Shown piece after piece: positions 1-64,000 of a stretch of 64,000 bases of DNA. The notes under the pieces are model-generated. The model was not told the DNA's origin. It did no database searches and worked only from the letters and a program-made list of their open reading frames with translations. The stretch lies in the NCBI GenBank assembly GCA_045598345.1, contig JAZLLX010000093.1, positions 54,166 through 118,165 of the forward strand. The letters are read 5' to 3'. Within the stretch, counting starts at the first letter, position 1; every line of letters begins with the position of its first letter. Made by a program: the position numbers and the translations under genes. Source of the stretch: Acidaminococcaceae bacterium. GTDB taxonomy: Bacteria; Bacillota; Negativicutes; Acidaminococcales; Acidaminococcaceae.

Positions 1-3000
1 GCATTTTCTTCACCATATAATTTGATTCTGTTAATTGAATCAGTATTGCTCAAATCAATATCACTTACGATGGAATAGGTGCTTACTGAACCAGGGTCAA
101 ACTTATCAACAACTTTAGTAGCACCAACCGTAATATTAGGATCTAATATCTTTGCTTCTGAGAATCTGATTTCATGTGCCGGATCAATATTTGTTTTATC
201 ATCAGCAACAACAGTACGGTAATCAATAGTATGATTGTCTTGAATAATTTGTGCCAATGAATAACCTTCACGTAAGGTTATCTTAATATTGCCATGACCT
301 GTTTCAGATTTGCTGAAATCATATCTGGTACTGTTACTTGTTACAGTAGATACAACATTGTTATCAAAAGTTACAGTATTCTTACTAGGATTAGATTCCT
401 GACCGGTGACACTAACCACTAATTTAGTTGCAGTATTGCCAGTTTCCAATTCACCGGTAGGTTCTGCAGTAATATTGATGGATTTTAAAGTCAGCGTGCC
501 GGAAGCACTGTCTGCTGCGTTAATATAGTCGCCCGCTGTCCCCAAATCTTTACCGTCAGAATTCCAATTTGCCAGGTTAATATCAAAGGCAATGCCGGCA
601 CCTGTTTCTGCATTGAAGTAAGTGGTATTAACCGCTTCGTTAGTGTTGTTGATTAAATCAAATACACCATTTGCGCCTACATTGATTGTAGTTGCCTGAA
701 TATTACTTGAACCAGAACCTAATTTTTGACTGCTGTTGGTGGTCAATGTACCGTTAGAAATGTTCACAGTCATTTGCGCGCCATCAAATACAGCATTTTC
801 TCCTAACTTAACATCGGCGTTAATGATCAAGGTACCTTTACTTTCATTAGCAAATCCACTGTTAAGTGTTCCCGCAGAATTAAAGTTCAAAACGCCGTTC
901 TGACCTACATTGATAGTGGCATTGATAATATTGTCAGGACTGATTGCCAGTTTGGCATTTACATCATCTGCAATATTAAGTTTGCTTTGGTCAATAACGC
1001 CTGCAGTAACCGCAACATCGCCTGTAATGGTTGTTGTACCTGCACCGCCAATATTATTAATTAACGTACCGCCAGTAAGTTTCACACCGCCACCAACAGA
1101 TTTATTAGTTACAGTTCCGCCAATATTATCGGCATTTGCCACCAAAACATTGAAGTTGGCATCTTCCACAATCATGGACTGGCTGATGAGGTCTTCTACA
1201 GTAACGGTGCCGCCATTGACAATTACTGTTCCGCTGCCGGATACTTTTTCATCAAGAGTGCCGCCTGTGAGGGTTAATTTGCTGTTATTATTGATTAAAT
1301 CGTCACTAATATTCAGGTAATCTGCATTTGTCTGAAGTTCGCCCGCATTAATGAATAATCCCTTTTGCGTAATTGCTTTAGTATTGGAATTTGTGATGGT
1401 GCCGCCATCAATATGCAGTTCGCCAGTTTTTATAGTTTCATTGTCAAGAATATTGTTTCTTAAAATATAACTGTTAGCGGTATTGATTGACAAAATACCA
1501 CGGTTAATAATATCTTCCGCAATATACAAATCATCCAAAGTGGAGGTGAACTTGGAACCATTATCTATCTGCAATTCTTTCTGGGTAATCTTAACGCCAC
1601 TGTTAATAATAGCTGTATTATCAGTTGCATTACCGGTAATATGGAGAACACCCATTGTTGCCTGACCTGCATCAGCAGAAATTTCCTTCCTAATGCTGCC
1701 GTTTCCGCTTATATACAAATCACCAAGATTTTGAACGGTAGAACCAATATTACCAATATCAATCCGTAATTCACCACTGTTATCAACTTTAATGCTATTT
1801 GCAATATGTGCCGCAGCAGTAATCTTACTGTTATCTGCTACTACAAATTTGCCGTCACCGTCAACAGTATATTCAAAAGTATCTGTACCTGTTAAGGTTA
1901 AAGTGCCGGCATTGGAAACCAAACCGCCGCCAACGGTCAAATTGTTACTATTGATAATCAATCCGCCGTTTTCAGCAATAGTCAGACGATTTTGGTTAAT
2001 GCTTGCACTATTAGTATTGGCATCAATAGTACCTGTAGTAATGGAAAGTGCACCTGTAACAGCATTATAGCCAACAATATTATTCTTAAGTTCTTTTGTC
2101 CCGTCAGCACTTAAGATTAATTTGCCTGCATTAGCGATTGCATTTGTCAGGGTGAGTTTTGCAATATCCGAAATGAAGGTTGCCTTATCCATCACAATTA
2201 ATTCTTTTTGAACAATGTTCTTGGAATCAGCCGGCATTTCGGGTACATCTTTGCCTATTTCACCATTACTGATAGTGTTTTGGGTAATTATTAAAGTGCC
2301 GGCACTGTTAAGAATGTTGTTCTTAATCGCAGTAGGCGTTTCATCTTTTGCGTTCAAATTCAATGTTCCTGCGTTATCAATATTGTCTGTAATGGTAAGA
2401 TTGCTTAATTCAGAAGTGAAGGATGCACCATTCTTCACATTCAGCTGGTACTGGTTAATGAACATATTTTGCTTGTTGATTACATTACCAATAATATTTA
2501 ATGTGCCATGTTGTGCCGCTGATGTTTCAGTATTATCCCCATTAATGTTGACTTGAATGATATCGTTTGCCAATCCCGTCTTGCCTAAATTCAACTCGCC
2601 GGTATTGACAGTAATGCCTTTAAGTGCGGAGGCAGTGGTTGTCAAAGTGCCTTCATTGTTGATTGTACCGGTAAGTTGTTGTCCGTCTGTTTGGGCAACT
2701 ACAGTTGCACCGCTGTTGATTTCTAATTCATTTTGAACATCTTTAGTCAAAATAACTGTGCCACTGTTAGCAAATTCCACAGTACCTTCACCGGTGAAGG
2801 AAGTATTGAACTCAACATTATCAGCAGAGCCGTTAAGAATTAATCTGCCTACATTAGCAATGCTGCCATTGTTAATATGTAAGTTTGCCGCACCAACGGT
2901 TAATTCACCATTGGAATTGGTAATAAACAAATTGCCTTGGGTAATACTGTTATTCGCACCAAATGTAACGGTTGCATTGTCTATGCTTAAGGAACCGCTT

Positions 3001-6000
3001 CCGGTAATATTGGCACCATTGGCAGTAAAGTCAATATTTCCTTGTTGCAAATTGAGATATCTGTCATTAGTAATTCCACTGCTGATGAGGGTATTGCCGC
3101 TGTTAACAGCAGTAATATTGACAGTTCCGTTATTGGTTACAAAGTCACCGTCAAAGCCCTTAACTTCTTTCAGTCCGGTCAAATTCAGGGTGTCGCCATT
3201 GCGGACAGCCATACCGGCAAATTGTCTGCCGGAAGCATTTTGACTGCCATTAAGAATGTAGGTGTTATCACCATCAATAGTCAAAGTACGTGCAGAACCG
3301 TCAGTTAGGTCATTAAATTCCCCAAGGTCTTCAGTAACTTCATAGTTGGATTCAAGGGTGAACTTGTTACCGCCTTTGGCGATTTCATCACCTGCGTGCT
3401 TATTATCAACAACTTTGTTTTGGATGATTTCTGCCAAACTGAAGCCATAGGTCTTTTCAATATTCAAAGCGCCGCTGCCAACTGTTGATTGTGTAAATAC
3501 ATATTTGTAAGCGCCTGTATAAATAGTTGTTCCTTCAATGGTCAGACCGGTAGTAGTTCCAGTAAGCAAATCAAGAGTAATGGTCTTGTCAACGCCACCC
3601 TTCCAACCTTGGGTTAAGTTCAGGCCGTCCAAGGAAATAGTAGTACTGTATGCTACAGAAGTTACAGCCAAATTATCAATTGCAGATGCTGTTTGAATTG
3701 CTGATGCATCGGACCAAGTGTTGCCAGACAAGTTAACATCAACTTTCAAATTGGCATTGCCGCTTAATGTACCTATGGTCAAGGTTTCGGCTGTTGCGCC
3801 CGTATTGGTCATGTCAATAACCGCATTATTGGCAGTTAAGTTGGCAACAGTAATATTATTGCCGTTGGTCTTAAGGCCGGTGCTGTCTTTCAGTGTTACA
3901 TTCTGACTTGTCATTGAACTGCCGCTGCCCATGGTGAGAGTGCCTTTGGCAATTTCAATATTGCCTGTTCCGTCAATTACTTTACGGAGTGTGCCGCCAT
4001 CAGTGAACTTGATGTTACCGGTATTGGTAACATCCGCACCAATGTTACCGGCAATAGTTTCCAGAGTGCCGGCATTGGTAATGGTACCGCCGCTCATAAT
4101 CTGACTCAGACCGTCAATAATCAGATGGGCACCTGTTTCAATATTAACATTGTTTTCAATGCCATATTGGCTTACTTTAAGTTTGGTGCCGGTGCCGGTC
4201 AGTTTTAATGTACCATCACCTTGCAAATCATGTTTGAAGTCATTATCAATACCGCTAAGTACCAAAGTACCTGCATTTTCAATAACTTCCTGAGTTATAT
4301 CCAAATAGCCGACATTTGTAGTAAGTGTTGCATTTTCTTTAATTTCTAAAGCATCTTGAGTAATTGCTTTGTTGTCGCTGTTATTTACATGACCGCCGGT
4401 AATGGTCAAAATACCGGTAGTGCCAGTAATATTTTGTTTCAATACAGTACCTGTATCTACAGCACCACTGATATTAAATTTGCCTGTATTGGTAATAGTA
4501 TCTGCGGCCAAATCCAAATCTGCCAAAGCAGTTGTTAATGCTCCGCTAATACTCAAAGTGTTTTGAGCAATTCTATTGCCTGCGTTATTGCTTACTGTAC
4601 CAATTACATTCAAAGTACCTGTCTTATCGGTAATATTCTTTGCCAAAGTACCGTCACCTAAGTTCACAGTGCCGCTGTTGGCAATACCATTAGCACCGCC
4701 AATATTATTGGCAAGGATATTCAATGTGCCTGCGTTAGTAATATTATCACTAATTGTTCCGCCAGTTGTGTTGGCTGTTAAAGTTGCTCTGTTTTCTACG
4801 GTAACTTTATTGGCAATGGCTTTGGTTACGGTAACATCAGTTGTACCATTGACATCAGCAATGATTAATTTACCGTCTTTCGTTGCAGTTTCACTTATTT
4901 CATTTTCAACTTTGCCCTTGCCTGTTAAGGTGAGAGTGCCGTCATTGGTAATTGCAGAAGCAATCTTTAAGTTGCTGACATCCGTATTCAACGCACTGTC
5001 ATCAGCAATGGTTAAATTGTTCTGTTTGATGTCTTTATCATTGGTGTTATTGATAACCGCACTGGTCAAGGACAAAGTGCCTTCGCCGTCAATGCTGTTG
5101 TTCAGTACACCGGGAACGGCTGTGCTTAACTGCAGAATGCCGGCATTGATAATCTTGGCAGTGTTGTCAATAGCCAAATCCGCCAAATCAGATTTTAAGG
5201 TTGCACCGTTCTTAACTTCCAAACCTGCCTGTTCAATATAAGCGTTATTGACTGTTGCATCTGTACCGTCAACGATTAATTTGCCGTTGCCGCTGATATT
5301 ATGAATTAATGTGCCTATACCTAAATTTACAGTACCGTCATTGGTAACAGTGTTGCCAACATTAGTTGCGGAAATGCTTAATGTACTGCCGTCCTGAACT
5401 TCCATAGTATTGGCAATGGCAGCATTGGCGGTTACATTACCATTATCCACAACAATGAACTTGCCTGTACCATTAACTGCATTATTCAAAGTACCGTCAC
5501 GGTTCAAACGGAAGGTGCCATCATTATTAATTGTATCGTTTACATTTAATTTGGTAACATCAATCTTCAAACTGCCGTCTGCAATATTCAAGGTGTTCTG
5601 AGCAATGCTGCCTGTGGAATTGAAGACCACATCAGCATTGTTGATGTTCATTGTGCCACCATTATTAACAGCAGATTTAACAGTAATGGCGCCGCTGTTA
5701 AAGTTAATGGTGCCGGCATTTTGGATTACGGAATCCAAAGTCATGCCATTTTCCAAGGAATTATCAATATTAATTGTTCCGGAGTTCGCTGCAAAGTAAG
5801 TGCCAAAGGAACTGATACTATTAATGTTTTCCAAATTCAGAACGCCATTAGTACCTACTGTAATACCTTTCTTAGTACCATCACTGGTCAGGTTAAAGCC
5901 GTTACCGTTGATAGTGAAGGTACGGGCGGTTCCGCCAGCGGTATTAGTCAAAGTACCAAGGGTATTACCTTCAAGCATAGCATCATTTTCTGCTGCACCA

Positions 6001-9000
6001 GTATTGTAATATGCATAATTAGTGAAGGTTTGAACATTGCCGGCTGCATCAACTACTTTTTCAGATACATTAGTATCTTTCAGCAAGCTATAGAGATTAA
6101 CAGTAGCCGGTTCAAATGTATCACTGGCAAAGGTGTTATTTTGGATGATTTGGGCGAGAGTATAGCCCTTGCCTTTTTGAACTTGTAATTTACCGTCATG
6201 ACCGCCACCGGTTCTATCACCAGTTTCATTATAAATTTGAGTTCCGCTGAATGTAAAGCGTGAGAAATCACTGGTAACAGTAACACTCTGACCTTCAATT
6301 TCAAAATTAGAATAATCTGTTGCACCTTTGACAAAATCTTTAACAACTTTTTCTCCATAACCGAAGGAAGCATCCACATTGGAATTGGTTACATTAACAG
6401 TCCCCAAATAGATAGTACCTTTTGCTGTACCGCCACTTACTTCAATAGTATCACTGGAGAAGGTGGAGTCAGTGGGTTTGAGATTCTTCAAACTTACATC
6501 AATGGAAACATAGGATTTGTCTGTTGTTGTTCCGCCAGTAACATCCAGTTCACCAAGTTTTATGGTGCTGAAGCCGTTATTAACCATATTCAAGGTGCTG
6601 CCCTTGCCAACAATTAATTTGCCTGCATTAACTGCATTGGAACCAACATTCAAACTTGCATTGTCGCTTAAAGTGAGGCGAACAGCAGAGTCGGATTCAA
6701 AGAGGTCAGTACTGCCAAGTTGAACGGTCTTTTCAAAGATTACATTACCTGCTTCACCTTTGATTTGCTTATTGTAAGTGCCGCCGGTAGCAAAAGTTAA
6801 TTCACTACTTGCACCATTCATGGTGATTTCACCTACAGCATCAGCCAGATCAATGGTCAAGTTACCTGCTACGTTAATCTTGTTGTTAATGGCCGCTTTG
6901 GCGATAACTTTTGCAGTTTCAGTGATAACAGTTGTGCCGTTGCCTTTAATTTCATTGGCAAGTTTATTATCATCATCATTGCCGCTCAACTTCAATGTGC
7001 CATTGGCATTGTCAACAATACCGCCGACATTCTTGGCATCAATATTCAAAGTTGCCGCATTGTTCAAAGTGATGGCTTGGGCAATTTCACTTTGAGCAGT
7101 TAATGTGCCGTTTGCCGCAACAATTACCTTACCGCCATTGCCGGTAACTTTTTCTTGTAAAATACCTTCGTCAACAAATGTCAAAGTACCTTTATTAGTT
7201 ATTTCGTTATCACCGATCTTCAAAGCATCCGCATCAATTTCCAAAGAACCGGCAGTGATGGTCATGGTCTTTTGGGCAATGGACACACCTTCAGCAGCTT
7301 TCAGATTACCGCCAGTAATGAGTAATGTACCATAAGTTGTTACAGTATCGTGTTCCATATCACTTAAAATACTGTTCTTCAAATCAGTACCTTCGATAAT
7401 GGTCAGAGTACCTTTGTTTTCAATGTCTTCGGAAATTACTAATTTAGCCAAATCTGTGGTCAGACCACCTGTGGAAGCAATCTTCAAGATATTTTGAGTG
7501 ATATTTGCTTTATTAGAAACTTCAGCAGTTACGGTTAAAGTACCTTTGGTTGCAGTTTCGCTATCTACAATGTCTTTCAACAAAGTGCCTGCACCTAAAT
7601 TCAGTTCACCTGTATTAGTTACTTTATTGCCGATATTGGTTGCTGTAATGGTTAATTTGCCTTCGTTTTCAATAGTGTTTTCAACTTTGCCCTGAACATC
7701 AATGTTGATACTGTCCGCCAACTTCAATATACCGTTAATTCCTTGTAAAGTATGTTTGAATTCCTCTGCTGTGGATTCATTATTGCCAGTTAAGGACAAA
7801 GTGCCGTCATTAGTAATGATTTGGTTGCCAATAGTCAATTCGCTTAAAGCGGATTCCAAAACAGCACTGTCTTTAATGGTCAGAATTTGTTGGATAATGC
7901 CTTCGGTGTTGCTGAAAGTGCCTTCGCTTAATTCCAAAGTGCCGGCAGCAGTGCCGTTATTAGTAATTGTATAATCCAATACATTGGTTCCTGTAGTATC
8001 TTTGCCATTAAGTTTAACTGTACCCTTGTTAATCAAACTGGTGTCCAATTCAAGTTTTCCAACATTGGTATCTAATTCGCCTCCGGCATTGACAAGCAGT
8101 TGTTTCTGTTGAACATCCTTGTTTCCTGTATTCAAAATTGTGCCGGTTGCTACAGTAAGAACACCAGAACGAGAACCTTTATCAGCAGAATCAACAATAC
8201 CATTGGGCAGTACCACAGAACCGCTTGCGGAAATAATCAGATTGCCTTTGTTTTCAATATCTTCTGTAATTGCCAAAGGCGCAATATCAGTGGTGAATGT
8301 ACCGCCGGAAAGAATTTCCAATTTATTCTGCTTGATAAGATTTGCACTGTTGGTAACATTGCCGGAGATTGTTAAAGCACCTTCATTTTGTGCAAAAGAT
8401 AAGTATTCAGTAATTTCTTCGGAATCAAGTTTATCTGTAATGTCCTGTGTAAGAACACCTTCGGTCAATTCTAATTTGCCGAAACTGAAAATCTCACCTT
8501 TAAGATTGTCGACATCTGCAACAACACTGCCGGTATTGAAGAGTGTTTCAGTGATAAGAGCGTTTGCATCTGTAGCATCTAAATTGGCTTTTTGTTCACC
8601 AAATGCCGCTACCAGCACATCAGTATTGACTACATTTTGCAAGGTGAGTTTTGCATCTCCTGTTACATAGGTAAGACCGGTGCCAGTTATACCATCAGTA
8701 ATTACTTGTTCATCTGATTCTGTGCCGTAGAATCCCAGTATGCCGTTATTGGTAATGATTGAACCAACAGTAAGTTTTCCTGCATCAACTTTTACTGTAC
8801 CGTTAATTGATAAATTCTTTTGGGTTAAGGACATACCGCTGTCCATAGCGAGAACTGCTCCTGAAGCAACATTTAAGTTGCCTGTAGCAGTGGTGGCATC
8901 AGAAATATCTGCCTGCATTGCAACAGTGCCATTCTCAATGAAGAGGTTGCCCTTATTGACAATTTCACTGCCAATAGTTGTGGTACCACCGGTAGTGATA

Positions 9001-12000
9001 TTGAGCACGCCGCTGTTGGTAACAGCCGCTCCGTTGAAGCCATTGATTTCTGTCAAGCCCTTCAAAGTTAAGGTGTCAGATGTACGGACAGTAACACCTG
9101 CTTTATCATTACCCAAAAGTTTATAACTGTTTTGACCGTCAATAGTCAAATAACGATTAGATTTCGGTAAAACATTTTTATAATTTTCAAATGTTCCAAG
9201 TCCTGTAGAGTCATCTTCTGCTTTTTGACCATCAGCACCAACTACGTAATCCTCTTCCAAAATATATTGGTTACTGCTCTTCGTAGTAATAGTATCACCA
9301 GCATAAAGTGAATCTTTATAATCATCATCTTCATTAACATCAATATTCTGAATTACCTGACCCAAGCTAAAGCCACGCTCTTTGGTAACTTTAACCTGAC
9401 CTGTTGTACCCTCTTGTTCAAAGACATATTTACTGGTGCTCAGATATACTTCTGTGCCATTGATTGTTACCCCAGTAATGTTATCCCCCTGTAACAAATC
9501 AATATAGACAAAGCTGTTCAAAGAGCCGTTCCAACCTTTTACAAGGTTGACATTATTGTCAAGGTCTAATACGGGAGCATTTCCCGTATCAATGCCGGCG
9601 AGTTTAATACTGCTGTATTGGGCAGTTATGTCATTTGTCACATCTACTGCACCATCTGCTGTACCAGTAAAGTTAACATCAATTGCCAAATTACCTTTAC
9701 CTGATAATGTGCCAACAGTAATGCTCTTATATGTAGGTTCTGCAGAAGTCAAATCAAGAGTGCTTACTTCCGTTCCTTCAGTGTATAACCGCAAATCACC
9801 AATGGTCTTTTCGTTGCCGCCTGTAGCCAAGGTTGCACCCTTAGCGACTTCAATATCTTGATATTGCAAATCGGCATTTTTGCCTAAAGTGAATTTCTTA
9901 CCTGCTGCAATCTTAACAGTACCATGATCGTCTGCTGTTGCACTAATTGCTTTGTTCCAAGTGCCGTCAGCGGTAAATTCTACTGTACCCGTATTTTCAA
10001 ATTCACCGGCAATATTGCCTACAATTGCCTGTAAATTACCTTTGTTAATAACTTTACCGCTAATAATCTTACCGGATGCAGTATCAATTACTTTTGCCCC
10101 TTCAGCAATTTCAATTGTATTGGCAATAGTATTGCCAATTGTCAAACTATTGCTGTCAGTACTTTCAACCACTAATTTACCAGTACCGCTAAGTTTGTCG
10201 GACAAAGTGGCTGCAGCAGTAGTAAAGAGTGTTAAAGTACCGTCATTGCTGATTTCATCACTACCAACAGTTAAGTTGGTAATATTAGTTCTTAACTCTG
10301 CACCGCTTTGAATTTGTAAATCCTTTTGAATAATTTGTTTAGCAGAAGAAGTGCCATTGTCAATCTTGCCGCCGGAAACAATCAATTTACCTGTGCTACC
10401 ATCAATTGCATAGCCCAAAGTAACACCGCCCGTAGTATTGACTTGCAATTCCAAAGTACCGTTATTTGTCAAAGCGTTAGATAAAGTGAGTTTTTCAATA
10501 TTGGTTTTCAGTGAAGCATTTTGTTTAACTTCCAATTGTTTTTGGGTAATCGCTTTGCCGGAATCACCAATATTGGTAATTGTACCGCTGTTAATGATTA
10601 ATTTGCCTGTCTTGGTTGTCTGACTATCTGTAATAGCATTTTGCAATGCGAATGTATTGGCCGTATCCAGTGACAAAGTACCTTTATTTTCAATAGCGTC
10701 AGTAATCGCCAGTTTATTGATGTATGTATCAAATTCCGCACCTGCGGCAATGGTCAAATCCTTTTGAGTAATGGTATTGGTGTTCTTCAAAATAACTTTG
10801 CCGGAGGAAATTGTCAAATGACCTTCTGCAGCATTAATATCTGTATCTGCTTCAATATCATATTCCAAAGTGGAACCGGTGTCAGTTCCTGACAAGTTCA
10901 TAACATTGAGATTGGTCACTTCATTGCCAATATTGGCAACGCCAATTTCCAAAGTGCCTTTATTGAGAACAGTATTATTGAGTTTTGCATCTGTTGCAGT
11001 AACATTCAATTTAGCAGTATCATTTACTATTACATTATTGTCAACAAAATTATTAGCCGCTAATTTAACATTGGCATAAGCATCCATTTCAAATGTACCT
11101 GTACCAGTAATAGTATGGGCAAATTCTGTAGCAGTTGCGGACATGGATGTTCCGCCAGTTAATACTAAAGTACCTGCATTGGCAATCTCTGTATCTTTCA
11201 AGGTCAATTTATCCGCCTGCACAGTAAGTTTGCCGGCAATGTCAGTAATAGTTAAGGTTTTTTGTGTAAGAGCATTGCCGTTCATCTCAACTTCGGCTGC
11301 TCTGATCTTCATGGTGCCTTGTTCACTGACATTAGTAATATCAGCATTCATAACAACTTTACCGTTTGTAACAGTCAATGTGCCGCTGTTGCTGATGCCG
11401 CTGCCAAAGGTTGTACCGTCAGTCCTGCCGGCAATTACTAACTCGCCACCATTATTGACAGTAACCGCATTGCCGCTAAATCCGCTTACTTCTGCCAAAT
11501 TCTTCAAAGTCAATTTGTCTTTATCACGAACAGTAATACCTAATTTGTTATTACTTGTCAAACTGTATGCACCGGCACCGTCAATAGTGAAATGACGGGC
11601 ATTGGTAGGACTGAGTGTATTATCTGTTGTTGTATCATTAAGTTTATTAAATTCACCCAAGTCATCAGCAGTTACATAATCCTGGTCCAGAACGAACTGG
11701 CGGTTGCCGCTGTTAATGTTTTCCTGACCTGCATATTTAACTTCTGTACCAACATCTACACCGGCATTTTGAATAATTTGTGCCAAAGTGAAGCCGTTTT
11801 CCTTAGTAACACGAACCACACCGGAATTGCCGACTTGTTCAAAAATGTATTTGTATTGGGAATCATAGATGGTAATGCCTTGAATACTGAGGCCGGTAAT
11901 TGGGTTGGAAGCATCAACTAAAGTAAGGTCAACAGATTTGTGTACTCCCTGTTGCCAACCGCTAATCAGATTAACCTTATCCAATGTCAAAGTAGTATCG

Positions 12001-15000
12001 GTGGTAACCAAACCTGCAGTAATCTTATCCGTGCTTGCGGTAATGCCATTCTTCGCATCCGTATCGCTCCAAGTTCCGCCGAACGCCACATCAATATTCA
12101 GTTTTGCACTGCCGCCCAAGGTATCGGAAACAACAATAATATTGTTGGCGCCGCCCGTGGCATTTCCTGTTTCTGTCAGAACAGTACTCATATTGATAAT
12201 TGCATCAGTTGCATTCAACGAATATATGCTTAAGGCCTGGGCATTGAGCATAAGTTCTGCACCGCTTTCCAAAGCAACTTTTTGGTCGGACATGGTGCCA
12301 CCGTTCATAATCAGTTGCTTGCCGGTTGCAACTTCAACATTACCACTTTCTTTGATTGCTTTAGACAATTTACCGTTTTCTATAAATCTTACTGTACCTT
12401 TATTGGTAACTTCATCGCCCTTAATATTATCTGCATCAATTTGCAGGGCGGCACCTTCAGCAACACTAATCTTGCGTTCAATGTCTTTTTGGGCAATGAG
12501 GGTAACGTCCTTTTCAATATTAACCCTGTTACTGATTACTTCAGTAGCAGTAATATTGCCGCCTGTACCATTGAATGTCAGAGTGCCTTCGCCAGTAACA
12601 TTCTTATTAAAGGTTGCATCTTCATTTATATTCAGGGTGAGTTCGCCCTTATTGCTGATTTGGGTATCACCAATAGTTAAAGCGGACAAAGCGGTGGTCA
12701 GACCTGCTTTTTCGGCAATGGACAAACTCTTTTGACTGATTGTTTTGTCAGTATTCTTAATAATGCCGGAAAGAATGTTCAAGGAGCCGGTAGTACCGTT
12801 AAGATTATTTGCCAACTGGCTGCCGGTTGAAAGCCCTTTCAAATTCAAAGTGCCTTCATTAGTAACATTTGCATCTGTAATTTCCAAATCAGTGATATTG
12901 GCAGTTAAAGCGCCGGTGTTTTCAACATTTAAGGTCTTTTGAGTAATCTTTTCCCCTTCAGTAAGGGTTACTGCCCCATTAACATTCAAGATGCCGGTTT
13001 TTGTGCTGCCGATGTCAGTAATACTGTGCGCCAATGTGCCATCGCCTAAGTTAACAGTACCTGTGTTGGAAATATCATTGCCAACATTCTTGGCATCAAC
13101 AGTTAACTGGCCGGCATTTGTAACCGCATTTTCTACGGCACCGGTAATCTTGATAACAGTGGTATTGTCAAGATTCAGTTTGCCGGAAATGCCGGTAATG
13201 CTATGCTCAAAGTCGTCGGTTGCAACGCCGCTGAAGTTCAAAGTACCGGCATTTTTGATTTCCGTATCAGTAATTGTCAATTGTGGCAGGGCGATGGTCA
13301 ATGCCGTACCATTTGCCAATTCCAATGCCTTTTGACTGATGGTCTTAGTATTAGCATTAAATTGACCTTTAGCGATAACCAAAGTGCCAGTATCACCGGC
13401 AATATTATTAACTAAGTCATAGGAACTGTCGCTTTCCAAGACCAAAGTGCCGTTATCAGTAATTGTACCATTAGTAATAGTGATTCTGTTGACATTAGTG
13501 GTAAATTTGCCGCCAGCGTTAACAGTCAAATCCTGTTGGGTAATTGCCGCATTATTGGCAACAGTACCTAAAACTATTATTTCACCCTTGGCAGTTTCTG
13601 TACCGTTGCTGACATTCTGGGTTAATTCACCATCATTTAATTTCAATGTGCCTGTGTTGGTGACAACATTTTTCAATCCTGATGCATCAACAGTCAATGT
13701 TCCCGCATTTTGAACTTTGTTTTCAATGTTCTTGCCTTCGGCAACAGTAACTTTGGCATCTGTTGCATTAATCTGCAACAAACCTCTACCTGACAAATCT
13801 GTACCAATTTTAACATTATCGCCCTTCAGTATAAGGTTACCGTCATTGCTTAAGGTTTCACTGATGTCCATGTTGTTCGCATTGATATCCAAAGTGCCAT
13901 CACCATTGATGGTCAAACTCTTTTGTTTCAATTCCTTATTACCGTTAAAGGTAACAGTTGCCTTGTCAATGATTACAGAACCGTTATATGTTCCGTCCGT
14001 ACCGGTAAGGTCCGCATCCATGCTAATTGTTCCATTATCAAATTTGACAGTGCCTGCCTTGTTCAGTATGGCAGAAGCAATGGTCATAGTGCCGCTTCCG
14101 TTACTGATATTTACAGTACCGTTTTCGTTCTTAACGATATAGGAAGTAAAGTTCTTAATGGTGGTAATATTTTCCAAATTCAGAGTATAAGCCGCATTAA
14201 TTTCAATACCGTCAATCCAGTTGCCGGTATCACCGTCATTGCCGCCCAGTAAAGGATGTACGCCGTTGCCTGTAATAGTAAGTTCACGGTAAGATTCCCC
14301 GGACATGGGTGTTAATCTGCCTAATGCCGTACCGGTAGTGGGTTCATGTTTTTCATTATAGTACCTTACCATGCTCTCCTGGTCATATACATCCTTGGTC
14401 AATTGATATTTTACAGTGGAACCGGGTTCTTCGCCTTCTTCCAAATCAAGTGCGCTTTGGGTGTTACGGATTACCTGTGCCAAACTCCAGCCGTCAAACT
14501 TCGTAACTTTAATGCTGCCCGCTTTTTCAGCATTATTTTCAAATCTGTAGCGGTAATCACCTAAAACGGTTGTGATGGCTTTATCGCCGAAAGTAACAGT
14601 AACATTACTGCCGGTAATCAAATCAATATAACCTACGCCCTTGGTCCCTAATGCACCTGCACCTTCAAACATACCATTGGTAATGTTGATTTCCTTCAAA
14701 GTAATAGTTCCGGTTGCATTGGTAACATGAATGCCATCCACCAAATCGCTTGCCACAGTTGTGCTGTCTTCCCTTAAGCCGCTTAAATCAACATCAAACA
14801 TAATTTGACTGCCTTCTGTTGCAGTAAGAGTGCCTACGTCCAAAGTGGAATATGCACTGTTCTTCATATCCAAAACTGCGGCACTGTTTAATGTCAAAAC
14901 ATTTGCGCCTAAAGTATTGTCATTGGTGGTCAAGGTCTTGCTGCTGTTAACGGTAACATCCACATCTTGGAAAGCGGCGGTGCTGCTGCCGGAAGTGACT

Positions 15001-18000
15001 GCAATATCTGCATTCAATTCAACATTACCGGTACCGGTAACCTGTTTTGTGAAATTGCCGCCTTCAGTGATTTTCAGTTTGCCACGGTTTTCGGATTCGG
15101 TTTCCAGAACCACATTGCTGCCCAGGTTGGCAACACCAATTTCCAAAGTTGAGCCCGCATTAATTTCAATACCGCCTGTCTGAGTAATGCTTGCTTTGGC
15201 AAATACAGTATCAGTTCCTGTTCTGCCAATTTCCGTCTTGCCTGTGCCTTTTACTTCATAATCCAAATCACCGGCGCCTAAGGTTAAAATGCCGGCATTA
15301 GTAACTTCACCGCCCACATTATCCGCATCAATAATAAGGCCTGCACTTGCATTTACATTCATATTTTGAGAGATTTTTTCCTTGGCGGTGGTTGTCCCTG
15401 CACTTACCAGGACGGAACCTATGCCGGTTACTTTAGCGTCCAATGTACCGTCTTGGGTAAATTCCAGACCATTAGTAACACTGTTATAGATTTGCTTATC
15501 TATAATTATTAAGTTGTCCGCATCCGCAACTAATTTGCCTTTAACAATTTCCAAACTGTTCTGGGAAATTGTCTTGGCTGCCGTAACACGGACAGTATTG
15601 CCGTCAATAACCAGAGTGCCGTGCTCGCCGTCTTCGGAAGAACCGTTAATGTTATTTTGTAATGTTATATCTTCAGTACCTTCAAAAGTTAAAGTACCAA
15701 AGTTCATAATATCGTTGATTTCAGTTATGTGCAATCTCTCCAGAGCAATCTTCAGGGACGCCCCCTGGTTAATCTGCAATTTGTCTTGCGTAATTCCAGT
15801 AGTTTCGGTTGCACTTATGTCATTTACATCTACATTCCCTTGAATAATGGTTGTACCTTTACCGGTTGCAGCACCATTTGTAATATTCTTGGACAAGGTG
15901 CCGTCATAGAGATTCAAAGTTCCTGTATTGGTTACCGCACCGCCCACATTGGTGGCAAGAATATTAACAGTACCCGCATTGTCAATTGTGTTGTTAATTG
16001 CTTTGTTTGTCACAGTGGCAGTCAAAGTGCCTGCTGCAAGAACATTATCCGCATCAATTACTTCTTCACCTTTGACTACAACTCTGTTGGTAATGGTTTC
16101 CAAAGCATTGATTTGTGCCGCATTATCAATATACAATGTACCTTCTGCTGTATTAACCTGATATTTCAAATCACCGGCACCGGTAAGGGTCAGATTGCCC
16201 TTGTTTTCAATTTGGGTGGCAGTCAAACTGATGGTGTTGACACCAGTAGTAACATTTGCACCATTGTCAACAATCATTCTTTCCTGTTTAATCTGCTTGT
16301 CGCTTGTGTTGGTAAAGTGGCCGGAAACAAATTCCAAATCGCCTGTCCTGACTTCTTTACTGTCAACAATATTATTGGCCAGATTAGCGGCGCTGTCCTC
16401 TGAACCGCCTCTCAATTGCAAAGTGCCTGCATTGGAAATATCTGCAGCACTGATTATCAAATTATCCAGTAAAGCATTGAGTTTGGCAGTTTCACCGGTA
16501 ATGCTCAAATTCTTTTGGGTAATCTTGACAGTGTCCGCTACATTTACGGTACCGCTGATTCTTACGCTGCCTGCGGAAGCGGTTGCACCGGAACCGTCAG
16601 AAATATTATGTACAAGATTCGTATCGGAACCGCTGGATAATTCTACTGTGCCGGTGTTAGTAACATCAGCATTTATGTTACCTACCAAGGCCTTTAAGGT
16701 ACCAGCGTTAGTAATGCTTGTCCCAACAGATACCCCATCGGAAGCAACTGCCAGTTTGCCGCCTTCGGCGTTGGCAACAAGGGTTGCACCTTCGTTGACA
16801 ATGACATTATTCCCAATGGCACGCAAAGCGTTTACGGTGCCTGTGCCGGTTACAACAAAGTTACCGGTACCGGTAATACCGTTTTGCAAGTCGCCTGTTT
16901 CACCGGCAACAGCATTCATGGTAATGGTGCCCTGGTTGGAGATAGTATCGGATGCAACATTACCAATGACCAGTTTGCCTGCATAAATATTCAAATTGGC
17001 ACCGGTTTCAAGGGTAAGCGCTTTTTGTTCCAAAGAATTACTGCTGAGATTGTTGTCCCGTTTCATATTCAGTGTTGCATTTTGTTTAATGGTCAAGGAA
17101 CCGCTTGACCTGCCCGCATCGGATGTAATGTTATTTTGCATCGTAACAGTATTGGCAACAGTCAAACTGCCCGTACTGTTGATACTGTCCTTAATGGTTG
17201 TCGCTTTGGTTGTGTCTGTGGAACCGACAATGTTTACAGTACCTGCGTTAATAATGAAGTTACCGTCAAATCCTTCAATAGTAGCCAGTCCCTTTAACGT
17301 GAGTTCGTCACCGGAACGGAGAACTGCACCTTGATAACTGTTACCAAAGATATTGGCTTTATTCTGGCCGTCAATAACCATCTTACGGTAATTGGCACGC
17401 CATGTTGCTTCACTTGTTCCATCTGCTGAATCCTGTTTCAGGCCGCTGAACATTCCGAAATCATCCGTTGTAACGTAATCTTCTTCCAAAGTGTATTCGG
17501 TAACTGCGGAACCGCCGGTAACAGTATCGCCTGCCAGATAATATACGCCGGGTTTCTTTTCAACATCTTTATTTTGAATAACTTCACCAAGGGTGAATCC
17601 CTGCCCTTTGCTTACTACAACCTTGCCGCCTCTGCCTTCTTCTTTTTGCGTAAATTCATAAGCATAAGCGCCACGATATACTGTTGTGCCTTCAATAGTA
17701 ATGGCATCATCACCAGTAATCTCAACCAAGGTTATTTCACGGCTGCCGGAACCGCCGGACCAACCGCTGATAAAGTTGATTCCTTCCAAGGAAAGTGTTG
17801 TTCCTGCGGCAACACCTGCTTTGGCAACAATTGTATCAGTAGTAACATCAATAACGGTTGTTGAGCCGGAGCCGGAAGAACCGCTGAAGGCAATATCAAA
17901 TTTCAAAAGTGCCTTGCCGCTTAAGGTATTTTCTAAAGTAAGTGTATTGTTGGGAGCGGCAGTTCCGCTGCTGACTGTACTCATATCCAGTACTGCGGTA

Positions 18001-21000
18001 TTGCCGGTGCCTAATTCCAATTTTTGGATTGTGAGATTATTGTTGTTAAGTTTGAAGGTGGCTCCGTCTTTGACACGGAAGTTCTGGGTGTTGACTACAC
18101 TTGTGGGAGCAATCTGCAAGGAGCCGCCGGCAATTTCCAGCCATCCAACTTCATGCTCATTTAAGTCGGAAGCAACCTGCTGGTTCAACTCTTCGTTGTC
18201 TTTGGTGAAGATTATGGTGCCACGGTTATTAACATTGTTGCCGAGAACTGTTTCGCTTTGCTTGCTGATATTTGCCGCAGTAACAGTTACTCTTGCACCC
18301 TCTTCCACATTCATGAAGCCCTCGCCATTTAATTTTTCTTCCAAAATGCCTTCGCCTTTGAAATAGATATTACCGTTGTTGGTAATGGTTGCACTGCCAT
18401 TACTGATGTCCAAATCATTGGCATTGACTGTGAGTTTCGCCCCGCTGTCAATAGTGAGGGTGCTTTGGTGAATTTGTTTCTTCTGTTCACCATCAGTGGT
18501 ATTTACCACATTACCTTGGACAATAACAGTACCTGCCTCATCTCCATCCTTACCGATGGAAGAGCCAAGTGTGCCGTCTTTCAGTTGAATGGTGCCGTCA
18601 TTGATAATGGCATTAGTAATCTGAATATCGTCCGCACGGACGGTCATGGTCTTATTTTCTGCCACGGACAAATCCTGTTGGGTAATGGTCTTGCCTTCAT
18701 TAACAACAAGGTTGCCAGTGACTTTAACTTTGCCTGAACCGGCAGTATAAGTAGTAGCATCATCATCACCAACTGTCTTGGTTTCAGAAATGGTATCATT
18801 CAATGTGCCGCCATTCAAAATCAATGTGTTGGTGGCATTGTAAATGCCCAGGGTGGAAGCCAGGTCAGAAGCATTGGCGGCAACAGTTGCATTTGCCGGA
18901 CTGTCGCTGATAATAATCTTGCCGCCGGTAATCTTACTGCCATCTGCCAATACTCTGCCGTCAGTGGTTGTACCGCCAACCAATTCAACAACACCGTTAG
19001 CATTGTCATTAATCAGTCCGCCCACATTATCCGCATTGATAATCAGTTTGTCTTTTGCGGATTTGATGATGATATCTTGTTGAATCAGTTTGTCGTCTGT
19101 GGTTGCAGTAATAATAGTACTGCCGGTTGTTACGGAGTCATCACCAATCTGCACAGTGCCGCCACCGCTTACGGAAGCAGTAAAGATGCCGCTCTTAACT
19201 TCAACACCTCTTACTGTTGTTATGGTGGTAGTGCTGTCACCGGTCAGGCGGAGACCGGCAGATGCATTATTGACAATATCCGATGCATCTGTAGTAGGAT
19301 TATTGATATCCAATGCCCCTGCATTGGTCAACAAGTATTTGCCGCTGTTGATGGTCAGTTTCTTTTGGGTAATAGTTTCACCATTTGTACCGTTAGTGTT
19401 TTCCACATTACCGTTAATAATTACCGCTCCATCAGTACCTGTTATGGATGATTTCAATACGCCGTCATTAAGGGTGATTTCGCCTGCGTTCTCAATAATC
19501 TTGGTGATAACAATGTCATCGGCATAAACATTCAGTTTTTTGCTAGCATTAACATTCATAGTGTCAACGGTAATGGTCTTTTCTTTGGTAACAGTCACAT
19601 CACCATTAATGGTAACATTGTTACCTGTACCTGCTGTTATTGTTCCGGCATTATTGTTGCTGCCGCTGATAAAGTCAGTTACAGTGCCGCCGTTCAAAAT
19701 AAGTGTTTGATTATCGTTTATATCAATACCTTTAGCAGATTGCAAATCATTGGCATTGGCTGTAATTGCATAGTTACCCGTTACATTGCCGCCAATAATA
19801 ATCTTGCCACCGGTAATGGTTTCACCAGTATCTAATGTATCATTGTTTGCACCATCAGAACGAAGTTCAACTATGCCTGCATTGGCAATAGTATTGCCAA
19901 TATTGTCAACATCAATGATTAATCTGTCAGTTGCTTCTTTAATTGTAATTGCCTGGGTTATTACTTTGCCTGCAGTGGTAGCAGTAACGGTGGACGCATT
20001 GCCGCTGCCATCGCCAATCTGAACCTTGCCTGCAGTGCCGCCAGTGATGCCTACGGTAAGAGTTCCTGCAGTTAAACCATCAGCAGATAAATCAACACCA
20101 GTTTTGCCGGTCAGGATGATATTACCTGTATTAGTGATTTGAGTATCGGTCAAACTGATAGTGCCTGCATCGGTGGTAAAGGTTGCACCAGCACCAACAG
20201 TTAAGGATTTTTGACTAATTGTCAAGTTTTCCGTATTAGTAATTGCCTGGTCAGCCAAAACTTGGAAATGACCCGTCCTGTCAGTTGACGAATCAAATAC
20301 TTTGGACTTAAGATTACCGCGTTTTAACTCCAAAGTACCCCTGTTGTCAATACCATCAGCAATTACCAAGTCCTCAACAAAGGCATTGACCCTACTGCCT
20401 GCTTCTACGGACATATCTTTTTGGGTAATGGTCTTGCTTTCGGTTACAGTAATACGACTGTTACCAACTACCTTTACTGTACCATTAGCACCGGTAACTT
20501 TTCCTTCTGTATCCAAACCGCCGGAAATAGTATCAGTTAAGGTATCTCCATCCGTATCATAAGATTTCAATGTTAAAATGTTATTGGCATTAGTAATACC
20601 TTCTGTGGAATGCAAGTCGTCGGCATAAGCAGTTACATTGCCTGCCACTTCAATCTTGCCGCCGGTAATGGTCATGCCGAGGGTCAAATCATCACCATTA
20701 TTGCTGTCAGCACGGAATTCCACTGTGCCTGCATTGGCGATAGTGTTATTGATATTATCAATGTCAATAATCAATCTGTCATAACTGTTCTTGACAGTGA
20801 TTGCCTGGTCAATCAGTTTGCCTGCAGTGGTGGCAGTAACGGTGGACGCATCGCCGCTGCTATCACCAATCTGTACTGTGCCTGCAGTGCCACCAGTAAC
20901 ATAAGTAATGCCAACAGTAAGAGTTCCTGCATCAAAACCAGTTCCAGTGAGAGTAACATCCTCTTTGCCGGTCAGGATAATATTGCCTGCATTTGTGATT

Positions 21001-24000
21001 TGGTTATCGGTCAAACTGATAGTACCCGCATCGGTGGTAAAGGTTGCGCCATCTCCGACTGTTAAGGATTGTTGTTGGATTGTCTTATTGGAAGTGTTAG
21101 TAATGGTTTGACCGGCAAGAATGTTTGTGACACCGGCTGTATTATAAATCTTGGATTGAATGTCACCGCCCTTTAATTCCAAAGTGCCGGCATTGTCAAT
21201 GCCTTCAGCAATAACCAGATCGCCTACAGCCGCATTTACGGTACTGCCTGTTTCAACAGACATATTCTCCTGGGTAATGGTCTTGCCCGCATCAACTGTA
21301 ATTTTGCTGGTGCCAACTACTTTAACTGTACCATTAGCACCGGTAATGGTGTCAATTAAGGTATCTCCATCTGTACCTTCAGATTTCAATGTTAAGGTTT
21401 TATTGGTATTAGTAATGCCTTCCGTGGAATGCAAGTCGTCGGCATAAGCAGTTACATCGCCGGCCACTTCAATCTTGCCGCCGGTAATGGTATTGCCATT
21501 AGCCATGACAGTTTCTGCACCGTCACCACGTTTTCTCAATTCAACGGTGGCTCCTGTATTGGTAACATCACCTTCAATATTATCTGCATTGATTATAAGT
21601 TTGTTGCCGGACTTAATCAGGATGTCCTGACTAATCTTTGCGTTATCCGTAATGGCTGTAATAACCGCAAGGTCAGTACCGTTACCGATTTGAACAGTAC
21701 CAATTACAGGATTTTCACCATCCGTACCGCTGATAACCCTTCCGGTAAAGGTGCCTGTACCGTCTTCAATACCGGTAAGTACCAGTCCGTTAACAGTTTT
21801 ATTAACAATAGCATTGGCAATATGCAATGTATTGGCATTGGTGGTCAAATGTGCATCTGTGTCTATGAGCAAATCGGTTTGAGTGATGTTCTTATTTCCG
21901 GTGTTGGTAACATCAAACCCGCTCATAACTGTTGTATCACCGCTGCCTTTGATTTCAGAAATCAGGTTGCCGCCGTTTAACTGCAAGTGTCCTGTATTAT
22001 CAACTGCTTCACTAAGTTTAAGGTCTTTAGCATAAACATTAACGGTCTTGTCAGCCGCAATGGTCATAAGTTTTTGCTCAATTGATTTATTTTGAGTAAC
22101 AATCAAATTGCCGATAACCGCTACGGTACCATTAATGCCGGAGATTGCATCAATTAAAGTGTCTGTCCCGTCAGTGCCTGCTGTTAAGGTCAATGTACTA
22201 TCTTCATTGATAATGCCTTCTGTGGAATGTAAGTCGTCGGCATCTGCAGTTATGTCGCCGCTGATAATGATAGTACCGCCGGTAATGGTGTTGCCGGACG
22301 CTAATGTAGTTGTTCCATTGTCTTGACGTTGCAACAATTCTACAATACCGGCATTGGCGGTATCACCATTCAAATTATCGGCATTCACCATGAATCTGCT
22401 GTTTTCAGTAACTTTTACTAATTGGGCAATAGTAACGCCGTCCACCCTGTTGCGGACAATTGTTGCATCCGTGCCGTTACCGATTTGGATGGAACCGTTG
22501 CCTATAACTGTGGATGTAAATTCACCTGTAGTTTTTGTATCACTAATAGTACCTGTCAAAATCAAACCATCGGTTGTGCTGTTGCTAATTGCATTAGTAA
22601 TATGCAAATTAGCCGCATCAGTGGTCAAATAAGCATTTTCCTCAATAGTCAAGTCCTTTTGAACAATGTTTTTATGACCGGTATTGGTTACTGCAAATCC
22701 GCTCAAAACTGTGGTTGTACCAGTATTATTTTGAATTTCAGAAACCAGATTTCCGCCTTCTAAATTCAACTGTCCGGCATTATCAATACCATTAGTCAAT
22801 ACCAAATCTTTAGCATAGGCAGTAACTGTACTGCCTGCCGCAATGGACATGGCTTTTTGGGTAATGGTCTTGTCTTCTGTGACGGTAATGGTGCTGTTGC
22901 CAATCACTGCCACCTTGCCATTAGCACCGGTAATGGTATCGTTCAATACATCCCCATTATCACCATTGGACTTCAATGTTAAGGTATAATCTTCAGCATT
23001 GGTAATACCTTTATTGGAAGCCAAATCGTCAGCATAAGCAGTTATGTTGCCGCTGATAATGATGTCACCGCCGGAAATGGTCTTACCAAGTCCCAAGTCA
23101 GTAGATGAACTGCCGTTTTGCAACAATTCTACAGTACCATAGTTAGTTGTTACACCGCCTAAGTTGTCGGCATTCACCATAAATTTGCTGCCCTCGGTAA
23201 CGCTTACCAACTGGGTAAGTGTTTTGCCGCTCTCTTTGGCACGGACAATGGAATGATTGTCTGCAGTACCGATTTGGATGGAACCGGGAGTGCCTGATTC
23301 GTTTTCAACTGTAGCTGTAAATTCACCTGTATCTGTTGTAGTATCAATAGTACCTGTTAATACCAAACCGTTTTCAGCATTATTACTAAGTTTGCTGGAA
23401 ATGATTAAAGTATTGGCATTGGTAATAAGTTGGGCGCCGGCATTGATAGTTAAATTGGTCTGTTCAATGTTTTTGTCGCCTGTATTAGTAATTGTCTGAT
23501 TAGCATTAATTTCTGTATTGCCACCGCCATGAACGCCGGATACCAAGTTGCCGGAATTCAGTTTTAAGATACCTTCATTGGCAATGCCATCAGTAATAAC
23601 CACATCAGCAGCATATACATTGACAGAAACACCGTCTGCAATACTCATCTTATTTTGGATAATGGTGGAACCCAGATTAACTGTCATATCACCAATTACT
23701 TCCACTGTGCCATTGGTTGCTTTGTCACCTGTAACAGCAGCGGTTATAGTATCGGTCAAATTACCTGCTTTCAAGATTAAGGTGCTGCCGTCAGTGTTAG
23801 TAATGCCGCCTGTGGATTTCAAATCATCCACATCCGCAGTTACTTTACCACCACTGACAACAATCCTGCCGCCGGTGATGGTACTGTCTTCAGCAAGAAT
23901 CCTGCCATCACCATCTTTACCAACCAATTCTACAGTTCCGCCATTGGTATTGGTGATGGTGCTGCCCACATTGTCCGCATTAATCTTCAGATAGTCCTCA

Positions 24001-27000
24001 GCACCGCCACCCATAGTAATCCTTTGAGTAATCTTGTTACCGTTCTCGGTTGCCTGAATCTTGGCAACAATGTTATTACTGTCCGCATCTTTAGTGCCGC
24101 CAATTTGGATGCCGCCTTCACCGGTTACGGCAGCAGTAAAGATACCGTCATTGGTAATTGAAGAAGCGGTGTCTTCAAAATTACCTGTCAAAATCAAAGT
24201 GCCGTCATTGGTAACACCATCGGAAATATTCAATACACCGGCATTGGTGCTGAATATTGAACCGGTTGTAATTTGTAACGCATTTTGTGTAATAACTTTG
24301 TCCCCGCCATTGGAAACATCGCCGGTAATAATGGTCTTCGCCAAGCCAATATTATCAGTAATTGTATCCTTATTAATACCGGTGGTAATAGTTCCTGTAG
24401 TCAAATGCAAAGTACCGTTATTGAGTATATTGCTGTCAATATCCACATTGTTGGCACCGATGGTCAGAGCAGCACCTTTATTGACCGTCAAATTCTTCTG
24501 AACAATCTTATTGGTGGTGCCGGCATCAACAGTACCTGCAATGATTACGGAGCTGGTAGTACCTTGGCTCAAATCTCCTGTATCACCAATAGCGCCGCTG
24601 ATACTTGCGGACAAGTTGCCGCTACCGGTCAGAGTGAGGGTGTTTGCCGCATTGATAATGCCTTGATTAATGGCAGTTCCTGCAGTGGCGGCAAAGTTAG
24701 ACACATCGCCACTGATATTACCGGCAACAATAATTCTGCCACCCGCTATCTTATTGGTTAATACAGTATTATCTTTGCGTAATTCTACAGTACCTGTATT
24801 GGTAACTGTGCCGCCGATGTTGTCGGTGTTAATGATTAATTTGTCGTTAGCAGTAGTAATCAGGATATCTTGCCCAATGGTTCTGCCTTCACCAACAGCG
24901 GTGATGGTAGCGGCTGTAGTACCATCGCCAATCTTTACAGACCCTTTAGTAACTTCATCGGTTGTGGAATCTGTATAATTAATTACTTTACCTGTAAATA
25001 CACCATCATCGCCTGTACCTGTCAATACCAAACCGTCTTTATTCATATTGACAATGTCTGTGCTGATGTCTAATGCCTTTGCCAATGTGGTCAAGGAGGA
25101 GTTGGTATTGATTGTCAAGTAACCTTGTTGAATGTTCTTATTTTGATTGATGATTGCACCAGTTATAGTGGTGGTGCCGGTGCCGGTAATATTAGTACCT
25201 AAAATACCGCTTACGCCTTGGGTCAAACTCAAAGTGCCATCATTATCGGTGGAACCTGTGTTGGTAATAATCTTGTCCGCACCAATCTTCAAAGAACCGC
25301 CGCCTTGAATGGTAACTGTATCTTGGGTAATGGATTTGTCCGCCGCATTGGCATCACCGGTAATTACTAATGTACCTGCATCGCCGTAAATGCTTGCACC
25401 CAAAGTGCCGTTTCCAGTCAAAGTTAAGGTATTTGCATGTTCATTGTAAATGCCGGAGGATGCTTGTAAATTGGCAGCAGTGGCGCTGATATTGCCTTCC
25501 ACATTGATTCTGCCGCCGGAAATAAGGCCGCCTAAAGTTGTAGTTGTGGCAGTGCTGTTCTCACGGAGTTCTACAATGCCTGCGTTTTGCACTCCGCCAG
25601 TACCGACATTATCGGCATTGATAACCAAAGTGTCGCCCGTGCCGCTTAAAATAATCTGCTGATTAATCTTAGCATTATCTTTAATTGCGGCAATGGAACT
25701 GCCTTCCGCAATCTTGATGGAGCCGCCGCCGGTTACACTTTCATCAAAGTAACCGGTGCTTGTATCAAGAATGTTGCCATCAGTATCTTTTGTAATTTCA
25801 CCGCTTAATACCAAGCCCTGAGCGGCATTGTTGGTAATGCCACTTTCAATATTTAGGAGATTTGCCTGGGTGGTTAAGGATGAACCTGATTGAATTTCTA
25901 ATTCATCTTGAGTAATGTTCTTCTTATCGTTATTTGTTACACCGCCTTCAATTACGGTTGTACCTTCGCCGGTAATAACCGTACCCAAATTGCCTGCAGT
26001 CAAGGTCAGAGTACCTGCGTTGGCGGTGGAGCCGTCATTGGTAATAATCTTGTCCGCACCAATACGTAATTTGCCCGTATCTTGGATTTCTACTGTTTTC
26101 TGGGTAATGGTCTTGCCGTCAGCATCAGTAGCGCCGGTAACCACCAATTTGCCCGCACCGCTGATATCACCGAGCAATGTGCTGGTGCCGCTGCCGGCGG
26201 ACAGGGTTAAGGTATAAGTATTATTTTGAATACCGTTCAGGGATGCCAACTGGGATGCGGCGGCGGTAACATTGCCGTCGATGATAATGGTGCCGCCGTT
26301 AATAACACCTTTCGTACCCATTGTTGAAGTTGTAGCAGTTGTATCTAAACTGTTGCCACGGAGTACTACAGTACCGGCATTGGTTACCGCACTGTTCAAA
26401 GCATCTGCACGGATAATCAATTTGTCATTAGCCGTGGTGAGAGTAATGTCTTGGGAAACAACTTGACCCGTAGCCAGCATAGCAATGGTATTTTCAGAAA
26501 CACCGTCACCAATCTTAATGCTGCCAATTACCGCATTTCCTTCAGTGTCTGTACCATTGCTAACGGAAGCAATGAAATTGCCTGTACCGGTCAAAGTTTC
26601 TGCATTTTCATTATCTATAGTACCGGTCAGTACCAAACCGTTCTTTTGGGCATTGGTAATATTAGCAATATCCAATCGGTCTGCATCGGTTATTAAGGAT
26701 GAACCAGATCCGATGGTCATAGCAGATTGGGCAATCAATTTTTTGCCTGTATTGGTAACAGCACCTTCAATAATTGTTGTGCCGTCACCAGAAATTTCTG
26801 TTCCCAAATTACCTTCGGTAATAGTCAATTCGCCCGCATTGGAGGTGGAACCTGTGTTGGTAATAATCTTTTCCGCACCGATACGCAGTTTGCCGGTGCT
26901 TTCAATGGTGACAGTATTTTGTTCAATGGACTTGTCGGCGGCATTCGCATTTCCTTTGATAATCAATGTGCCGCCATTGCCGCTAATATTATCACCTAAA

Positions 27001-30000
27001 GTGCCATTTCCACTTAAGGTTAAAGTATTACTTGTATTGATGATTCCATTGGTGGATTGCAGTTGGTCTGCGGTTGCAGTAATATTGCCTTCAATATAAA
27101 TCTTGCCGCCGTTGATCATACCGCCTAAGGTGGTTTCGGTTGTACCGTCTTGTTGCAATCTTACAATATTATTGTTGGTTACAGTAGCACCGATATTGTC
27201 CGCATTGACAATGAACTCGGAATTATTGGTTACAGTCATAGCGGCAGCAATAACTTGATTACTTGTAGTTGCGGAAACAACAGATGCAGTGCCGTCACCA
27301 ATCTGCACTTTGCCTGAACCATCCACTTTAGCGGTGAAGTTGCCCGAAGTAGAACCACTTGCATTAGTACCGGTCAAAATTAATGTACCGGTTGCAGTAA
27401 TCCCATCAGCAATGGTCAATAAATTGGCATTGGTGGTCAAACTTGCGCCGGAATTGACGGTCATTGCCTTTTGGGCAATGGTCTTATCCGTATTGGTTAC
27501 AGTACCGCTGATTGTAGTTGTGCCTGTGCCGCCAATATTTTCAGACAGAGCGCCGCTGGTCAAATTCAAAGTGCCGGCGTTGGCAATGGCATCAGCAGTA
27601 ATATTCACATTGCCTGCACCAATAGTCAAATTGCCTGTGGTTTCTGCTATTGTCAAACTGTTTTCAGTAATAACCTTATCTTTGGCATCAACAGTGCCGC
27701 TGACTTCAACTTTACCTGCATTGTCTTCTGCAGTACCGATATTGACTTTAATTTCGCCACCGTTCAAAGTGAGGGTCTTGTCAGCAATAATACTGATTGC
27801 GTTATCAGCAGCCAAGTCAGTAGCATTGGCAGTAACATCACCGGCAATAACAATCTTGCCGCCGGTAATGGTCTTGCCTGAAGTTAAATCATCACCATTT
27901 GCACCATCAGCAGTGATTTGAACAGTACCATAGTTAGTAATGGTGGCGCCAATATCATCCGCATCAATAATCAGTTTATCGGTTGCAGTGGATACTTGCA
28001 TCTTCTGGCTGATGGATTTTTCGGCAGTAATAGTATTTCCAACAGTTGTACCATCACCAATCTTTAACATACCGTCACCAGTTACAGTGGCATTGAATGT
28101 GCCTGTGCCATCAGTTGTTGTGCCGGTCAAAATCAAGTCGCCGGTTGCAGTAATGTTATCAATGATTAAATTATTTGCATTAGTTGTGAAAGAGGAGTTG
28201 GCAAGAATATCCATACTGCTTTGAGTGATATTCTTTTTGCCGGTATTTGTTACGGCGCCTTCAATAACTGTCTTGCCTGTTGCGGCAGTACCTTGTGTAA
28301 TTACGGTATCAAGATTGCCTGCAGTAATTGTCAAAGTGCCATCGTTGATTGTGGAACCGTCAGCGGTGGTAATCTTTTCCGCACCGATCCGCAAAGAACC
28401 GCCATTTTCAATAGTGATGGTCTTTTGGGCAATGGAATATTCGCCGGCATCCGCAGCACCGGTAACAACCAAAGCACCGTTTGCACCGCTGATATTGTCA
28501 CCTAAAGTGCCGTCCCCTGTTAAAGTTAAGGTATTATTGTCTGCATTGATAATACCGTTATTGGATTGTAATTGGGCGGCAGTGGCAGAAATGTTGCCGT
28601 CAATAATAATCTGCCCGCCAGTAATCTTGCCGCCTAAAGCGGTTGCGGAAGAGCCATTTTGTCTTAAGGTTACTTTACTCTTGTTATCAACAGCCGCCCC
28701 AATATTGTCCGCATTGATAATCAGTTCGGAACTCGTACCAACAGTCATTGCGGCAGCAATGGTTTTGCCACTTTCTGTTGCGGTAATCTTGGCAGCGGTT
28801 GTGTCAGTGCCAATATACACTTTGCCTGTGCCAGTTACAGCGGCAGTAAAGTTGCCGGTAGTGGCAGCATCAGTGCCGGTCAAAATCAAGTCGCCGGTTG
28901 CGGTAATCGTTCCATTGATACTTAATGTATTGGCATTAGTAGTCAAACTCTTGCCGCCATTGATGGTCAGGGCATTTTGAGTTATGATCTTACCATCCGT
29001 GTTAGTCACCTTGCCGTCAATAATGGTTGTGCCACTGGATGTTGTTGATGTCTGATTAATGTTAGTATTCAAGTTGCCGTCGGTAGTTAAGGTCAAAATA
29101 CCATCGTTCACAGTATCGGTTTGAGTAATAATGTTTTGCGTGCCAATCTTTAAGGAGGCGCCGGAATTAACTTTTACGCTGTTTTCAGTAATGGTCTTGG
29201 CTTTGGCATCTACTGTGCCGGCAATGACTACATTACCTGTATTCTCAGTTGCATTGCCAATATTGTCAAGCAATTCACCATCTTTCAAGGTCAATGTCTT
29301 GCTGTCGGCAATGGTAATGCCTGATGTGGAAGCCAAATCCGCAGCATTAGCAGTAATATTGCCGTTCACAAGAATCTTGCCGCCGGTAATGGTGCTGCCG
29401 CTTGCCAAAGTTGTACCGTCTTTTTGCAGTTCTACAGTACCGCCTTTTGTATTGGTGACATCACCTGCCAGATTATCCGCATTGATAATCAATTTGCTGT
29501 TTGCAGTGGCAATAACAATGTCCTGACTGATGGTTGCATCATCAGTAATTGCAGAAACAGTTGCCGCATTAGTTCCGTCACTAATCTGAATATTGCCTGT
29601 GCCGGCAACTTTTGCAGTAAATGCCCCTGTAGTATCTGTACCGGTAAGCACCAGACCGTTAACCGCATTGTTAGTAATTGCAGTACCAATAGTCAATAAG
29701 TAAGCATCGGTGGTCAGGGATGCGCCGGATTTAATCAGCATGGTATCTTGAGCAATGGTCTTGTCAGAGGTTACCGCACCGCTGATTTGGGTTTCGCCTG
29801 CACCATCAATAGCGGCGGACAATGTGCCTGCGGTCAATTCCAAAGTGCCGGCGTTAGCAACTGTGCCAGTGGTAAGAGTCATGCTTGCGGCACCAATCTT
29901 TAAGGATTTGCTTGCATTAACAGTCAGGTCATTGGCAGTAATGGTCTTGTTCTTATTATCTGCATCAACTGTACCATCAATTACTACAGAGCCGGTGCCT

Positions 30001-33000
30001 GTAATTATATCTTGCATTACGCCGGTAGTAGCATCGCCGGTTAAGGTTAAGGTCTTATCTGTGCTGATAGTAATGCCTGCGGTGGAAGCAAGGTCTTTGG
30101 CATTGGCTGTTACATTTTCTGCAACGGTAATCTTACCGCCGGTAATGGTCTTGCCGCTTAATAATGTACCTTCACGGAGTTCAACTTCGCCGCCCACACC
30201 GTCATCAATAGTGCCGCCAATATTATCAGCATCAATGATTAATTTACTGCTATCTTTGCCGATAATGATATTCTGACTAATGACATTATCAGTCAATATT
30301 GCAACTGTAGCAGCGGTAGTGCTATTACCAATCATAATACTGCCTGTGCCGGTTACCTTAGCGATAAATACGCCTGTGCCGACATCAGAACCGTCAACTG
30401 TTCCCATGAGAACTAAACCGTTAGCGGCATTATTCTTAATGCCGTCAGTTGTATCATCAATGGACAAGTAACTTGCGTTGATGGTCAAACTGGAGCCGTC
30501 ATTGATGAGCATGGTGTTCTGTTTGATTTGTTTATCAGAAGTAACTGCACCGGTGATTTGGGTTTCACCCTTGCCATTGGTATTGGTAATTGCAGATGCC
30601 AATGCGCCTGCAGTAAGTTCCAAAGTACCATCGTTCGTAACGGCATTGGTGCTTTGAATATCAGCAGCGGCAATCTTCAAGGATTTACCTTCGTTGACAG
30701 TTACATTTTTAGCGACAATTTTCTTGTCATTGGTCTTGGCATCAATAGTACCGTTAATAATCACTGTGCCTGTTGCACCGGTAATGTTATCCAACATTAC
30801 GCCATTGGTTGCATCACCAACCAAAGTCAAAGCATAAGTACCAGTATCACTTATAGTAATGCCTGCTGTGGATGCCAAATCGGAAGCGGTGGCGGTTACG
30901 TTGCCCGCAATAACGATTGTACCGCCGGTAATGGTGTTGCCCGCTGTCAAGTCATCTCCCTGTTTACCATCAGAACGGAGTTCAACTGTACCATTATTTC
31001 TGTTATCAACTTTTGCACCAATATTATCTACATCAATAATGAGTTTATTGGTTGCAGCAGCAATAATAATATCCTGCCCGATAACTGCATTTTCAGTTAA
31101 AGCAGTAATGGTTGCGGCATCTGTACCGTTACCAATCTGAACAGTGCCCGCGCCGGTAACTGCAGCGGTGAATGTGCCAGTATCACCTTCTGCACCTGTT
31201 AATACCAATCCCTGAGCAGAGTTATTAGTAAGGATGGTATTGATAGTCAAGTTGCCTGCATCAGTAGTCAACTTGGAACCTTCACCGATAGTTACCTTAT
31301 CCTGAGCAATGGTCTTGGCGGAAGTAACTGTACCGATAATCTTTGTTTCACCTTTATTGGCTGCACTTTGAGTAATAGCAGAAGCCAACGCACCGGTTGT
31401 TAATTCCAAAGTACCGTCATTGGTAAGAGTTGTAACAACTGCTTTATCCGCTGCAATCTTTAATGTATTAGATTCATTAACTTTTAAGGTATTGGCAGTA
31501 ATGCCCTTTGCTAATTTGTCCGCATCAATACTGTTGACGGTAGTGCCGCTGCCAATTTCAACAGTGCCTGTACCGCCGCTAATATTATCTTGGAGAATGC
31601 CTGTATCACCTGTGCCAAGCAAATTCAATGTATAAGTGTTATTACTGATAGTAATACCTTCGGTGGAAGCCAAATCATTGGCATTAGCGGTTACATTACC
31701 TGCAATGGTAATTGCCCCACCCTGAATAGCACTTTCTGTTACAGTAGTCGCTTTCTCTAATGTACCTTCACGAAGTTCTACAATATTGGAATTGGTTACT
31801 TTATTCTTTAAGTTACCTGCGGCGATAATGAGTTTGTCGCCTGCACCCATCATAAGAATTTCATTGGTAATTGCTTTGCCATTTGTTATTGCAGTAATTG
31901 TTGTTGTCGCTGTGCCGTTACCAATTTGCAATACGCCTGTACCCGCAATGCCGGTGGTCAATGTGCCTGCCTCATCTGTGCCCAGTAAAATCAGACCTTT
32001 TTCTTTATCATTGGTAACAGTTGTAATGCCATTTAATTCTTCAGCATTGGTAGTAACTTCACCGTCAGTAATGGTCAATGCACTTTGGGTTATATCAGCA
32101 CTTGTATCAATAGCAACTTTTGCACCATTAACAGTCAGAGTGCCGGATGTACCGGAAATAGTGCCTTTGATGGCAACATTGCCCTGTTTGAAGTCAACAG
32201 TACCGTCATTAGTAATAATCGCTGTACTATTGATATTTGTATTGCCGGAATTATTAAACGTTACAGTAGCGCCGGACGCATTTTCAATAGTGGAATTGAT
32301 GGTATAGTTCTTGCCGTTGAAGTCAATTGTTCCTGCAGCATTAATCAATTTGCCATTAACGCCAACTCCGTCTTCAGCAAGACCGATAGTAGTAACTTGA
32401 TCCCTTTCGTTATTGAATACCAACGCACCGCCATCAACTTTTACTGCAAAGTTGTAATCATCATCAGAATTGCCAAAGCCGGCAATAGTACCTACACTTT
32501 CAAAAATGAGGGTTGCCTTTTCCGGCACAATGATACCACCAATATCATCGGAAGCAGTAAAGTTGTAGCCGGCACCGTCACCAAGAATGGTGAGTTCACG
32601 GCTGCCTGCTGTTGTTTGAGTAGCAGAGAATGCCATTGTGCCTAATTCTGTGGCAGTACTGTCACTAACATGTGTATTATATATACCACTTCCATCAGAT
32701 TTATCTGTACCATCTTCATTTTGTAATCTCAAACTTTCATCAACAGTCCATGCTGTACCATGAGTAGCAATCCAATCAGTCGGGTCAGGAATGGAGAATA
32801 CTGGTGAATCAGCAGGATGGGCATCAATTTGTTTCCAATCTCCTTTATGTGGATCATCCGTTTTAGTAACTTCAACCCACCTCATATTATCCTGAATCAT
32901 TTGTGCCAAACTGAAACCAACGGAACGGGTAACTTTAATATAACCTGCTTTGGTAGAATCCGGATTCTCATCTGCAGTAGCAGCATCTTCAAAAATAAAC

Positions 33001-36000
33001 CGGAAATCGTCACTGTAAACCGTTTCTGTCCTGCCCCAAGTAATGTTTCGGTAATCATCAGAACCTGTTGTTGTTACCGGTTTAATGTAGACATAAGAAT
33101 CTATTTCCATGTCTTCACTTACTTCAGTAACTTTAATGTTCTTCAGTTTAATTGTGGTATTGTTATCAATGTTACGGCTTATGTTAATTGCATCGTACAC
33201 AATTTTATCGGTTTCATTCAAATAATCTGTACCCGATGTTTCTCCGGCAATTGCACCTGTTTTGGACATATCAATATCAAAGATAAAGTTAAAGCCACTG
33301 CCTTTTAAGTCCACCGCTTCAATTGTTCCGTTAACATCTTTGTCTGACATATTAATAGTACCGCCATCGGAAACCAAAGTTTCTGTTACAGTCAAGTTTC
33401 CGTAAGTGTTTAACTTACCGCCATTGTCAATTTTGATATTATCAGTTTGCATATCAACATTAGCGTCTTTTGTTAAAGTAGCATTGTTATGGATAAGAAT
33501 ATCGTCAACGGTCGCTGTGCTGTCCAAAGTAGTATTGCCAATATTCAGAACGGCACTATTGCCATGTTCACTGCCAACCTCAATGGCTTTAACTCTTGCA
33601 ATGTACCTGTCTGCATTAAGTGTGCCTTGAACACTCAATTCAACATCATCATCATTCAATACAGTGTTGTCCTTGAAATTAATGGTTCTATTTTGAGCAA
33701 TTTCAAAAACACCTTCACCAGCAACTATTTCATTCCAGTCGCCAGTATAATCCAAAGCAATAGTAGCATTGCTGCTCAAAACTACACCGCCGCCGGATGC
33801 ACCAGTATCAACACTGTTGGTAATAGTGGCATCCGCACCTAAAGTAAGTGTGCCATCGTTTAATACCACATCCCTAATCTTCAGTTCTTGGGCACTGGTG
33901 CCGCCGGTTACGGTTACATTAGTACCGGTAAGTTTGCTGATATAGACATTGTCAGTAGAACCGCCTGTCAGGGCAAGTTTACCGGTTGAACCAAATGCCA
34001 ATACGGAACCGTCATCAGCCATAGTCATGCCCTTTTCCAAAGTAACGGTCTTACCGTCAGTAATATCAATCTCAGTATTGGTAACTGCCAAATCCTCTTC
34101 GGCGGTCAAATTACCAAAGTTGATTACACCTTGAGCACCGTCACCATTTAAGGTAAGTTTGCCGTTGGCGGTGGTGTCGCCAAAGTTGTGAGTATGAGTA
34201 TTGCCATCTTTAATATTGATGGTAGTTGCACCGGTAATAACAGATGTCGTTGCTGTGAAAGCATTGTTCAAATTGATTGTGCTTGCAGCAGAATTATTAT
34301 AATTGAAAGTGGTAGCATTTATAGTGCCATCAAGATTGGTGGTAACAGCATCTTTAATTGTCACTGTATCGGCAGTAATGTCCGCTGCGGTTTCTGCATT
34401 TATAGTTTTACCTTCAAGAGTTACAGATTTATTGCCACCTATGCCGCCGCTTCCTGCTTTTACATCGTCTTTCAATGTTATGGTTTCTGTGCCTGTAATT
34501 GAAACCGTACCATATTGAGCATAAACATTATTCATAGTAACATTAGTACCATTAACAAGAATGTTACTGGGTGAAGTGCTAGTGGTTTTAACATTATTTT
34601 TTGCTTCAATGGTTGTACCATTTAACTGAATACTTTGTTTTGCCTCAACTTCGTCATTCAAAAGTAATGTGTCAGTATTTTCGTTACCGATAAGAACTAA
34701 TGATGTTCCCTGAACTTTGCCTTTAGTTTCCACTTTGCCAGTGCTTGCAATTTTAATCTCATCAGCGGAGGTTGTTTCGTTAACAGTGATATCCTTGCCT
34801 GTCAAATTAATAGTACCGCCAGTTGCACTCAAACTCTTGAATACGGCAGTATCCGCACCGCCTTGGGTATTTTTCAAAGTAATAGTACCACCGCTGACAC
34901 TAATCGTAGTATTGGCGGCATCTACACTCTGGGCATCCATAGTGATGTTACTTCTCGCTTCTTCAACAGTAATGCCTGTGCCGAAGGTCAGTTTGCCTGT
35001 GGATGCGGCCAAATCAATACTGCCCTTGGTTGCGGTGATAGCACCAGCAAAGGTAATATCTTTGGCACTCATCTTTATGGAATTACCGGCAGCATCCAAA
35101 GAATTGCCTCCCGCTTCAACCGCACCGCTAATAGTAAGGGTCTTATTGTTTTTAATATCAATATCAATGAGATTGTAAGCGTTTAACCCTGCAAAATTGA
35201 AATCTTTTACTTCTGTGGAAGTATTAGTCCCTTCGCCGGTAATCTTAATGCTGCCCTTACCGGAAGTCATATCGCCAACAGCAGAAATGTCTGTGGCCTT
35301 AATAATAATATCGTTTGCAGTACTGCCACCATTCGTAGTGCTTACAATGTCGCCAAAGGTTACGGCTTTGTTGGAATATACCTCCACACCCGCAGCGCCG
35401 CTGACCGCACCGGTCATAACAACCTTGCCCGCATTTACGGAATCAGTGCCAACAATAACTTTGCCTGCAGTTGCACTGACCGTACCGCCGGCAGTAACTG
35501 CACTGCCGTTCATGGTTACAGTGCCGCCACTGATATTGCCGTCAACGGTCAGGGCATTGCCCTTCAGATTTACGGCAGTGCCGCCACTGATTGCACCATG
35601 AATATTCACCGCAGCACCACCCAAAACGGTAACATTATTCGCTTTCAATACTTCTTCAGCAGTGCTACCAGTGGTATTGTTCACGGTAATCTGATTGCCT
35701 TGCAAATCAATATCATTGCCTGCTTCAAGTTTATTGAAGGTTGCACTGACCGCACTGGTGCTGTACACCAATTTGATATCATTGCCTGCTTTTAATGTTG
35801 CGGTTGCATCCACCGTATTGGCATCCATGGTGATATTGCCTGCGGTGGCAGTAACATTAGTATTGATGTCCAACACGCCTTTGGCGGTCAGAACCACATT
35901 GCCAGCATCTGCGGTAATACCGCCGTCAACAGTAATGTCCTTGCCCTGAATATCAACGGATGTCTCAGAGTCATTGCCTTCGGTATGCACTAATCCTGTC

Positions 36001-39000
36001 AGGGAAATGTTTTTGTCGTCAGCGGTCTTCAAACTAATATCTTTGTCCGCCTCAATAGCGGCAAACTCGGCATCCCCTGTGCCGGTTAAAGTAATGCTGC
36101 CGGCAGTTGCTGTCATTGTATCTTTGGCTGTAATGCTACCGCCGGTCAAAGTGATGTTTCCGGCTGTGGCAGTTACGGTATCAGCAAATTCAGCGGTGGT
36201 GAAGGTAGAAACAACACCTGTGCCTGCCTGAACCGCACCGGCAATTTCTAAAGTACCGCCAGTTAAAGTAACGATTTCACCACCGGTAATGTCATTGGCA
36301 ACAGAAAGTTTAGTGCCACCGGTCAAAGTTACATCATCGGAGCCATTGACTTTGCCTTGGATATTTACATTGCGGGTACCATTGACAGTAATAGTACCAC
36401 CGGTGGTCTTCAGCACTTCATCATCAATGCTGTCAACATAGTTGACAGTAATGTCTTTGCCTTGCAAATCTATATTCTTGCCCGCATTAATCTTCTTGAA
36501 AGTTGCACTGGCAGAAGTATCGCCATTCAAAGTAATGTCACCGCCTGCGGTCATGGATGCACTTGCATCCACAGAGTTGGCATGCATAGCAATATTGCCG
36601 GTGTTGGCAGTAACATCTTTATTGATATCCAAAATGCCTGCGGCAGTCAAAAGCACACTGCCTGCCGCTGCGGTAATGCCACCGTCAACAGTAATATTTC
36701 TGCCTTTAACATCAACAGTATTTGTTGTTGCAGCATTGCCTGTACCAGTTGCAGTAACAAGCCCATTTAATGTAATGTCATTACTATTTGTGGTCTTTAA
36801 TACCACATCCTTGTGTGCAGTCAAGGCATCAAATTCTGCATCGCCGCCAGTTGTAGTATTGTCCATTAAGATGCTGCCTTTGGCAGAAGTCATATCTTTG
36901 GCAATAATATCTTTAACATTTAAAATGATATTATTTTCGTTTGTCCCTGTGGTTTCTACATTGGCATTAAATTGAACCTTATTGCCTGAATATACAGTAA
37001 TGCCGTCAGTTGCAGATACTGCCCCGTCAAAGGTTGCAGTATTAACACCTGTTTCACTCGTACCAATGGATACGGTGCCGCCGGTGGCGGTAACACTCTT
37101 GCCGGATACGGAACCGCCGGTCAGTACCACATTCAAACCTTGAACTGCATCACCTAACTTAAGGGATGTAGTGCCGTTTAAGTTGACATCACTTGTACCG
37201 GTAACTGTGCCTTTCAGTTCCACTTCACCTGTACCGTTGACGGTAATTTTCTGTGCGGAAAGGTCTTTGTTGGCAATAATATTATTGCCCTGCAAATTAA
37301 TATCAGTGCCTGCTTTCAAATTATTAAACTCTGCAGTTCCTGCAGTTGCATATTGGGTCAAAGTAATGCTGCCGGCGGTGGCTTCAATATCACCGGTTGC
37401 AGTCACATTATCTGCCTTCAGAACAACATTATCAGCACCGGTTACGGTCTTGCCGGATGCGATGGTCAATTTGTTTGCCGCAGTAAGATTTACATCGCCT
37501 GCAGTTGTTGTAACATCTGCATTAACATTCACTTTGTTGCCTGTAACAATAACTGCGGCATTATCCTTCTTTGCAGTCCCTTGAGCAGAAACATCTCCGT
37601 TCAAGGTAATGTCCGCCAAAGCGCCGCCATTGAGTTCAATATAATCACGGGCAGAAATTCCCGCAAAGGTGTCAGTAATAGTTTCACCAGTTGTGCCGGT
37701 AACATTCATAACTACTTTGCCGCCAGCAGCATTCATGGCGCCGGTTGCAGTAATGTTCTTGACATCAAGAGTAATATCACCATTAGTTGCAGTAACTCCT
37801 TTAACTTTGGCGTCAATGGAGGAATATATTTCAACTCCGGTTGCACCAGTTACATTATCTTGCAGTTGGACATTGCCAATCTTATCACCGTCCGCTCCAA
37901 CAGTAACTTTAGCGGATTTTGCTTCAACGGTTCCTTCCGCAGTTACAGAACCGCCGTTCAAAGCGACAGACGCACCTTCAACCGCACCTTTTACCTGCAG
38001 GGAAACATCACCGTTCAATGTAACATTTTCTGTACCGGTAACTGCACCTTTTAAATCAACAATGCCTTTGCCGTTAACGCTAATTGTTCCAGAGGTAAGG
38101 TTATTGTTGGCAGTAATATCCTTGCCTTGCAAATCAATGAGTTTTCCGGCAGTTATGTTGTTAAAGGTTGCACTGACAGCGTTGGTATTGGGTGAAAGGA
38201 TAACACTGCCGTTTTCAGCAACAAGGTCGCCATAGGCAAGCACGGTTGCCGCATCCATAGTAATGGTGGCATTTTGTGCTTGGGCAGTAATAGCAGTACC
38301 TGCTTTAATATTTAATGTATTTTCAGCATCCAGGGAAATATTGCCCTTGGTTGCCGTAATATCAGCATTTACATTGAGGGTCTTGCCGCTAACTTCTACA
38401 CCATTAGTACCTTTCAAAGCATTGCCTGCGGCAGTAACTGCTCCGTCAATGGTAATAATGCTGTTTGTACCGCCGTTAAGGGCAACATAGCCGCCGGCAG
38501 AAACTGCAACAGTGCCGGAAGTAACGCCAAAGGTTGCATCCCCGCTGGCACTCATATCAATACTGCCTGCTGTCGCCGTCATAGTGTCAGCAGATGTGAG
38601 TTTATTGACTATTAAAGTAATATTGCCTGTTCCAGCGGTAACTGTATCGCCAAAAGCCACATTTTCGCTGGAATATACATTTATGGCATTGGTGGCGCTG
38701 ACTGCACCGGTCAGGGTTACGGAAGCAATTGGAGTATCTTCTGTACCAATGGTAATAGTACCCTTGGCAGAATCATCACTTGCGGCTGTTACCGTCCCTT
38801 GGGCAAGCACTTCGCCGCCGTTCAGGATTACATCCTGGCCTGCAACATCGCCTTCCATGGTCAAACTGATGGAACCGTTCAAATCCACATCGCCGCCGGT
38901 AGTGCTAACCTCCTGCCTGGTGGTAACGGTATCGCCCCTTAAAATAATATCTTTAGTGGCGGACAGGGTGTTGAAGGTTGCAGTGCCCACATGGCCTGCT

Positions 39001-42000
39001 TCATCCTCCATAAGGATGCTGCCGCCGGCAACAATACTGCCGTCAGCAGTAACATTTTTGGCATCAATGATTACATCCTCACCCGCCTTAACTGTTTTGC
39101 CCGTCTGAATGGTCAGGCCGTCCGCTATATTGAGGACTACATCACCATTTATAGTAGTGCCAGATACGTTGTTCACATCTGCGTTCACTTTCAAGGTCTT
39201 GGCAGTGATGGCAATGCCGGCGCCGTCAGTTGTTAATGCAGTGCCTGTGGCATTAACTGCATCATTCAAAGTAATTACGCCGGTATCACCGCCGTCAATG
39301 GTAATGTAATTCTTGGCAGTAATTGCCTGTAAATCCGCCTGGGCAGTTACACCGCTCAGGATAACACTGCCGCTTGCAGAATTGATTGCACTTGCCGGTT
39401 TATTGGCTTTAACAGTTGCACCGGTAATGGAGATATCGCCTGTACCCTCATTGGTTACAGTGCTGTCAAAGGTAAAGGTGTTTGCATAAACATCAATGCC
39501 ATCGGTTGCGCTCATGGCGCCGGCAAATTTTGCACTGGTAACCGGTTTTGCTGAAGTGCCTACACTGAGAGTGCCGCCGGTGGCTGCAACAGTACTGTTG
39601 GCAGTTACAGTGCCGCCATTAATAACAACATCTTTGCCGCTGACTGCTCCTGTCATTGTCAAAGAAGTGCCGCCCGTCAAGGTGGCAGTTGCCGTATTGG
39701 CAGTTACTGCACCCAGTAACTGAACTTCGCCGTCACCTTCCACGGTAACTGTGCCGGCAGTAAGGTCCGCATTGGCGGTAATGTTATTGCCAAGCAAACT
39801 GATTATGTCTTTTGCGGTCAAGTTATTAAAGGTGGCAGTACCCGCCGCTTCACCCTTGTCAATTAAGTAGATACTGCCTTGTTCTGCTTTAATATCGCCT
39901 GTTGCAACAACAGTAGCGGAGTCCATATAAACATTGCCTTTTGTTGCTTCTACCGTAACTCCACCGGCAATAGCCAGTTTCTCGCTGGTGGTGAGAAGGA
40001 TATTGCCGTCAGTAGCGGTGGTATCGGCATTGACATTGATGGTCCTGCCTGCAATATCAATGGCTTTATCGGTAACTGCGCCTGTGCCTGTGCCTGACAA
40101 TTTATTTGTACCGGTGGCATTAACTTCGTCATTCAAAGTAATGGTACCGGTGGTGCCGCCGTCAACAGTGATGTAATTGAAGGCGGTAATTTTATCTAAG
40201 TTTGCTTCGGCAGTTACACCACTTAAAATTACGCTGCCGGAGCCGGATTTGATTTCATCTTTAGCCGTAATCTGGGCAGAGTCCACCTTAATATCGTTGG
40301 CAGAACCTGCACCTGTGCTTGTGGAAACAGTGGAATCAAAGGTAACAGAGCCGGCATAAACATCAATACCTTGGGCTGCGCTTAAAGCCCCTGTGAAACT
40401 GCCGGAAGTGATTTTGTCTGTTGTACTTTGACCTACGGTAATCTTGCCGTTTTGGGCAGTAATATCCCCTTGGGCGGTAACATTGCCGCCGTTAATAGCA
40501 ACATTGGTTGCACCAACTACCGCACCGCCGATACTGAGGGTTGTGCCGCCTGTCAGGGTAACTGCACCAACGGTGGAGGTAACAGCAACTTTTTTGCCAT
40601 CAGTCGCTTCGGCAGGAACCGCCCCTTTCAAGTCCACGATGCCACGACCATTTACGGTAACTGTGCCGGCAGTAAGGGCCGCATTGGCAGTAATGTTATT
40701 GCCAAGCAAACTGATTTCTTTATCTGCATTCAAGTTGTTAAAGGTGGCAGTATCGGCGTTATCTTTATTCAGTAACTTAATACTGCCTGTGGTGGCGTTA
40801 ATGTCGCCCGAAGCGCTTACGGATGCGGAATCCATAATTACATCGCCTTGGGAGGAAGTAACGCTCTTGCCGCTGCCAATGGTCAGTACACCGGCGGTGG
40901 TGAACTTCACATCACCCTTGCCGGCAGTAATATCTGCCTGAACATTGATATTGTTGCCTTTTACTTCCACGCCATTGCCGTTTGCAGAACCATCAACTGC
41001 TTTGGCAGTTCCATCTTCTGATGTTGTAACAGTACCTGACAAAGTGATATTGCCTGTGTCGCCGCCCTGAATATCAATATAATTCTTGGCGCTGACTGCC
41101 TGCAAGTCCGCAGAATCGGTTACGCCGTTGATAATTACTTTGCCCATGCCGGAAGTGATGGCGCCCCCAGCCACTAATTTTTGAGTATTTAACGTAATAT
41201 CGTTATCAGCAACACCGCTATTTCCACTATCTTGAGTGGTAACGCTGGAGCCAAAGGTAAGATTGGTTGCATCAATAGTAATCTTATCCGTTGCACTTAA
41301 AGCGCCCTGCAAAGTTGCGGTGCCGACAGTGCTGTCCTGACCAATCTTAATTTCACCATCAGTGGCAGTAATGGTGGCAGTTGTGGCAGTTGCTCTAACG
41401 GTAGCGCCGTCCAAGGTTACGGCAGTGCCGCTTACCGCACCGTCCATAGTAAGGGTGGCGTCTGATTTCATGGTGACAGAGCCGTTACCTTCGCTGTTTG
41501 CCGCTATAGTACCGGTTACAGTCCCCTTGGTCCAAACATCGCCGGTACCGATAATATTGATAGTATTAGTTAATAAATTATTGTTGGCAGTGATTGCCTT
41601 GCCCTGCAAATCAATTTTGTTCAATGCCTGTAATTCGTTAAAGGTGGCACTGACCGCATTAGCGTTTTCAACAAGGGTAATGCTGCCATTTGTTGCCGTA
41701 ATCTTGGTGTCGGCAGCCATTTCCACGGTAGCCGCATCAAGGGTAACATCCTTATCTGCAGTAATATTGCCTTTAATATCCACTTTGCCTGTTTGGGCAG
41801 TCAAAGAGGCACTGCCTGCTGTGGCAGTTACGGAAGCGCCGTTACCGATATTGATATCCTTGCCGGTAATGGTTACGGCGTCAGCAGTGCCGGCAACATC
41901 AGTACCGTCGGCGGTCAAAGTGCCGGACAGGGTGACAACACCTGTTCCCGAATTGAGGGCGATTGTCTTGCCTGCAGCAATATTCTTCAAAAGAATGTCC

Positions 42001-45000
42001 CCGGTAGTGGTGGTCATGGCAATATCCCCGCCGGAAGCGGTTACATTGCCCAGACCTTCGCCCGCCGTATTGGCCGTAACGGATTGGGCGTTAATAGTGA
42101 TATTACCTGCATTAGCAACCGCATTGGTAGCAAAGGTCAGGCCGCCTGTAGCAGTTACAGCAATTCCATTGGCGGCAGTAACATCTTTGTTAAAGTTCAC
42201 TGTTCCTGCATTCGTTGTGGAATTGCCGACAGTAATTGCCCCTGTGGTGGATGTGACTGTGCCTTTGGCAGTAATATCCGCACCGTTCAGGGCCACGGAA
42301 GTGCCGCTGATGTTGCCGTTGACAATCAGTTTGGTCCCGCCGTTCAAGGTTACGGAACCGTAACCTTCACTGTCGGTTGAAGTGGCGCCGGTAACCGCCT
42401 GGAGAATTACTTCACCGGAACCGTCAACAACTACAGTATTGGTACTGAAATCTTTACCTACTGTAATATTATTACCTTTTAAGTTGATTTCGTCTTTTGC
42501 ATATAATTGTTCAAAAGTTGCTTTATTAAAGGTTGTATTTGTATTATTGAGGATGATGCTGCCGTTGGTGGCGGTAATGGTGCCGGTGGCAGTAACATCC
42601 TTAGCATTCATTATTACATCGTCATTGGCAGTTACGCTGCCGGGCAGGGTCAGGGTGCCGGTGGCAGTGAGTTTTACATCGGCGCCTGCGCCTGTATTGG
42701 CAGTAATAGTTGCATTATTGCCGGATGCCGTAATATTGTTGGCGCTGAGGGTAACCCCGTTTGTACCGCCCGAAGTAATGGCATTGTCAAATTTAATTTC
42801 TTTGCCGGTTGCACTCATGCTAATATCCCCGCCGGCAGTAACAATGTGCAGGGACGCATCCCCCGTGCCGGTCATGGTAATATTACCGGTCTTGGCCCAA
42901 ATTTGCGCTCCGGTTGCGGTCAATTTTTCGTTTTCCAAAGCAATATCGCCTGTGGTGGCAGTCACATTACCGTCAAAGGAAATTTCACCGTTGCTTAACA
43001 TAGTAATGCCATTAGCGGCAGTAACAGTGTTATTGAAACTTGCAGATGTAACATATTTGTCAGTCCCACCGACCAAAATTGCACCTTCGGTGGAGGTTAC
43101 GCTCTGCTCTGCATTAATTTCTCCGCCCAACAATGTGACAACGCTGCCCTCAACAGTTCCCTTGGTTCTTAAGGAAGTGTCGCCTTCCAGGGTGACAGTA
43201 GTTGCGCCTGTAATATTGCCCTTTGCCAATACTTCACCGCTGCCGTTGACATTGATTGTGGTTGCGTCAACCGTCTTGTTCAGGGTGATTTTATTGCCCT
43301 GCAAATTAATATTGGCCGCTTTCAGTTCGTCAAATTCCGCACTGACTGCGCCTTCGGGTTTGGTTAAGGTAATATCCCCTTCTGCCTCAATCTTGGCACT
43401 TGCCTGTACGGTCTTGGCATTCAAATGCACATCTTTGGCGGAGGTGACAGCACCTTTCAAAGTAATGCTGTCCGTTGCAGTCAAATCAATGTCCCCTGCA
43501 GTGGTGGTAAGGGTGCTGACTGTAGTTCCCGCATTGATGGTCTTGGCGCTTACGGTAATACCTGCCAAGTTAGTGGAACCAACCGCCTCTACTGTATTGC
43601 TGAAAGTTACTTCCCCGTTAGTGTCTGTTACCTTAAATGTGGTACCGGCATATACAACATTGAATTTTGCTGTGCCGTTGGCAGTGATGTCAATAGCGCC
43701 TGCATTGGCAGTCAAATTATTTTGCGCTTCAAAAGTGCCGTTATCTCTTACCACAATATCTCCGGTGGTGGCGGTTGTGGCTCCGCCAAAGGTCAGGGAT
43801 TCTGCAATATCAGCAGTAATGCCCGTACCTGCAGTAACAATGCCGGTCAGGGAAACCTTGCCCGCCTCATCTCCAGAAGCGCCAATGGTCAAGGTACTTG
43901 CCGCATTTACTAATTTATTATTAGTTACATTAACAATATCACCGTTGAAGAAGATGGTGCCGCCGGAAACATCGTTCTGCATTTCCAGTTTGGTGTCGCC
44001 CACCATGTGAACACTGGTAGCACCGTTGATTGTACCTATTACTGTAACGGTGCCGGTGCCGTCAGTATTGATTACATTGGCGCCCATATTGCCGTTGACA
44101 GTAATATCCTTACCGTCCAAATCAATAGTGCCGTTGGTGGCGGTCAAGTCCTTAAATTGGGCGGAAACAGCGGTGGTCTTCTGGTCCAAACTGATGGTAC
44201 CGCCGCTGACAACGCTTAAACTTGCTGTTGCGGCTTCAACTGTATCCGCATTTACGATAATATCCCCATTGGTTGCAGTGGCGGTATTATTGGTTAAAGT
44301 CAATGTATTGGTGTCAAATTTAATATTACCGTTAGCAACATTAATATTGCTGCCGGAGGTAATGCTGCCCGCAGTAATTTCCATTGCGGTCTTGCCATCC
44401 GAGAGTAAAGTACTGCCTGCCACATTTACAACATCGCCCAAGGTAACGGTCTTGCCGGCGGCAGTAACCTGCATGGATTTGTTGACAGCCAACTCATCCA
44501 AAGCAACATCGCCGGTGGCAGTTACAAAGAGGTTGCCGGCTTTTGCCCAAACCTTTTCAGATGTAGTAAGGGTGCCGGTTTCTAATGTAATATCTCCTGT
44601 ATTAACAGTAACTTCTTTACTGAATGTTAAAGAGGTATCTGCATAAGCATTAAGGGTATCTGCAACAGTAACTGCTCTACTGAAAGTAACAGTTCCTGCA
44701 TGAGTTCCGCCATCGCTGCCATCGCCAATATTCAAAGCGCCTGTTGTGGTTTCAACTTCGCCTTTGGCAAGGACGGTGCCGCCGTTAAAGAAGATTGTGC
44801 CGCCGGAAACATCATTCTGCATTTCCAGTTTGGTGTCGCCCACCATGTGAACACTGGTAGCACCGTTGATTGTGCCTTTTACGGTAACAGTGCCGGTGCC
44901 GTCAGTATTGATTACATCGGCAGACATACCGCCGTTGACAGTAATGTCCTTGCCGTCCAAATCAATGGTGCCATTGGTGGCGGTCAAGTCCTTAAACTTG

Positions 45001-48000
45001 GCGGAAACAGCGGTGGTCTTCGGGTCCAAACTGATGGTGCCGCCGCTGACAACGCTTAAACTTGCTGTTGCGGCTTCAACTGTATCTGCTTTTACGATAA
45101 TATCCCCATTGGTTGCAGTGGCGGTATTATTGGTTAAAGTCAATGTATTGGTGTCAAATTTAATATTACCATTAGCAACATTGATATTGCTGCCGGAGGT
45201 AATGCTGCCCGCAGTAATTTCCATTGCGGTCTTGCCATCCGAGAGTAAAGTACTGCCTGCCACATTTACAACATCGCCCAAAGTAACGGTCTTGCCGGTG
45301 GCAGTAACCTGCATGGATTTGTTGATATTCAACTCATCCAGAGCAACATTGCCGGTGGCAGTTACAAAGAGGTTGCCGGCTTCTGCTGTAATTGTGTTTT
45401 TAGCAGTCAAAGCCACTGTATTCAGGGTAATATCCCCTGCAGTAGCAGTAACTGTCTTATCAAAAGTCAGGGAAGTGCCAATATAGGCATTGATGGCATT
45501 AGCTGCAATAACATCACCGTTAAAGGTTACAGTGCCGGCTTTGCCTGTGGAAGTGCCTATATTCAGAGCCCCTGCTGTGGTTGTAACATTACCTTTGGCA
45601 AGGACGGTGCCGCCGTTAAAGGATGCCGTGCCGCCTGTAACATTGCCCTGCATTTCCAGTTTGGTGGTGCCGTTCATATCAACACTGGTAGTGCCGTTGA
45701 TAGCACCCACTACAAGAACATTGCCGGTGCCGTTGGTATCAATTACATCGGCAGACATACCGCCGTTGACAGTAATATCCTTGCCGTCCAAATCAATAGT
45801 GCCGCCATTTGCGGTCAGTCCCCTGAAGGTTGCGGACACAGCAGTCCCCTTCGGGTCCAAACTGATGGTCTTGCCGGCAGTTTCCAATACCAAATCAGTA
45901 CTTGCCGCATTGACCGTATTTGCGGTCATGGTAATATTGCCATTGGTGGCAGTAACTGATTTATTGCTGCCCAAGGTCAGGGTGTTGGTAATAAAGTTTA
46001 TATCACCCTTGGTTGTGGAAACATCGCCGCTGGCAGTAATGGTTCCGGCAGCAACATAAATACCATAATCACCACTGGCTACCGCACCGCCGCCGGTCAG
46101 GAAAGTGCCGTCAGCATGAATATTGTTGTTAAAGGTAATATCCTTGCCATCGGCAGTGGTCATATTGATGTTGTCATAAGCGTTGACGGTATTGAACTTG
46201 GCGTTGCCCGTGCCGTTCAGTACCACACTGCCCTTGCCTGCAGTAATGGCGGCAGCGGTGGCGGTCAAGTCGCCCACATTAAACACAATATCGTTGTGGG
46301 CAACACTTGTGGAAGAAGTTGCTGTACCGGTTGAAACTGTAGCGCCGCCCAAGGTAAGGGAGGTGGTGGCATTGATTTCAATGCCGTCCGTTGCGGACAT
46401 GGTGCCTGAGAATGAAGCGGTATTAGTGGCAGGGGTGCTTAAGCCCGCAGTAATTTTGCCTCCTGTGGCAGTCATATTGGAACCGGCATTGCCCGTAATG
46501 CTCTTGCCTGTCAAATCAATGGATTTGCCGGTCACGGTGCCGCCGGAGAGGGTAACGCTGTTCTCGCCTTTGATGGCGATTGCACCGGTTGCGTTTATTT
46601 GATTGAATGTTACATCCGTTGTACCATCGGCTGTAACAGTGTTTGCCTGGGTTGCCCCGTTAACCGTAATGGCCTTGCCCTGCAAATTAATTGCCTGTTC
46701 GGCGGTCAGAGCGCTGAAGGTTGCGGAAACAGGGGTAATGCCATCTTTTGACAGAGTAATATTTGTTTTTGCATTGATATTGCCGGAATTGACGGTGGGG
46801 GCTTTCAGGGTTACGGAATCGTTAGAACTTGTAATTCCACCGCCAGTGGTAATGCTGGTGGTGCCGTCAATGGTAATGGCGTCAGCAGCACTTATCAAGC
46901 CCGTAACATTCACAATGCCTGCATCAATGTCAATGCCTGTGGCTGCTGTAATGGTGCTCCTGCCGGTCAAAGTGCCGGTAACATCCATATCAATGTTTGC
47001 CGCAACATCAACTTTCGCCCCAAATTCCGCATTGCCGCTGGCATTCAGGGTCAATGCCCCTTCAGTTGTAGTGAAAGTTGCAGTAGTGCCGGAAGCGGTA
47101 TAATTGCCCACATACATGGTTGCAGAAGCCGCATTAACTATTCCGGTTGTAAGAGATGCCACCTTGCTGGAAGTGCTTGAACCCACGGTTAAAGCATTTG
47201 CAGCAGTCAAATTCTTGGTGGTTACAGAGCCGGAACCGCCCTGCAAAGTAATGCTTTTTGCACTGATGTTATTGGTATTGCCGGTGCCGGCAACTTTGAG
47301 ATCTGCCGCACCTGTAAGGGTGAAAGCATTGCTAATGGTCAGATTGCCCGTAGCATTGGCAGTCAAGTCCTTGGTTTCAGTGATGTTGCCGCTGACGGTA
47401 ATATCCTTGGCGGACATATCTATCTTATTGGTGGCAGTCATATTGGCAAAAGTAACTGCACCGCCAGCATCAGTAACCTTAATATCATTGCCTGCGGTCA
47501 CTTTGCCCGTAGCGAGGACAGTATTGCCTGCCACAGTCATTATTATGTCATTAACGCCTTCAGCAGTCAGTCCGCCTGTGCCGATGTTCACACTGCCGCC
47601 AGTTGTGGAGTTAATACTGATATTGCCGGCAGTGGACTTAACAAGGCCCGTGCCGGTGGTAAAGGACTTGGAATCAACAGTAATGGCCTTGGCAGTCGCC
47701 GTGCTTTGCAAGCTGATTGCATTGCCGGCACCCTTCAAAGTGATATTGCCGCTGGTGGCAGACATAGCGCCTTTGAAGGTGGCGCTGGTGGCATTAGGAA
47801 CGGTAGCAGCGTCATTCAGAGTAATATTGCCCGTTTTGGCGGTGAGGGTGCTTTCCGCAGTGACAACCTTGCCGGTCATGTCAATTTGGGAGGAGGAAAC
47901 GGAATTCAGTTTCAGTTCATCCGCACCTTTCAGAATTGCTTCCCCCGTGGTGGTCAGACCCTTGACAAGGGTGACTTTGGTTCCGTTAAAATTAACTGAT

Positions 48001-51000
48001 TTGGCCCCAATGATCTCATTAAAGCTTACTTGGGCACCATTGAATGTAATTTGATTGGTTGAAGACAATTCCCCGATTTGAGACACTTTGGATGCAACGG
48101 TAGTGGTTAACTTAATATCCCCTGCGGTAGCGGTCAGTTTTTTGTTGGCAGTAATAACGCCTGCATTGATAGTGTAATCATTGGCCGTGCCCGTACCTGC
48201 AATGATAAGGGCGGTGGCGGCGGTCAGGGTTGCCGAACCTTTGGCATCAATAGCAGTTCCCGTGGAACTGAAATTCATGGTGTCACTGTTAAGAACCAAC
48301 GCACCGTTTGTGGTTTTTACAGTACCTTTGTAAGTGGCAGTACTGCCGGAAGTGCCAGATTTTTCCTCGGCTGTAATCTGTTTGGCAGTCAGATTGCCTT
48401 CAAAAGTGATGCTCTTGGCTGTAAGGGTCAGAGCGTTGGCAACAGTTACACTGTCCGCAGAACTGCTGCCCGCCTTAAAGGTTTCCGCAGAGACCTTCAT
48501 GAAGTCCGTAACATTAAGTGCCTTTGCCAAAGAGAACTGCGTGTTCAAAGTGGCATCAATGGATTTGACCCCGGCACCCTTCATGCCGGTCAGAACTTTC
48601 TTGAATGTAATGTTATCAGCAGTTGTAACTTTTAATTCACCAATATTAGCATCTTCGTCAAAAGTAATATTGGAAGCACTAACGACATTTAATTTATTGG
48701 CTATTGCCTTGCCCTTAAATTCCAACGCCCCGTTAGAACTGCCGGCTTTGCCGATATTGACGGTGGAACTTTCGGACTCAATGGCATTTTTGCCTGTAAG
48801 TCCCATATAATGAACGCCGTAAATGTTCAAAACCGAAGTGCTGCCCACGCTGACTATATTGCTGCTGACGGTGTTCACATTTTGCAGATTGATAGTGCCG
48901 GAATTGGACACAATAAGGGTGTCGTTGGCAAAACCCTTAATTGTACCCAGGTCCTCAAAGGTAAGGGTGTCACCCGCACGGACCGTGCCTGCCCCCGCAT
49001 CAACCGTGCCTGCCAGCACATTGCTGCCCGTACCTTTAATTGTCAGGGTACGGGTGCTGCCTTCGCCGGAAGTGATTTCTGCAGTATCACTCGCATTACG
49101 CTTGTGGCCCAAGGTCCCCAAACCGCCATAGTCATTATTGACCGTGTAAGTGCCGGCGGAAATATCATAGGTGTTATATTTGCCCTCCCTGTGATTATCC
49201 TTAAGACCATAGTAAGTGTCCAGGTAACCGCCGTTCACCAGAAGGCCGTTGTCAATGGTGGCCTTAACATTCTGGAAGGCCTCCGTCAGGGTGGACACAC
49301 CGGTCATATTGATTAAAATCCTGCCCTTGTCCGTCAAATCCTGACGCAGGAACACATGGCTTTCCTTGTCCTCGCCCAACAGATAGACAAAATCACTATT
49401 TTCGTAGCGTTTAGCAATATCTTTTTTTGCATCAGAAGCAGCTGCTTCAACTATCTTTATATTGTTCTTGTAGCTGAGATCCCCTTCAAACAAATCAAAA
49501 TAGGTGTGCCGTGAGATTGCTCCCGCCATATCAATATCCAATACGAAAGTACCGGAAGCCGCCCCCGTAAGTTTGATTCTGTCGTTTTTAACATTATTTT
49601 TTGTCGTGGAAGAGAAATCAATATCAAACTGGAGTTTCACATAATCACTGTCCCCGGAAGGAACCCACAGGCCTTTTACTGCAACCGTGTTGTAGGCATC
49701 ATTCTGCATGTCAATGACACCACTTTTGAGCATTGAGATTTTCGCCGCCGTACCCAAATTAGACGCAGTGCCCAACACCAAAGTTCCGACGGAATTCATA
49801 TTGACCGTAGCGCCCGTTCCTGTAAAGGAGTTAATCGTCATTGTGCCGGAATAACCTACGGTATTGGTTCCGCCCATAGCGCCGATGGAAATCAGAGCAT
49901 GGTGATTTACGCTCTGATAACCCGCTTTGTTAAAATTGGCAATGGTAACTGTTGCATAGGCACTGGCTGTCTGCTGTCCGGAGAAAGTGCCGACTGAAAC
50001 ATTTGCCTTAGATCCTACCGTCTGGACAGCATTAACCTGAAGATTGGAAACAAAAGCGGACGCACTGTTGTTAACAATTTGCGTTGCCCCTGCAAGCATG
50101 GCCCCCACAGAACCCGTCTGGCCGGCACTTATGCTCTGCGTTGCCAAAGTTCCCATCGTATCCACATGGCCGGTGCCGGCCGCAATCATCTGGTAAGCGG
50201 AAGACATTGTACCCACGCTGGCGTAACCGTTTCCGCTGATATATTGGTTGGCGCCCTGCATCAGGTCAACAGTACCTTTTGCCCCGTTGCCGGAAAAGGT
50301 CTGGTATGCCTTTGCAGTGCCGTTGTTCATAAGCGTGCCTATGGAAACATTTGCAGTGCCCCCGGAAACAACCTGGGTTCCGCCGGTCATGGTCCCGATG
50401 CTGACAGCCACATTATTGCCGCTCACCTTCTGAGTCATGCCCGTAGCCCCAACAACGGTAACTGCAGCGTTGTTGCCCACAATCTCTTGAATACCGTTCT
50501 CAATATTGGTAACAGTAAGTTTTGCCGCAGAACCGATGACCTGCGTTCCTTGGAGCACCAAATCCACAATAGCATTGCTCGGGCCTTTCGTTGCGGCTGC
50601 GCCCAGTATCTGCACTGCCAAACTGGACATAGTGCCGACACTGATATACGCAGACGCTGCGCTTTGAGTACCTTTGACAAATGTGCCTATAAAACCGGAA
50701 CCTGCATTGGCAACAGATTGAATACCACCGTTAGTAAGGATACCGATAATGCCGCTTGCCCCCGCTGCCACCAGTTGGGTCGCCAAGGCATTAATCGTAC
50801 CGATGGAACCGTACCCTGCGGACATAATATTTTGTGTTCCCGCAATACTCAAAGTTCCAATGTACCCTGCACCTCCCTTGGATACAACCATATTGGCAGA
50901 AAGCATTGTGCCTACGGAAGCGGTGCCGCCGGAATCCACCCGCACCACATTCGTATCGTACTTGTTGGCAGTGTTATATCCGTTTGCATCCCAGTAATGC

Positions 51001-51965: not shown

Positions 51966-53572
51966 TTTTGTCCTCCCTTCGGATTAAAGCCATGGTCTTT
52001 CATACATCTGTCTATGACCCTGCACACCTTTTCCGGTGTGATATTCCTTGTACACTCAAACTGCCGTTCCGTGTTTTTATGCCTTGGGCACCATTCCCCG
52101 TCCGAGTGGTTGAATGTGACCCTTGTATCGTCCCAACATCCGTTGCATGTGTGGTAACATATTACCCTGTAGGGGTTTGTGAACTCATTTATGGGAAGGG
52201 TGAATCCGCTTATCAGGATTACCGGCTTTCCCACCCCCCAGGCCAGCCAGCTGAGCCCGCTGGACAGCCCGATGAAGAAATCCGCATGGTAGATTAGGTC
52301 TATCCTTTCCTGCAAAGGCCGGTCCCCCGTAAAGTCCTCACATCCGAAGGGTATGCTGTTCATGTATGACCCCACCTGGTGATTGTCTTCCTTGTCTATG
52401 CACAGCACCCTGTAACCTTTCAACTTAAGGTACTTGACCACATTGATCCAGCCCCTGGAATTGTTCCAATGCTTTGCCTGGCTGGAGCCGTTGGCGGCGA
52501 TGCAGACGTAGGGGTCTTTAATCGTCCGCTCCGCCAGTTCCTTGGCGCTGGGCAAAAGCCGTGGGGGATGTTCCTCCCATTCGTCAAGCCCCAGGATTAG
52601 CGCCGCATTCCTGTGCAGGCCCATCACCCGGAAATCCACCGGCTGGTGTTCCCTGTCATCGCAGGGGAAGAACACCCCCATGGTGTAAGTTGCGTATATG
52701 TCTTCCGGCAGGCCGGGCGGATATTCCCCTGCCTTTTCCTGATCTTCCGTCCGTGCAATAAAATGCAGTTTGGGATAGCCCGGTTCCAGAATTTCTTTCA
52801 TAGTTTGGCTGATGAGGATATAAACCTCGCACCCGTGTTTTTTCCTGAATTCCTCCGCATAGGGGAACCACGCCAGGGTATCCCCGACAACCACTCCCGC
52901 CGCATACTTGATAAGCACATTTCGTTTTTCGCAGTCATAGTCGTGGGAAAAAACTATTTTGCCGTCCTGGTACAGTTCAAAACGCAGACGCAGGTAGTAT
53001 TTTTTACTTGTGCAAAATACACCCTCTCCGACTTCCCCTGAAAAAATAGTGAGGCAGTCGTCCAGGTCCACCACGTTAAGCCAGTACTTCGCGCCTTTGG
53101 GAATCTGTACCCTGAGCCCGTCATTAAAATCAAATTTCACCCCCGGCAAGGGAGTGCTGTGAACAACTTTTTTGGCATCAATAACCACTTTGGAAGGTTC
53201 TTCACCGTGTTGTACGCCTTCCGTCCCCTGTACAACAACACTGGGGGTATATTCCGCCGCCACAGAACCTCCTGCAGGCATTTTATGCGGATCTGTAACT
53301 ACTGTGGTAACCATATTGTTGGCGCCGGTCACTGTGGTTGTGGTAATAGGTGCCAGCACCCCGGGGGATACGGTGTTGGAGTTCAGCGGCTGAATATTGG
53401 ATACCGCAAGAGGAAGATCCATATCTGTGGCCGGAATCCCCACAAAAACAGTTCCTGAAGGAACATCCGCAGGCGTCCCGTTATTTTGCGGGTTGGAAAC
53501 ATTCTGTTCCGGTGCGGAGCCGCTTGTCTTTTTTTCGTCTATATTCTTTTGCGAATTGTTTTTTGTTGTCAT
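51962..53572 (-). CDS. Autotransporter strand-loop-strand O-heptosyltransferase (BAHT family, TibC/Aah-like), with an extra ~110-130-aa N-terminal low-complexity extension
   Basis: The 536-aa ORF starts at ATG 53572 behind AAGGGGGAAGAG and 1 nt after the upstream stop. Its TGA overlaps the giant gene ATG. From about residue 135 it shows blocks I recognise from TibC/Aah: FDFNDGLRV, SKKYYLRLRF, GDTLAWFPYAEEF, QPVDFRVMGLHRNAALILG, PYVCIAANGSSQAKHWNN, GYRVLCIDKE, EDFTGDRPLQERIDLIYHADFFIGLSSGLSWLAW, PVILISGF and CNGCWDD...WCPRHKNTERQFECTR (the Cys cluster of the iron-binding finger). Confidence 0.85.
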   Translation of the reverse strand: MTTKNNSQKNIDEKKTSGSAPEQNVSNPQNNGTPADVPSGTVFVGIPATDMDLPLAVSNIQPLNSNTVSPGVLAPITTTTVTGANNMVTTVVTDPHKMPAGGSVAAEYTPSVVVQGTEGVQHGEEPSKVVIDAKKVVHSTPLPGVKFDFNDGLRVQIPKGAKYWLNVVDLDDCLTIFSGEVGEGVFCTSKKYYLRLRFELYQDGKIVFSHDYDCEKRNVLIKYAAGVVVGDTLAWFPYAEEFRKKHGCEVYILISQTMKEILEPGYPKLHFIARTEDQEKAGEYPPGLPEDIYATYTMGVFFPCDDREHQPVDFRVMGLHRNAALILGLDEWEEHPPRLLPSAKELAERTIKDPYVCIAANGSSQAKHWNNSRGWINVVKYLKLKGYRVLCIDKEDNHQVGSYMNSIPFGCEDFTGDRPLQERIDLIYHADFFIGLSSGLSWLAWGVGKPVILISGFTLPINEFTNPYRVICYHTCNGCWDDTRVTFNHSDGEWCPRHKNTERQFECTRNITPEKVCRVIDRCMKDHGFNPKGGQK

Positions 53573-53573
53573 T

Positions 53574-54158
53574 TCACTCTTCCCCCTTTCCGAATCTTTC
53601 CAGCAGAATCTCTTTGAACCTGTCTGCAGGAACTATGAATTCCGTCCTGCCCCTGACCACCCTGGCAATCAGGTAACCCTTGTTGTATTCCCAGTTTAGT
53701 TTGCTGGTCTGGAGCACACCGTTCTGTATATATTTTTTTATCCGTTCCTGATTTGTAAAAATCCTTTCGTTGCTCACCAGGGAGGCCAGCGCCGGCTTGT
53801 CAACCAGCGGTGTATAAACGCTGTAGCGGTTCTGGCTGAAGTATTCCTCCAGGGCCTCCATCATCCGCTTGTCCTCACCGTAAAGCACCTTGAGGTACTC
53901 CCACATAATCATGCCGAACTGTTCCTCATTCCCCCGGTCAACATTGAACACGAAGAAAGCCAGTTTGGTGGCAAAATTCATAATCTGGAACGACCTCACC
54001 CCACGGAAGTCAAAGCCCTTGATGCCCCACGCCGTGAGAGGGTCCCATTTTTTTATTTTGAGCAACTGCATGGCAGGCACCCTGTCGCCCTCCGGCAGTT
54101 TGTCCGCCATGGTAATTGCAAATTTGTCCGCTAACCCTTGTGTAATGTGAAAAATCAT
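53574..54158 (-). CDS. Hypothetical protein (194 aa from ATG 54158; the track's 203-aa version starts at GTG 54185), first gene of the giant-protein operon
   Basis: The ORF is open with non-repetitive, normal composition (MIFHITQGLADKFAITMADKLPEGDRV...). Its stop is 1 nt before the BAHT ATG. GTG 54185 would lie ~12 nt from the predicted transcription start with no SD, so ATG 54158 is preferred (weak AAAGAG upstream). I cannot place the family with confidence. Confidence 0.6.
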   Translation of the reverse strand: MIFHITQGLADKFAITMADKLPEGDRVPAMQLLKIKKWDPLTAWGIKGFDFRGVRSFQIMNFATKLAFFVFNVDRGNEEQFGMIMWEYLKVLYGEDKRMMEALEEYFSQNRYSVYTPLVDKPALASLVSNERIFTNQERIKKYIQNGVLQTSKLNWEYNKGYLIARVVRGRTEFIVPADRFKEILLERFGKGEE

Positions 54159-54204
54159 TTGTCCGACTCTTTTCTGGGCACGCACGCCCGCAAAATATAT
54201 TTAT

Positions 54205-54232
54205 ATTATAAGAGGAAATGCAAATTTTGCAA
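54205..54232 (-). promoter_or_regulatory. Sigma-70/SigA-type promoter for the small ORF-BAHT-giant gene operon
   Basis: On the minus strand: TTGCAA (54232-54227), 16 nt, TATAAT (54210-54205). An A11 tract (54250-54240) just upstream of -35 resembles an UP element. The -10 sits ~45 nt upstream of ATG 54158. Confidence 0.6.
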
Positions 54233-54466
54233 GCACTAATTTTTTTTTTTGCTTTTTATGAAATTTCGTTCATAAAATGTTTTGCCACCGATTTTTTTTA
54301 TTACACTTTCACATTTTTCCAGATTTTTGCGGATGTTTTTGTAAAATTTATGTTTTTTGCAGAAAAAACTTTTTTTTCGCAAAAAACTTGTAATTTTTGT
54401 TCCAAAATTTTCGTTCAAAAGCCCATGTATACATTGCTGACGGGTTAATTTTGCACTTAATTTTTC

Positions 54467-54495
54467 TTGAAAAATCTTCCCCGCCGTGCTATAAT
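54467..54495 (+). promoter_or_regulatory. Sigma-70/SigA-type promoter (extended -10) for the GT8 gene pair
   Basis: TTGAAA (54467-54472), 17 nt, TGcTATAAT (54487-54495). GGAGGA lies at 54509-54514 and the ATG at 54520. Confidence 0.65.
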
Positions 54496-54519
54496 TTTTT
54501 TGCAACCGGAGGATGAACA

Positions 54520-55374
54520 ATGAAAAAAATTCCTATTGTTTTCACTTTCAACGAGATGTATGCTTTGGGCGGAAGTGTTGCCATTATGTCCCTTCTGGAC
54601 AACAGGAATGTTGGCACGGAATATGAGATTTTCATCTTTTATGATTATTTTGAGGATGAAACTGTGGCAAAACTCAAATCCCTGTCCCCCATTCATTTTG
54701 TCAAGGTGCCAAACGATTTGTTTGAGGGCTTTACGCATACACCCCGTTTCCCGCTCATCGGTGGGTACAATATGCTTATCCCGGACCTTCTCAAGGATTA
54801 TGAACGGGTTATCTTTTCCGATGCGGATGTGCTGATACTCAAGGATCTCAGCCACCTTATGGATTTGGATTTGGATGATTATTATTGGGCAGGGGTATCC
54901 ATCAGCAAAAAAGACAATTTTTTCTGTCAAAAATATCCGGTTTTGGCTCAATATTGTCAGGACAATTATTATTCCAACGGGTTTATGGTTGTCAACGAAA
55001 AGAAGATACGGGAAAACAATATCGGGCTGGAACAGTTCAGGGCGGTTGCAAAAAAATACGGCAAATTGCTGTATTTTGTTGACCAGGATATTTGGAACAT
55101 TGTCTGCAACAAGGTCTATCGTCTTCCCCCCGGATATTTGTTCCCCGACTTTATTTACCGGGGAAGAAAATCCGATGTGGTTTGGCATTGTGATGCCTAT
55201 GATATGAATATTGACAAACATTTTGAGGATATTTTCGTGGTTCATTGCTGTACGGAAAATTTGGACAAAATATGGACATTGCCCGAAGACGAAATCTATC
55301 CTGAATATCTGCATTACATGATAAAATCACCCCTTTACCAACCTTACGAAAACAGAAAGGAGGTATTGCAATGA
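54520..55374 (+). CDS. Glycosyltransferase family 8 (retaining; LPS-core glucosyl/galactosyltransferase-like)
   Basis: 284 aa with a strong RBS. The N-terminus IPIVFTFNEMYALGGSVAIMSLLDN is typical of GT8. DxD motif FSDADVL. The distal HxxxxxxK-W-like block FVVHCCTENLDKIW is present. Confidence 0.75.
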   Translation: MKKIPIVFTFNEMYALGGSVAIMSLLDNRNVGTEYEIFIFYDYFEDETVAKLKSLSPIHFVKVPNDLFEGFTHTPRFPLIGGYNMLIPDLLKDYERVIFSDADVLILKDLSHLMDLDLDDYYWAGVSISKKDNFFCQKYPVLAQYCQDNYYSNGFMVVNEKKIRENNIGLEQFRAVAKKYGKLLYFVDQDIWNIVCNKVYRLPPGYLFPDFIYRGRKSDVVWHCDAYDMNIDKHFEDIFVVHCCTENLDKIWTLPEDEIYPEYLHYMIKSPLYQPYENRKEVLQ

Positions 55375-56207
55375 ACAAGATTCCCCTTGTGCTTCTGTTC
55401 AATGAAAATTACGCCCTTGCGGCCAGTGTGGCCCTCATGTCCCTTTTGGATACTAAGGCGCCGGACACAGAGTACGAGATTTTTGTACTTTATGAGAATA
55501 TGTCGGACGATGCCATGCAGAAACTGAACGCCATTTTCCCCGTCAACTGGATCAAAATTGATTACAACCCTTTCAGCGGCATGCTGACCACCGACCGTTT
55601 CCCCTCAATCTGCTGTTCCCGCCTGCTGTTCCCTATGCTTTTTCCTGACTACGACAAAATACTTTACAGTGATGTTGATGTGCTGTTCAAAAAGGATTTG
55701 TGGAAGGTTTTTAATACGGATATCAGCGATTATTATTGGGGCGGTGTTGCCCAAGGGGCCAATACCCCGAAAACCAAACATGACCATCCTCCGTGCTATG
55801 AGATGGGGGACACAATATTCATAGACGGTTTTATGGTCGTTAATCTCAAAAAAATGCGGGAAGAGGATTTTTTCAGCAAATGTATGGACATTGCTTCCCG
55901 TTGGAGCGCTTTGCTGACATCCGTGGAAATGGATGTGCTGAACATGGCCTGCAAAAATCAGATTTGCAAATTGGACTACATTTATCAGGTCCCCGGTATG
56001 GTTTATCACACAGATACTGCCGGCCCTATGTACTGGCAAAACGACTGCTACGAAATTCCTTCTTCAAAACCGCAACTGCAGCAAAATACTGCAGTCATTC
56101 ATTATGCCGACAATTCAGACCCTGTGAAGGTCTGGCTGTTGCCGGAAAATGAGATTCCGGAGGAATATATGAGGTATATGCGCCAATCCCCTTTTTACCG
56201 GAAATAA
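55371..56207 (+). CDS. Glycosyltransferase family 8, tandem paralogue
   Basis: 278 aa. AGGAGG lies 7 nt upstream, and there is an ATGA overlap with the preceding gene. IPLVLLFNENYALAASVALMSLLDT; DxD motif YSDVDVLF; AVIHYADNSDPVKVW. Collinear with 54520..55374 throughout. Confidence 0.75.
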   Translation: MNKIPLVLLFNENYALAASVALMSLLDTKAPDTEYEIFVLYENMSDDAMQKLNAIFPVNWIKIDYNPFSGMLTTDRFPSICCSRLLFPMLFPDYDKILYSDVDVLFKKDLWKVFNTDISDYYWGGVAQGANTPKTKHDHPPCYEMGDTIFIDGFMVVNLKKMREEDFFSKCMDIASRWSALLTSVEMDVLNMACKNQICKLDYIYQVPGMVYHTDTAGPMYWQNDCYEIPSSKPQLQQNTAVIHYADNSDPVKVWLLPENEIPEEYMRYMRQSPFYRK

Positions 56208-56246
56208 AAAAACCGGCTTCGGGCAAACCCGAAGCCGTTTTTTTTA
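56205..56246. terminator. Bidirectional Rho-independent terminator between the convergent GT8 pair and the minus-strand tailoring operon
   Basis: A8 (56205-56212), stem CGGCTTCGGG (56214-56223), loop CAAA, stem CCCGAAGCCG (56228-56237), T8 (56238-56245). The 10-bp stem is perfect and GC-rich, with a U-run on both strands. Confidence 0.85.
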
Positions 56247-56250
56247 TTGT

Positions 56251-57492
56251 TCAGTCAAAACATTTCCAAATTGTTTCAATAATTTTCTGCTGTTCGTCTT
56301 CCGTCATTTTGTTGTCGCTCGGCAAGCACAAACCTCTTGCAAATATACCTGAATCTGTACTGTTATTATTGCCGTTGTCCACCCCTGTCCCAAGGGTCAC
56401 GAAAGGATTGCCGGAATATACGGGCTGCAAATGCATGGGTTTCCAAATCGGCCTTCCTTCTGCCCTGATTTTTGCCAGGACTTCCAAGATTTCTGTGGGG
56501 CAGGATTTTCCGTGTTCGGGAATGTAACCTGCTTTGTCCGCACTGCGTTCCTGCCGGCACATGGCAGTTTCGTCTATCAACAGGCCGCTGAGCCAGAAAT
56601 TTGGGCTGCTGTTTTTTTCATCATAGGGGTTCATGCTGACGGGCAGCCCTTTGAACCCTGCTTTATATCTTTCGTAGATTGCCCGCTTTTGTGCAATGTG
56701 TTCCTGCAAATGCGGCAACTGGCCACGCACTATTCCTGCATCAATATTGGAAATGCGGTAATTATATCCTAATTCCTTGTGCTGGTACCAGTGGGCCGCT
56801 TCCCGTGACTGGGTTGACCATTTGCGGGCAAGCCGCACCGCTTCCGCATCCGCCGACACCAACATTCCGCCGGTTGATCCTGTGATAATTTTATTGCCGT
56901 TGAAACTGAAAGCATTGTACCGTCCGAATGTTCCTGTTTGCCTGCCTTTATATGTTGCGCCCAGGGATTCTGCCGCATCCTCAATGAGGACGGCGTTATG
57001 CTTTTCACATACCGCCAATATTTCATCCATTTTGGCAGGTGTGCCGTAAAGATGTACCAATACCACCACCTTGATATCCGGGTAAAGCGTAAAGGCCTTT
57101 TCCAATGCCGCAGGGTCCATATTCCAAGTGTCCCGTTCCGCATCAACGAAAACTTGTGTCCCGCCTTCGTAACTTACGGGATTAACTGTGGCCGCAAAAG
57201 TGAAATCGCTGCACGCCACCTTTGTTCCCGGTTTCACGCCCGCCAGTTTCATGCAAAAATGCAGGGATGCCGTACAGCAGGACAGGGCGGTGGCGCAAAC
57301 CGGTTCGGAAAGGGAATTTTTGGGGGCAAGAAATTCTGCCATCTCTTTTTCAATGACGCTTATGTTCTCGCCCACAATTGATACCCAGTTTGTGTTATAG
57401 GCATCCATCATATATGTGATTTCCTCCCCGTGCATGGTCGGGGTCGCCAGCCATACCGGTTTTGCCAAAGGCACTGTTTTCCCTGTGAACAT
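56251..57492 (-). CDS. DegT/DnrJ/EryC1/StrS-family PLP-dependent sugar aminotransferase
   Basis: 413 aa. ATG follows GAGGAGG by 6 nt. Family-typical blocks: ...ATPTMHGEEITYMMDAYNTNWVS..., VLIEDAAESLGATYKGRQTG, and the Schiff-base lysine context FSFNGNKIITGSTGGMLV. Confidence 0.8.
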   Translation of the reverse strand: MFTGKTVPLAKPVWLATPTMHGEEITYMMDAYNTNWVSIVGENISVIEKEMAEFLAPKNSLSEPVCATALSCCTASLHFCMKLAGVKPGTKVACSDFTFAATVNPVSYEGGTQVFVDAERDTWNMDPAALEKAFTLYPDIKVVVLVHLYGTPAKMDEILAVCEKHNAVLIEDAAESLGATYKGRQTGTFGRYNAFSFNGNKIITGSTGGMLVSADAEAVRLARKWSTQSREAAHWYQHKELGYNYRISNIDAGIVRGQLPHLQEHIAQKRAIYERYKAGFKGLPVSMNPYDEKNSSPNFWLSGLLIDETAMCRQERSADKAGYIPEHGKSCPTEILEVLAKIRAEGRPIWKPMHLQPVYSGNPFVTLGTGVDNGNNNSTDSGIFARGLCLPSDNKMTEDEQQKIIETIWKCFD

Positions 57493-57523
57493 TGACTGCC
57501 TCCTCAGTTATGCCGCAATATTT

Positions 57524-58651
57524 TCAGCTGCAACGCTGTACTATTTCAATTACTTTTGCCACATCAGCATCCGTCAGCCACAAATGTGTTGGCAAGGTTA
57601 TCAGACGGGTGCTGATATTGTGGGCGTTGGGACATGTTCCGTGGGCATAGGCGTATATGCCGTATTCTGTGTTGTCACGGTAATGCACGCTTGCAAAGAT
57701 TCCGTTTTTCCCCAATTCGTCCATTATTTTATTTCTGTCCGCAACTGCCAAAGCATAAATGTGACAGGAACATTCTTCAAAATTGTTGACGGGTATAATC
57801 TTAAGTTTCGGATTGTTTTGAAATGCCGCATTATACATGGCAAATATCTCCCGCCGGCGGGCATTGTCCCCGTCCAGATATTTTAACTGCACAAGGGCAA
57901 TGGCCGCCATTACGGAATTGCCGTTGTATTTGTAACCGAGGTAATTTACGTCATACTGCCAGGAATATGTCCCCAGATTACGGCGGGCATAAGTGTCCTT
58001 ATCCAATCCGAACCACGCCATCTGCCTTGTGAGTTCATCGCCTTCTGCATCCGCCCAGCAAATCATGCCGCTGTCGCCGGTGGGCAGGTTTTTTGCCGGG
58101 TGAAAGGAATACACTGCCACATCAATCCCTTCCCAGGTGCCGGGGGACACCCCCTCCACCCTTGTGCCAGCCATGTGGGCGGCATCCAAAATAAGTTTGA
58201 GTTTATATTTTTTGCAGAGGGCAATAATCTCTTTGAGCCGCCCCGTCCTGCCCCCGTATCCAACAAAAATCACTGCCCTGGTTTTGGCAGTGATTTTTTT
58301 TTCCACATCCTCCGGGTCAAGGCAAAGGTACTCGTCCACATCCGCAAATACGGGATGCAGGTTTTCATACATAATGGCGTGGTTGGTCACTACAAAGGTG
58401 ATGGGGGTGGAAATGATTTCGTCCCCCTCCTGCCAGCCGTTCTGCATTTTCAAAATTTTCACCGCCAGATGCAGTCCTGCGGAATTGGAACAGAGATAAT
58501 AGGCATGGGTATGGCCTGTGTATTTTTTCCACGCTTCTTCAAACTGAATTGTTTTATAACCAACGCCGGGCCAGCCGCAGTCCAGACATTCCCTTATTTC
58601 TTCCAAACATTCTTCTGTATGAAATTTTGGTTTCAGAACTTGTATGGCCAT
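57524..58651 (-). CDS. DegT/DnrJ/EryC1/StrS-family PLP-dependent sugar aminotransferase, second and divergent copy
   Basis: Preferred start is ATG 58651 (MAIQVLKPKF...) behind AGGGGGA. The track's start at 58693 would overlap the upstream gene. Blocks: LCSNSAGLHLAV, GDEIISTPITFVVTNHAI, ILDAAHMAGT, and the lysine context YSFHPAKNLPTGDSGMI. Confidence 0.75.
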   Translation of the reverse strand: MAIQVLKPKFHTEECLEEIRECLDCGWPGVGYKTIQFEEAWKKYTGHTHAYYLCSNSAGLHLAVKILKMQNGWQEGDEIISTPITFVVTNHAIMYENLHPVFADVDEYLCLDPEDVEKKITAKTRAVIFVGYGGRTGRLKEIIALCKKYKLKLILDAAHMAGTRVEGVSPGTWEGIDVAVYSFHPAKNLPTGDSGMICWADAEGDELTRQMAWFGLDKDTYARRNLGTYSWQYDVNYLGYKYNGNSVMAAIALVQLKYLDGDNARRREIFAMYNAAFQNNPKLKIIPVNNFEECSCHIYALAVADRNKIMDELGKNGIFASVHYRDNTEYGIYAYAHGTCPNAHNISTRLITLPTHLWLTDADVAKVIEIVQRCS

Positions 58652-58661
58652 TTGTTTCCCC

Positions 58662-59552
58662 CTAAATTTGTTTGAGTTGGAACTCCTGCACAATCAGCCG
58701 GCTTAAATATGCCAGCAGTTCCTGTCTTCCGGGCACATTTTCCGGCTCTTTTATTTTTTCCTCTTCCAGTTCTTTTAACTGCTCTTCATATTCCTCCAAA
58801 AGAAATTGTTTGTAGTCCAAGCCATATTTTTTTGCATAGTAAATGTTGTCATCCACATTGATTCTTTCACCTTCCGAGGGCCACACCATGCTTTGACCAC
58901 GCTTATGCACCATTCTGATGTCCGGATGAAACCGGATGGTATAATCAGGTGCCAAAGCATGTATTTTCCTTGCCAAATCCGCTTCCTCATTGCAAAAAAA
59001 TATGTTTTCGTCAAAGCCGCCTATCAAATCAAAAACTGTCCTTCTCAAAAAAACATCGCAACCTTCCAAAAACATTGTACGCTCGTCAAACAGGTCATAC
59101 TGCAACGCCAGCCACATAAAATTACGCCGGCAGCAATGACGGTATTCAAACCGGTAGCCGTAAGAACAGCCGTTGCTGCCGTCCTGTTCAAGCATTCTGC
59201 CGCCCAGCCAGCCCAAACGGGGGTCTGCATTAAATTTGTCAACTATCTTTTTGAATACCGGCTCAACCAAGACAATATCATGATTCATAAAGGCAAGTAT
59301 CTCACCATGGGCAAGGGATGCGCCCAAATTACATCCTGCACCGTATCCCGCCCTGTTGTCCTGACTGACATAGATACATTCACCGCTGCCGTGGGTACGC
59401 AATGTTTCCAAAGCATTGTTTTCCTGCGGATTATGGTCAACAATAACAATTTCCAGTTCTTCCCCTATGTCATTGTATTGTTTTACGGAATCAAGAAAAT
59501 CCGCCAGGCATTTGTTGTTGTTGTAAGCCAATGTCACAATGGATATTTTCAC
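58662..59552 (-). CDS. Glycosyltransferase family 2
   Basis: ISIVTLAYNNNKCLADFLDSVKQ...ELEIVIVDHNPQEN...GAGCNLGASLAHGEILAFMNHD matches the GT2 fold signature. Likely start is GTG 59552 (AGGGGA 6 nt upstream, 1 nt after the upstream TGA). The track's ATG 59570 is an alternative. Confidence 0.7.
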   Translation of the reverse strand: MKISIVTLAYNNNKCLADFLDSVKQYNDIGEELEIVIVDHNPQENNALETLRTHGSGECIYVSQDNRAGYGAGCNLGASLAHGEILAFMNHDIVLVEPVFKKIVDKFNADPRLGWLGGRMLEQDGSNGCSYGYRFEYRHCCRRNFMWLALQYDLFDERTMFLEGCDVFLRRTVFDLIGGFDENIFFCNEEADLARKIHALAPDYTIRFHPDIRMVHKRGQSMVWPSEGERINVDDNIYYAKKYGLDYKQFLLEEYEEQLKELEEEKIKEPENVPGRQELLAYLSRLIVQEFQLKQI

Positions 59553-59553
59553 T

Positions 59554-60504
59554 TCAGTTCCCCTGTCCATTTATCTTTCTATAATCCGGCTTTTGGTCAT
59601 CCGTTTTTTTGCCGGCCGCTACCAATTTGTATTCTTTGAAAATCAGTTTGTTCAAATATGCCACCAATTCCTGCCGCTCCCGTACATTTTCGGGACGGTT
59701 TGTTTTTTCTTCTTCCAATCTTTCCGACTCGTCTTTGTATTCCTGCAAAAGATAGGGTTTGTAGTCAAACCCGTATTTTTTGCAGTAATAGAGAAGGTCA
59801 TCCAATGCGATTCTGTCCCCCCTGGGCGCCGGCAAATCGCTCCGCCCCCCCAAGTGTATCATGCGGATATCAGGATGGAACTCAACGGTATAACCTGCCG
59901 CAAAAGTATGGATTTTATTCACTATATCCGCTTCCTCATTACAAAAAAGGTAGTTTTCATCATATCCGCCTATCAAATCAAAAACTTTTCTTCTCATGAA
60001 AGTGGCGCAACCCATCAGAAACATTGTCCTTTCATCAAAAAGATTATATTTCAGCGACTGGCCGGCAAATGAAGGGCGGTATAGGGTGTGATATTCAAAC
60101 CGGTAAGCGTAGGAACAACTGGGGGTTCCGTCCTCCTCCAATATTTTGCCCCCAAGCCAGCCCAAGTTGGGGTTGTTGCTGAATTTTTCAACCGCTTTCC
60201 CGAACACCGGTTCAATCAAAAGCATATCCTGGTTCATAAAGGCAAGTATTTCACCCCGTGCCAAAGATGCGCCTAAGTTATAGCCGCCGCACAGCCCTGC
60301 CCCGTTGTCCTGCGTAACATAAATACATTTGCCTGTTGCGGGATGATTACGCAATGTTTCCAAGGCACTTTTTTCCGGCGGATTATGGTCAACAACAATA
60401 ATTTCCAATTCATCGCCTATGTCGTTGAATTTTTTTATGGAATCAAGGAAATCAGCCAGACATTTGTTGTTATTGTACGCCAATGTTATAACTGAAATTT
60501 TCAC
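59554..60504 (-). CDS. Glycosyltransferase family 2, tandem paralogue
   Basis: 316 aa. GTG start overlaps the rSAM stop (GTGA). KISVITLAYNNNKCLADFLDSIKKFNDIGDELEIIVVDHNPPEK is nearly identical in its N-terminal block to 58662..59552. Both share a charged C-terminal tail (EEYxxxxxxLEEEK..PENV..RQEL.AYL). Confidence 0.7.
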   Translation of the reverse strand: MKISVITLAYNNNKCLADFLDSIKKFNDIGDELEIIVVDHNPPEKSALETLRNHPATGKCIYVTQDNGAGLCGGYNLGASLARGEILAFMNQDMLLIEPVFGKAVEKFSNNPNLGWLGGKILEEDGTPSCSYAYRFEYHTLYRPSFAGQSLKYNLFDERTMFLMGCATFMRRKVFDLIGGYDENYLFCNEEADIVNKIHTFAAGYTVEFHPDIRMIHLGGRSDLPAPRGDRIALDDLLYYCKKYGFDYKPYLLQEYKDESERLEEEKTNRPENVRERQELVAYLNKLIFKEYKLVAAGKKTDDQKPDYRKINGQGN

Positions 60505-61484
60505 TTTGATTGGGCGGCCTGCCGTTCCAACATTTTTTCTTTAACATAATTTTTGGCAATGCACAACGCAAAACATGTTGACGGGCCAAACTTCTTACAG
60601 TTTTTATAGTCACAGGCCATTTCATGTGTGTCCCAATATGCATCCCATTGCCTGTGAAGTTCTTCATGAATATCTTCCCCTTTTTTGTAAATCCTGAAGT
60701 CAGGAATCTTGATGAGGGAATAACTGGAGGAACACCAGATAACCGAACCGTCCGGCATAAAATCCAACGGAGGATTGTTGCAATGTGTTGTGCTAAACTC
60801 TATTTTGTTTCTCATTTGCCTGATAAATTCCGGATGCAGTTCGCAGGCGTTGATCGTGCAGTCAAAACCGATTTCAATATCTGGTTTGACTTTGAAAACT
60901 GTTTCGCAGAATGACAGCATATCATCCGTGTAGTCATAAAAATCAAAAACATTATTGTGTGTTGGGGTTGCAGGGGCAACCCTGATGTGCAAATGTTCTT
61001 CGGATGCGTAATGGTCAATAACTTTTGCAATCCGGTCCGCTTTTACCTGATTCATTTCAGAATCCGGCACAAGAGTTGTGGCAAGGGAAACCCCTGCGTC
61101 AGAGTAGTTGACTATATAGTCAAGGTTTTTGTAAAAAAGCCCTTCCTGGGATTCCGTAAAATCAGTATTTACCAGCCATCCCCTTACGCAACCATATTCA
61201 TTTGCCACTTTACGCAGAAACGGATGCGGTGCAATAAGGTTGCTGAAGAAACATACCCTTCTGTCTTTTTTTTCACAAATGTCTAAAACTTCATACAGGT
61301 GGCTGTACAATAGTGGTTCTCCGCCCATTATGTTAAAATCACCGTTATCCATCAATTCCAATATCTGTGTGAACATGCTGACCGGCATTTCCACTATACC
61401 CCGTCCGTCGCCTTCCAAAAACCATTCCCGCTGAAAGCAGTATTCACATCTTCTGGAACATCTGTTGGTTACCGAAATATTCAT
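60501..61484 (-). CDS. Radical SAM enzyme with C-terminal SPASM-like auxiliary-cluster domain
   Basis: Preferred start is ATG 61484 (GGAGG 7 nt upstream). The track's GTG 61490 is 1 nt from the SD. CxxxCxxC sits at the extreme N-terminus (NRCSRRCEYC), with GGEPLL (IMGGEPLLY). C-terminal HCNNPPLDFMPDGSVIWC fits Cx10Gx4C, followed by CDYKNCKKFGPSTCFALC (Cx4Cx7Cx3C). Confidence 0.8.
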   Translation of the reverse strand: MNISVTNRCSRRCEYCFQREWFLEGDGRGIVEMPVSMFTQILELMDNGDFNIMGGEPLLYSHLYEVLDICEKKDRRVCFFSNLIAPHPFLRKVANEYGCVRGWLVNTDFTESQEGLFYKNLDYIVNYSDAGVSLATTLVPDSEMNQVKADRIAKVIDHYASEEHLHIRVAPATPTHNNVFDFYDYTDDMLSFCETVFKVKPDIEIGFDCTINACELHPEFIRQMRNKIEFSTTHCNNPPLDFMPDGSVIWCSSSYSLIKIPDFRIYKKGEDIHEELHRQWDAYWDTHEMACDYKNCKKFGPSTCFALCIAKNYVKEKMLERQAAQSK

Positions 61485-61486
61485 TT

Positions 61487-62392
61487 TCACACCTCCATTA
61501 AATGCAGATATCCGCCGCTGCTAAAAAAACTTTGAATGTCAGATTCCTGATATTCCATAAAATTTGCTACATCTGACCTGTGATATCCTGTCACCAAATA
61601 GTACTGATATGCCATATATGTCTGCATTTTGTCCACCCGTCCCACAATTTTAAACCGGTTGATACCAAGTTCATGGTACATTTCCCAGTTACTGGCACGC
61701 ACATTATGCTGCCTTCTCCCCGGCTTAAGATACTCGTCTTTGTAAAAACAATTATTTTCCGTAGTCCCATACAAAACACCTTCACTGATATTACGCTCAT
61801 GTTCTTTGCGTTTCGGGCAGTGGGAATGGCAGGTTTCATTTAAGAGAATTTCCAGGTTTTCACGGTGGGTAAATTGTTTCAGCAATCCGTAATTGTTGTT
61901 GAATTCATAAGGAAGCACAACAATCCTGTCCTCAGACAACCTGTTAATGACTTCTATGGTTTCTTTTATTGTAGGGGCAAAATCCGTAGTTGTGCTCCAG
62001 GAAACCGGCAAAGAGGGATATTTCTTCTGAATATATTCTGCCATTATTTCACTGGCAACCATAACACATCCGCCCATTTCCTCAAGCAAGGCGGCCATTG
62101 CATTGCCCGTATAATCGTCCAAATGTTTTTTCTCCAGCAGAAGATTGGTAAAAGTCACTCTGTATTTAATCTTGAAGCACTTGTAAAGCAAAACTATGTT
62201 TTTGAAGTTTTCCAATGTCGCCCGTTCAGCGGTAATCCTGCCGCCATTCCAAATACACCGGCAGGGACAACCATACGCAAAGCCAATTTCAAAATCGTTG
62301 TAAAACCATTGCGGTTCCTTCATTCTGATATAAAGCAAAGAATTCGTCAAATCCCTGACACTTTCAGAATCCGGAATTGAATATATATACAT
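61487..62392 (-). CDS. Cys-motif protein of unknown family, paralogue B
   Basis: Preferred start is ATG 62392 (AAGGAGG 8 nt upstream). This gives MYIYSIPDSES..., collinear with the paralogue A N-terminus MLRFAIPDSYD. The track's TTG 62431 is unsupported. Shared motifs: AYGCPxxCIWNG, IKYRxTFTN, VxWSTTTD, IVVLP, NExCxxxCPxRxEH, RxKIxGR. Confidence 0.6.
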   Translation of the reverse strand: MYIYSIPDSESVRDLTNSLLYIRMKEPQWFYNDFEIGFAYGCPCRCIWNGGRITAERATLENFKNIVLLYKCFKIKYRVTFTNLLLEKKHLDDYTGNAMAALLEEMGGCVMVASEIMAEYIQKKYPSLPVSWSTTTDFAPTIKETIEVINRLSEDRIVVLPYEFNNNYGLLKQFTHRENLEILLNETCHSHCPKRKEHERNISEGVLYGTTENNCFYKDEYLKPGRRQHNVRASNWEMYHELGINRFKIVGRVDKMQTYMAYQYYLVTGYHRSDVANFMEYQESDIQSFFSSGGYLHLMEV

Positions 62393-62436
62393 ACCATCTG
62401 CCTCCTTGTCTTCCTGAATTAATGCGAACAAAAATT

Positions 62437-63339
62437 TTAGTCAGTGTCACGGACAATCTGGGTTGTCCCGCTAAGCTGGCTTTTTAACAACTTGTCCATA
62501 TAATCTAAAAACTGCATCCTGAAAGTGGGTAACACAAAATATTCCAAATAAGCGGTAATTGTGTTTTCCTTGTCCAAACGCCCTTCTATCTTGTACCTTG
62601 TAATGCCCCTCTTGGAAAAAAGGGGGATTTCTGCCCTGCTGATACGGTGTTTGGGTATATATGCCGGGTCGTACTTAATGTTCCGCATCTTACATTCGGG
62701 CATTGTGGCGGTTTCCATAATGTTAAAGAGATTGTTCCTTTTGTAGTGTTCCATCCTGTGAGGGCAGTCGTCAACACACCTTTCATTGACTAAAACCTCT
62801 ATGTTTTCCGGGTGAATCAGCCGGTCCACTTCGGGATGGCTGTTCATATCCCTGGGCAGAACCACAATCGTATTCCGTGAAAGTTCGTTGATTTTTTCCA
62901 CACATTCGTCAGGGGTTTTGCCATAGTCAGTGGTTGTGCTCCAGCAAACTTTCAGATTGGGATATTTTTTCATGTAGTCCGCCATCAGGGGAATGCTAAC
63001 CATCACATAGCCGCCGTACTTGTCCAACACTTCCGCAATTCTGTTGCCGTAGGTGTCATAAAGATGTTCCCGCCGCAAAAGAAAATTTGTAAATGTCAGG
63101 CGGTACTTAATTCCGTGGCGGGCATACAACTCCACCACGCCCTTTCCCCAATCATAGGGTTCAGCAATAATTCCAAATTCTGACCGGCTGCCGTTCCATA
63201 TGCAGGAAGGGGGGCAGCCATAAGCCATTTCTATCTGAAAATCATCATAAAACCATTCCTTTTTTTCCTGCATAATCTGCAAAAGGACGGCATTGATTGG
63301 CCCTGTATCGTATGAATCGGGAATAGCAAAACGTAACAT
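62437..63339 (-). CDS. Cys-motif protein of unknown family, paralogue A
   Basis: 300 aa. ATG follows AAAGGAG by 8 nt. The motif set is the same as 61487..62392. I do not recognise the family. The alternating beta-strand-like hydrophobic blocks suggest an alpha/beta barrel. Confidence 0.6.
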   Translation of the reverse strand: MLRFAIPDSYDTGPINAVLLQIMQEKKEWFYDDFQIEMAYGCPPSCIWNGSRSEFGIIAEPYDWGKGVVELYARHGIKYRLTFTNFLLRREHLYDTYGNRIAEVLDKYGGYVMVSIPLMADYMKKYPNLKVCWSTTTDYGKTPDECVEKINELSRNTIVVLPRDMNSHPEVDRLIHPENIEVLVNERCVDDCPHRMEHYKRNNLFNIMETATMPECKMRNIKYDPAYIPKHRISRAEIPLFSKRGITRYKIEGRLDKENTITAYLEYFVLPTFRMQFLDYMDKLLKSQLSGTTQIVRDTD

Positions 63340-63363
63340 TATGTTTCTCCTTTCAGGTTACAC

Positions 63364-64000
63364 CTATTTTCCGGGTCTGAAAATCATGTCCGTTCCGTAA
63401 AGTTCATCCAATCTGTGCAGGACTTCATTTTCTATCCAAGGGAAATAATCCATGTTGAGGTAGCCGCTAAAACGTGACCGGCAAATATCAACCGCTGCAG
63501 GTACAAACTTTTGTTTCCCCAACCAATTGAAGAATTTATCCACCCTTGCTTTCAATTCCTCCATAGGTAATGGTTCATCCTTTTCTCTGAATATTGATTC
63601 ATTCTCAAATTCAAGATAATAGCGGCCATTTCTTTCCAAAGGTATTGCGTGTATTGATGGCGCTATCCTGAAAGCATTGTATGTGTTCCGTTTTATTTGC
63701 CACCAGGCATCCGGCGTAATTTCCACTACTTTTTTTTCTCCGTCTTTCAAAGTGTCGCTCCAGCAGAAATAATCCAAATCTATATCCAATACCACCGGTG
63801 CCGCAAACTCCCCGTAATCAGTAAGCCCGCCCCTGTAAAAATCAAACGGTCTGATGTTGGAAACAATGTCTTCCTTAGTTTGTTCTTCAAGTTTTTTTCT
63901 TACTTCCTCATCTTTGTCGTCCACATAGTCCAAAATATCCCTTCTGTTCCCGCCTATATCCGTGAACACATGCCCTATAAATTTTTTTTTGAATTCATAG
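63364..64000 (-). CDS. Hypothetical protein, 5'-truncated by the window edge (possibly UPF0489-like)
   Basis: The frame stays open upstream of the track's GTG 63969 to the window end (...YEFKKKFIGHVFTDIGG...), so the true start lies beyond 64000. Contains VVLDIDLDYFCW. The family suggestion is weak and from memory only. Confidence 0.5.
   Translation of the reverse strand, partial: YEFKKKFIGHVFTDIGGNRRDILDYVDDKDEEVRKKLEEQTKEDIVSNIRPFDFYRGGLTDYGEFAAPVVLDIDLDYFCWSDTLKDGEKKVVEITPDAWWQIKRNTYNAFRIAPSIHAIPLERNGRYYLEFENESIFREKDEPLPMEELKARVDKFFNWLGKQKFVPAAVDICRSRFSGYLNMDYFPWIENEVLHRLDELYGTDMIFRPGK

What the first reader, a model, noticed from the sequence alone, without database searches (positions are those of the whole stretch)
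1..51965. A single uninterrupted ORF of >=17,321 codons that the ORF track does not show
The minus-strand frame starting at ATG 51965 (strong SD, ATGA coupling to the upstream gene) has no stop anywhere in 51.9 kb and continues past the left edge, so the protein is longer than 17.3 kaa. That places it among the very largest bacterial proteins known. It is invisible in the track only because it has no stop in the window. About 110 listed '+' ORFs are shadows of it. In the ~1.5 kaa N-terminal stretch and the spot checks I translated, I saw no cysteine, as is typical of proteins exported unfolded (autotransporter passengers, T1SS adhesins).
Basis: seen in the sequence. Interest (0 to 1): 0.9.

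Follow-up and report, generated by a model that had tools for sequence, protein, structure and literature searches.

The report
Giant glycosylated autotransporter-like adhesin gene
The 52 kb open reading frame is real and encodes the first 17,321 residues of an enormous surface-fibre protein, built from autotransporter-type beta-helix repeats and paired with a dedicated sugar-adding enzyme; relatives in gut bacteria exceed 29,000 residues, far beyond the ~3,300-residue passengers listed for characterised autotransporters.

Summary
Observation confirmed. The minus-strand frame from ATG 51965 to base 3 has 17,321 codons, no stops and no cysteines. It runs off the left edge.

It is the third gene of a conserved operon:
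- a ~194-aa DUF6933-like protein;
- an N-terminally extended Aah/TibC-type autotransporter heptosyltransferase (BAHT), which passes the NCBIfam equivalog and keeps all four iron-finger cysteines;
- the giant gene, overlapping the BAHT by ATGA exactly as aah overlaps aidA.

The giant protein matches no Pfam or NCBIfam model, but it is built like an autotransporter passenger:
- 19-residue AIDA-like repeats, homologous to a BAHT-coupled Phascolarctobacterium autotransporter;
- arrays of ~270-aa beta-solenoid modules (AF2 pLDDT 97);
- nine ~335-aa junction domains, which also occur in ordinary Acidaminococcaceae autotransporters that end in Pfam beta-barrels.

Six independent gut-metagenome contigs carry the same cassette. 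Their giant genes reach >=29,026 aa and are still cut by contig ends.

Best reading: a heptosylated type Va-style adhesin fibre 0.4-0.7 µm long, from an uncultured Negativicutes-like gut bacterium. The C-terminus is unseen and the signal peptide is atypical, so the export route is inferred.

Giant genes are already known, so this is not a size record. I found no description of this family in the full-text library.

The parts
3..51965 (-). Giant ORF, N-terminal 17,321 codons. It continues past the left edge of the window. >=1,758 kDa, pI 4.4, 0 Cys.
51636..51965 (-). Conserved leader (aa 1-110): a polar ~30-aa extension, a basic patch, an uncharged 21-aa stretch starting at aa 33 (IAMMLAGLNAVNHVGGIAAGV), a P/K/E linker, and a 'YQ..S..N.AEA..SG' box. 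The layout resembles an extended type V signal peptide, but it is only weakly hydrophobic and there is no Pfam ESPR hit.
50961..51518 (-). Tyr/Trp/Thr-rich region (aa 150-335). It is conserved among the giant relatives and has no homolog elsewhere. Structure not predictable (pLDDT about 25-35).
49791..50960 (-). About 20 AIDA-I/TibA-style 19-residue repeats (aa 336-725; e.g. IGTMTGGTQVVSGGTANVS). Likely acceptor region for the heptosyltransferase.
   Evidence: lag-19 identity 0.16; 29% identity, E 2e-9 to the passenger of the BAHT-coupled Phascolarctobacterium-type autotransporter
48882..49946 (-). Junction (J) domain copy 1 (aa 674-1028).
34161..48473 (-). Array of ~270-280-aa beta-solenoid module A (aa 1165-5935): about 16 full copies plus 3 partial, 30-73% identical to each other.
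   Evidence: AF2 pLDDT 97.1, all-beta
32451..33569 (-). J domain copy 2 (aa 6133-6505).
18321..31937 (-). Array of 17 copies of the ~251-aa module B (aa 6677-11215; 'ITGGKI' motif).
3..18248 (-). Seven more J domains (aa 11240-11580, 12286-12621, 13181-13512, 13981-14324, 15044-15401, 15971-16285, and 17013-17321, which is cut by the window edge), separated by 80-150-aa sub-repeats.
51962..53572 (-). Autotransporter strand-loop-strand O-heptosyltransferase (BAHT, Aah/TibC family) with a ~143-aa low-complexity N-terminal extension. Its stop overlaps the giant gene's ATG.
53574..54158 (-). ~194-aa DUF6933-like protein, 63-81% identical in all relatives' cassettes. Function unknown. Its stop lies 1 nt from the BAHT start.
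54205..54232 (-). Promoter-like site (TTGCAA-16-TATAAT) upstream of the small gene. Probable start of the operon.
   Evidence: consensus match only
54520..61490 (.). Sugar/modification gene cluster: GT8 x2 (+ strand), DegT aminotransferase x2, GT2 x2 and a radical SAM gene (- strand). It is syntenic with the closest relative's locus.
61487..64000 (-). Two paralogous ~300-aa proteins with no known family, and a distant FlmR/OhkR 'peptide arginase'-family homolog that runs off the right edge. Both families sit upstream of the giant gene in all three lineages.

Best explanation
The window holds the 5' 52 kb of a giant gene for a cell-surface fibre of the glycosylated autotransporter (type Va, AIDA-I/TibA-like) kind, from an uncultured, probably Negativicutes (Acidaminococcaceae-like) gut bacterium. 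Proposed mechanism: the operon (small DUF6933-like protein, extended BAHT, giant protein) is transcribed from a promoter near 54.2 kb. In the cytoplasm the BAHT adds heptose to serines in strand-loop-strand turns, most plausibly in the N-terminal 19-residue repeats. The Cys-free, acidic polypeptide is then exported unfolded through Sec using an atypical extended leader, and is threaded C-terminus first through a C-terminal outer-membrane beta-barrel that is not in the window. Outside the cell it folds rung by rung into a beta-solenoid. At ~19-20 residues and ~0.48 nm per rung, that gives >=0.4 µm for the visible part and >=0.7 µm for the 29-kaa relatives. The glycosylated AIDA-like head would sit at the distal tip, as an adhesin or aggregation factor. 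Shown: the ORF, the operon, the identity of the BAHT, the beta fold, homology of the repeats to autotransporter passengers, and conservation of the cassette. Inferred: heptosylation of this substrate, Sec export, the C-terminal barrel, the dimensions, and the adhesive role.
For: ORF: 17,321 codons, 0 stops, 0 Cys. ATGA overlap with a gene that scores 496 bits on NCBIfam TIGR04414 hepto_Aah_TibC (cutoff 200) and E 4.6e-107 to the TibC structure, with all four iron-finger Cys aligned. The same 4-nt overlap and gene order occur in aah-aidA on an E. coli plasmid, and the same order with adjoining genes in a Phascolarctobacterium-type BAHT + 1,139-aa PF03797 autotransporter pair. Giant aa 346-643 are homologous to that autotransporter's passenger (E 2e-9), with 19-residue periodicity. 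An exhaustive HMMER search with the last 1,200 aa found only 26 hits among 1.84 billion representatives. The best hit (E 3e-35) is an Acidaminococcaceae autotransporter with a Sec signal, two J domains (i-E 8e-41 and 9e-25) and a PF03797 barrel. Other J-domain proteins with a visible C-terminus also end in PF03797 (P0133) or an OMP-like ...KYNF (P0127). Module A folds as an all-beta structure, pLDDT 97.1, and its only weak structural neighbours are beta-solenoids. The leader's uncharged stretch begins at aa 33 in all four giant lineages, close to where the h-region begins (aa 34-36) in the extended signal peptides of AIDA-I, Ag43 and the Salmonella AT. Its 8-aa core hydrophobicity (2.0-2.7) is within the signal-peptide range. 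The cassette is conserved on six independent contigs, with giant genes of >=7,723 to >=29,026 aa. dN/dS is 0.35-0.48.
Against: The C-terminus is not in the window and could not be recovered, so no beta-barrel has been seen for any giant member. The leader is less hydrophobic over 12-15 residues than real signal peptides (1.4-1.7 against 1.75-2.5). It has no Pfam ESPR hit, and its alignment to autotransporter signal peptides is weak (12.8 and 7.5 bits). No Pfam autotransporter-passenger model (AIDA, PATR, AC_1) reaches significance anywhere in the 17,321 aa, and Pertactin gives only one sub-threshold match. The passenger would be 5-9 times longer than the characterised ones (up to ~3,333 aa in the review read), which raises the question of whether energy-free type V export can handle it. 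The extra conserved partners (DUF6933-like protein, BAHT extension) have no counterpart in the canonical system.
Confidence: 0.62

Rival explanations
1. The giant protein uses autotransporter-type repeats but is exported by a different route: a type I system with a C-terminal signal, or a so-far undescribed pathway in which the conserved leader and the DUF6933-like protein act as targeting signal and chaperone.
For: No classical signal peptide, and marginal leader hydrophobicity. The leader sequence (AIQD+..LAGLNA.N) is invariant among proteins only ~28% identical overall, which is unusual for a mere signal peptide. The single-sequence AF2 model draws the first ~100 aa as helices, though at low confidence. 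A strongly conserved small partner protein (63-81% identity) is absent from canonical BAHT-autotransporter pairs. No Cys and an acidic pI also fit T1SS substrates. The size is far beyond known type V passengers.
Against: Zero RTX nonapeptides in 17,321 aa (2.2 expected by chance for the loose motif). No ABC, MFP or TolC genes in the 12 kb upstream. All homologs of the repeats with a visible C-terminus are type Va autotransporters. BAHTs are known only with autotransporter substrates, with one unexplained exception seen.
Confidence: 0.22
2. It is a two-partner-secretion (type Vb, TpsA/FHA-like) exoprotein.
For: It is a giant beta-helical exoprotein. The weak Foldseek neighbours of module A include TpsA proteins (HxuA, HMW1, EtpA; best TMq 0.57). 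Some TpsA adhesins have dedicated glycosyltransferases (from established knowledge of HMW1C and EtpC).
Against: No TPS secretion domain was detected at the N-terminus, even at E<=10. No TpsB/Omp85 gene upstream. The partner enzyme is an Aah/TibC BAHT, not an HMW1C-type enzyme. All Foldseek matches are non-significant (best E 0.5).
Confidence: 0.04
3. The ORF is an assembly artefact (chimeric or collapsed repeats) or a decaying pseudogene, not a single functional gene.
For: Highly repetitive architecture. No read-level data are available. The source sequence is not in any searchable collection. GC3 drifts from 0.54 to 0.32 along the gene.
Against: No stop in 51,963 nt, while the other frames carry 318-1,806 stops. 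The repeats are divergent (best 93% over 300 nt; no TRF arrays). Six independent assemblies of relatives show collinear, uninterrupted genes up to 87 kb. dN/dS < 0.5.
Confidence: 0.03

Closest known systems
Aah-AIDA-I and TibC-TibA of E. coli (glycosylated self-associating autotransporters with their BAHT heptosyltransferases)
   Same: The heptosyltransferase gene lies immediately upstream and overlaps the substrate gene by ATGA. The enzyme is ~48-50% identical to TibC/Aah over the catalytic region, with the iron finger intact. The substrate starts with a leader whose uncharged stretch begins at about aa 33, followed by 19-residue Gly/Ser/Thr-rich beta-helix repeats.
   Different: The substrate is >=17,321 aa (relatives >=29,026 aa) against ~1,000-1,500 aa. 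There are no Pfam AIDA, ESPR or AC_1 hits (against for the real ones). The enzyme has an extra ~143-aa N-terminal extension. An extra conserved DUF6933-like gene is present. The C-terminal barrel is unseen. The host is a Firmicute-type diderm rather than a proteobacterium.
BAHT + 1,139-aa autotransporter pair of uncultured Phascolarctobacterium (L010), and the Acidaminococcaceae autotransporter MDY6029219.1 (P0121, 2,691 aa)
   Same: They have the closest named heptosyltransferases (50-57% identity). Passenger repeats are homologous to the giant's N-terminal repeats (E 2e-9) and to its J domains and C-terminal repeats (E 3e-35).
   Different: They are of ordinary size, with a clear Sec signal peptide and a Pfam PF03797 barrel. 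They have 0-2 J domains against >=9. They lack the DUF6933-like partner and the BAHT extension.
Giant parallel beta-helix proteins of Chlorobium chlorochromatii (36.8 kaa) and giant proteins of Omnitrophota (up to 85-147 kaa)
   Same: Multi-10-kaa bacterial proteins that are rich in beta-helix and thought to mediate cell-cell contact.
   Different: No sequence relationship was detected here. The Omnitrophota giants carry many transmembrane helices and SecA-like or enzymatic domains. This protein has no convincing TM segment and consists only of autotransporter-type repeats plus a dedicated BAHT.

Membership tests
BAHT (Aah/TibC autotransporter O-heptosyltransferase), for the gene at 51962-53572 | Scores above the curated cutoff of the NCBIfam equivalog TIGR04414 hepto_Aah_TibC | tested here: met
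   496.4 bits against a cutoff of 200; covers profile positions 10-373 of 374
BAHT (Aah/TibC autotransporter O-heptosyltransferase), for the gene at 51962-53572 | TibC fold elements: N-terminal TibC domain + GT9 catalytic domain + four iron-finger cysteines | tested here: met
   Pfam TibC_1st + Glyco_transf_9. E 4.6e-107 to 4RAP, with the C..C...C...C positions aligned to TibC Cys339/342/358/370.
BAHT (Aah/TibC autotransporter O-heptosyltransferase), for the gene at 51962-53572 | Encoded directly upstream of its beta-helical substrate | tested here: met
   ATGA overlap with the giant ORF, the same as aah-aidA; the Phascolarctobacterium-type pair has the same gene order with adjoining genes
BAHT (Aah/TibC autotransporter O-heptosyltransferase), for the gene at 51962-53572 | Transfers heptose from ADP-heptose to serines of the substrate; dodecameric ring | not testable with these tools
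   Needs biochemistry or mass spectrometry. The effect of the 143-aa N-terminal extension on ring assembly is unknown.
Type Va (classical) autotransporter, for the giant ORF | N-terminal Sec signal peptide (often extended) | tested here: inconclusive
   An uncharged 21-22-aa stretch starts at aa 32-33 in all four giant lineages, with 8-aa core KD 2.0-2.7. The 12-15-aa windows are below those of real signal peptides. No Pfam ESPR hit. Only a weak collinear match to autotransporter signal peptides.
Type Va (classical) autotransporter, for the giant ORF | Beta-helical passenger homologous to known passengers | tested here: met
   AF2 pLDDT 97.1, all-beta. Homology to passengers of PF03797-bearing proteins.
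Type Va (classical) autotransporter, for the giant ORF | C-terminal 12-stranded beta-barrel (Pfam PF03797) | not testable with these tools
   The C-terminus lies beyond the window. The source and its relatives' 3' ends could not be retrieved.
Type Va (classical) autotransporter, for the giant ORF | Autochaperone/Pertactin-type domain | tested here: inconclusive
   One J copy hits Pfam Pertactin at E 0.008, 16.5 bits (cutoff 22). The J profile against the AC_1/Pertactin regions of AIDA-I, Ag43 and others is not significant. hhalign probability is 16%.
AIDA-I/TibA-type self-associating autotransporter | Pfam AIDA (PF16168) repeats and an ESPR signal | tested here: not met
   No hit in the giant protein, even at E<=10 for the isolated regions. 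AIDA-I, Ag43 and a Salmonella homolog give E 1e-56 to 1e-98 for PF16168. The 19-residue periodicity is nevertheless present.
T1SS RTX-type giant adhesin | Gly/Asp nonapeptide RTX repeats; neighbouring ABC/MFP export genes | tested here: not met
   0 RTX motifs in 17,321 aa. No export genes in the 12 kb upstream. The C-terminal part and the downstream genes are unseen.
Type Vb TpsA exoprotein | N-terminal TPS secretion domain; TpsB partner gene | tested here: not met
   No TPS domain hit. No Omp85-type gene upstream.

The most novel reading that the evidence does not exclude
A family of >=29,000-residue proteins in uncultured gut Negativicutes is exported as type V autotransporters, about an order of magnitude longer than the characterised passengers reviewed. 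This is made possible by the periodically repeated ~335-aa junction domains acting as internal folding nuclei (serial autochaperones) that ratchet a ~0.5-0.7 µm heptosylated beta-solenoid out of the cell. The extended BAHT and the DUF6933-like protein would handle the unfolded substrate in the cytoplasm. An even more novel alternative is that the conserved leader and the small partner define a new export route.
Probability: 0.3. Interest if true: 0.8.

Novelty: new variant of a known kind. Interest (0 to 1): 0.66.

Why it matters
Type V secretion is thought to work without ATP at the outer membrane, driven by folding of the passenger. Characterised passengers reach about 3,300 residues. A conserved, selected gene family with passengers of 17,000 to more than 29,000 residues would test the limits of that mechanism. 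It would also be a natural system for asking how vectorial folding is sustained over hundreds of nanometres. In addition, it extends BAHT-type protein heptosylation, known from enterobacterial virulence adhesins, to commensal diderm Firmicutes of herbivore and human guts. It points to a fibre, potentially micrometre-scale, that may shape aggregation or attachment there. Finally, the protein is invisible to Pfam and NCBIfam and is fragmented or absent in the protein catalogues searched. This shows how such genes escape standard annotation.

Tried and rejected
- Pfam and NCBIfam scans of the whole protein found nothing.
- Word-indexed homology searches with the N-terminal 600 aa, and with a four-sequence N-terminal alignment, found nothing among 5.8 billion clusters.
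- Attempts to find the source or extend leftwards all failed: exact protein look-up of the GT, tblastn-confirmed scan of GTDB genomes with the left-edge 500 aa, and an exact 41-mer in JGI metagenomes and IMG/VR.
- The conserved small protein was not found in GTDB representatives or JGI metagenomes.
- PDB profile searches with module A, the small protein and the J domain found nothing significant.
- Foldseek of the module A model against the PDB gave no match at E <= 0.001, only weak beta-solenoid neighbours.
- Single-sequence AF2 of aa 1-620 failed (pLDDT 40). The homologs from loci could not be supplied as an alignment.
- 'J domain = autochaperone/Pertactin' was tested three ways and remains inconclusive.
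- A flagellin-like or LXG-like reading of the leader was considered from motif resemblance only. It was dropped because no Pfam support appeared at E<=10.
- The Quinella paper and searches for 'giant/largest autotransporter' gave no prior description of this family.
Full report
**1. The observation**

Translating the reverse complement from ATG 51965 gives 17,321 codons down to base 3, with no stop and no cysteine. The other five frames over the same span carry 318 to 1,806 stops. The frame has no stop in the window, so the protein is longer than 17,321 aa; the visible part alone is 1,758 kDa with pI 4.4.

A GGGAGGA Shine-Dalgarno sits 6 nt upstream, and the ATG overlaps the TGA of the upstream gene (ATGA). 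Inside the gene there are 136 plus-strand ORFs of at least 60 aa, the longest 543 aa.

Tandem Repeats Finder reports nothing. The most similar internal DNA repeat is 300 nt at 93% identity. The repeats are therefore diverged copies, not the identical units that cause collapsed assemblies.

**2. Anatomy of the protein**

No Pfam or NCBIfam model matches anywhere in the protein. Self-comparison and iterated HMMs give this order:

- aa 1-110: a conserved leader.
- aa 150-335: a Tyr/Trp/Thr-rich region.
- aa 336-725: about twenty 19-residue repeats of the type IGTMTGGTQVVSGGTANVS (identity at lag 19 = 0.16).
- Nine copies of a ~335-aa 'junction' (J) domain with a G[FY]SLAQ.IQN box, at aa 674, 6133, 11240, 12286, 13181, 13981, 15044, 15971 and 17013. 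The last copy is cut by the window edge.
- Between the J domains: an array of about 16 full copies (plus 3 partial) of a ~275-aa module A (aa 1165-5935), an array of 17 copies of a 251-aa module B (aa 6677-11215), and shorter 80-150-aa sub-repeats.

Folding module A with its own 15 copies as the alignment gives an all-beta model with pLDDT 97.1 and pTM 0.93. Strand starts recur about every 19-20 residues. Foldseek against the PDB finds nothing significant, but every weak neighbour is a beta-solenoid: curli CsgA, HxuA, HMW1, EtpA (TMq 0.57) and phage tailspikes.

There is no convincing transmembrane segment, no RTX motif and no LPxTG.

**3. The neighbours are the key**

The overlapping upstream gene (51962-53572) is an Aah/TibC-type autotransporter heptosyltransferase (BAHT):

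- Pfam TibC_1st + Glyco_transf_9.
- NCBIfam equivalog TIGR04414 at 496 bits, against a cutoff of 200.
- E 4.6e-107 to the TibC crystal structure, with all four iron-finger cysteines aligned.

It differs from TibC and from most relatives by a ~143-aa low-complexity N-terminal extension.

One nucleotide upstream of the BAHT lies a ~194-aa DUF6933-like gene with no other match. It is preceded by a promoter-like site.

Further upstream are two GT8 genes, two DegT aminotransferases, two GT2 genes and a radical SAM gene. Beyond these are two paralogous ~300-aa proteins of unknown family and a distant FlmR/OhkR 'peptide arginase' homolog.

**4. Relatives elsewhere**

The BAHT has 4,243 homologs. The closest named ones (50-57% identity, covering only the catalytic 75% of the query) are from Negativicutes: Phascolarctobacterium, Schwartzia, Sporomusa and Anaerovibrio.

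The nine best hits (55-79% identity) share the N-terminal extension. For those whose contigs I inspected:

- P0001, P0002, P0003 and P0150 have the same cassette: DUF6933-like gene (63-81% identical), extended BAHT, then a giant gene.
- The giant gene runs to the contig end each time: >=7,723, >=11,531, >=24,080, >=28,838 and >=29,026 aa. The arithmetic on contig coordinates shows that none is complete.
- P0009 (L009) also has a cut downstream protein with a similar leader and repeats, but no DUF6933-like gene directly upstream.

One of the samples is a horse-gut metagenome.

The first 3,300 aa of the closest relative are collinear with the window protein at 41% identity. The more distant relatives are 28% identical, and the leader motifs (AIQD+..LAGLNA.N; YQ..S..N.AEA..SG) are invariant. 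Between near-identical strains, dN/dS over the first 10 kb is 0.35-0.48. This is a real gene family under selection.

The cassette was not found in GTDB species representatives or in JGI metagenomes. The leader region has no homolog among 5.8 billion protein clusters.

**5. What the repeats are**

An exhaustive HMMER search of 1.84 billion representatives with the last 1,200 aa gave only 26 hits.

- The best hit (E 3e-35) is MDY6029219.1, a 2,691-aa autotransporter from an Acidaminococcaceae MAG. It has a normal signal peptide, two J domains (i-E 8e-41 and 9e-25) and a Pfam PF03797 beta-domain.
- Other J-domain proteins with a visible C-terminus also end in PF03797 (P0133) or in an OMP-type ...KYNF (P0127). 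Several further hits end in PF03797 or OMP-like termini.

At the other end of the protein, aa 346-643 are homologous (29% identity, E 2e-9) to the passenger of a 1,139-aa PF03797 autotransporter that directly follows (adjoining genes) a non-extended BAHT in an uncultured Phascolarctobacterium. The canonical E. coli aah-aidA pair shows the same 4-nt overlap.

So both ends of the visible protein are related to passengers of ordinary type Va autotransporters, and the partner enzyme is the one that glycosylates such passengers.

**6. The leader**

There is no classical signal peptide, and Pfam ESPR does not match. All four giant lineages nevertheless have an uncharged 21-22-aa stretch that begins at aa 32-33. 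The h-region of the extended signal peptides of AIDA-I, Ag43 and a Salmonella homolog begins at nearly the same place (aa 34-36).

The stretch's 8-aa core hydrophobicity (2.0-2.7) is within the range of the real signal peptides I compared. Its 12-15-aa means are lower: 1.4-1.7 against 1.75-2.5.

A leader HMM aligns N-terminus to N-terminus with the Phascolarctobacterium autotransporter (12.8 bits) and with the L009 protein (7.5 bits). This is suggestive but not significant. Single-sequence AF2 of aa 1-620 failed (pLDDT 40). Sec targeting is therefore plausible but unproven.

**7. Most likely mechanism**

The most likely mechanism is a scaled-up Aah/AIDA-I system. Cytoplasmic heptosylation of strand-loop-strand serines would be followed by Sec export of the unfolded, Cys-free chain. 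The chain would then pass C-terminus first through a cis beta-barrel and fold outside the cell into a beta-solenoid.

With ~19-20 residues per rung and the established ~0.48 nm rise per beta-helix rung, the visible part would be >=0.4 µm long and a 29-kaa relative >=0.7 µm. The glycosylated AIDA-like repeats would sit at the distal tip. These dimensions and the adhesive role are inference.

The recurring J domains resemble the autochaperone/Pertactin region loosely. The evidence is one Pfam Pertactin hit at E 0.008, an hhalign probability of 16%, and HMM scores that are not significant. The idea that they act as serial folding nuclei is therefore a hypothesis only.

**8. Rivals**

- Non-type-V export, either T1SS or an unknown route using the conserved leader and the DUF6933-like protein. 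It cannot be excluded because the C-terminus is unseen. It lacks positive support: no RTX motifs and no export genes upstream.
- TpsA. It fails on the TPS domain and on the enzyme type.
- Artefact or pseudogene. It is contradicted.

**9. Novelty**

Giant bacterial genes are known: 36.8 kaa in Chlorobium chlorochromatii, RCC1-type giants in Oscillospiraceae, and up to 85-147 kaa in Omnitrophota. The size alone is not a record.

Characterised autotransporter passengers reach about 3,333 aa. I found no description of a BAHT-coupled giant autotransporter-like family in Negativicutes.

I rate this a new variant of a known kind: the Aah/AIDA-I logic at 10-20 times the scale, built from unannotated modules, with an extended enzyme and an extra conserved partner.

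Noticed in passing
window 63364-64000 (-), runs off the right edge; L001:8017-8940; L002:1902-2789: A distant homolog of the FlmR/OhkR 'peptide arginase' family (NF052474, 89.8 bits, well below the cutoff of 350; 38-41% identical to the FlmR_OhkR_N genes of the relatives). It lies within ~10 kb upstream of the giant gene in all three lineages. It may be another enzyme that modifies the giant protein, which has only 159 Arg in 17,321 aa. This is speculative.
   Followed up: partly
window 61487-62431 (-) and 62437-63339 (-); L001:1-855; L002:74-964 and 979-1872: A family of paralogous ~300-aa proteins ('WFYDDF..E.AYG.P..CIWNG') with no significant Pfam or NCBIfam match, 40-60% identical across the three lineages, and always near the cassette.
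   Followed up: partly
window 3-51965 (-): GC3 falls steadily along the giant gene, from 0.54 at the 5' end to 0.32 near the left edge of the window. Flanking genes have GC3 of 0.46-0.66. Total GC drops from 52% to 38.5%. The cause is unknown; candidates are relaxed codon selection, module age, or a transcription-linked mutation bias.
   Followed up: no
L007:10001-17191 (ENA ERZ27247193 k141_1364999): A non-extended BAHT (P0011, 60% identical to the window enzyme) sits not beside an autotransporter but beside three small ORFs (68-139 aa) and two ABC exporters, one with a C39 peptidase domain. This suggests a BAHT-type enzyme acting on small exported peptides.
   Followed up: no
window 51962-53572 (-), aa 1-143 of the heptosyltransferase: A Pro/Thr/Val/Asn-rich, probably disordered N-terminal extension occurs only in the BAHTs that accompany giant substrates (P0001-P0009). 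Ordinary BAHTs, including TibC, start at about the equivalent of aa 120-144.
   Followed up: partly
window 43942-45081 (-), aa ~2,295-2,675: Two adjacent module A copies share 300 nt at 93% identity, with stretches of identical protein sequence. This is the only sign of recent duplication or gene conversion in an otherwise old, diverged array.
   Followed up: no
window 54457-55314 (-) against 54520-55374 (+): A 285-aa minus-strand ORF with no family match lies entirely antisense to the GT8 gene. It is most likely a shadow ORF.
   Followed up: no
window 53574-54185 (-): The listed ORF starts at GTG 54185. All relatives start at the MIFHITQG methionine (ATG 54158), and a promoter-like site lies at 54232-54205. 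The true start is probably 54158.
   Followed up: yes

Follow-up and report, generated by a model that had tools for sequence, protein, structure and literature searches.

Within the 64,000-nucleotide stretch of Acidaminococcaceae DNA analyzed herein (the window), one minus-strand frame runs without stops from position 51983 to position 3 and, upon scanning of the whole window, was the sole stop-free stretch of at least 600 aa among the six frames. The giant open reading frame that it holds (3..51965, minus strand, as are all features below) starts with an ATG at 51965, preceded by a GGGAGG ribosome-binding site, and crosses the left window edge, which cuts off its C-terminal end. Hence, its 17,321 aa represent a minimum length. 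The gene, carried by a gut-type Negativicutes bacterium, exceeds 52 kb and encodes at least 10 beta-helix segments of a probable surface fiber, nine of which are completed within the window, each closing with a copy of a junction domain. Pfam and NCBIfam scans of the whole giant protein returned no match on any part of it. Directly upstream, with its stop codon abutting the ATG of the giant, lies a gene for a 536-aa TibC/Aah-like autotransporter heptosyltransferase (51962..53572), with TibC_1st (PF21129, E = 1.4e-13) and Glyco_transf_9 (E = 6.6e-12) domains and relatives at 50-60% identity in the Acidaminococcales and Selenomonadales. At related loci (L002, L008, L018, L036, and L037), the heptosyltransferase relative is followed by an ordinary autotransporter; such proteins measure 730-1,380 aa and carry AIDA, Pertactin, and PF03797 domains.

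The N-terminal part of the giant resembles these ordinary proteins. Its leader (aa 1-105; 51651..51965) shows weak colinearity with those of the conventional, barrel-bearing autotransporters of the related loci, with z = 4.2, 2.9, and 5.0 in three of four comparisons (local alignments against shuffled sequence), common features reading ...LN.VN... and MV..KAEAA, and only weak hydrophobicity in the giant (maximum 15-residue Kyte-Doolittle mean of ~1.1). Farther along lies a region of AIDA/TibA-like 19-aa rungs (aa 338-731; 49773..50954), presumably the substrate of the heptosyltransferase, that shares 30-34% identity with the repeat regions of the L002, L018, and L036 autotransporters; 19 aa is also the strongest autocorrelation offset in cassette C0. 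The first 900 residues would correspond to an entire passenger of the AIDA/TibA type, with a leader, 19-aa rungs, and an autochaperone-like end. The order of glycosyltransferase, then autotransporter, is that of TibA/AIDA-I with TibC/Aah (the BAHT system; Lu et al. 2014, PMC4358343), and the TibC-type enzyme domains (TibC_1st and GT9) and AIDA-related rungs recur in the neighbor and N-terminal module of the giant, respectively. As in a BAHT substrate, an adjoining TibC/Aah-family heptosyltransferase accompanies a 19-aa repeat acceptor region and, on the basis of this gene adjacency, the rungs are probably heptosylated by the TibC-like enzyme. Unlike TibA and AIDA-I, however, the giant has no region that scores against the Pfam AIDA model, and the AIDA-like part makes up ~2% of the protein.

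A preliminary description of this DNA had proposed that a non-rung domain recurs nine times along the protein, and a hidden Markov model (HMM) built from eight copies and searched against the giant recovered precisely this set, as eight strong copies (independent E of 1e-44 to 1e-54) plus a weak one near the N-terminus, with scores elsewhere near or below zero. Copy 1 (aa 733-900; 49266..49769) is divergent and was matched in part (aa 733-852; E = 3.8e-6, or about 4e-6), and it can be aligned with the other eight. Copies 2 (aa 6186-6363; 32877..33410; E = 1.9e-44) and 3 (aa 11306-11469; 17559..18050; E = 2.8e-52) close the 5,461-aa cassette C1 and the 5,106-aa cassette C2, respectively. Shorter cassettes follow: C3 is closed by copy 4 (aa 12347-12505; 14451..14927; E = 5.9e-50), C4 by copy 5 (aa 13240-13404; 11754..12248; E = 3.6e-50), C5 by copy 6 (aa 14048-14211; 9333..9824; E = 1.9e-50), C6 by copy 7 (aa 15107-15280; 6126..6647; E = 8.7e-45), C7 by copy 8 (aa 16033-16187; 3405..3869; E = 1.6e-54), which was the copy modeled, and C8 by copy 9 (aa 17084-17247; 225..716; E = 2.9e-44). 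The domain envelopes span 155-178 aa, and pairwise identity among the copies is 18-48%. Further passenger sequence follows all nine, so the placement is internal and iterated, as had been described.

The motifs by which the copies had been recognized exceed chance, given that shuffled sequence yielded 0.09 matches for motif A and no match for motif B or C, but their wording needs to be loosened. The motif A pattern fits five of the nine copies (FDIDFS in copy 1), with the others reading FDIAFS, IDVAFG, IDVSLK, and FDINLA, and that of motif B fits all but copy 1, where VSTLTEAFQN occupies its position. The spacing from motif A to motif B, given as 314-374 nt, measures 297-363 nt from start to start, and the loop after motif A (10-30 aa) differs among the copies. 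The restart sequence, described as G-S-x-R-T-L-T-I-(D/K)-G, is literal in only two copies, while R-x-[LFM]-[TV]-I-x-G, a more permissive form, is present exactly eight times in the 17,321 aa, always 52-106 aa past motif B (at 49032-49052, 32580-32600, 17367-17387, 14268-14288, 11577-11597, 9135-9155, and 5904-5924, and as RTLTIDG at 3270..3290). Between motif B and the restart, a linker of 50-100 aa carries a conserved Y-x-L...L-G-x-L motif that is common to distant homologues. Past the ninth copy, the tail (window positions 3-224) varies the linker and restart motif as STYSIVSD...NRIKLYGEEN, so that a tenth cassette begins at the window edge.

The beta-helical runs between junctions are as unequal as had been described, with six cassettes of 807-1,069 aa beside those of 5,106 and 5,461 aa. 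The long cassettes, C1 (aa 899-6359) and C2 (aa 6360-11465), together at 17571..49271, consist of tandem super-repeats of ~266-280 aa, with a protein autocorrelation peak at 280 aa in C1 and at 266-273 aa in C2, and with DNA repeat families at periods of 750-870 nt and 60-93% identity. Cassettes C3-C8, in turn, can be aligned end to end at 26-34% identity. This full-length homology, together with the colinearity of the N-terminal module with whole ordinary passengers, supports the concatenated look of the protein noted earlier. A junction phylogeny gave no clean pattern of serial duplication, with a single supported clade of four (copies starting at aa 11306, 13240, 14048, and 16033; 73% bootstrap).

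Four independent lines of evidence support the suggested resemblance of the junction to the autochaperone, a domain of ~110 aa with which beta-helical passengers end on their C-terminal side (Rojas-Lopez et al. 2018, PMC5767081). Among 19 copies from the giant and its relatives, Pertactin (PF03212) was the only Pfam family matched by more than one copy (six of 19, best E of 1.7e-5), while AC_1 (PF18883) was matched once and every other family by a single copy. Within the giant itself, two of nine copies match Pertactin, at a best E of 0.0032 and all below the Pfam threshold (gathering score of 22 bits, with 14 bits for the sole copy with a printed score). Conversely, an HMM built from the giant alone hit aa 553-621 of the L002 autotransporter and aa 296-383 of that of L037, coinciding with their Pfam-significant Pertactin domains (aa 555-652 and 291-386, respectively); both of these conventional autotransporters are from Phascolarctobacterium. 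Pairwise BLAST of copy 1 against the L002 Pertactin region was not significant, and searches of PDB sequences with the junction profile found no autotransporter. Profile-profile alignment (hhalign) of 22 junction sequences with a set of eight Pertactin-type domains, drawn from conventional Negativicutes autotransporters and including three confirmed by Pfam (two of these above threshold), gave a probability of 88.3% (E = 2.9e-6, 113 columns), against at most 1.8% for seven rung-region controls; with the nine copies of the giant alone, the probability was 11% (E = 0.0028). A remote relationship between the junction domain and the Pertactin/autochaperone domain is hence largely supported.

AF2 models of copy 8 (mean pLDDT of 83.6 and 83.8, pTM of 0.82) place parallel beta-helix rungs before and after the junction, which itself comprises a long hairpin, additional strands, and, over motif B, a short helix. 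The restart motif forms the first strand of the next beta-helix (E305-318), while pLDDT falls to 50-58 between motif B and the restart and below 50 at model residues 164-167, in the variable loop after motif A. In a Foldseek search of the PDB with a cropped model, the top 14 matches were all classical autotransporter passengers, followed by a gap to E > 1, with pertactin (1DAB) and the IcsA C-terminal fragment (5KE1) first, and Ag43, EspP, SepA, EspC, Hap, IgA1 protease, and Hbp among the others; viral tailspike-type beta-helices did not match. Probabilities were 0.84-1.0 for 13 of the 14 and 0.44 for a second EspC chain, but the matches are borderline (E of ~1e-3 to 0.07, TM of 0.3-0.47, given without aligned ranges), and they may involve generic autotransporter rungs rather than the autochaperone part of the targets. 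The Ag43 crystal structures among them are without an autochaperone (PMC5767081). Together, models and matches indicate a beta-helical passenger, as in type Va autotransporters.

The composite module is rare, occurring in 13 protein clusters among 1.84 billion, and is conserved across proteins of two phyla, as one or two internal copies in autotransporters of Acidaminococcaceae and Synergistaceae. The proteins P0001 (MDY6029219.1, from an Acidaminococcaceae metagenome-assembled genome; 2,691 aa) and P0007 (1,870 aa), detected by the junction HMM at E = 1.7e-27 and 1.1e-8, respectively, each carry two such modules, compared with at least nine in the giant. Like the giant, they proceed from an autochaperone-like domain to a helix, G-Y-T-L-Q-x-V-[IV]-x-[ND], which is followed by R-x-L-[TS]-[IV]-N-G-N. 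These two proteins are complete, with a C-terminal PF03797 beta-barrel 450-1,100 aa downstream of the module copies, whereas the C-terminus of the giant lies beyond the window.

Relative to known systems, the autochaperone/Pertactin domain of type Va autotransporters (PF03212; AC_1, PF18883) likewise ends a beta-helical run, is of comparable size (~113 columns aligned), and has the same signature order as the junctions of the giant (L-x-F-D-x-x-L...D-x-I-x-V...T-L-x-L...N...Y-x-Y-x-F). An ordinary autochaperone, however, occurs once, immediately before the alpha-helical linker and barrel, while that of the giant is internal and present in at least nine copies, after each of which come a conserved helix (GFSLAQIIQN), a linker motif, and a new start of the beta-helix. 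Growth by replication of a passenger segment is already known from BigE, a 10,429-aa BrkA-related autotransporter of a beta-proteobacterium with an eight-fold replicated passenger segment and internal beta-strand repeats (Celik et al. 2012, PMC3419190), and the principle is the same in the giant. BigE belongs to another phylum and another passenger family, and is likened to the giant here from its published description; its repeat of ~310 aa is of "unknown function" and is not described as autochaperone-like (PMC3419190). The giant is at least 1.7 times longer, has very unequal cassettes, and is paired with a TibC-like glycosyltransferase.

We consider it reasonably probable that the giant is a classical (type Va-like) autotransporter passenger made of serial cassettes that end in autochaperone-like folding modules. 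Complete cassettes share one layout, consisting of a restart strand (R-x-L-T-I-x-G), a beta-helix that varies in length, a diverged Pertactin/autochaperone-like domain of ~160 aa, the helix G-F-S-L-A-Q-I-I-Q-N, and a linker of 50-100 aa with low model confidence, and two cassettes have grown to about 5,000 aa by ~270-aa tandem super-repeats. Where ordinary relatives pass from the autochaperone-like end into a linker and beta-barrel, the giant passes into at least nine further beta-helix cassettes.

The junctions could instead be evolutionary scars, left as passenger-plus-autochaperone units were duplicated and fused head to tail, with the former ends kept as filler without a role in folding or secretion and selection acting on the adhesive rods. 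The cassettes are indeed paralogues over their whole length, their junctions have drifted apart to 18-48% identity, motif B is gone from the N-proximal copy, and BigE indicates that autotransporters tolerate an eight-fold replicated passenger segment. We nevertheless regard this as unlikely, as the nine copies keep their length, motifs, and order of helix, linker motif, and restart despite ~30% cassette identity, and proteins of two phyla conserve the composite module; its retention after such divergence argues for purifying selection on it.

A role for the modules as hinges or processing sites, with the linker serving as a flexible joint or being cleaved so that several adhesin fragments are released from a polyprotein (as in Pmp- and VacA-type proteins), appears rather improbable. 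The stretch from motif B to the restart varies in length (52-106 aa) and is modeled at low pLDDT, and the passengers of PmpD and VacA are known to be processed into several parts (mentioned in PMC3419190). Yet its Y-x-L...L-G-x-L motif, also conserved in distant homologues, suggests that the linker is probably not simply disordered, and Pfam and NCBIfam scans found no protease domain or known cleavage motif in the giant protein. A hinge or processing site is, moreover, compatible with serial folding modules and not exclusive of them. Very improbable, in our estimation, is that the modules are ligand-binding or self-association knobs spaced along the fiber rather than folding elements: the variable loop after motif A could present diverse surfaces, and the N-terminal module has its relatives among self-associating AIDA-type adhesins, but the junction is not similar to any known binding domain, and what it matches best appears to be the structural, C-terminal end of passengers.

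The reading of the giant as a passenger with serial folding modules builds on observations made herein, namely the repeat itself, its distant homology with the autochaperone end of autotransporter passengers and apparent likeness to it in fold, and its internal position in barrel-bearing autotransporters of related bacteria. From these we infer that the modules act as serial folding nuclei. Autotransporter passengers emerge and fold from the C-terminus to the N-terminus, and the autochaperone acts in this vectorial folding. Given this polarity, each autochaperone-like module would emerge ahead of its own helix and nucleate the folding of that helix. In this way, a passenger exceeding 17,000 aa would be folded and pulled out segment by segment, and the product may be an articulated fiber of rigid rods joined by less ordered linkers.

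In our six-frame scan, one frame of the minus strand was open for 17,327 codons, from 51983 to 3, and no other frame in the whole window reached 600 open codons. The first ATG of this open frame, at 51965, follows a GGGAGG and lies flush against the stop codon of the gene upstream, with residue i of this giant protein starting at window position 51965 - 3(i - 1). The frame is still open at the left edge of the window, which gives the protein a minimum length of 17,321 aa and puts its C-terminus beyond the window. At >17,000 aa, it is the longest autotransporter-type protein that we could find on record. Pfam and NCBIfam gave no match on the whole giant at normal thresholds, and annotation pipelines would leave the entire 52-kb gene unannotated. 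Dozens of antisense ORFs (150-540 aa) lie opposite it on the plus strand between 2758 and 51368 (e.g., 42382-44010 and 50079-51368); these are most likely stop-poor antisense frames of a repetitive, Gly/Thr/Asn/Ala-rich coding sequence, not genes.

The preliminary description proposed that a non-rung domain, herein called the junction, recurs nine times along the giant, and profile analysis bears this out. Specifically, an HMM built from eight segments carrying motif B, one of the two conserved motifs of the junction, scored strongly on eight copies (independent E 1e-44 to 1e-54) and weakly on a ninth, at aa 733-852 (E 4e-6), with scores near or below zero elsewhere in the giant. When the nine segments were aligned, as had been suggested, ~165 columns could be matched, with a mean column identity of 36%. 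The recurrence of the domain is confirmed, and the patterns given for its motifs were too strict: motif B as written matched 8 times (0 in shuffled sequence), motif A 5 times (0.09 in shuffled sequence), and GSxRTLTI[DK]G twice (0 in shuffled sequence). The reported A-to-B spacing of 314-374 nt was slightly off, measuring 297-363 nt from start to start. A looser pattern for the restart, the strand that opens the next beta-helix (R-x-[LFM]-[TV]-I-x-G), occurs exactly 8 times in the giant, each time 52-106 aa past motif B. Past the ninth junction, the last 78 residues in the window (STYSIVSD...NRIKLYGEEN) amount to a variant linker and restart, and a tenth cassette therefore begins at the window edge.

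Several lines of sequence comparison connect the junction to the Pertactin domain of autotransporter passengers. At relaxed thresholds, Pertactin (PF03212) was the sole Pfam family matched by more than one junction copy, with matches in two of the nine copies of the giant (best E 0.0032) and in 6 of 19 copies from the giant and its relatives (best E 1.7e-5); AC_1 (PF18883), likewise at relaxed thresholds, was matched once among junction copies. Further, an HMM built from the giant alone matched the autotransporters of two related loci, L002 (aa 553-621) and L037 (aa 296-383), at the same sites as Pfam-significant Pertactin domains (555-652, E 1.3e-10, and 291-386, E 2.8e-6, respectively). Profile-profile comparison of a 22-sequence junction profile with eight Pertactin-type domains gave a probability of 88.3% (E 2.9e-6, 113 columns) in a sensible register, with F-D-V-D-L-S...D-x-I set against F-x-x-N-T-D-L...S-D-x-I, and seven controls drawn from rung regions of the giant or of conventional autotransporters reached at most 1.8%; with the nine copies of the giant alone, the probability was 11%. 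Profile searches of PDB sequences returned chance matches only (such as Rtt106, PilE, and L24), an HMM of three Pertactin domains run on the giant did not find the junctions, and pairwise BLAST of the N-proximal junction against the Pertactin region of L002 was not significant.

The predicted fold points in the same direction. In an AF2 model of aa 15923-16447 (mean pLDDT 83.6), the beta-helix rungs give way to a long hairpin formed by model residues 116-129 and 139-152 and then to further strands; S-L-A-E-I-I (255-260) forms a short helix, residues 262-300 have a pLDDT of 50-58, and a new helix begins at R-T-L-T-I (305). The top PDB match of this model was a C-terminal passenger fragment of IcsA (5KE1, probability 1.0). 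For a cropped model of the upstream rungs plus the junction (pLDDT 83.8, pTM 0.82), the top 14 PDB matches were all classical autotransporter passengers, led by pertactin (1DAB) and followed by IcsA, Ag43, EspP, SepA, EspC, Hap, IgA1 protease, and Hbp, before a gap to E > 1. These Foldseek matches (E ~1e-3, TM 0.3-0.47) came without aligned ranges, so they do not localize the matched part of the target.

Three other identities for the domain were considered and rejected. Ordinary continuous rungs would not account for the long hairpin, helix, and low-confidence linker of the models; a phage tailspike-like beta-helix found no match in the viral fold library; and for a protein of the two-partner-secretion or filamentous hemagglutinin type, Fil_haemagg was matched by one copy only, at E 0.56, and there was no TPS domain. 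We conclude that the junction is not a plain rung but is remotely related, at a sub-threshold level, to the Pertactin/autochaperone end of passengers (for the definition of the autochaperone, or AC, domain, see PMC5767081). Its earlier likening to an autochaperone end that has become internal and iterated is supported, as the weak Pfam matches, cross-matches, profile-profile comparison, and predicted fold agree.

Outside the giant, the domain appears to be scarce. When the nine-copy profile was run exhaustively with HMMER against 1.84 billion representative proteins, no more than 13 passed E <= 1e-3. GTDB genomes and JGI metagenomes, scanned for the junction pattern, yielded neither a relative nor the contig of the window, and a word-indexed homolog search that used a single junction plus flanking sequence came up empty, a null that reflects limited sensitivity, given the later HMMER yield. 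The best match, P0001 (MDY6029219.1; 2,691 aa), is an annotated autotransporter from an Acidaminococcaceae MAG, with two internal copies (1334-1474 and 1843-1983) ahead of a PF03797 beta-barrel (2431-2670); P0007 also has two copies and a barrel (1615-1850), and P0003 comes from a Synergistaceae MAG. Most of the fuller-length matches (P0001, P0003, P0006, P0007, and P0008) keep a composite module in the order autochaperone-like domain, G-[YF]-x-L-x-Q-[IV]-[IV]-Q-N helix, Y-S-L...L-G-T-L linker motif, and R-x-L-T-[IV]-N-G-N, while P0002 keeps the helix motif only and P0009 and P0010 the restart only. P0010, a 942-aa ENA metagenome protein with the junction module and restart, ends in what resembles, by eye, a YadA-type trimeric-autotransporter anchor and then a coiled-coil tail; if the anchor is genuine, the module would be present on type Vc adhesins too. 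In atypical diderms, the module is therefore an internal building block of autotransporters, conserved but rare, with the giant as its extreme case.

A phylogeny had been suggested as a test of serial duplication; that of the junctions does not support a clean series. A neighbor-joining tree of 21 copies contains one intragenic clade (the copies ending cassettes C2, C4, C5, and C7; 73% bootstrap), and the order of events is not recoverable; the other copies are equally near to copies in other proteins and to one another (18-34% identity). Duplication is old, and both recombination with other members of the family and duplication within the gene may have occurred.

Cutting the giant after motif B yields cassettes of 898 aa (C0), 5,461 aa (C1), 5,106 aa (C2), and 807-1,069 aa each (C3 to C8), in line with the claim that each junction is followed by a beta-helical run of very different length. 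C3-C8 align with one another end to end at 26-34% identity and include two subtypes (C3, C6, and C8; C4 and C7). The run lengths are so unequal because C1 and C2 are built from tandem super-repeats, with a DNA period of 750-870 nt at 60-93% identity; at the protein level, autocorrelation is strongest at offsets of 280 aa (C1) and 266-273 aa (C2). Within the C1 array, window 43942-45912 holds three 300-nt units, 831-840 nt apart and 93% and 70% identical; this is the most recent duplication within the giant gene, and here the copy number may vary or the assembly may be uncertain. With cassettes ~30% identical and DNA repeats at most 93% identical over 300 nt, we rejected an assembly artefact: at such cassette divergence, repeats are unlikely to have led to a misassembled overall architecture. 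The exact super-repeat count of C1 and C2 is less certain.

Immediately upstream of the giant (51962-53572, minus strand) lies a gene for a TibC/Aah-type autotransporter heptosyltransferase with TibC_1st and GT9 domains, whose relatives (50-60% identical) belong to Acidaminococcales, Phascolarctobacterium, Succiniclasticum, Anaerovibrio, and Selenomonadales. This spread places the source in the Negativicutes and thus among the diderm Firmicutes. An exact look-up of the enzyme sequence matched no record. In four related loci (L002, L008, L018, and L037), the enzyme gene is followed by an ordinary autotransporter of 730-1,270 aa with AIDA repeats and/or Pertactin and a C-terminal PF03797, and in L036 the 1,377-aa neighbor of the enzyme has a sub-threshold AIDA match as its sole hit. 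The repeat regions of several such autotransporters are 30-34% identical to aa 337-731 of the giant, and its leader is weakly colinear with theirs; C0, with a rung period of 19 aa, is thus the counterpart of a complete conventional passenger. In the conventional relatives, the passenger is followed by a linker and barrel, whereas the giant goes on at that point. Between the leader and the 19-aa repeats, aa 110-337 (50955-51638, minus strand) make up a stretch of ~230 aa in which Tyr, Thr, Trp, Ser, and Gly abound (e.g., YYSSSVWIRKVWWTTFTG, AYAYDTRYAYQYQEVGTNYYTAYGYN); it had no Pfam match, and the conventional autotransporters of related loci have nothing equivalent. On the model of TibC/TibA (PMC4358343), heptosylation of the N-terminal 19-aa rungs by the neighboring enzyme is probable.

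Farther upstream, 53574-64000 is a glycan-biosynthesis cluster with two DegT-type aminotransferases, two GT2 glycosyltransferases, a radical-SAM protein, a weak staphylopine-dehydrogenase-like ORF, and two GT8 glycosyltransferases (54520-56207, plus strand); a minus-strand ORF overlapping the latter (54457-55314) had no match and is probably spurious. TibC-like enzymes at 45-52% identity also occur in Burkholderia sp. L27 (L023 and L024) and in four Lachnospiraceae MAG loci (L030-L033), whose bins are labeled Lachnospiraceae, Blautia, or Roseburia. These are monoderm lineages, which makes binning contamination or horizontal transfer probable.

In classical autotransporters, a single C-terminal autochaperone emerges first and templates the C-to-N folding of the beta-helix. 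By analogy, each cassette of the giant could be an autonomous folding unit, in which the autochaperone-like end would emerge first and nucleate the helix of its own cassette, the restart strand would cap the N-terminal end of that helix, and the linker would decouple neighboring cassettes. The product would be a segmented fiber that could reach micrometer length. Alternatively, the modules may be neutral duplication scars, hinges or cleavage sites, or binding knobs. The folding-nucleus reading can be carried further as a speculation to which we give rather low odds: that iterated AC-like modules serve as independent nuclei solving the length problem of type V secretion, with a >17,000-aa passenger ratcheted segmentwise through one barrel, and that the composite module constitutes an undescribed domain family, confined to the atypical diderms Negativicutes and Synergistota, and allows open-ended passenger growth.

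That an autotransporter can grow by replicating part of its passenger is known from BigE, whose 10,429 aa include a segment repeated eight-fold along with other internal repeats (PMC3419190). What is new in the giant is that the repeated boundary element is identified as autochaperone-like, that the composite module is common to a small family in Negativicutes and Synergistota, and that the protein is paired with a TibC-like enzyme and exceeds 17,321 aa. Our results extend the size range of autotransporter-type proteins from the 10,429 aa of BigE (2012) to >17,321 aa, the set of recognized domains by a rare composite module missed by Pfam and NCBIfam, and the TibC-type pairing of glycosyltransferase and adhesin to gut Negativicutes. 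With at least nine AC-like elements over >17,000 residues, the giant would offer a ready-made test of whether folding nuclei act locally and whether they set a practical limit on helix length.

What the first reader, a model, noticed from the sequence alone, without database searches (positions are those of the whole stretch)
49790..53572. TibC/Aah-type heptosyltransferase coupled to a giant protein that carries its cognate 19-aa repeats only near the N-terminus
BAHT enzymes (Aah, TibC) O-heptosylate Ser residues in the 19-residue strand-loop-strand repeats of the ~1-1.3 kaa proteobacterial autotransporters AIDA-I and TibA, using ADP-heptose. Here a clear BAHT homologue ends in an ATGA overlap with the giant gene. 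The giant gene carries ~20 repeats of exactly that type (e.g. VAVSIGTMTGGTQVVSGGTANVSI) in a ~385-aa patch right after its N-terminal domain. The expression signals are Firmicute-style (GGAGG SDs, TTGxxx-17-TATAAT) and the GC is low to moderate. To my knowledge, an enzyme-substrate pair of the AIDA glycosylation system embedded in a >17 kaa mosaic protein has not been described. It also implies the host makes ADP-heptose, so it is likely diderm or LPS-bearing (for example Negativicutes-like).
Basis: partly seen in the sequence, partly recalled or inferred. Interest (0 to 1): 0.85.

Follow-up and report, generated by a model that had tools for sequence, protein, structure and literature searches.

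The report
Heptosyltransferase coupled to giant autotransporter-like protein
A sugar-adding enzyme of the TibC/Aah family is translationally coupled to a gene of more than 17,000 codons whose N-terminal end carries about 20 divergent copies of the 19-residue repeat this enzyme family modifies, and the same arrangement recurs in related uncultured gut-type bacteria with genes of at least 24,000 codons.

Summary
ORF 51962-53572(-) is a true BAHT: TIGR04414 scores 496 bits (cutoff 200), it is about 50% identical to TibC, and the catalytic Asp, the ADP-heptose contacts and the four iron-finger Cys are conserved. Its stop overlaps (ATGA) the start of an ORF that runs 17,321 codons without a stop off the window edge. 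A 19-residue period exists only at aa ~340-770.

"Exactly AIDA type" is overstated. The curated repeat model TIGR04415 does not hit the patch. The patch is homologous to the repeats of BAHT-adjacent classical autotransporters of Negativicutes, and those match AIDA-I. A matrix built from the patch also finds AIDA-I repeats above shuffles.

New here:
- The closest BAHTs all carry a 130-160 aa N-terminal extension. Every one examined is followed by a large ORF cut by the contig end (up to at least 24,080 aa); five of the six are collinear orthologues, four of them preceded by a conserved ~194-aa gene.
- The body is made of ~255-aa all-beta repeats without any Pfam match. All seven distant relatives tested end in autotransporter beta-barrels.

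Best reading: a giant autotransporter-type fibre with a heptosylated AIDA-like N-terminal module. The C-terminus, the ADP-heptose supply and the glycosylation itself are untested. It is a new variant of a known kind, of moderately high interest.

The parts
54205..54232 (-). Promoter-like site TTGCAA-16-TATAAT upstream of the three-gene unit. It sits in an AT-rich divergent intergenic region that also holds a + strand site (54467-54495) facing the GT8 genes.
   Evidence: Consensus scan and sequence. This is a consensus match only.
53574..54158 (-). Conserved 194-aa gene of unknown function with a weak DUF6933 match. Its stop lies 1 nt before the BAHT start. The mechanical ORF extends to a GTG at 54185, but the orthologues start at the ATG at 54158.
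   Evidence: Pfam PF22016 gives E 3.5e-4, below the cutoff. It is 63-81% identical in L040-L043, always directly upstream of the BAHT, and a ~195-aa gene with a weak DUF6933 match sits there in L047. No PDB sequence hit. Junction sequence.
53147..53572 (-). N-terminal extension of the BAHT (aa 1-142). It is low-complexity, rich in T, V, P and N, and absent from Aah, TibC and ordinary Negativicutes BAHTs.
   Evidence: 131-161 residues precede the Aah-homologous core only in the giant-linked clade. The extension is conserved at 37-59% identity in L040-L043. No family hit.
52007..53146 (-). BAHT core (aa 143-522): TibC-type beta-barrel domain, GT-B catalytic domain and iron finger. Key residues are D231, S363, K367, R423, S437, W442 and Cys476/479/495/507.
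   Evidence: TIGR04414 at 496 bits. TibC alignment. Residue roles from PMC4358343. Residue mapping.
51962..51965 (-). ATGA overlap of the BAHT stop with the giant ORF start (translational coupling). The aah-aidA pair in E. coli has the same 4-nt overlap.
   Evidence: L040 and L042 also show ATGA.
3..51965 (-). Giant ORF of 17,321 codons with no stop, open at the 3' end (it runs off the window). It has no cysteine and is rich in T, G, A, N and I.
   Evidence: No Pfam hit anywhere.
51651..51965 (-). Leader, aa 1-105. It has a K/R-rich start, then IQDRIAMMLAGLNAVN, then a spacer ending in NKAEAA. The layout matches the N-termini of Negativicutes BAHT-adjacent autotransporters, so it is a presumed Sec signal.
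   Evidence: Invariant columns in A2. Comparison by eye with L008 LQKKLAVAMSLVNALN, L037 ILATLAMGINLVN and GKAEAA, and P0001. The signal function is inferred, not predicted by a tool.
50949..51650 (-). Aromatic-rich N-domain, aa 106-339 (15% W+Y+F against 3% elsewhere). It is found only in the orthologous giants.
   Evidence: No homologue outside the orthologues.
49656..50948 (-). Patch of about 20 strand-loop-strand repeats of 19 residues (aa 340-770), the presumed BAHT acceptor region. It holds 15 S-[GA]-x motifs.
49266..49655 (-). Conserved junction domain after the patch (aa 771-900), with the near-invariant FD(V/I)DFS...D.I.LT..SG..VLD motif.
   Evidence: Invariant columns in A2. The resemblance to the motif that ends AIDA-like passengers was seen by eye only and not confirmed. 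The AF2 model has low confidence here.
18258..32297 (-). Best-preserved body array: 18 tandem units of about 255 aa (aa 6557-11236), 40-58% identical to each other and predicted all-beta. More diverged copies fill aa ~1200-5800 and 11240-17321.
   Evidence: AF2 pLDDT 94. 257 distant relatives. All seven relatives tested end in PF03797.

Best explanation
This is a three-gene unit from an uncultured Negativicutes-type (diderm Firmicute) bacterium. Its genes are a small conserved protein of unknown function, an N-terminally extended BAHT O-heptosyltransferase, and a giant autotransporter-lineage surface protein.

Proposed mechanism, with each step marked shown or inferred:

- The enzyme gene ends in a 4-nt overlap with the giant gene start (shown), so the enzyme is made just ahead of its substrate by translational coupling (inferred).
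- The substrate's N-terminal ~770 residues emerge first from the ribosome (inferred). They comprise an autotransporter-type leader, an aromatic-rich domain and about 20 coils of a 19-residue strand-loop-strand beta-helix (shown by sequence; the fold is modelled).
- In the cytoplasm the BAHT transfers heptose from ADP-heptose onto serines in the S-G/A-G loops of those coils, as Aah and TibC do on AIDA-I and TibA (inferred).
- The remaining 16,500 or more residues are a cysteine-free beta-solenoid of ~255-aa repeats (shown by sequence and model). They form a stalk that could reach several hundred nanometres (inferred).
- If the protein is anchored by a C-terminal beta-barrel like its relatives, the glycosylated AIDA-like module sits at the distal tip (inferred; the C-terminus was never seen).
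For: Enzyme:
- TIGR04414 scores 496 bits against a cutoff of 200. TibC 4rap matches at E 4.6e-107.
- All functional residues named in PMC4358343 are conserved. These are the catalytic Asp, the Arg, Trp and Lys contacts to ADP-heptose (the Thr is replaced by Ser), and the four iron-finger Cys.
- The stereoselectivity position is Ser, as in Aah.

Coupling:
- ATGA overlap with the giant ORF. The aah-aidA pair has the same overlap.

Substrate patch:
- A 19-residue period occurs only at aa 340-770.
- The patch is homologous to the repeat regions of autotransporters that sit next to BAHT genes in ten Negativicutes loci. The best is L002 at 3.5e-15, and that protein has an autotransporter barrel.
- hhalign probability to P0001 is 96.9%, E 1.4e-10. 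P0001 matches AIDA-I at 1e-17.
- A matrix built only from the window's repeats finds 11 sites in AIDA-I, against a shuffle mean of 0.8 and maximum of 5. It finds 1 in a control autotransporter.
- The AF2 model shows alternating strands with a period of about 19 residues. Its best PDB matches are Ag43 and glycosylated TibA, at probability 0.98-1.0.
- S-[GA]-x motifs are enriched: 15 in the patch against 4.3 per equal length elsewhere.

Conservation:
- Six further N-extended BAHTs (55-79% identical) were looked up. Each is followed by a large ORF cut by the contig end: at least 24,080, 11,531, 7,723, 1,473, 1,212 and 598 aa.
- Five of these ORFs are collinear with the window protein from residue 1, at 27-41% identity.

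Autotransporter lineage:
- The leader motifs are shared with Negativicutes autotransporters.
- The protein has no cysteine.
- The body-repeat profile finds 257 relatives. All seven tested carry a C-terminal PF03797 domain.
Against: - No biochemical evidence exists.
- The curated target-repeat model TIGR04415 does not hit the patch. Direct similarity to AIDA-I is marginal.
- Serines are not among the invariant columns of the patch across four orthologues.
- The second AIDA-type site (N-S-G-G) is mostly T-G-G or N-G-G here (reading).
- The 3' end of the gene is missing from the window and from every related contig. No beta-barrel or other anchor has been seen.
- No ADP-heptose pathway gene lies in the window.
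- The patch model has a mean pLDDT of only 61, and TM-scores to Ag43 and TibA are 0.2-0.35.
- Some BAHT homologues come from MAGs labelled as monoderm Firmicutes. This weakens the step from 'BAHT present' to 'host makes LPS-type ADP-heptose', unless those contigs are mis-binned.
Confidence: 0.66

Rival explanations
1. The protein is a real BAHT substrate, but it is not a type Va autotransporter. It would be exported or anchored by another route, for example a C-terminal type I secretion signal, a two-partner-like system, or a different barrel class. The autotransporter-like N-terminus would then be a recombined module.
For: The C-terminus was never seen in the window or in L040-L047. A passenger of 17,000-24,000 aa is far longer than any relative found here, the longest being 6,681 aa. 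It is hard to reconcile with a barrel that is translated last. Some BAHT-adjacent Negativicutes substrates end in a barrel that the narrow barrel profile b1 did not match.
Against: The leader and AEA motifs match Negativicutes autotransporters. All seven body-repeat relatives tested end in PF03797. The protein has no Cys. The patch's structural neighbours are autotransporter passengers.
Confidence: 0.15
2. The adjacency is conserved, but the enzyme's main targets are ordinary small autotransporters elsewhere in the genome. The degenerate patch in the giant would be a relic that is poorly glycosylated or not glycosylated at all.
For: The repeats are degenerate and TIGR04415 gives no hit. Serines are not invariant among orthologues. 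L040 shows only 4 matrix hits, equal to the shuffle maximum. Aah and TibC are promiscuous between substrates (PMC4358343, abstract shown).
Against: The stop-start overlap with the giant ORF recurs in most lineages examined, down to 55% BAHT identity. The patch position, its G..Q spacing and its flanks are conserved from residue 1. The giant-linked BAHT clade carries its own N-terminal extension, which suggests co-adaptation.
Confidence: 0.1
3. The BAHT homologue acts mainly as a non-catalytic partner for targeting, folding or holding of the giant protein, as proposed for Burkholderia BimC with BimA, rather than as a glycosyltransferase.
For: BimC is listed as a BAHT-family protein required for BimA function (abstracts of PMC6439308 and PMC11499645; the non-catalytic role is from my own recollection and was not read here). 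The extra 140-aa extension and the conserved small partner gene could serve handling of a giant nascent chain.
Against: The catalytic Asp, the ADP-heptose-binding Arg, Trp and Lys, and the iron finger are all conserved. The substrate keeps a repeat patch of the type that BAHT enzymes modify.
Confidence: 0.07
4. The giant ORF is an assembly artefact of collapsed or concatenated repeats, or a non-functional pseudogene.
For: It is highly repetitive, and no homologue of the body was found by the word-index search.
Against: It has 17,321 sense codons without a stop. The repeats are only 40-58% identical to each other, too diverged to mis-assemble. Independent assemblies from other samples give collinear orthologues of at least 7,700-24,080 aa. 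One repeat unit folds with pLDDT 94.
Confidence: 0.02

Closest known systems
Aah/AIDA-I and TibC/TibA of E. coli (BAHT heptosyltransferase plus self-associating autotransporter)
   Same: - The enzyme belongs to the same family, about 50% identical, with all catalytic, ligand-binding and iron-finger residues conserved.
- The enzyme gene lies directly upstream of the substrate gene with a 4-nt overlap.
- The substrate carries 19-residue strand-loop-strand repeats with a G-x-Q-x-V-S-G-G-like motif.
- The predicted beta-helix is closest to Ag43 and TibA.
   Different: - The substrate is at least 17,321 aa (orthologues at least 24,080 aa), against 989-1,286 aa.
- The repeats fill only about 2.5% of the protein, at the N-terminal end, and fall below the curated TIGR04415 model.
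- A 234-aa aromatic-rich domain sits between the leader and the repeats.
- The enzyme has a 131-161 aa N-terminal extension.
- A conserved third gene precedes the enzyme.
- The host is a Negativicutes-type Firmicute, not a proteobacterium.
BAHT plus classical autotransporter pairs of Negativicutes (for example Phascolarctobacterium faecium DSM 14760, locus L037, and Phascolarctobacterium sp., locus L002)
   Same: - These are the nearest sequence relatives of both partners. The BAHT is 55-60% identical, and the repeat patch matches at up to 3.5e-15.
- They share the leader motif and the AEA motif.
- Their repeats are also sub-threshold for TIGR04415, at 16-26 bits.
   Different: - Their substrates are 728-2,500 aa, with a barrel directly after the repeat passenger.
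- Their enzymes lack the long N-terminal extension.
- The DUF6933-like gene is absent from those loci.
Giant bacterial surface proteins reported from metagenomes and genomes (Omnitrophota giants, Chlorobium chlorochromatii 36,805 aa, Oscillospiraceae RCC1 giants; bioRxiv 10.1101/2023.11.21.568195)
   Same: A length class above 10,000 aa, repetitive beta-rich architecture and a presumed adhesion role.
   Different: - None of the giants described in that section is reported there as a Negativicutes protein, as having a dedicated glycosyltransferase, or as carrying an AIDA-type module.
- The present protein has no recognisable Pfam domain at all.
- Its body repeat belongs to a family found in autotransporter passengers.

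Membership tests
BAHT (bacterial autotransporter heptosyltransferase; NCBIfam TIGR04414, Aah/TibC) | Scores above the curated cutoff of the equivalog model | tested here: met
   496.4 bits against a cutoff of 200, covering model positions 10-373 of 374.
BAHT (bacterial autotransporter heptosyltransferase; NCBIfam TIGR04414, Aah/TibC) | TibC-type N-terminal beta-barrel domain followed by a GT-B (GT9-like) catalytic domain | tested here: met
   PF21129 TibC_1st at 51 bits and PF01075 at 45.7 bits, both above cutoff. The alignment to 4rap covers TibC residues 23-386.
BAHT (bacterial autotransporter heptosyltransferase; NCBIfam TIGR04414, Aah/TibC) | Catalytic base Asp-110 and ADP-heptose contacts Thr-226, Lys-230, Arg-286 and Trp-305 (TibC numbering) | tested here: met
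   D231, K367, R423 and W442 are conserved. Thr-226 is replaced by S363, which keeps the hydroxyl, and other Negativicutes BAHTs also have Ser there.
BAHT (bacterial autotransporter heptosyltransferase; NCBIfam TIGR04414, Aah/TibC) | Iron finger with four Cys (TibC Cys-339, 342, 358 and 370) | tested here: met
   Cys476, 479, 495 and 507 lie in CNGCW...WCPR...FECT.
BAHT (bacterial autotransporter heptosyltransferase; NCBIfam TIGR04414, Aah/TibC) | Gene directly followed by its (putative) autotransporter substrate | tested here: met
   ATGA overlap with the giant ORF. The arrangement is conserved in six other lineages.
BAHT (bacterial autotransporter heptosyltransferase; NCBIfam TIGR04414, Aah/TibC) | Heptosyltransferase activity with ADP-heptose, dodecameric ring, and a host that supplies ADP-heptose | not testable with these tools
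   No heptose-pathway gene lies in the 12 kb of the window outside the giant gene. The genome is not available.
AIDA-type strand-loop-strand O-heptosylation target repeat (NCBIfam TIGR04415) | Scores above the curated cutoff of the repeat model (30 bits) | tested here: not met
   No hit on the patch even at E <= 10. For calibration, AIDA-I scores 397.8 bits, while BAHT-adjacent Negativicutes autotransporters score only 15.7-26.1 bits.
AIDA-type strand-loop-strand O-heptosylation target repeat (NCBIfam TIGR04415) | Tandem repeats with a period of 19 residues | tested here: met
   Lag-19 z = 4.4. 18 in-register copies. Conserved Q residues are spaced 18-19 apart across orthologues.
AIDA-type strand-loop-strand O-heptosylation target repeat (NCBIfam TIGR04415) | Sequence relationship to repeats of proven BAHT substrates (AIDA-I, TibA) | tested here: inconclusive
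   Direct comparison: BLASTP E 0.001 and hhalign probability 24%. Indirect: the patch matches P0001 at 96.9%, and P0001 matches AIDA-I at 1e-17. The window-derived matrix finds 11 AIDA-I sites against a shuffle maximum of 5.
AIDA-type strand-loop-strand O-heptosylation target repeat (NCBIfam TIGR04415) | Beta-helix fold of the SAAT type with acceptor Ser in loop S-G-G motifs | tested here: inconclusive
   The AF2 model has pLDDT 70-92 over the patch but a mean of 61. Top Foldseek hits are Ag43 and glycosylated TibA at probability 0.98-1.0, with TM-scores of 0.2-0.35. The patch holds 15 S-[GA]-x motifs, but no Ser is invariant among the orthologues.
Type Va (classical) autotransporter | N-terminal Sec signal | tested here: inconclusive
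   The leader shares its motif with Negativicutes autotransporters, by inspection. No signal-peptide predictor was available.
Type Va (classical) autotransporter | Beta-solenoid passenger | tested here: met
   The body unit is all-beta at pLDDT 94. All of its weak PDB matches are beta-helices, none significant. The patch model is closest to autotransporter passengers.
Type Va (classical) autotransporter | C-terminal 12-stranded beta-barrel (PF03797 / TIGR01414) | not testable with these tools
   The ORF leaves the window and every orthologous contig before its end. The only evidence is indirect: all seven relatives of the body repeat that were tested carry PF03797.

The most novel reading that the evidence does not exclude
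These genes may encode the largest type V (autotransporter-lineage) proteins known, at 24,000 aa or more. They would be served by a dedicated three-gene module: a DUF6933-like protein, an N-terminally extended BAHT and the giant itself. The module would heptosylate the N-terminal AIDA-like tip co-translationally, during the tens of minutes needed to translate the rest. If the C-terminus is a barrel made last, a polypeptide of about 2 MDa must be held export-competent for that whole time. That does not fit current models of autotransporter secretion and implies a new handling mechanism, possibly involving the enzyme's extension and the small partner.
Probability: 0.3. Interest if true: 0.8.

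Novelty: new variant of a known kind. Interest (0 to 1): 0.62.

Why it matters
BAHT glycosylation has been studied only on ~1,000-1,300 aa proteobacterial adhesins. In that system a dodecameric enzyme ring is reported to enclose six substrate beta-helices (PMC4358343).

Here the same enzyme family is dedicated to a short N-terminal module of a protein 15-20 times longer, in gut-type diderm Firmicutes. That gives three things:

1. A natural test of whether BAHTs can act on a nascent chain.
2. A candidate record-size autotransporter-lineage protein that strains current secretion models.
3. An unannotated passenger-repeat family (257 representatives, no Pfam model) and a conserved accessory gene of unknown function.

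The practical value is modest: a defined 430-aa acceptor patch and its enzyme for glyco-engineering tests, and a marker (the N-extended BAHT) for finding such giant genes in fragmented assemblies.

Tried and rejected
Family and sequence searches that found nothing:
- Pfam over all 17,321 residues in four chunks gave no family.
- NCBIfam and Pfam on the patch at E <= 10 gave nothing relevant.
- PDB sequence searches with the patch, with the profile of four orthologues and with the DUF6933-like profile gave nothing meaningful.
- The word-index homology search with body aa 7001-7800 found nothing. The exhaustive profile search was needed.

Attempts to find the source genome or the gene's 3' end:
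- Exact-protein look-ups of the BAHT and of a DegT gene were not on record.
- The genome-contig scan gave no identical genome, best 60%.
- Two metagenome scans, with the last 500 aa in the window and with the DUF6933-like alignment, were both empty.
- The C-terminus therefore could not be reached.

Structure and profile work:
I used the window patch plus P0001 instead, which gave only moderate confidence.
- Foldseek of the body unit gave no significant PDB match.
- A locally iterated barrel HMM drifted into passenger sequence: 102 hits, including OmpA-ended proteins. I discarded it in favour of a Pfam check on seven C-termini.
- P0001, the only database hit of the N-terminal 800 aa, is not itself next to a BAHT. 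The argument therefore rests on L002 and the other BAHT-adjacent loci.

Literature and rejected artefact reading:
- Searches for giant Negativicutes autotransporters, for BAHTs in Negativicutes and for the SRA accessions found nothing relevant.
- I considered and rejected chance periodicity, because shuffles give 0.4 matrix hits, and assembly artefact, because independent collinear orthologues exist.

Full report
**1. What is in the sequence**

On the minus strand, ORF 51962-53572 encodes 536 aa. Its last four bases, ATGA, contain the start codon of a second ORF that is preceded by an AGGGAGGA Shine-Dalgarno. That second ORF runs from 51965 to window base 3 without a stop: 17,321 codons, open at its 3' end.

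Upstream, a 194-aa gene (53574-54158) ends 1 nt before the enzyme's ATG. A TTGCAA-16-TATAAT site lies at 54232-54205, in an AT-rich divergent intergenic region. The three genes therefore look like one tightly coupled transcription unit. That is inferred from spacing, not shown.

**2. The enzyme**

The 536-aa protein is a BAHT by every sequence criterion I could test.
- NCBIfam TIGR04414 scores 496.4 bits against a cutoff of 200.
- Pfam TibC_1st and Glyco_transf_9 both score above their cutoffs.
- The TibC crystal-structure sequence matches at E 4.6e-107 over TibC residues 23-386.

The eLife study of TibC (PMC4358343) names the functional residues. They are the catalytic base Asp-110, the ADP-heptose contacts Thr-226, Lys-230, Arg-286 and Trp-305, and the iron-finger Cys-339, 342, 358 and 370.

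In the window enzyme these are D231, S363 (Thr to Ser), K367, R423, W442 and Cys476, 479, 495 and 507.

The position that sets sugar stereoselectivity (TibC Pro-300, Aah Ser-294) is Ser437. By the published mutagenesis this predicts Aah-like tolerance of both ADP-D,D- and ADP-L,D-heptose. That is an inference.

The first ~140 residues are a low-complexity extension with no family match.

**3. The repeat patch**

Identity at lag 19 in aa 341-760 is 0.197, against a mean of 0.094 over lags 2-80 (z = 4.4). Lag 19 is the top lag only in the first two 600-aa windows of the protein.

An ungapped 19-column matrix refined on the patch places 18 in-register copies between aa 350 and 768. It scores 19 hits of at least 10 bits in the patch and one hit in the other ~16,880 residues. 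Shuffled patches give 0.4 hits.

**4. Is it the BAHT-target repeat?**

It is not, by the curated model. TIGR04415 and Pfam give nothing on the patch even at E <= 10. I calibrated this negative result. AIDA-I from an E. coli plasmid scores 397.8 bits. Three Negativicutes autotransporters, two of them directly next to BAHT genes, score only 15.7-26.1 bits, below the 30-bit cutoff. The model is tuned to proteobacterial repeats.

Other tests do link the patch to this repeat class.
- The only protein among 5.8 billion that matched the first 800 aa was P0001, a 1,104-aa autotransporter, through its 19-residue repeats. The database E-value is 1.5e-5, the pairwise value 2e-12.
- tblastn of the N-terminal 900 aa against the loci fetched with the enzyme hits only with the patch. 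The hits fall on repeat proteins that sit beside BAHT genes in ten Negativicutes loci, best L002 at 3.5e-15.
- A profile of four orthologous giants matches P0001 with 96.9% probability over 303 columns. It matches AIDA-I with only 24%. P0001 itself matches AIDA-I at 1e-17.
- The matrix built only from the window's repeats finds 11 sites in AIDA-I (shuffle mean 0.8, maximum 5), 19 in P0001 and 17 in the L002 autotransporter. It finds 1 in a control autotransporter without such repeats.
- An AF2 model of aa 330-900, using a two-sequence alignment, has pLDDT 70-92 across the patch but a mean of 61. It shows alternating strands of 7 and 4 residues with a period of about 19.
- The model's best PDB matches are Ag43 (four entries) and the TibC-glycosylated TibA fragment 4q1q, at probability 0.98-1.0. 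E-values are only 2e-4 to 1e-2 and TM-scores 0.2-0.35.

I conclude that the patch is a diverged member of the SAAT-type strand-loop-strand repeat class, reached through Negativicutes intermediates. It is not 'exactly' the AIDA repeat.

TibC modifies Ser in N-S-G-G and T-S-A-A contexts. The patch holds 15 S-[GA]-x motifs, against 4.3 per equal length elsewhere. However, no Ser is invariant across the orthologues.

**5. Who has this?**

A scan of one genome per species with the enzyme found 38 loci. Most are Negativicutes: Phascolarctobacterium, Acidaminococcaceae, Succiniclasticum, Anaerovibrio and Selenomonadaceae, at 45-60% identity. A few are Burkholderia and others. No identical genome turned up.

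In P. faecium DSM 14760 the BAHT is followed by a 728-aa classical autotransporter with the repeats and a PF03797 barrel. Public records already name many of these enzymes 'autotransporter strand-loop-strand O-heptosyltransferase'. BAHT-autotransporter pairs in Negativicutes are therefore known to annotation pipelines. I found no paper about them.

**6. The giant format is conserved**

The nine closest enzymes (55-79% identity, 536-578 aa) are all long, and the five of them aligned carry the N-terminal extension. Ordinary Negativicutes BAHTs have only 9-56 residues before the core.

I looked up six of them. Each is followed, usually with an overlap, by an ORF that runs to the end of its contig:

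| Locus | ORF length (aa, cut by contig end) | Contig |
|---|---|---|
| L040 | at least 24,080 | 87.8 kb |
| L042 / L043 | at least 11,531 | about 37-39 kb |
| L041 | at least 7,723 | 38.4 kb |
| L045 | at least 1,473 | 9.6 kb |
| L047 | at least 1,212 | 6.3 kb |
| L048 | at least 598 | 5.3 kb |

Five of these ORFs are collinear with the window protein from residue 1, at 27-41% identity. The 194-aa upstream gene is present in L040-L043, 63-81% identical. It appears in L047 as a ~195-aa gene with a weak DUF6933 match. It is absent from all ordinary BAHT loci.

In the orthologues the matrix hits again fall only within aa 336-718. These independent assemblies rule out an assembly artefact, and they show that the coupling is selected.

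**7. The rest of the protein**

No Pfam family matches anywhere in the protein. Self-comparison shows arrays of diverged repeats. The clearest array is 18 units of about 255 aa at aa 6557-11236, 40-58% identical to each other. One unit folds as an all-beta structure with pLDDT 94. Foldseek finds no significant PDB match for it, and every weak match is a beta-helix.

An exhaustive profile search of 1.84 billion representatives found 257 relatives at E <= 1e-3. They are long proteins of up to 6,681 aa and about 27-34% identical. I checked seven of them with Pfam, and all end in a PF03797 autotransporter barrel.

Three more features fit an autotransporter origin.
- The giant's leader (IQDRIAMMLAGLNAVN, then ...NKAEAA) matches by eye the N-termini of Negativicutes BAHT-adjacent autotransporters, such as LQKKLAVAMSLVNALN and GKAEAA.
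- The protein has no cysteine. Low cysteine content is typical of autotransporter passengers; that statement is from my own knowledge.
- A 234-aa aromatic-rich domain (15% W+Y+F) lies between the leader and the patch. It has no relatives outside the orthologues.

**8. Mechanism proposed**

Shown:
- The enzyme family and its intact active-site residues.
- The stop-start overlap.
- The N-terminal 19-residue beta-repeat patch related to BAHT-adjacent substrates.
- Conserved synteny.
- The autotransporter affinities of the leader, the patch and the body.

Inferred:
- The enzyme heptosylates Ser in the patch in the cytoplasm, as Aah and TibC do.
- Because the patch is the first folded part to leave the ribosome, and translating 17,000-24,000 codons at 10-20 aa/s takes roughly 15-40 minutes, modification is probably co-translational.
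- The body forms a beta-solenoid stalk. At about 20-25 residues per 4.8-Å coil it would be about 0.3-0.5 µm long. That figure is a rough estimate, not a measurement.
- If the protein is anchored by a C-terminal barrel, the glycosylated AIDA-like module is the distal tip.

Not known:
- The C-terminus.
- The ADP-heptose supply.
- The roles of the enzyme's extension and of the small partner gene.

**9. Comparison and novelty**

The unit works like Aah/AIDA-I and TibC/TibA. The enzyme passes every family criterion testable from sequence.

The substrate fails the curated repeat model, and its membership in type Va cannot be completed without the 3' end. The differences from the known pairs are:
- the scale, 15-20 times longer or more;
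- the confinement of acceptor repeats to about 2.5% of the protein;
- the extra N-domain;
- the enzyme's extension;
- the third gene.

I rate it a new variant of a known kind. A preprint surveying giant bacterial genes describes no such family.

**10. Verdict**

Interest is moderately high at 0.62. The enzyme-substrate logic is conventional. A conserved, dedicated glycosylation module on an autotransporter-lineage protein of at least 24,000 aa is unexpected, and it makes questions about co-translational glycosylation and type V secretion limits directly testable.

Noticed in passing
window 53574-54158 (-); L040 9420-9998, L041 9415-9999, L042 2171-2755: A 194-aa gene with only a sub-threshold DUF6933 match is more conserved (63-81% identity) than the giant protein (27-41%). 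Among all the BAHT loci fetched, it occurs only in the giant-linked ones. It has no PDB relative, and its function is unknown.
   Followed up: partly
window 53147-53572 (-): The BAHT has a low-complexity N-terminal extension of about 140 aa (131-161 aa in relatives). It marks the clade linked to giant genes and is conserved at 37-59% identity. It could serve as a search handle for such loci in fragmented assemblies.
   Followed up: partly
window 54520-61490: A glycan-type gene cluster lies next to the unit: two GT8 genes on the + strand, then on the - strand two DegT-family aminotransferases, two GT2 genes and a radical-SAM gene. The same set is syntenic upstream of the BAHT in L041, and a GT8 also appears upstream in L040 and L045. 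Whether these enzymes extend the protein-linked sugar or make LPS or capsule is unknown.
   Followed up: partly
window 3-49265 (-), for example 18258-32297: The body repeat of about 255 aa has four sub-repeats of about 62 aa, with motifs such as N.GTL.LT.GNL. It has no Pfam model, yet it has 257 representatives in a 1.84-billion-protein library, apparently as a passenger repeat of autotransporters.
   Followed up: partly
window 1-51965: GC content falls steadily along the single giant gene, from about 0.50 at its 5' end (48-52 kb) to about 0.40 at its 3' part (1-12 kb). The protein contains no cysteine in 17,321 residues.
   Followed up: no
window 50949-51650 (-): An aromatic-rich domain (aa 106-339, 15% W+Y+F) lies between the leader and the repeat patch. 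It is conserved only in the closest orthologue (L041, 38% identity) and partly in L040, and it has no other relatives.
   Followed up: partly
L021, L029-L033, L035 (genome-contig hits): BAHT homologues at 46-50% identity occur on contigs of MAGs labelled Roseburia, Blautia, Lachnospiraceae and Solobacterium, which are monoderm Firmicutes. No autotransporter barrel was detected on those contigs. Either the contigs are mis-binned or BAHT-like enzymes exist outside diderms.
   Followed up: partly
L013 9986-12456, L014 5059-7477; long matches in L008, L011, L012, L016, L036: Succiniclasticum and Anaerovibrio loci (L013, L014) carry two BAHT genes in tandem, and the match length suggests the same in other Negativicutes loci. 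In these loci the repeat-bearing substrate gene lies on either side and sometimes on the opposite strand.
   Followed up: no
L019 2-7507 (-): A protein of at least 2,502 aa next to a BAHT in a Selenomonadales MAG appears to consist largely of 19-residue repeats, seen in its last 150 aa and in its matches to the patch (GGTGVISGFSGGTQTIAEGG...). It is the opposite extreme to the window protein, where the repeats fill about 2.5% of the length.
   Followed up: no

Follow-up and report, generated by a model that had tools for sequence, protein, structure and literature searches.

A GT8 glycosyltransferase pair beside the heptosyltransferase of a giant autotransporter in Acidaminococcaceae: candidate enzymes for the extension of protein-bound heptose

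In the genome of a gut Acidaminococcaceae MAG, two adjacent genes coding for family GT8 glycosyltransferases (GT8a and GT8b) were identified next to an operon that encodes a giant autotransporter and an autotransporter O-heptosyltransferase (BAHT). The best explanation for this arrangement is that the pair was recruited from a GT8 ancestor of the LPS-core type into a glycosylation island dedicated to the giant autotransporter. The best reading of its function is that both enzymes extend Ser-linked heptose on this protein, which is held tentatively and at slightly less than even confidence.

Gene content of the locus

The window, i.e., the whole stretch of 64,000 nucleotides which was analyzed, is part of contig C93. 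The following features were annotated, where L006, L105 and L120 denote corresponding loci of other lineages.

3..51965, minus strand: N-terminal 17,321 codons of the giant autotransporter gene (ORF extended in the genome)
49926..50837, minus strand: AIDA-like repeat patch of ~19-residue units, giant residues ~377-680 (autocorrelation and TQxV spacing)
51962..53572, minus strand: BAHT, a TibC/Aah-type autotransporter O-heptosyltransferase of 536 aa (TIGR04414, PF21129, PF01075)
53574..54185, minus strand: DUF6933-like protein, first gene of the BAHT operon (PF22016, 20.9 bits, below the cut-off)
54205..54232, minus strand: promoter-like site of the DUF6933-BAHT-giant operon, TTGCAA-16-TATAAT (consensus match; conserved in L105)
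54467..54495, plus strand: promoter-like site of the GT8 pair, TTGAAA-17-TGcTATAAT (consensus match; conserved in L105 and L006)
54509-54514, plus strand: Shine-Dalgarno sequence GGAGGA upstream of GT8a (from the sequence)
54520..55374, plus strand: GT8a, soluble retaining-type GT-A glycosyltransferase of 284 aa (PF01501, 83.6 bits)
55371..56207, plus strand: GT8b, paralogue of GT8a, 278 aa (PF01501, 107.7 bits)
56214..56237, no strand: intrinsic terminator working in both directions, located between GT8b and the aminotransferase gene that converges on it (hairpin)
56251..63999, minus strand: operon of eight genes for soluble proteins, comprising UPF0489, two unknown paralogues, a radical SAM protein, two GT2s and two DegT aminotransferases (Pfam/NCBIfam)

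The giant autotransporter is encoded by the last gene of the DUF6933-BAHT-giant operon. Its whole ORF (C93:7899-106130) codes for 32,743 aa, and a profile search identified an autotransporter beta-domain at the C-terminus (PF03797, 103 bits). Close to the N-terminus, the autocorrelation of the repeat patch has its maximum at lag 19 (0.20 vs. a background of ~0.09), and units anchored by TQxV recur every 18-19 residues. The N-terminal 1,200 aa are matched by no Pfam or NCBIfam model, the patch being defined solely by its periodicity. It is the presumed acceptor of BAHT, whose gene overlaps the giant gene at its start. The enzyme reaches 496 bits with TIGR04414 (cut-off 200) and is also matched by PF21129 and PF01075, by which the protein heptosyltransferase named in a preliminary description of this DNA is confirmed. 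Homologues of GmhA, HldE, HldD and GmhB with 39-50% identity to the E. coli proteins were found at 8.9-12.4 kb of contig C5 and account for the supply of ADP-L-glycero-D-manno-heptose.

The first gene of the operon codes for a protein of 194-203 aa and has orthologues with 59-95% identity, which are followed by BAHT in every case. It is a marker of giant-type BAHT loci and does not occur at 11 plain BAHT loci of this bacterial family. With its AlphaFold2 model of moderate quality (pLDDT 66.5), only chance-level matches were obtained in a Foldseek search against the PDB, the best one with E = 0.09 and retroviral integrase fragments at TM ~0.3.

An AT-rich spacer of 334 bp separates this operon from the GT8 pair and carries near-consensus promoters on both strands, in agreement with the divergent promotion that had been described before. 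The site in front of GT8a matches 11 of the 12 consensus positions and has an extended -10 region, which makes it a candidate by consensus alone. Over its whole length the spacer shares 84.5% identity with its counterpart in L105. As a transcription unit of its own on the opposite strand, the pair is separate from the giant operon, which argues against heptose extension; co-expression of the pair with the operon would have to be assumed. On the minus strand, an ORF of 285 aa (54457-55314) that overlaps GT8a lacks support and was taken as spurious.

Downstream, GT8b and the convergent operon are separated by the bidirectional terminator, whose 10-bp stem includes 8 GC pairs and which has a T-run on each strand. 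The convergent operon is conserved in L006 and, in part, also in L105. The GT8 pair belongs to a larger soluble island, consisting in addition of DUF6933 and the eight-gene operon, which the preliminary description had overlooked. None of the island proteins contains a TM-like segment, and profile searches of the island revealed no flippase, polymerase, ligase, priming transferase or Kdo/heptose LPS transferase. GtfA/B-like GT4 enzymes are absent from the window, in which BAHT is the sole priming-type enzyme.

Linkage and distribution of the GT8 pair

The GT8a-GT8b pair adjoins DUF6933-BAHT in the window as well as in the diverged lineages L006 and L105, with a synonymous divergence among the three loci ranging from 0.8 to saturated. 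GT8a shares 85% identity with its orthologue in L006 and 62% with that in L105; the corresponding values for GT8b are 73% and 69%. Both genes show low dN/dS ratios against their orthologues (0.09-0.20 for GT8a, 0.06-0.10 for GT8b). The three pair-bearing loci belong to related lineages and are not independent acquisitions. L120 has just one GT8 of this clade, which is encoded upstream of DUF6933-BAHT-giant and in the same orientation. Thus, a GT8 was found at four of the five DUF6933-BAHT-giant loci with visible upstream DNA. The remaining one, L118, lacks a GT8 within the 9.9 kb that are visible upstream, which shows that a GT8 is not obligatory at these loci. The conserved linkage of the GT8s to DUF6933-BAHT-giant can be regarded as established.

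Of 140 genomes of the bacterial family, 128 encode HldE, 19 have a BAHT and one has the GT8 pair. The 11 plain BAHT loci are devoid of island genes, and the proteins encoded next to them have merely 580-2,340 aa. A metagenome scan at JGI with the orthologue alignment gave no matches. A second BAHT of the genome, located on contig C72, was considered as another possible carrier of GT8 or island genes, which was not supported: there is no GT8 at this locus, and its tandem paralogues of ~290 aa are unrelated to the unknown proteins of the island. An origin of the GT8 pair as a recent foreign insert is likewise unsupported, with GC contents of 40.5% and 45.4% compared to 43.2% in the genome.

From the position of the pair, a further role is conceivable, in which it would belong to the convergent aminotransferase/GT2/radical SAM operon and contribute to a soluble glycoside or modify another acceptor unrelated to the giant. 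The pair abuts this operon and has the bidirectional terminator in common with it, and all enzymes concerned are soluble. However, the content of the operon changes between lineages: an FdtA-like gene stands in place of AT1, a FemAB-like gene is added, one or two GT2s are present, and in L120 acyl-carrier-type genes take the place of the operon. In contrast, the GT8-DUF6933-BAHT adjacency is unchanged throughout the lineages, and every instance of the GT8 clade that was found is located at a giant-autotransporter locus. A role confined to the convergent operon is therefore considered very unlikely.

Sequence and structure of the GT8 proteins

Both ORFs are intact and lie far above the PF01501 (GT8) profile cut-off of 24.3 bits, so that the location and the family assignment given in the preliminary description hold. 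GT8a and GT8b share 37% identity (E = 2e-58). Their genes overlap in the sequence ATGA, indicating translational coupling, and a Shine-Dalgarno site precedes each of them. GT8a contains a DAD motif and the sequence D-Q-D as in LgtC 188-190, and its matches in the PDB are 3tzt, WbbM and LgtC. In an alignment of the GT8 subfamily D101 and D103 (DxD), H244 and K253-x-W255 are invariant, and the motifs are also present in the GT8 of L120. A sequence search with GT8b yielded LgtC with E = 3e-13. The AlphaFold2 model of GT8b (pLDDT 89.7) matches LgtC and WbbM in Foldseek with TM 0.76 and E ~1e-18, and more weakly GlyE (PDB 5gvv; TM 0.63, E = 2e-13), to which the similarity in sequence is marginal (E = 0.0085).

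The Foldseek matches of GT8b also include the protein-directed GT8-fold enzymes glycogenin, XXYLT1 and UGGT. Glycogenin is a GT8 enzyme that primes itself. These matches are consistent with a service to the giant in which heptose is not extended, the pair either priming other Ser, Thr or Tyr sites or extending a glycan started by a GT2. The same linkage evidence applies to this role as to heptose extension; moreover, the repeat patch comprises only ~300 of the 32,743 residues, and the island encodes four further transferase or tailoring functions. Nevertheless, the nearest relatives of the pair are glycan-extending LPS enzymes, and the GT8 of L120 stands beside BAHT without a GT2 in the visible part. 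No bacterial GT8 is known to act as a protein primer. Taken together, a role on the giant apart from heptose is judged unlikely.

Phylogeny and relationship to LPS-core enzymes

All seven BAHT-linked GT8s fall into one clade (SH-aLRT 94), within which the six a and b copies are grouped with an SH-aLRT of 98; a single origin of the BAHT-linked enzymes is thereby established. The GT8 of L120 sits on a long branch, which makes its placement in the clade less sure. The a and b subclades have an identical topology, and both copies have therefore been retained since before the split of the lineages. Other GT8s of the same bacterial family were rejected as orthologues, as they share only 21-30% identity and fall outside the clade.

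The BAHT-linked clade is nested among GT8s of other phyla that have an LPS-core context, and its nearest outside relatives are located in LPS-core gene clusters: one of them immediately follows a GT9 heptosyltransferase gene, and another belongs to a Francisella waaY/waaZ/waaL-like region. E. coli WaaJ and WaaO are placed far outside. A relationship to the Waa enzymes, as proposed before, is thus found for the core-cluster context of the nearest relatives and not for the E. coli enzymes themselves. The more specific label of a WaaI/WaaJ/LgtC type has to be withdrawn: with the equivalog model NF011718, whose cut-off is 461 bits, the two proteins score only 45.2 and 26.8, WaaJ and WaaO are distant in the tree, and the membrane tail is missing. 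To our knowledge, the core on which the Francisella relatives act contains no heptose, and for this reason descent from LPS-core GT8s alone is not sufficient to predict a heptose acceptor.

Two features of the relatives are lost in the BAHT-linked enzymes. First, a basic and aromatic C-terminal tail mediates membrane association of LgtC and WaaJ. Over the last 40 aa, the net charge amounts to +6 to +14 in intact stand-alone relatives and +8 in E. coli WaaJ/WaaO; in the BAHT-linked proteins it ranges from -4 to +1, with -4 for GT8a and -1 for GT8b, and neither of the two has a TM segment. Second, a conserved partner gene coding for ~365 aa lies directly upstream in 52 of 62 relative loci and is missing from the BAHT-linked GT8s. 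Conversely, a BAHT was found within 10 kb of none of the 61 GT8 relatives in other phyla.

It has to be considered whether the pair are ordinary hexosyltransferases of the LPS outer core or of lipooligosaccharide, adjacent to the adhesin by chance or by shared descent of the island. The closest non-orthologous relatives do reside in LPS-core clusters; the genome makes a heptose-containing LPS and encodes no GT8 besides this pair, and outer cores vary among strains, so that a patchy distribution would be expected. Against this stand the absence of the basic tail and of the WaaY-like partner and the separation from the LPS loci, which are on other contigs: the heptose pathway and two LPS GT9s on C5, WaaA on C48, and a cluster with WaaL-like, GT4 and GT2 genes on C135. 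Furthermore, the pair is absent from 139 of the 140 family genomes although HldE occurs in 128, and the linkage to DUF6933-BAHT was kept while other island genes were swapped, with a second arrangement in L120. An LPS role therefore appears distinctly unlikely.

Proposed role in glycosylation of the giant autotransporter

For the extension of Ser-linked heptose, the following course can be assumed. ADP-heptose would be supplied by the GmhA-HldE-HldD-GmhB operon on contig C5, and BAHT would transfer heptose to serines of the 19-residue repeat patch before the giant is exported. GT8a and GT8b, as predicted soluble and cytoplasmic hexosyltransferases of the retaining, alpha-linking type, would each transfer a hexose from a UDP-sugar either to heptose on the protein or to the chain as it grows, probably with different specificities acquired after the old duplication. 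The giant-bound heptose as acceptor, the donor sugars and the order of these steps are inferred. Additional decoration could come from the neighboring GT2s and amino-sugar enzymes. In its fullest form, this would lead to a cytoplasmic multi-sugar Ser O-glycan on the 32,743-aa autotransporter, with heptose added by BAHT, alpha-hexoses by the tail-less GT8s and an unusual amino sugar from the neighboring operon by the GT2s, which is conceivable but doubtful. The BAHT products described so far are single heptoses (PMC4358343), which speaks against heptose extension.

BAHT glycosylation has been known only as single heptoses on Ser, from two-gene systems of Proteobacteria. If the proposed extension holds true, it would be the first complex protein glycan primed by heptose, displaying an LPS-core-like structure on a protein. 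It would mean that LPS-core enzymes were retargeted from lipid to protein, losing their membrane tail and partner gene and later undergoing duplication. Lectins and antibodies that read LPS might then also read the protein-borne glycan, and the question bears on how giant adhesins are presented to the host by abundant gut Acidaminococcaceae. The enzymes would also provide soluble cytoplasmic parts for glycoengineering, beside NGT/alpha-6-GlcT and the SRRP enzymes. Heptose extension is directly testable in E. coli K-12, since this strain already makes ADP-heptose. We know of no additional transferase reported for any BAHT system, and a literature search returned no paper connecting GT8 with BAHT.

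Comparison with known systems

LgtC of Neisseria and WaaJ/WaaO of E. coli share with the pair the GT8 fold (TM 0.76 to LgtC), the DxD motif and, by family, the retaining mechanism. However, they are distant in the tree, NF011718 stays far below its cut-off, and the GT8 pair is without the membrane-association tail. The nearest sequence relatives, with 28-37% identity, are LPS-core GT8s from the Francisella waaY-waaZ region, gut Alphaproteobacteria and Gastranaerophilales. They have the DxD, His and K-x-W motifs and the N-terminal 'KIPxVFxFxE' block in common with GT8a and GT8b and belong to the same radiation of the tree, but possess a basic C-terminal tail of ~20 aa and, at 52 of 62 loci, the ~365-aa WaaY-like partner, and none is located near a BAHT. 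Those gene contexts that were inspected belong to the LPS core. The F. persica gene was assigned as orthologue of F. tularensis waaZ from gene order only.

The glycosylation of serine-rich repeat proteins (SRRP) of Gram-positive cocci by GtfA/B, Gtf3 and GT8/GT2 enzymes resembles the island in that soluble GT8 and GT2 paralogues stand beside a very large repetitive adhesin. There, cytoplasmic GT8/GT2 enzymes extend a serine-bound sugar laid by a separate priming transferase; the GT8 GlyE of S. pneumoniae extends the O-glycan of the adhesin PsrP in the cytoplasm, as summarized in PMC12656782 (citing Jiang 2017). In SRRP systems, GlcNAc is primed by a GT4 pair and export depends on accessory Sec, whereas here a GT9-type BAHT and a type Va autotransporter occur in a diderm Firmicute. 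The serine-rich-repeat substrate, GtfA/B priming and accessory Sec that characterize SRRP systems are thus not found, as the substrate is an autotransporter and the priming-type enzyme is BAHT.

In Actinobacillus pleuropneumoniae, NGT and an adjacent alpha-6-glucosyltransferase build an extended N-linked glucose (PMC5303269), which, like the action of GlyE, is a precedent in favor of the proposed extension. This ngt-agt system likewise combines a cytoplasmic glycosyltransferase for autotransporter adhesins with a second transferase encoded next to it, by which the first sugar is extended, but it differs in the N-linked glucose on Asn, the GT41 enzyme and the location of both genes in one operon.

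Finally, Aah-AIDA-I and TibC-TibA of E. coli combine a BAHT with an autotransporter carrying single heptoses on serines (PMC4358343). As in these systems, a TibC-family gene lies directly upstream of, and overlaps, the gene for an autotransporter with ~19-residue repeats and a beta-barrel, and the ADP-heptose pathway is present in the genome. Whereas the E. coli systems consist of two genes, the locus described here comprises in addition DUF6933, two GT8s, two GT2s, aminotransferases and a radical SAM protein, together with a substrate of 32,743 aa.

The GT8 Pair and the Divergent Giant Operon

Two paired GT8 glycosyltransferase genes, GT8a and GT8b, are divergent from a minus-strand operon of three genes, which encode a DUF6933-like protein, the autotransporter O-heptosyltransferase BAHT and a giant autotransporter. 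The features are:

3-51965, minus strand: part of the giant gene in the window; it runs past the window edge (full gene C93:7899-106130, on the source contig)
51962-53572, minus strand: bona fide BAHT (TIGR04414, 496 bits, cut-off 200)
53574-54185, minus strand: DUF6933-like protein, 194-203 aa
54467-54495, plus strand: near-consensus extended -10 promoter upstream of the GT8 pair (TTGAAA-17-TGcTATAAT, sequence match)
54520-55374, plus strand: GT8a, 284 aa, intact ORF (Pfam Glyco_transf_8, 83.6 bits, cut-off 24.3)
55371-56207, plus strand: GT8b, 278 aa, intact ORF (Pfam Glyco_transf_8, 107.7 bits, cut-off 24.3)
56214-56237: strong bidirectional terminator downstream of the GT8 pair

GT8a and GT8b are paralogues with 37% identity over their full length. 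The stop codon of GT8a overlaps the start codon of GT8b (ATGA), and a Shine-Dalgarno site precedes each gene. An alignment of both proteins with their relatives shows no variation at the DxD motif, the C-terminal His or the K-x-W motif, and dN/dS against the orthologues is 0.06-0.20, with synonymous sites ranging from 0.8 to saturation. An AlphaFold2 model of GT8b (pLDDT 89.7) superposes on WbbM and LgtC over their GT8 domains with a TM-score of 0.76; further structural matches are GlyE, UGGT, XXYLT1 and glycogenin. Judged from sequence, GT8a and GT8b are two real, functional genes in a single small operon. The intact ORFs, invariant motifs, low dN/dS and GT8b model, along with the Pfam matches, therefore bear out the preliminary description, which had called two GT8 enzymes at 54520-56207. 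Its adjoining protein heptosyltransferase is confirmed by the TIGR04414 score of BAHT, and its divergent promotion of the pair from the BAHT-giant operon is supported by promoter-like sites on both strands of the 334-bp AT-rich spacer between the pair and the DUF6933 operon.

The giant gene, traced in the genome, is a single unbroken ORF of 32,743 aa. At its C-terminus the product carries a PF03797 autotransporter beta-domain (103 bits), with a (PVD)n linker before the beta-barrel, and its N-terminal region carries repeats of ~19 residues (residues ~377-680, autocorrelation peak at lag 19), a patch without a match to any curated profile. If made as one protein, it would rank with the largest proteins of bacteria and greatly exceed every known type Va autotransporter in size.

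Between the window and L105, a comparison locus of another lineage, DUF6933 shares 94-95% amino acid and the intergenic control region 84.5% nucleotide identity (53574-54519 vs. L105:530-1473), with lower amino acid identity in the flanks (BAHT 66%, GT8a 62%, GT8b 69%). Such excess conservation may stem from mosaic recombination, or the control region and first gene may be under exceptionally strong constraint.

Tailoring Operon and Host

To the right, an eight-gene minus-strand operon is convergent with the GT8 pair and completes the island. It encodes UPF0489, two paralogous uncharacterised proteins, a radical SAM (rSAM) protein, two GT2s and two DegT-type aminotransferases. No TM-like segment was found in any island protein (19-residue hydropathy maximum <1.5), and no flippase, polymerase, ligase or priming phosphoglycosyltransferase was found in the island. 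The host is an Acidaminococcaceae MAG of 1.97 Mb, Phascolarctobacterium-like by the names in its 90% GyrB cluster.

The two uncharacterised paralogues (61487-63339, minus strand; 300-314 aa) show weak, sub-threshold similarity to Peptidase_U32. Further paralogues are encoded elsewhere in the genome (C99:6906-7799, C116:7976-8827), and 4-5 copies lie beside rSAM genes in the comparison locus L118. With rSAM and UPF0489 they may make up a module, independent of the GT8s, that modifies proteins or sugars. AT1, a LegC-like aminotransferase (56251-57492, minus strand), has a 69%-identical paralogue (C135:37289-38533) ~7 kb past an LPS outer-core/ligase cluster; in L105 an FdtA-like gene takes its place.

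Recurrence of the GT8-BAHT Linkage

Orthologues of the GT8 pair are scarce: a search of 5.8 billion proteins found them in only two further lineages, L006 (GT8a 85%, GT8b 73% identity) and L105 (62% and 69%). The gene order in L006 is giant, BAHT, DUF6933, UPF0489 / GT8a, GT8b, FemAB-like / aminotransferases, GT2, rSAM onward, and in L105 BAHT, DUF6933 / GT8a, GT8b / FdtA-like, DegT, GT2. Thus, the flanking tailoring genes vary, whereas the core of BAHT-DUF6933 and GT8a-GT8b is constant. The FemAB/Acetyltransf_6-like gene after GT8b (L006:9187-10131, plus strand) is present in L006 only and may serve aminoacyl transfer onto an amino sugar.

More distant giant-type loci were retrieved with DUF6933 as query. 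In L120, one tail-less GT8 (32-34% identity), surrounded by acyl-carrier-type genes, lies upstream of and on the same strand as DUF6933, BAHT and a giant of >11,780 aa. There (L120:550-3945), the genes after GT8, namely Acetyltransf_3, a 70-aa ORF, a KAS III-like gene and a ketoreductase, replace the aminotransferase/GT2 operon, which suggests that the glycan or the protein is acylated. In L118, no GT8 was found in the 9.9 kb upstream of DUF6933-BAHT-giant; this region contains additional BAHTs alongside rSAM genes and paralogues of the island's uncharacterised proteins, the extra BAHTs and paralogue arrays directly adjoining DUF6933-BAHT-giant. A GT8 of this clade therefore accompanies DUF6933-BAHT-giant in four of five informative loci and in two arrangements, since the window, L006, L105 and L120 have one and L118 does not; the three pair-bearing loci are related lineages and not independent events, and three other DUF6933 loci, cut off on the upstream side, were left out of the count.

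The distribution across the host's GTDB family points the same way, to a tie of the GT8s to giant-type BAHT loci. Of its 140 genomes, 19 contain BAHT and a single one has the GT8 pair, and none of 11 plain BAHT loci carries island genes within 10-kb flanks, where neighbouring ORFs measure 580-2,340 aa. A second BAHT of the host genome (C72:8371-18492; 432 aa, 41% identical to the island BAHT) is an orphan with no large autotransporter adjoining, upstream of five tandem paralogues of ~290-310 aa unrelated to the island's uncharacterised proteins.

Origin of the GT8 Enzymes

A search of GTDB species representatives yielded 61 GT8 relatives with identities of 20-37% (28-37% for 59), most of them from gut Alphaproteobacteria and Gastranaerophilales and a smaller number from Francisella and Lentisphaerota. 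No BAHT lies within 10 kb of any of them. Of the contexts examined, two are LPS core, namely F. persica (GT4, 363-aa unknown, GT8, Gly_transf_sug, Wzy_C ligase) and a Gastranaerophilaceae MAG (Wzy_C, PfkB, GT9 heptosyltransferase, 367-aa unknown, GT8, GT2); in L101 the context is a sugar-tailoring cluster of another kind. A gene of ~365 aa without Pfam family directly precedes the tail-bearing GT8 in 52 of 62 relative loci (e.g., L100:6905-8894 and L099:6917-8894, within the series L039-L100), a widespread two-gene LPS-core module that is apparently undescribed. In Francisella, we infer from gene order alone that it corresponds by position to waaY-waaZ, mutants of which have truncated LPS cores (PMC4419852).

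In maximum likelihood trees, built at a quick search setting, all seven BAHT-linked GT8s group as a single clade (SH-aLRT 94) nested within the radiation of relatives, and inside it the six a/b copies group at SH-aLRT 98, with GT8a and GT8b as sister subclades of identical internal topology; the L120 GT8 sits on a long branch. E. coli WaaJ/WaaO fall far outside the clade, at odds with the WaaI/WaaJ/LgtC type suggested in the preliminary description, and so do the remaining GT8s from the host's family. Stand-alone relatives that are intact carry, as WaaJ/WaaO do, a strongly basic, aromatic tail (net +6 to +14 over the final 40 residues). GT8s linked to BAHT are ~20 residues shorter, with a C-terminal net charge of -4 to +1. 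In LgtC and WaaJ, the C-terminal tail mediates membrane association, a requirement for lipid-linked acceptors. No homologue of the ~365-aa partner gene was found in this genome, and the loss of both tail and partner is consistent with a change of acceptor to a soluble one.

A strain-specific role of the pair in LPS outer-core synthesis has to be weighed here, as this organism does produce LPS that contains heptose: GmhA, HldE, HldD, GmhB and two LPS-type GT9s form one operon on contig C5, WaaA lies on C48, and a WaaL-like ligase with GT4s, one GT2 and LicD genes on C135. However, the pair lacks tail and partner gene and is located far from these loci, and its linkage to BAHT is recurrent. HldE occurs in 128 of 140 family genomes vs. 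one for the pair, which therefore stands outside the family's core LPS pathway. The LPS role is thus disfavoured.

Proposed Function

The preferred reading is glycosylation of the giant adhesin, which the GT8 pair probably serves in the broad sense. Acting in the cytoplasm, BAHT would heptosylate serine residues within the N-terminal repeat patch, as TibC and Aah have been shown to do (PMC4358343). Next, GT8a and GT8b would add alpha-linked hexoses onto the protein-bound sugar, and the GT2s and amino-sugar enzymes might extend or decorate the chain. GT8 enzymes are retaining by family. Within this scheme, we infer the acceptor, the donors, the step order and the co-expression of the pair with the giant operon. 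That the pair elongates the Ser-linked heptose itself is put forward tentatively, at slightly less than an even chance. The earlier idea of an LPS-core-like glycan on protein is partly supported: it holds for the genes, the LPS-core relatives and the BAHT linkage, but the enzymes are not of the WaaI/WaaJ/LgtC type and have no membrane tail. The locus may represent BAHT-autotransporter glycosylation to which tail-less GT8s have been recruited, within an island of several soluble enzymes.

A literature search found no paper on a GT8-BAHT association. Close functional precedents for the pair exist in two other systems. In the PsrP system, the GT8 enzyme GlyE extends a protein O-glycan, as a passage in PMC12656782 citing Jiang et al. 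(2017) describes, and in the NGT system of A. pleuropneumoniae an adjacent second transferase gene encodes the enzyme that extends the N-linked glucose (PMC5303269).
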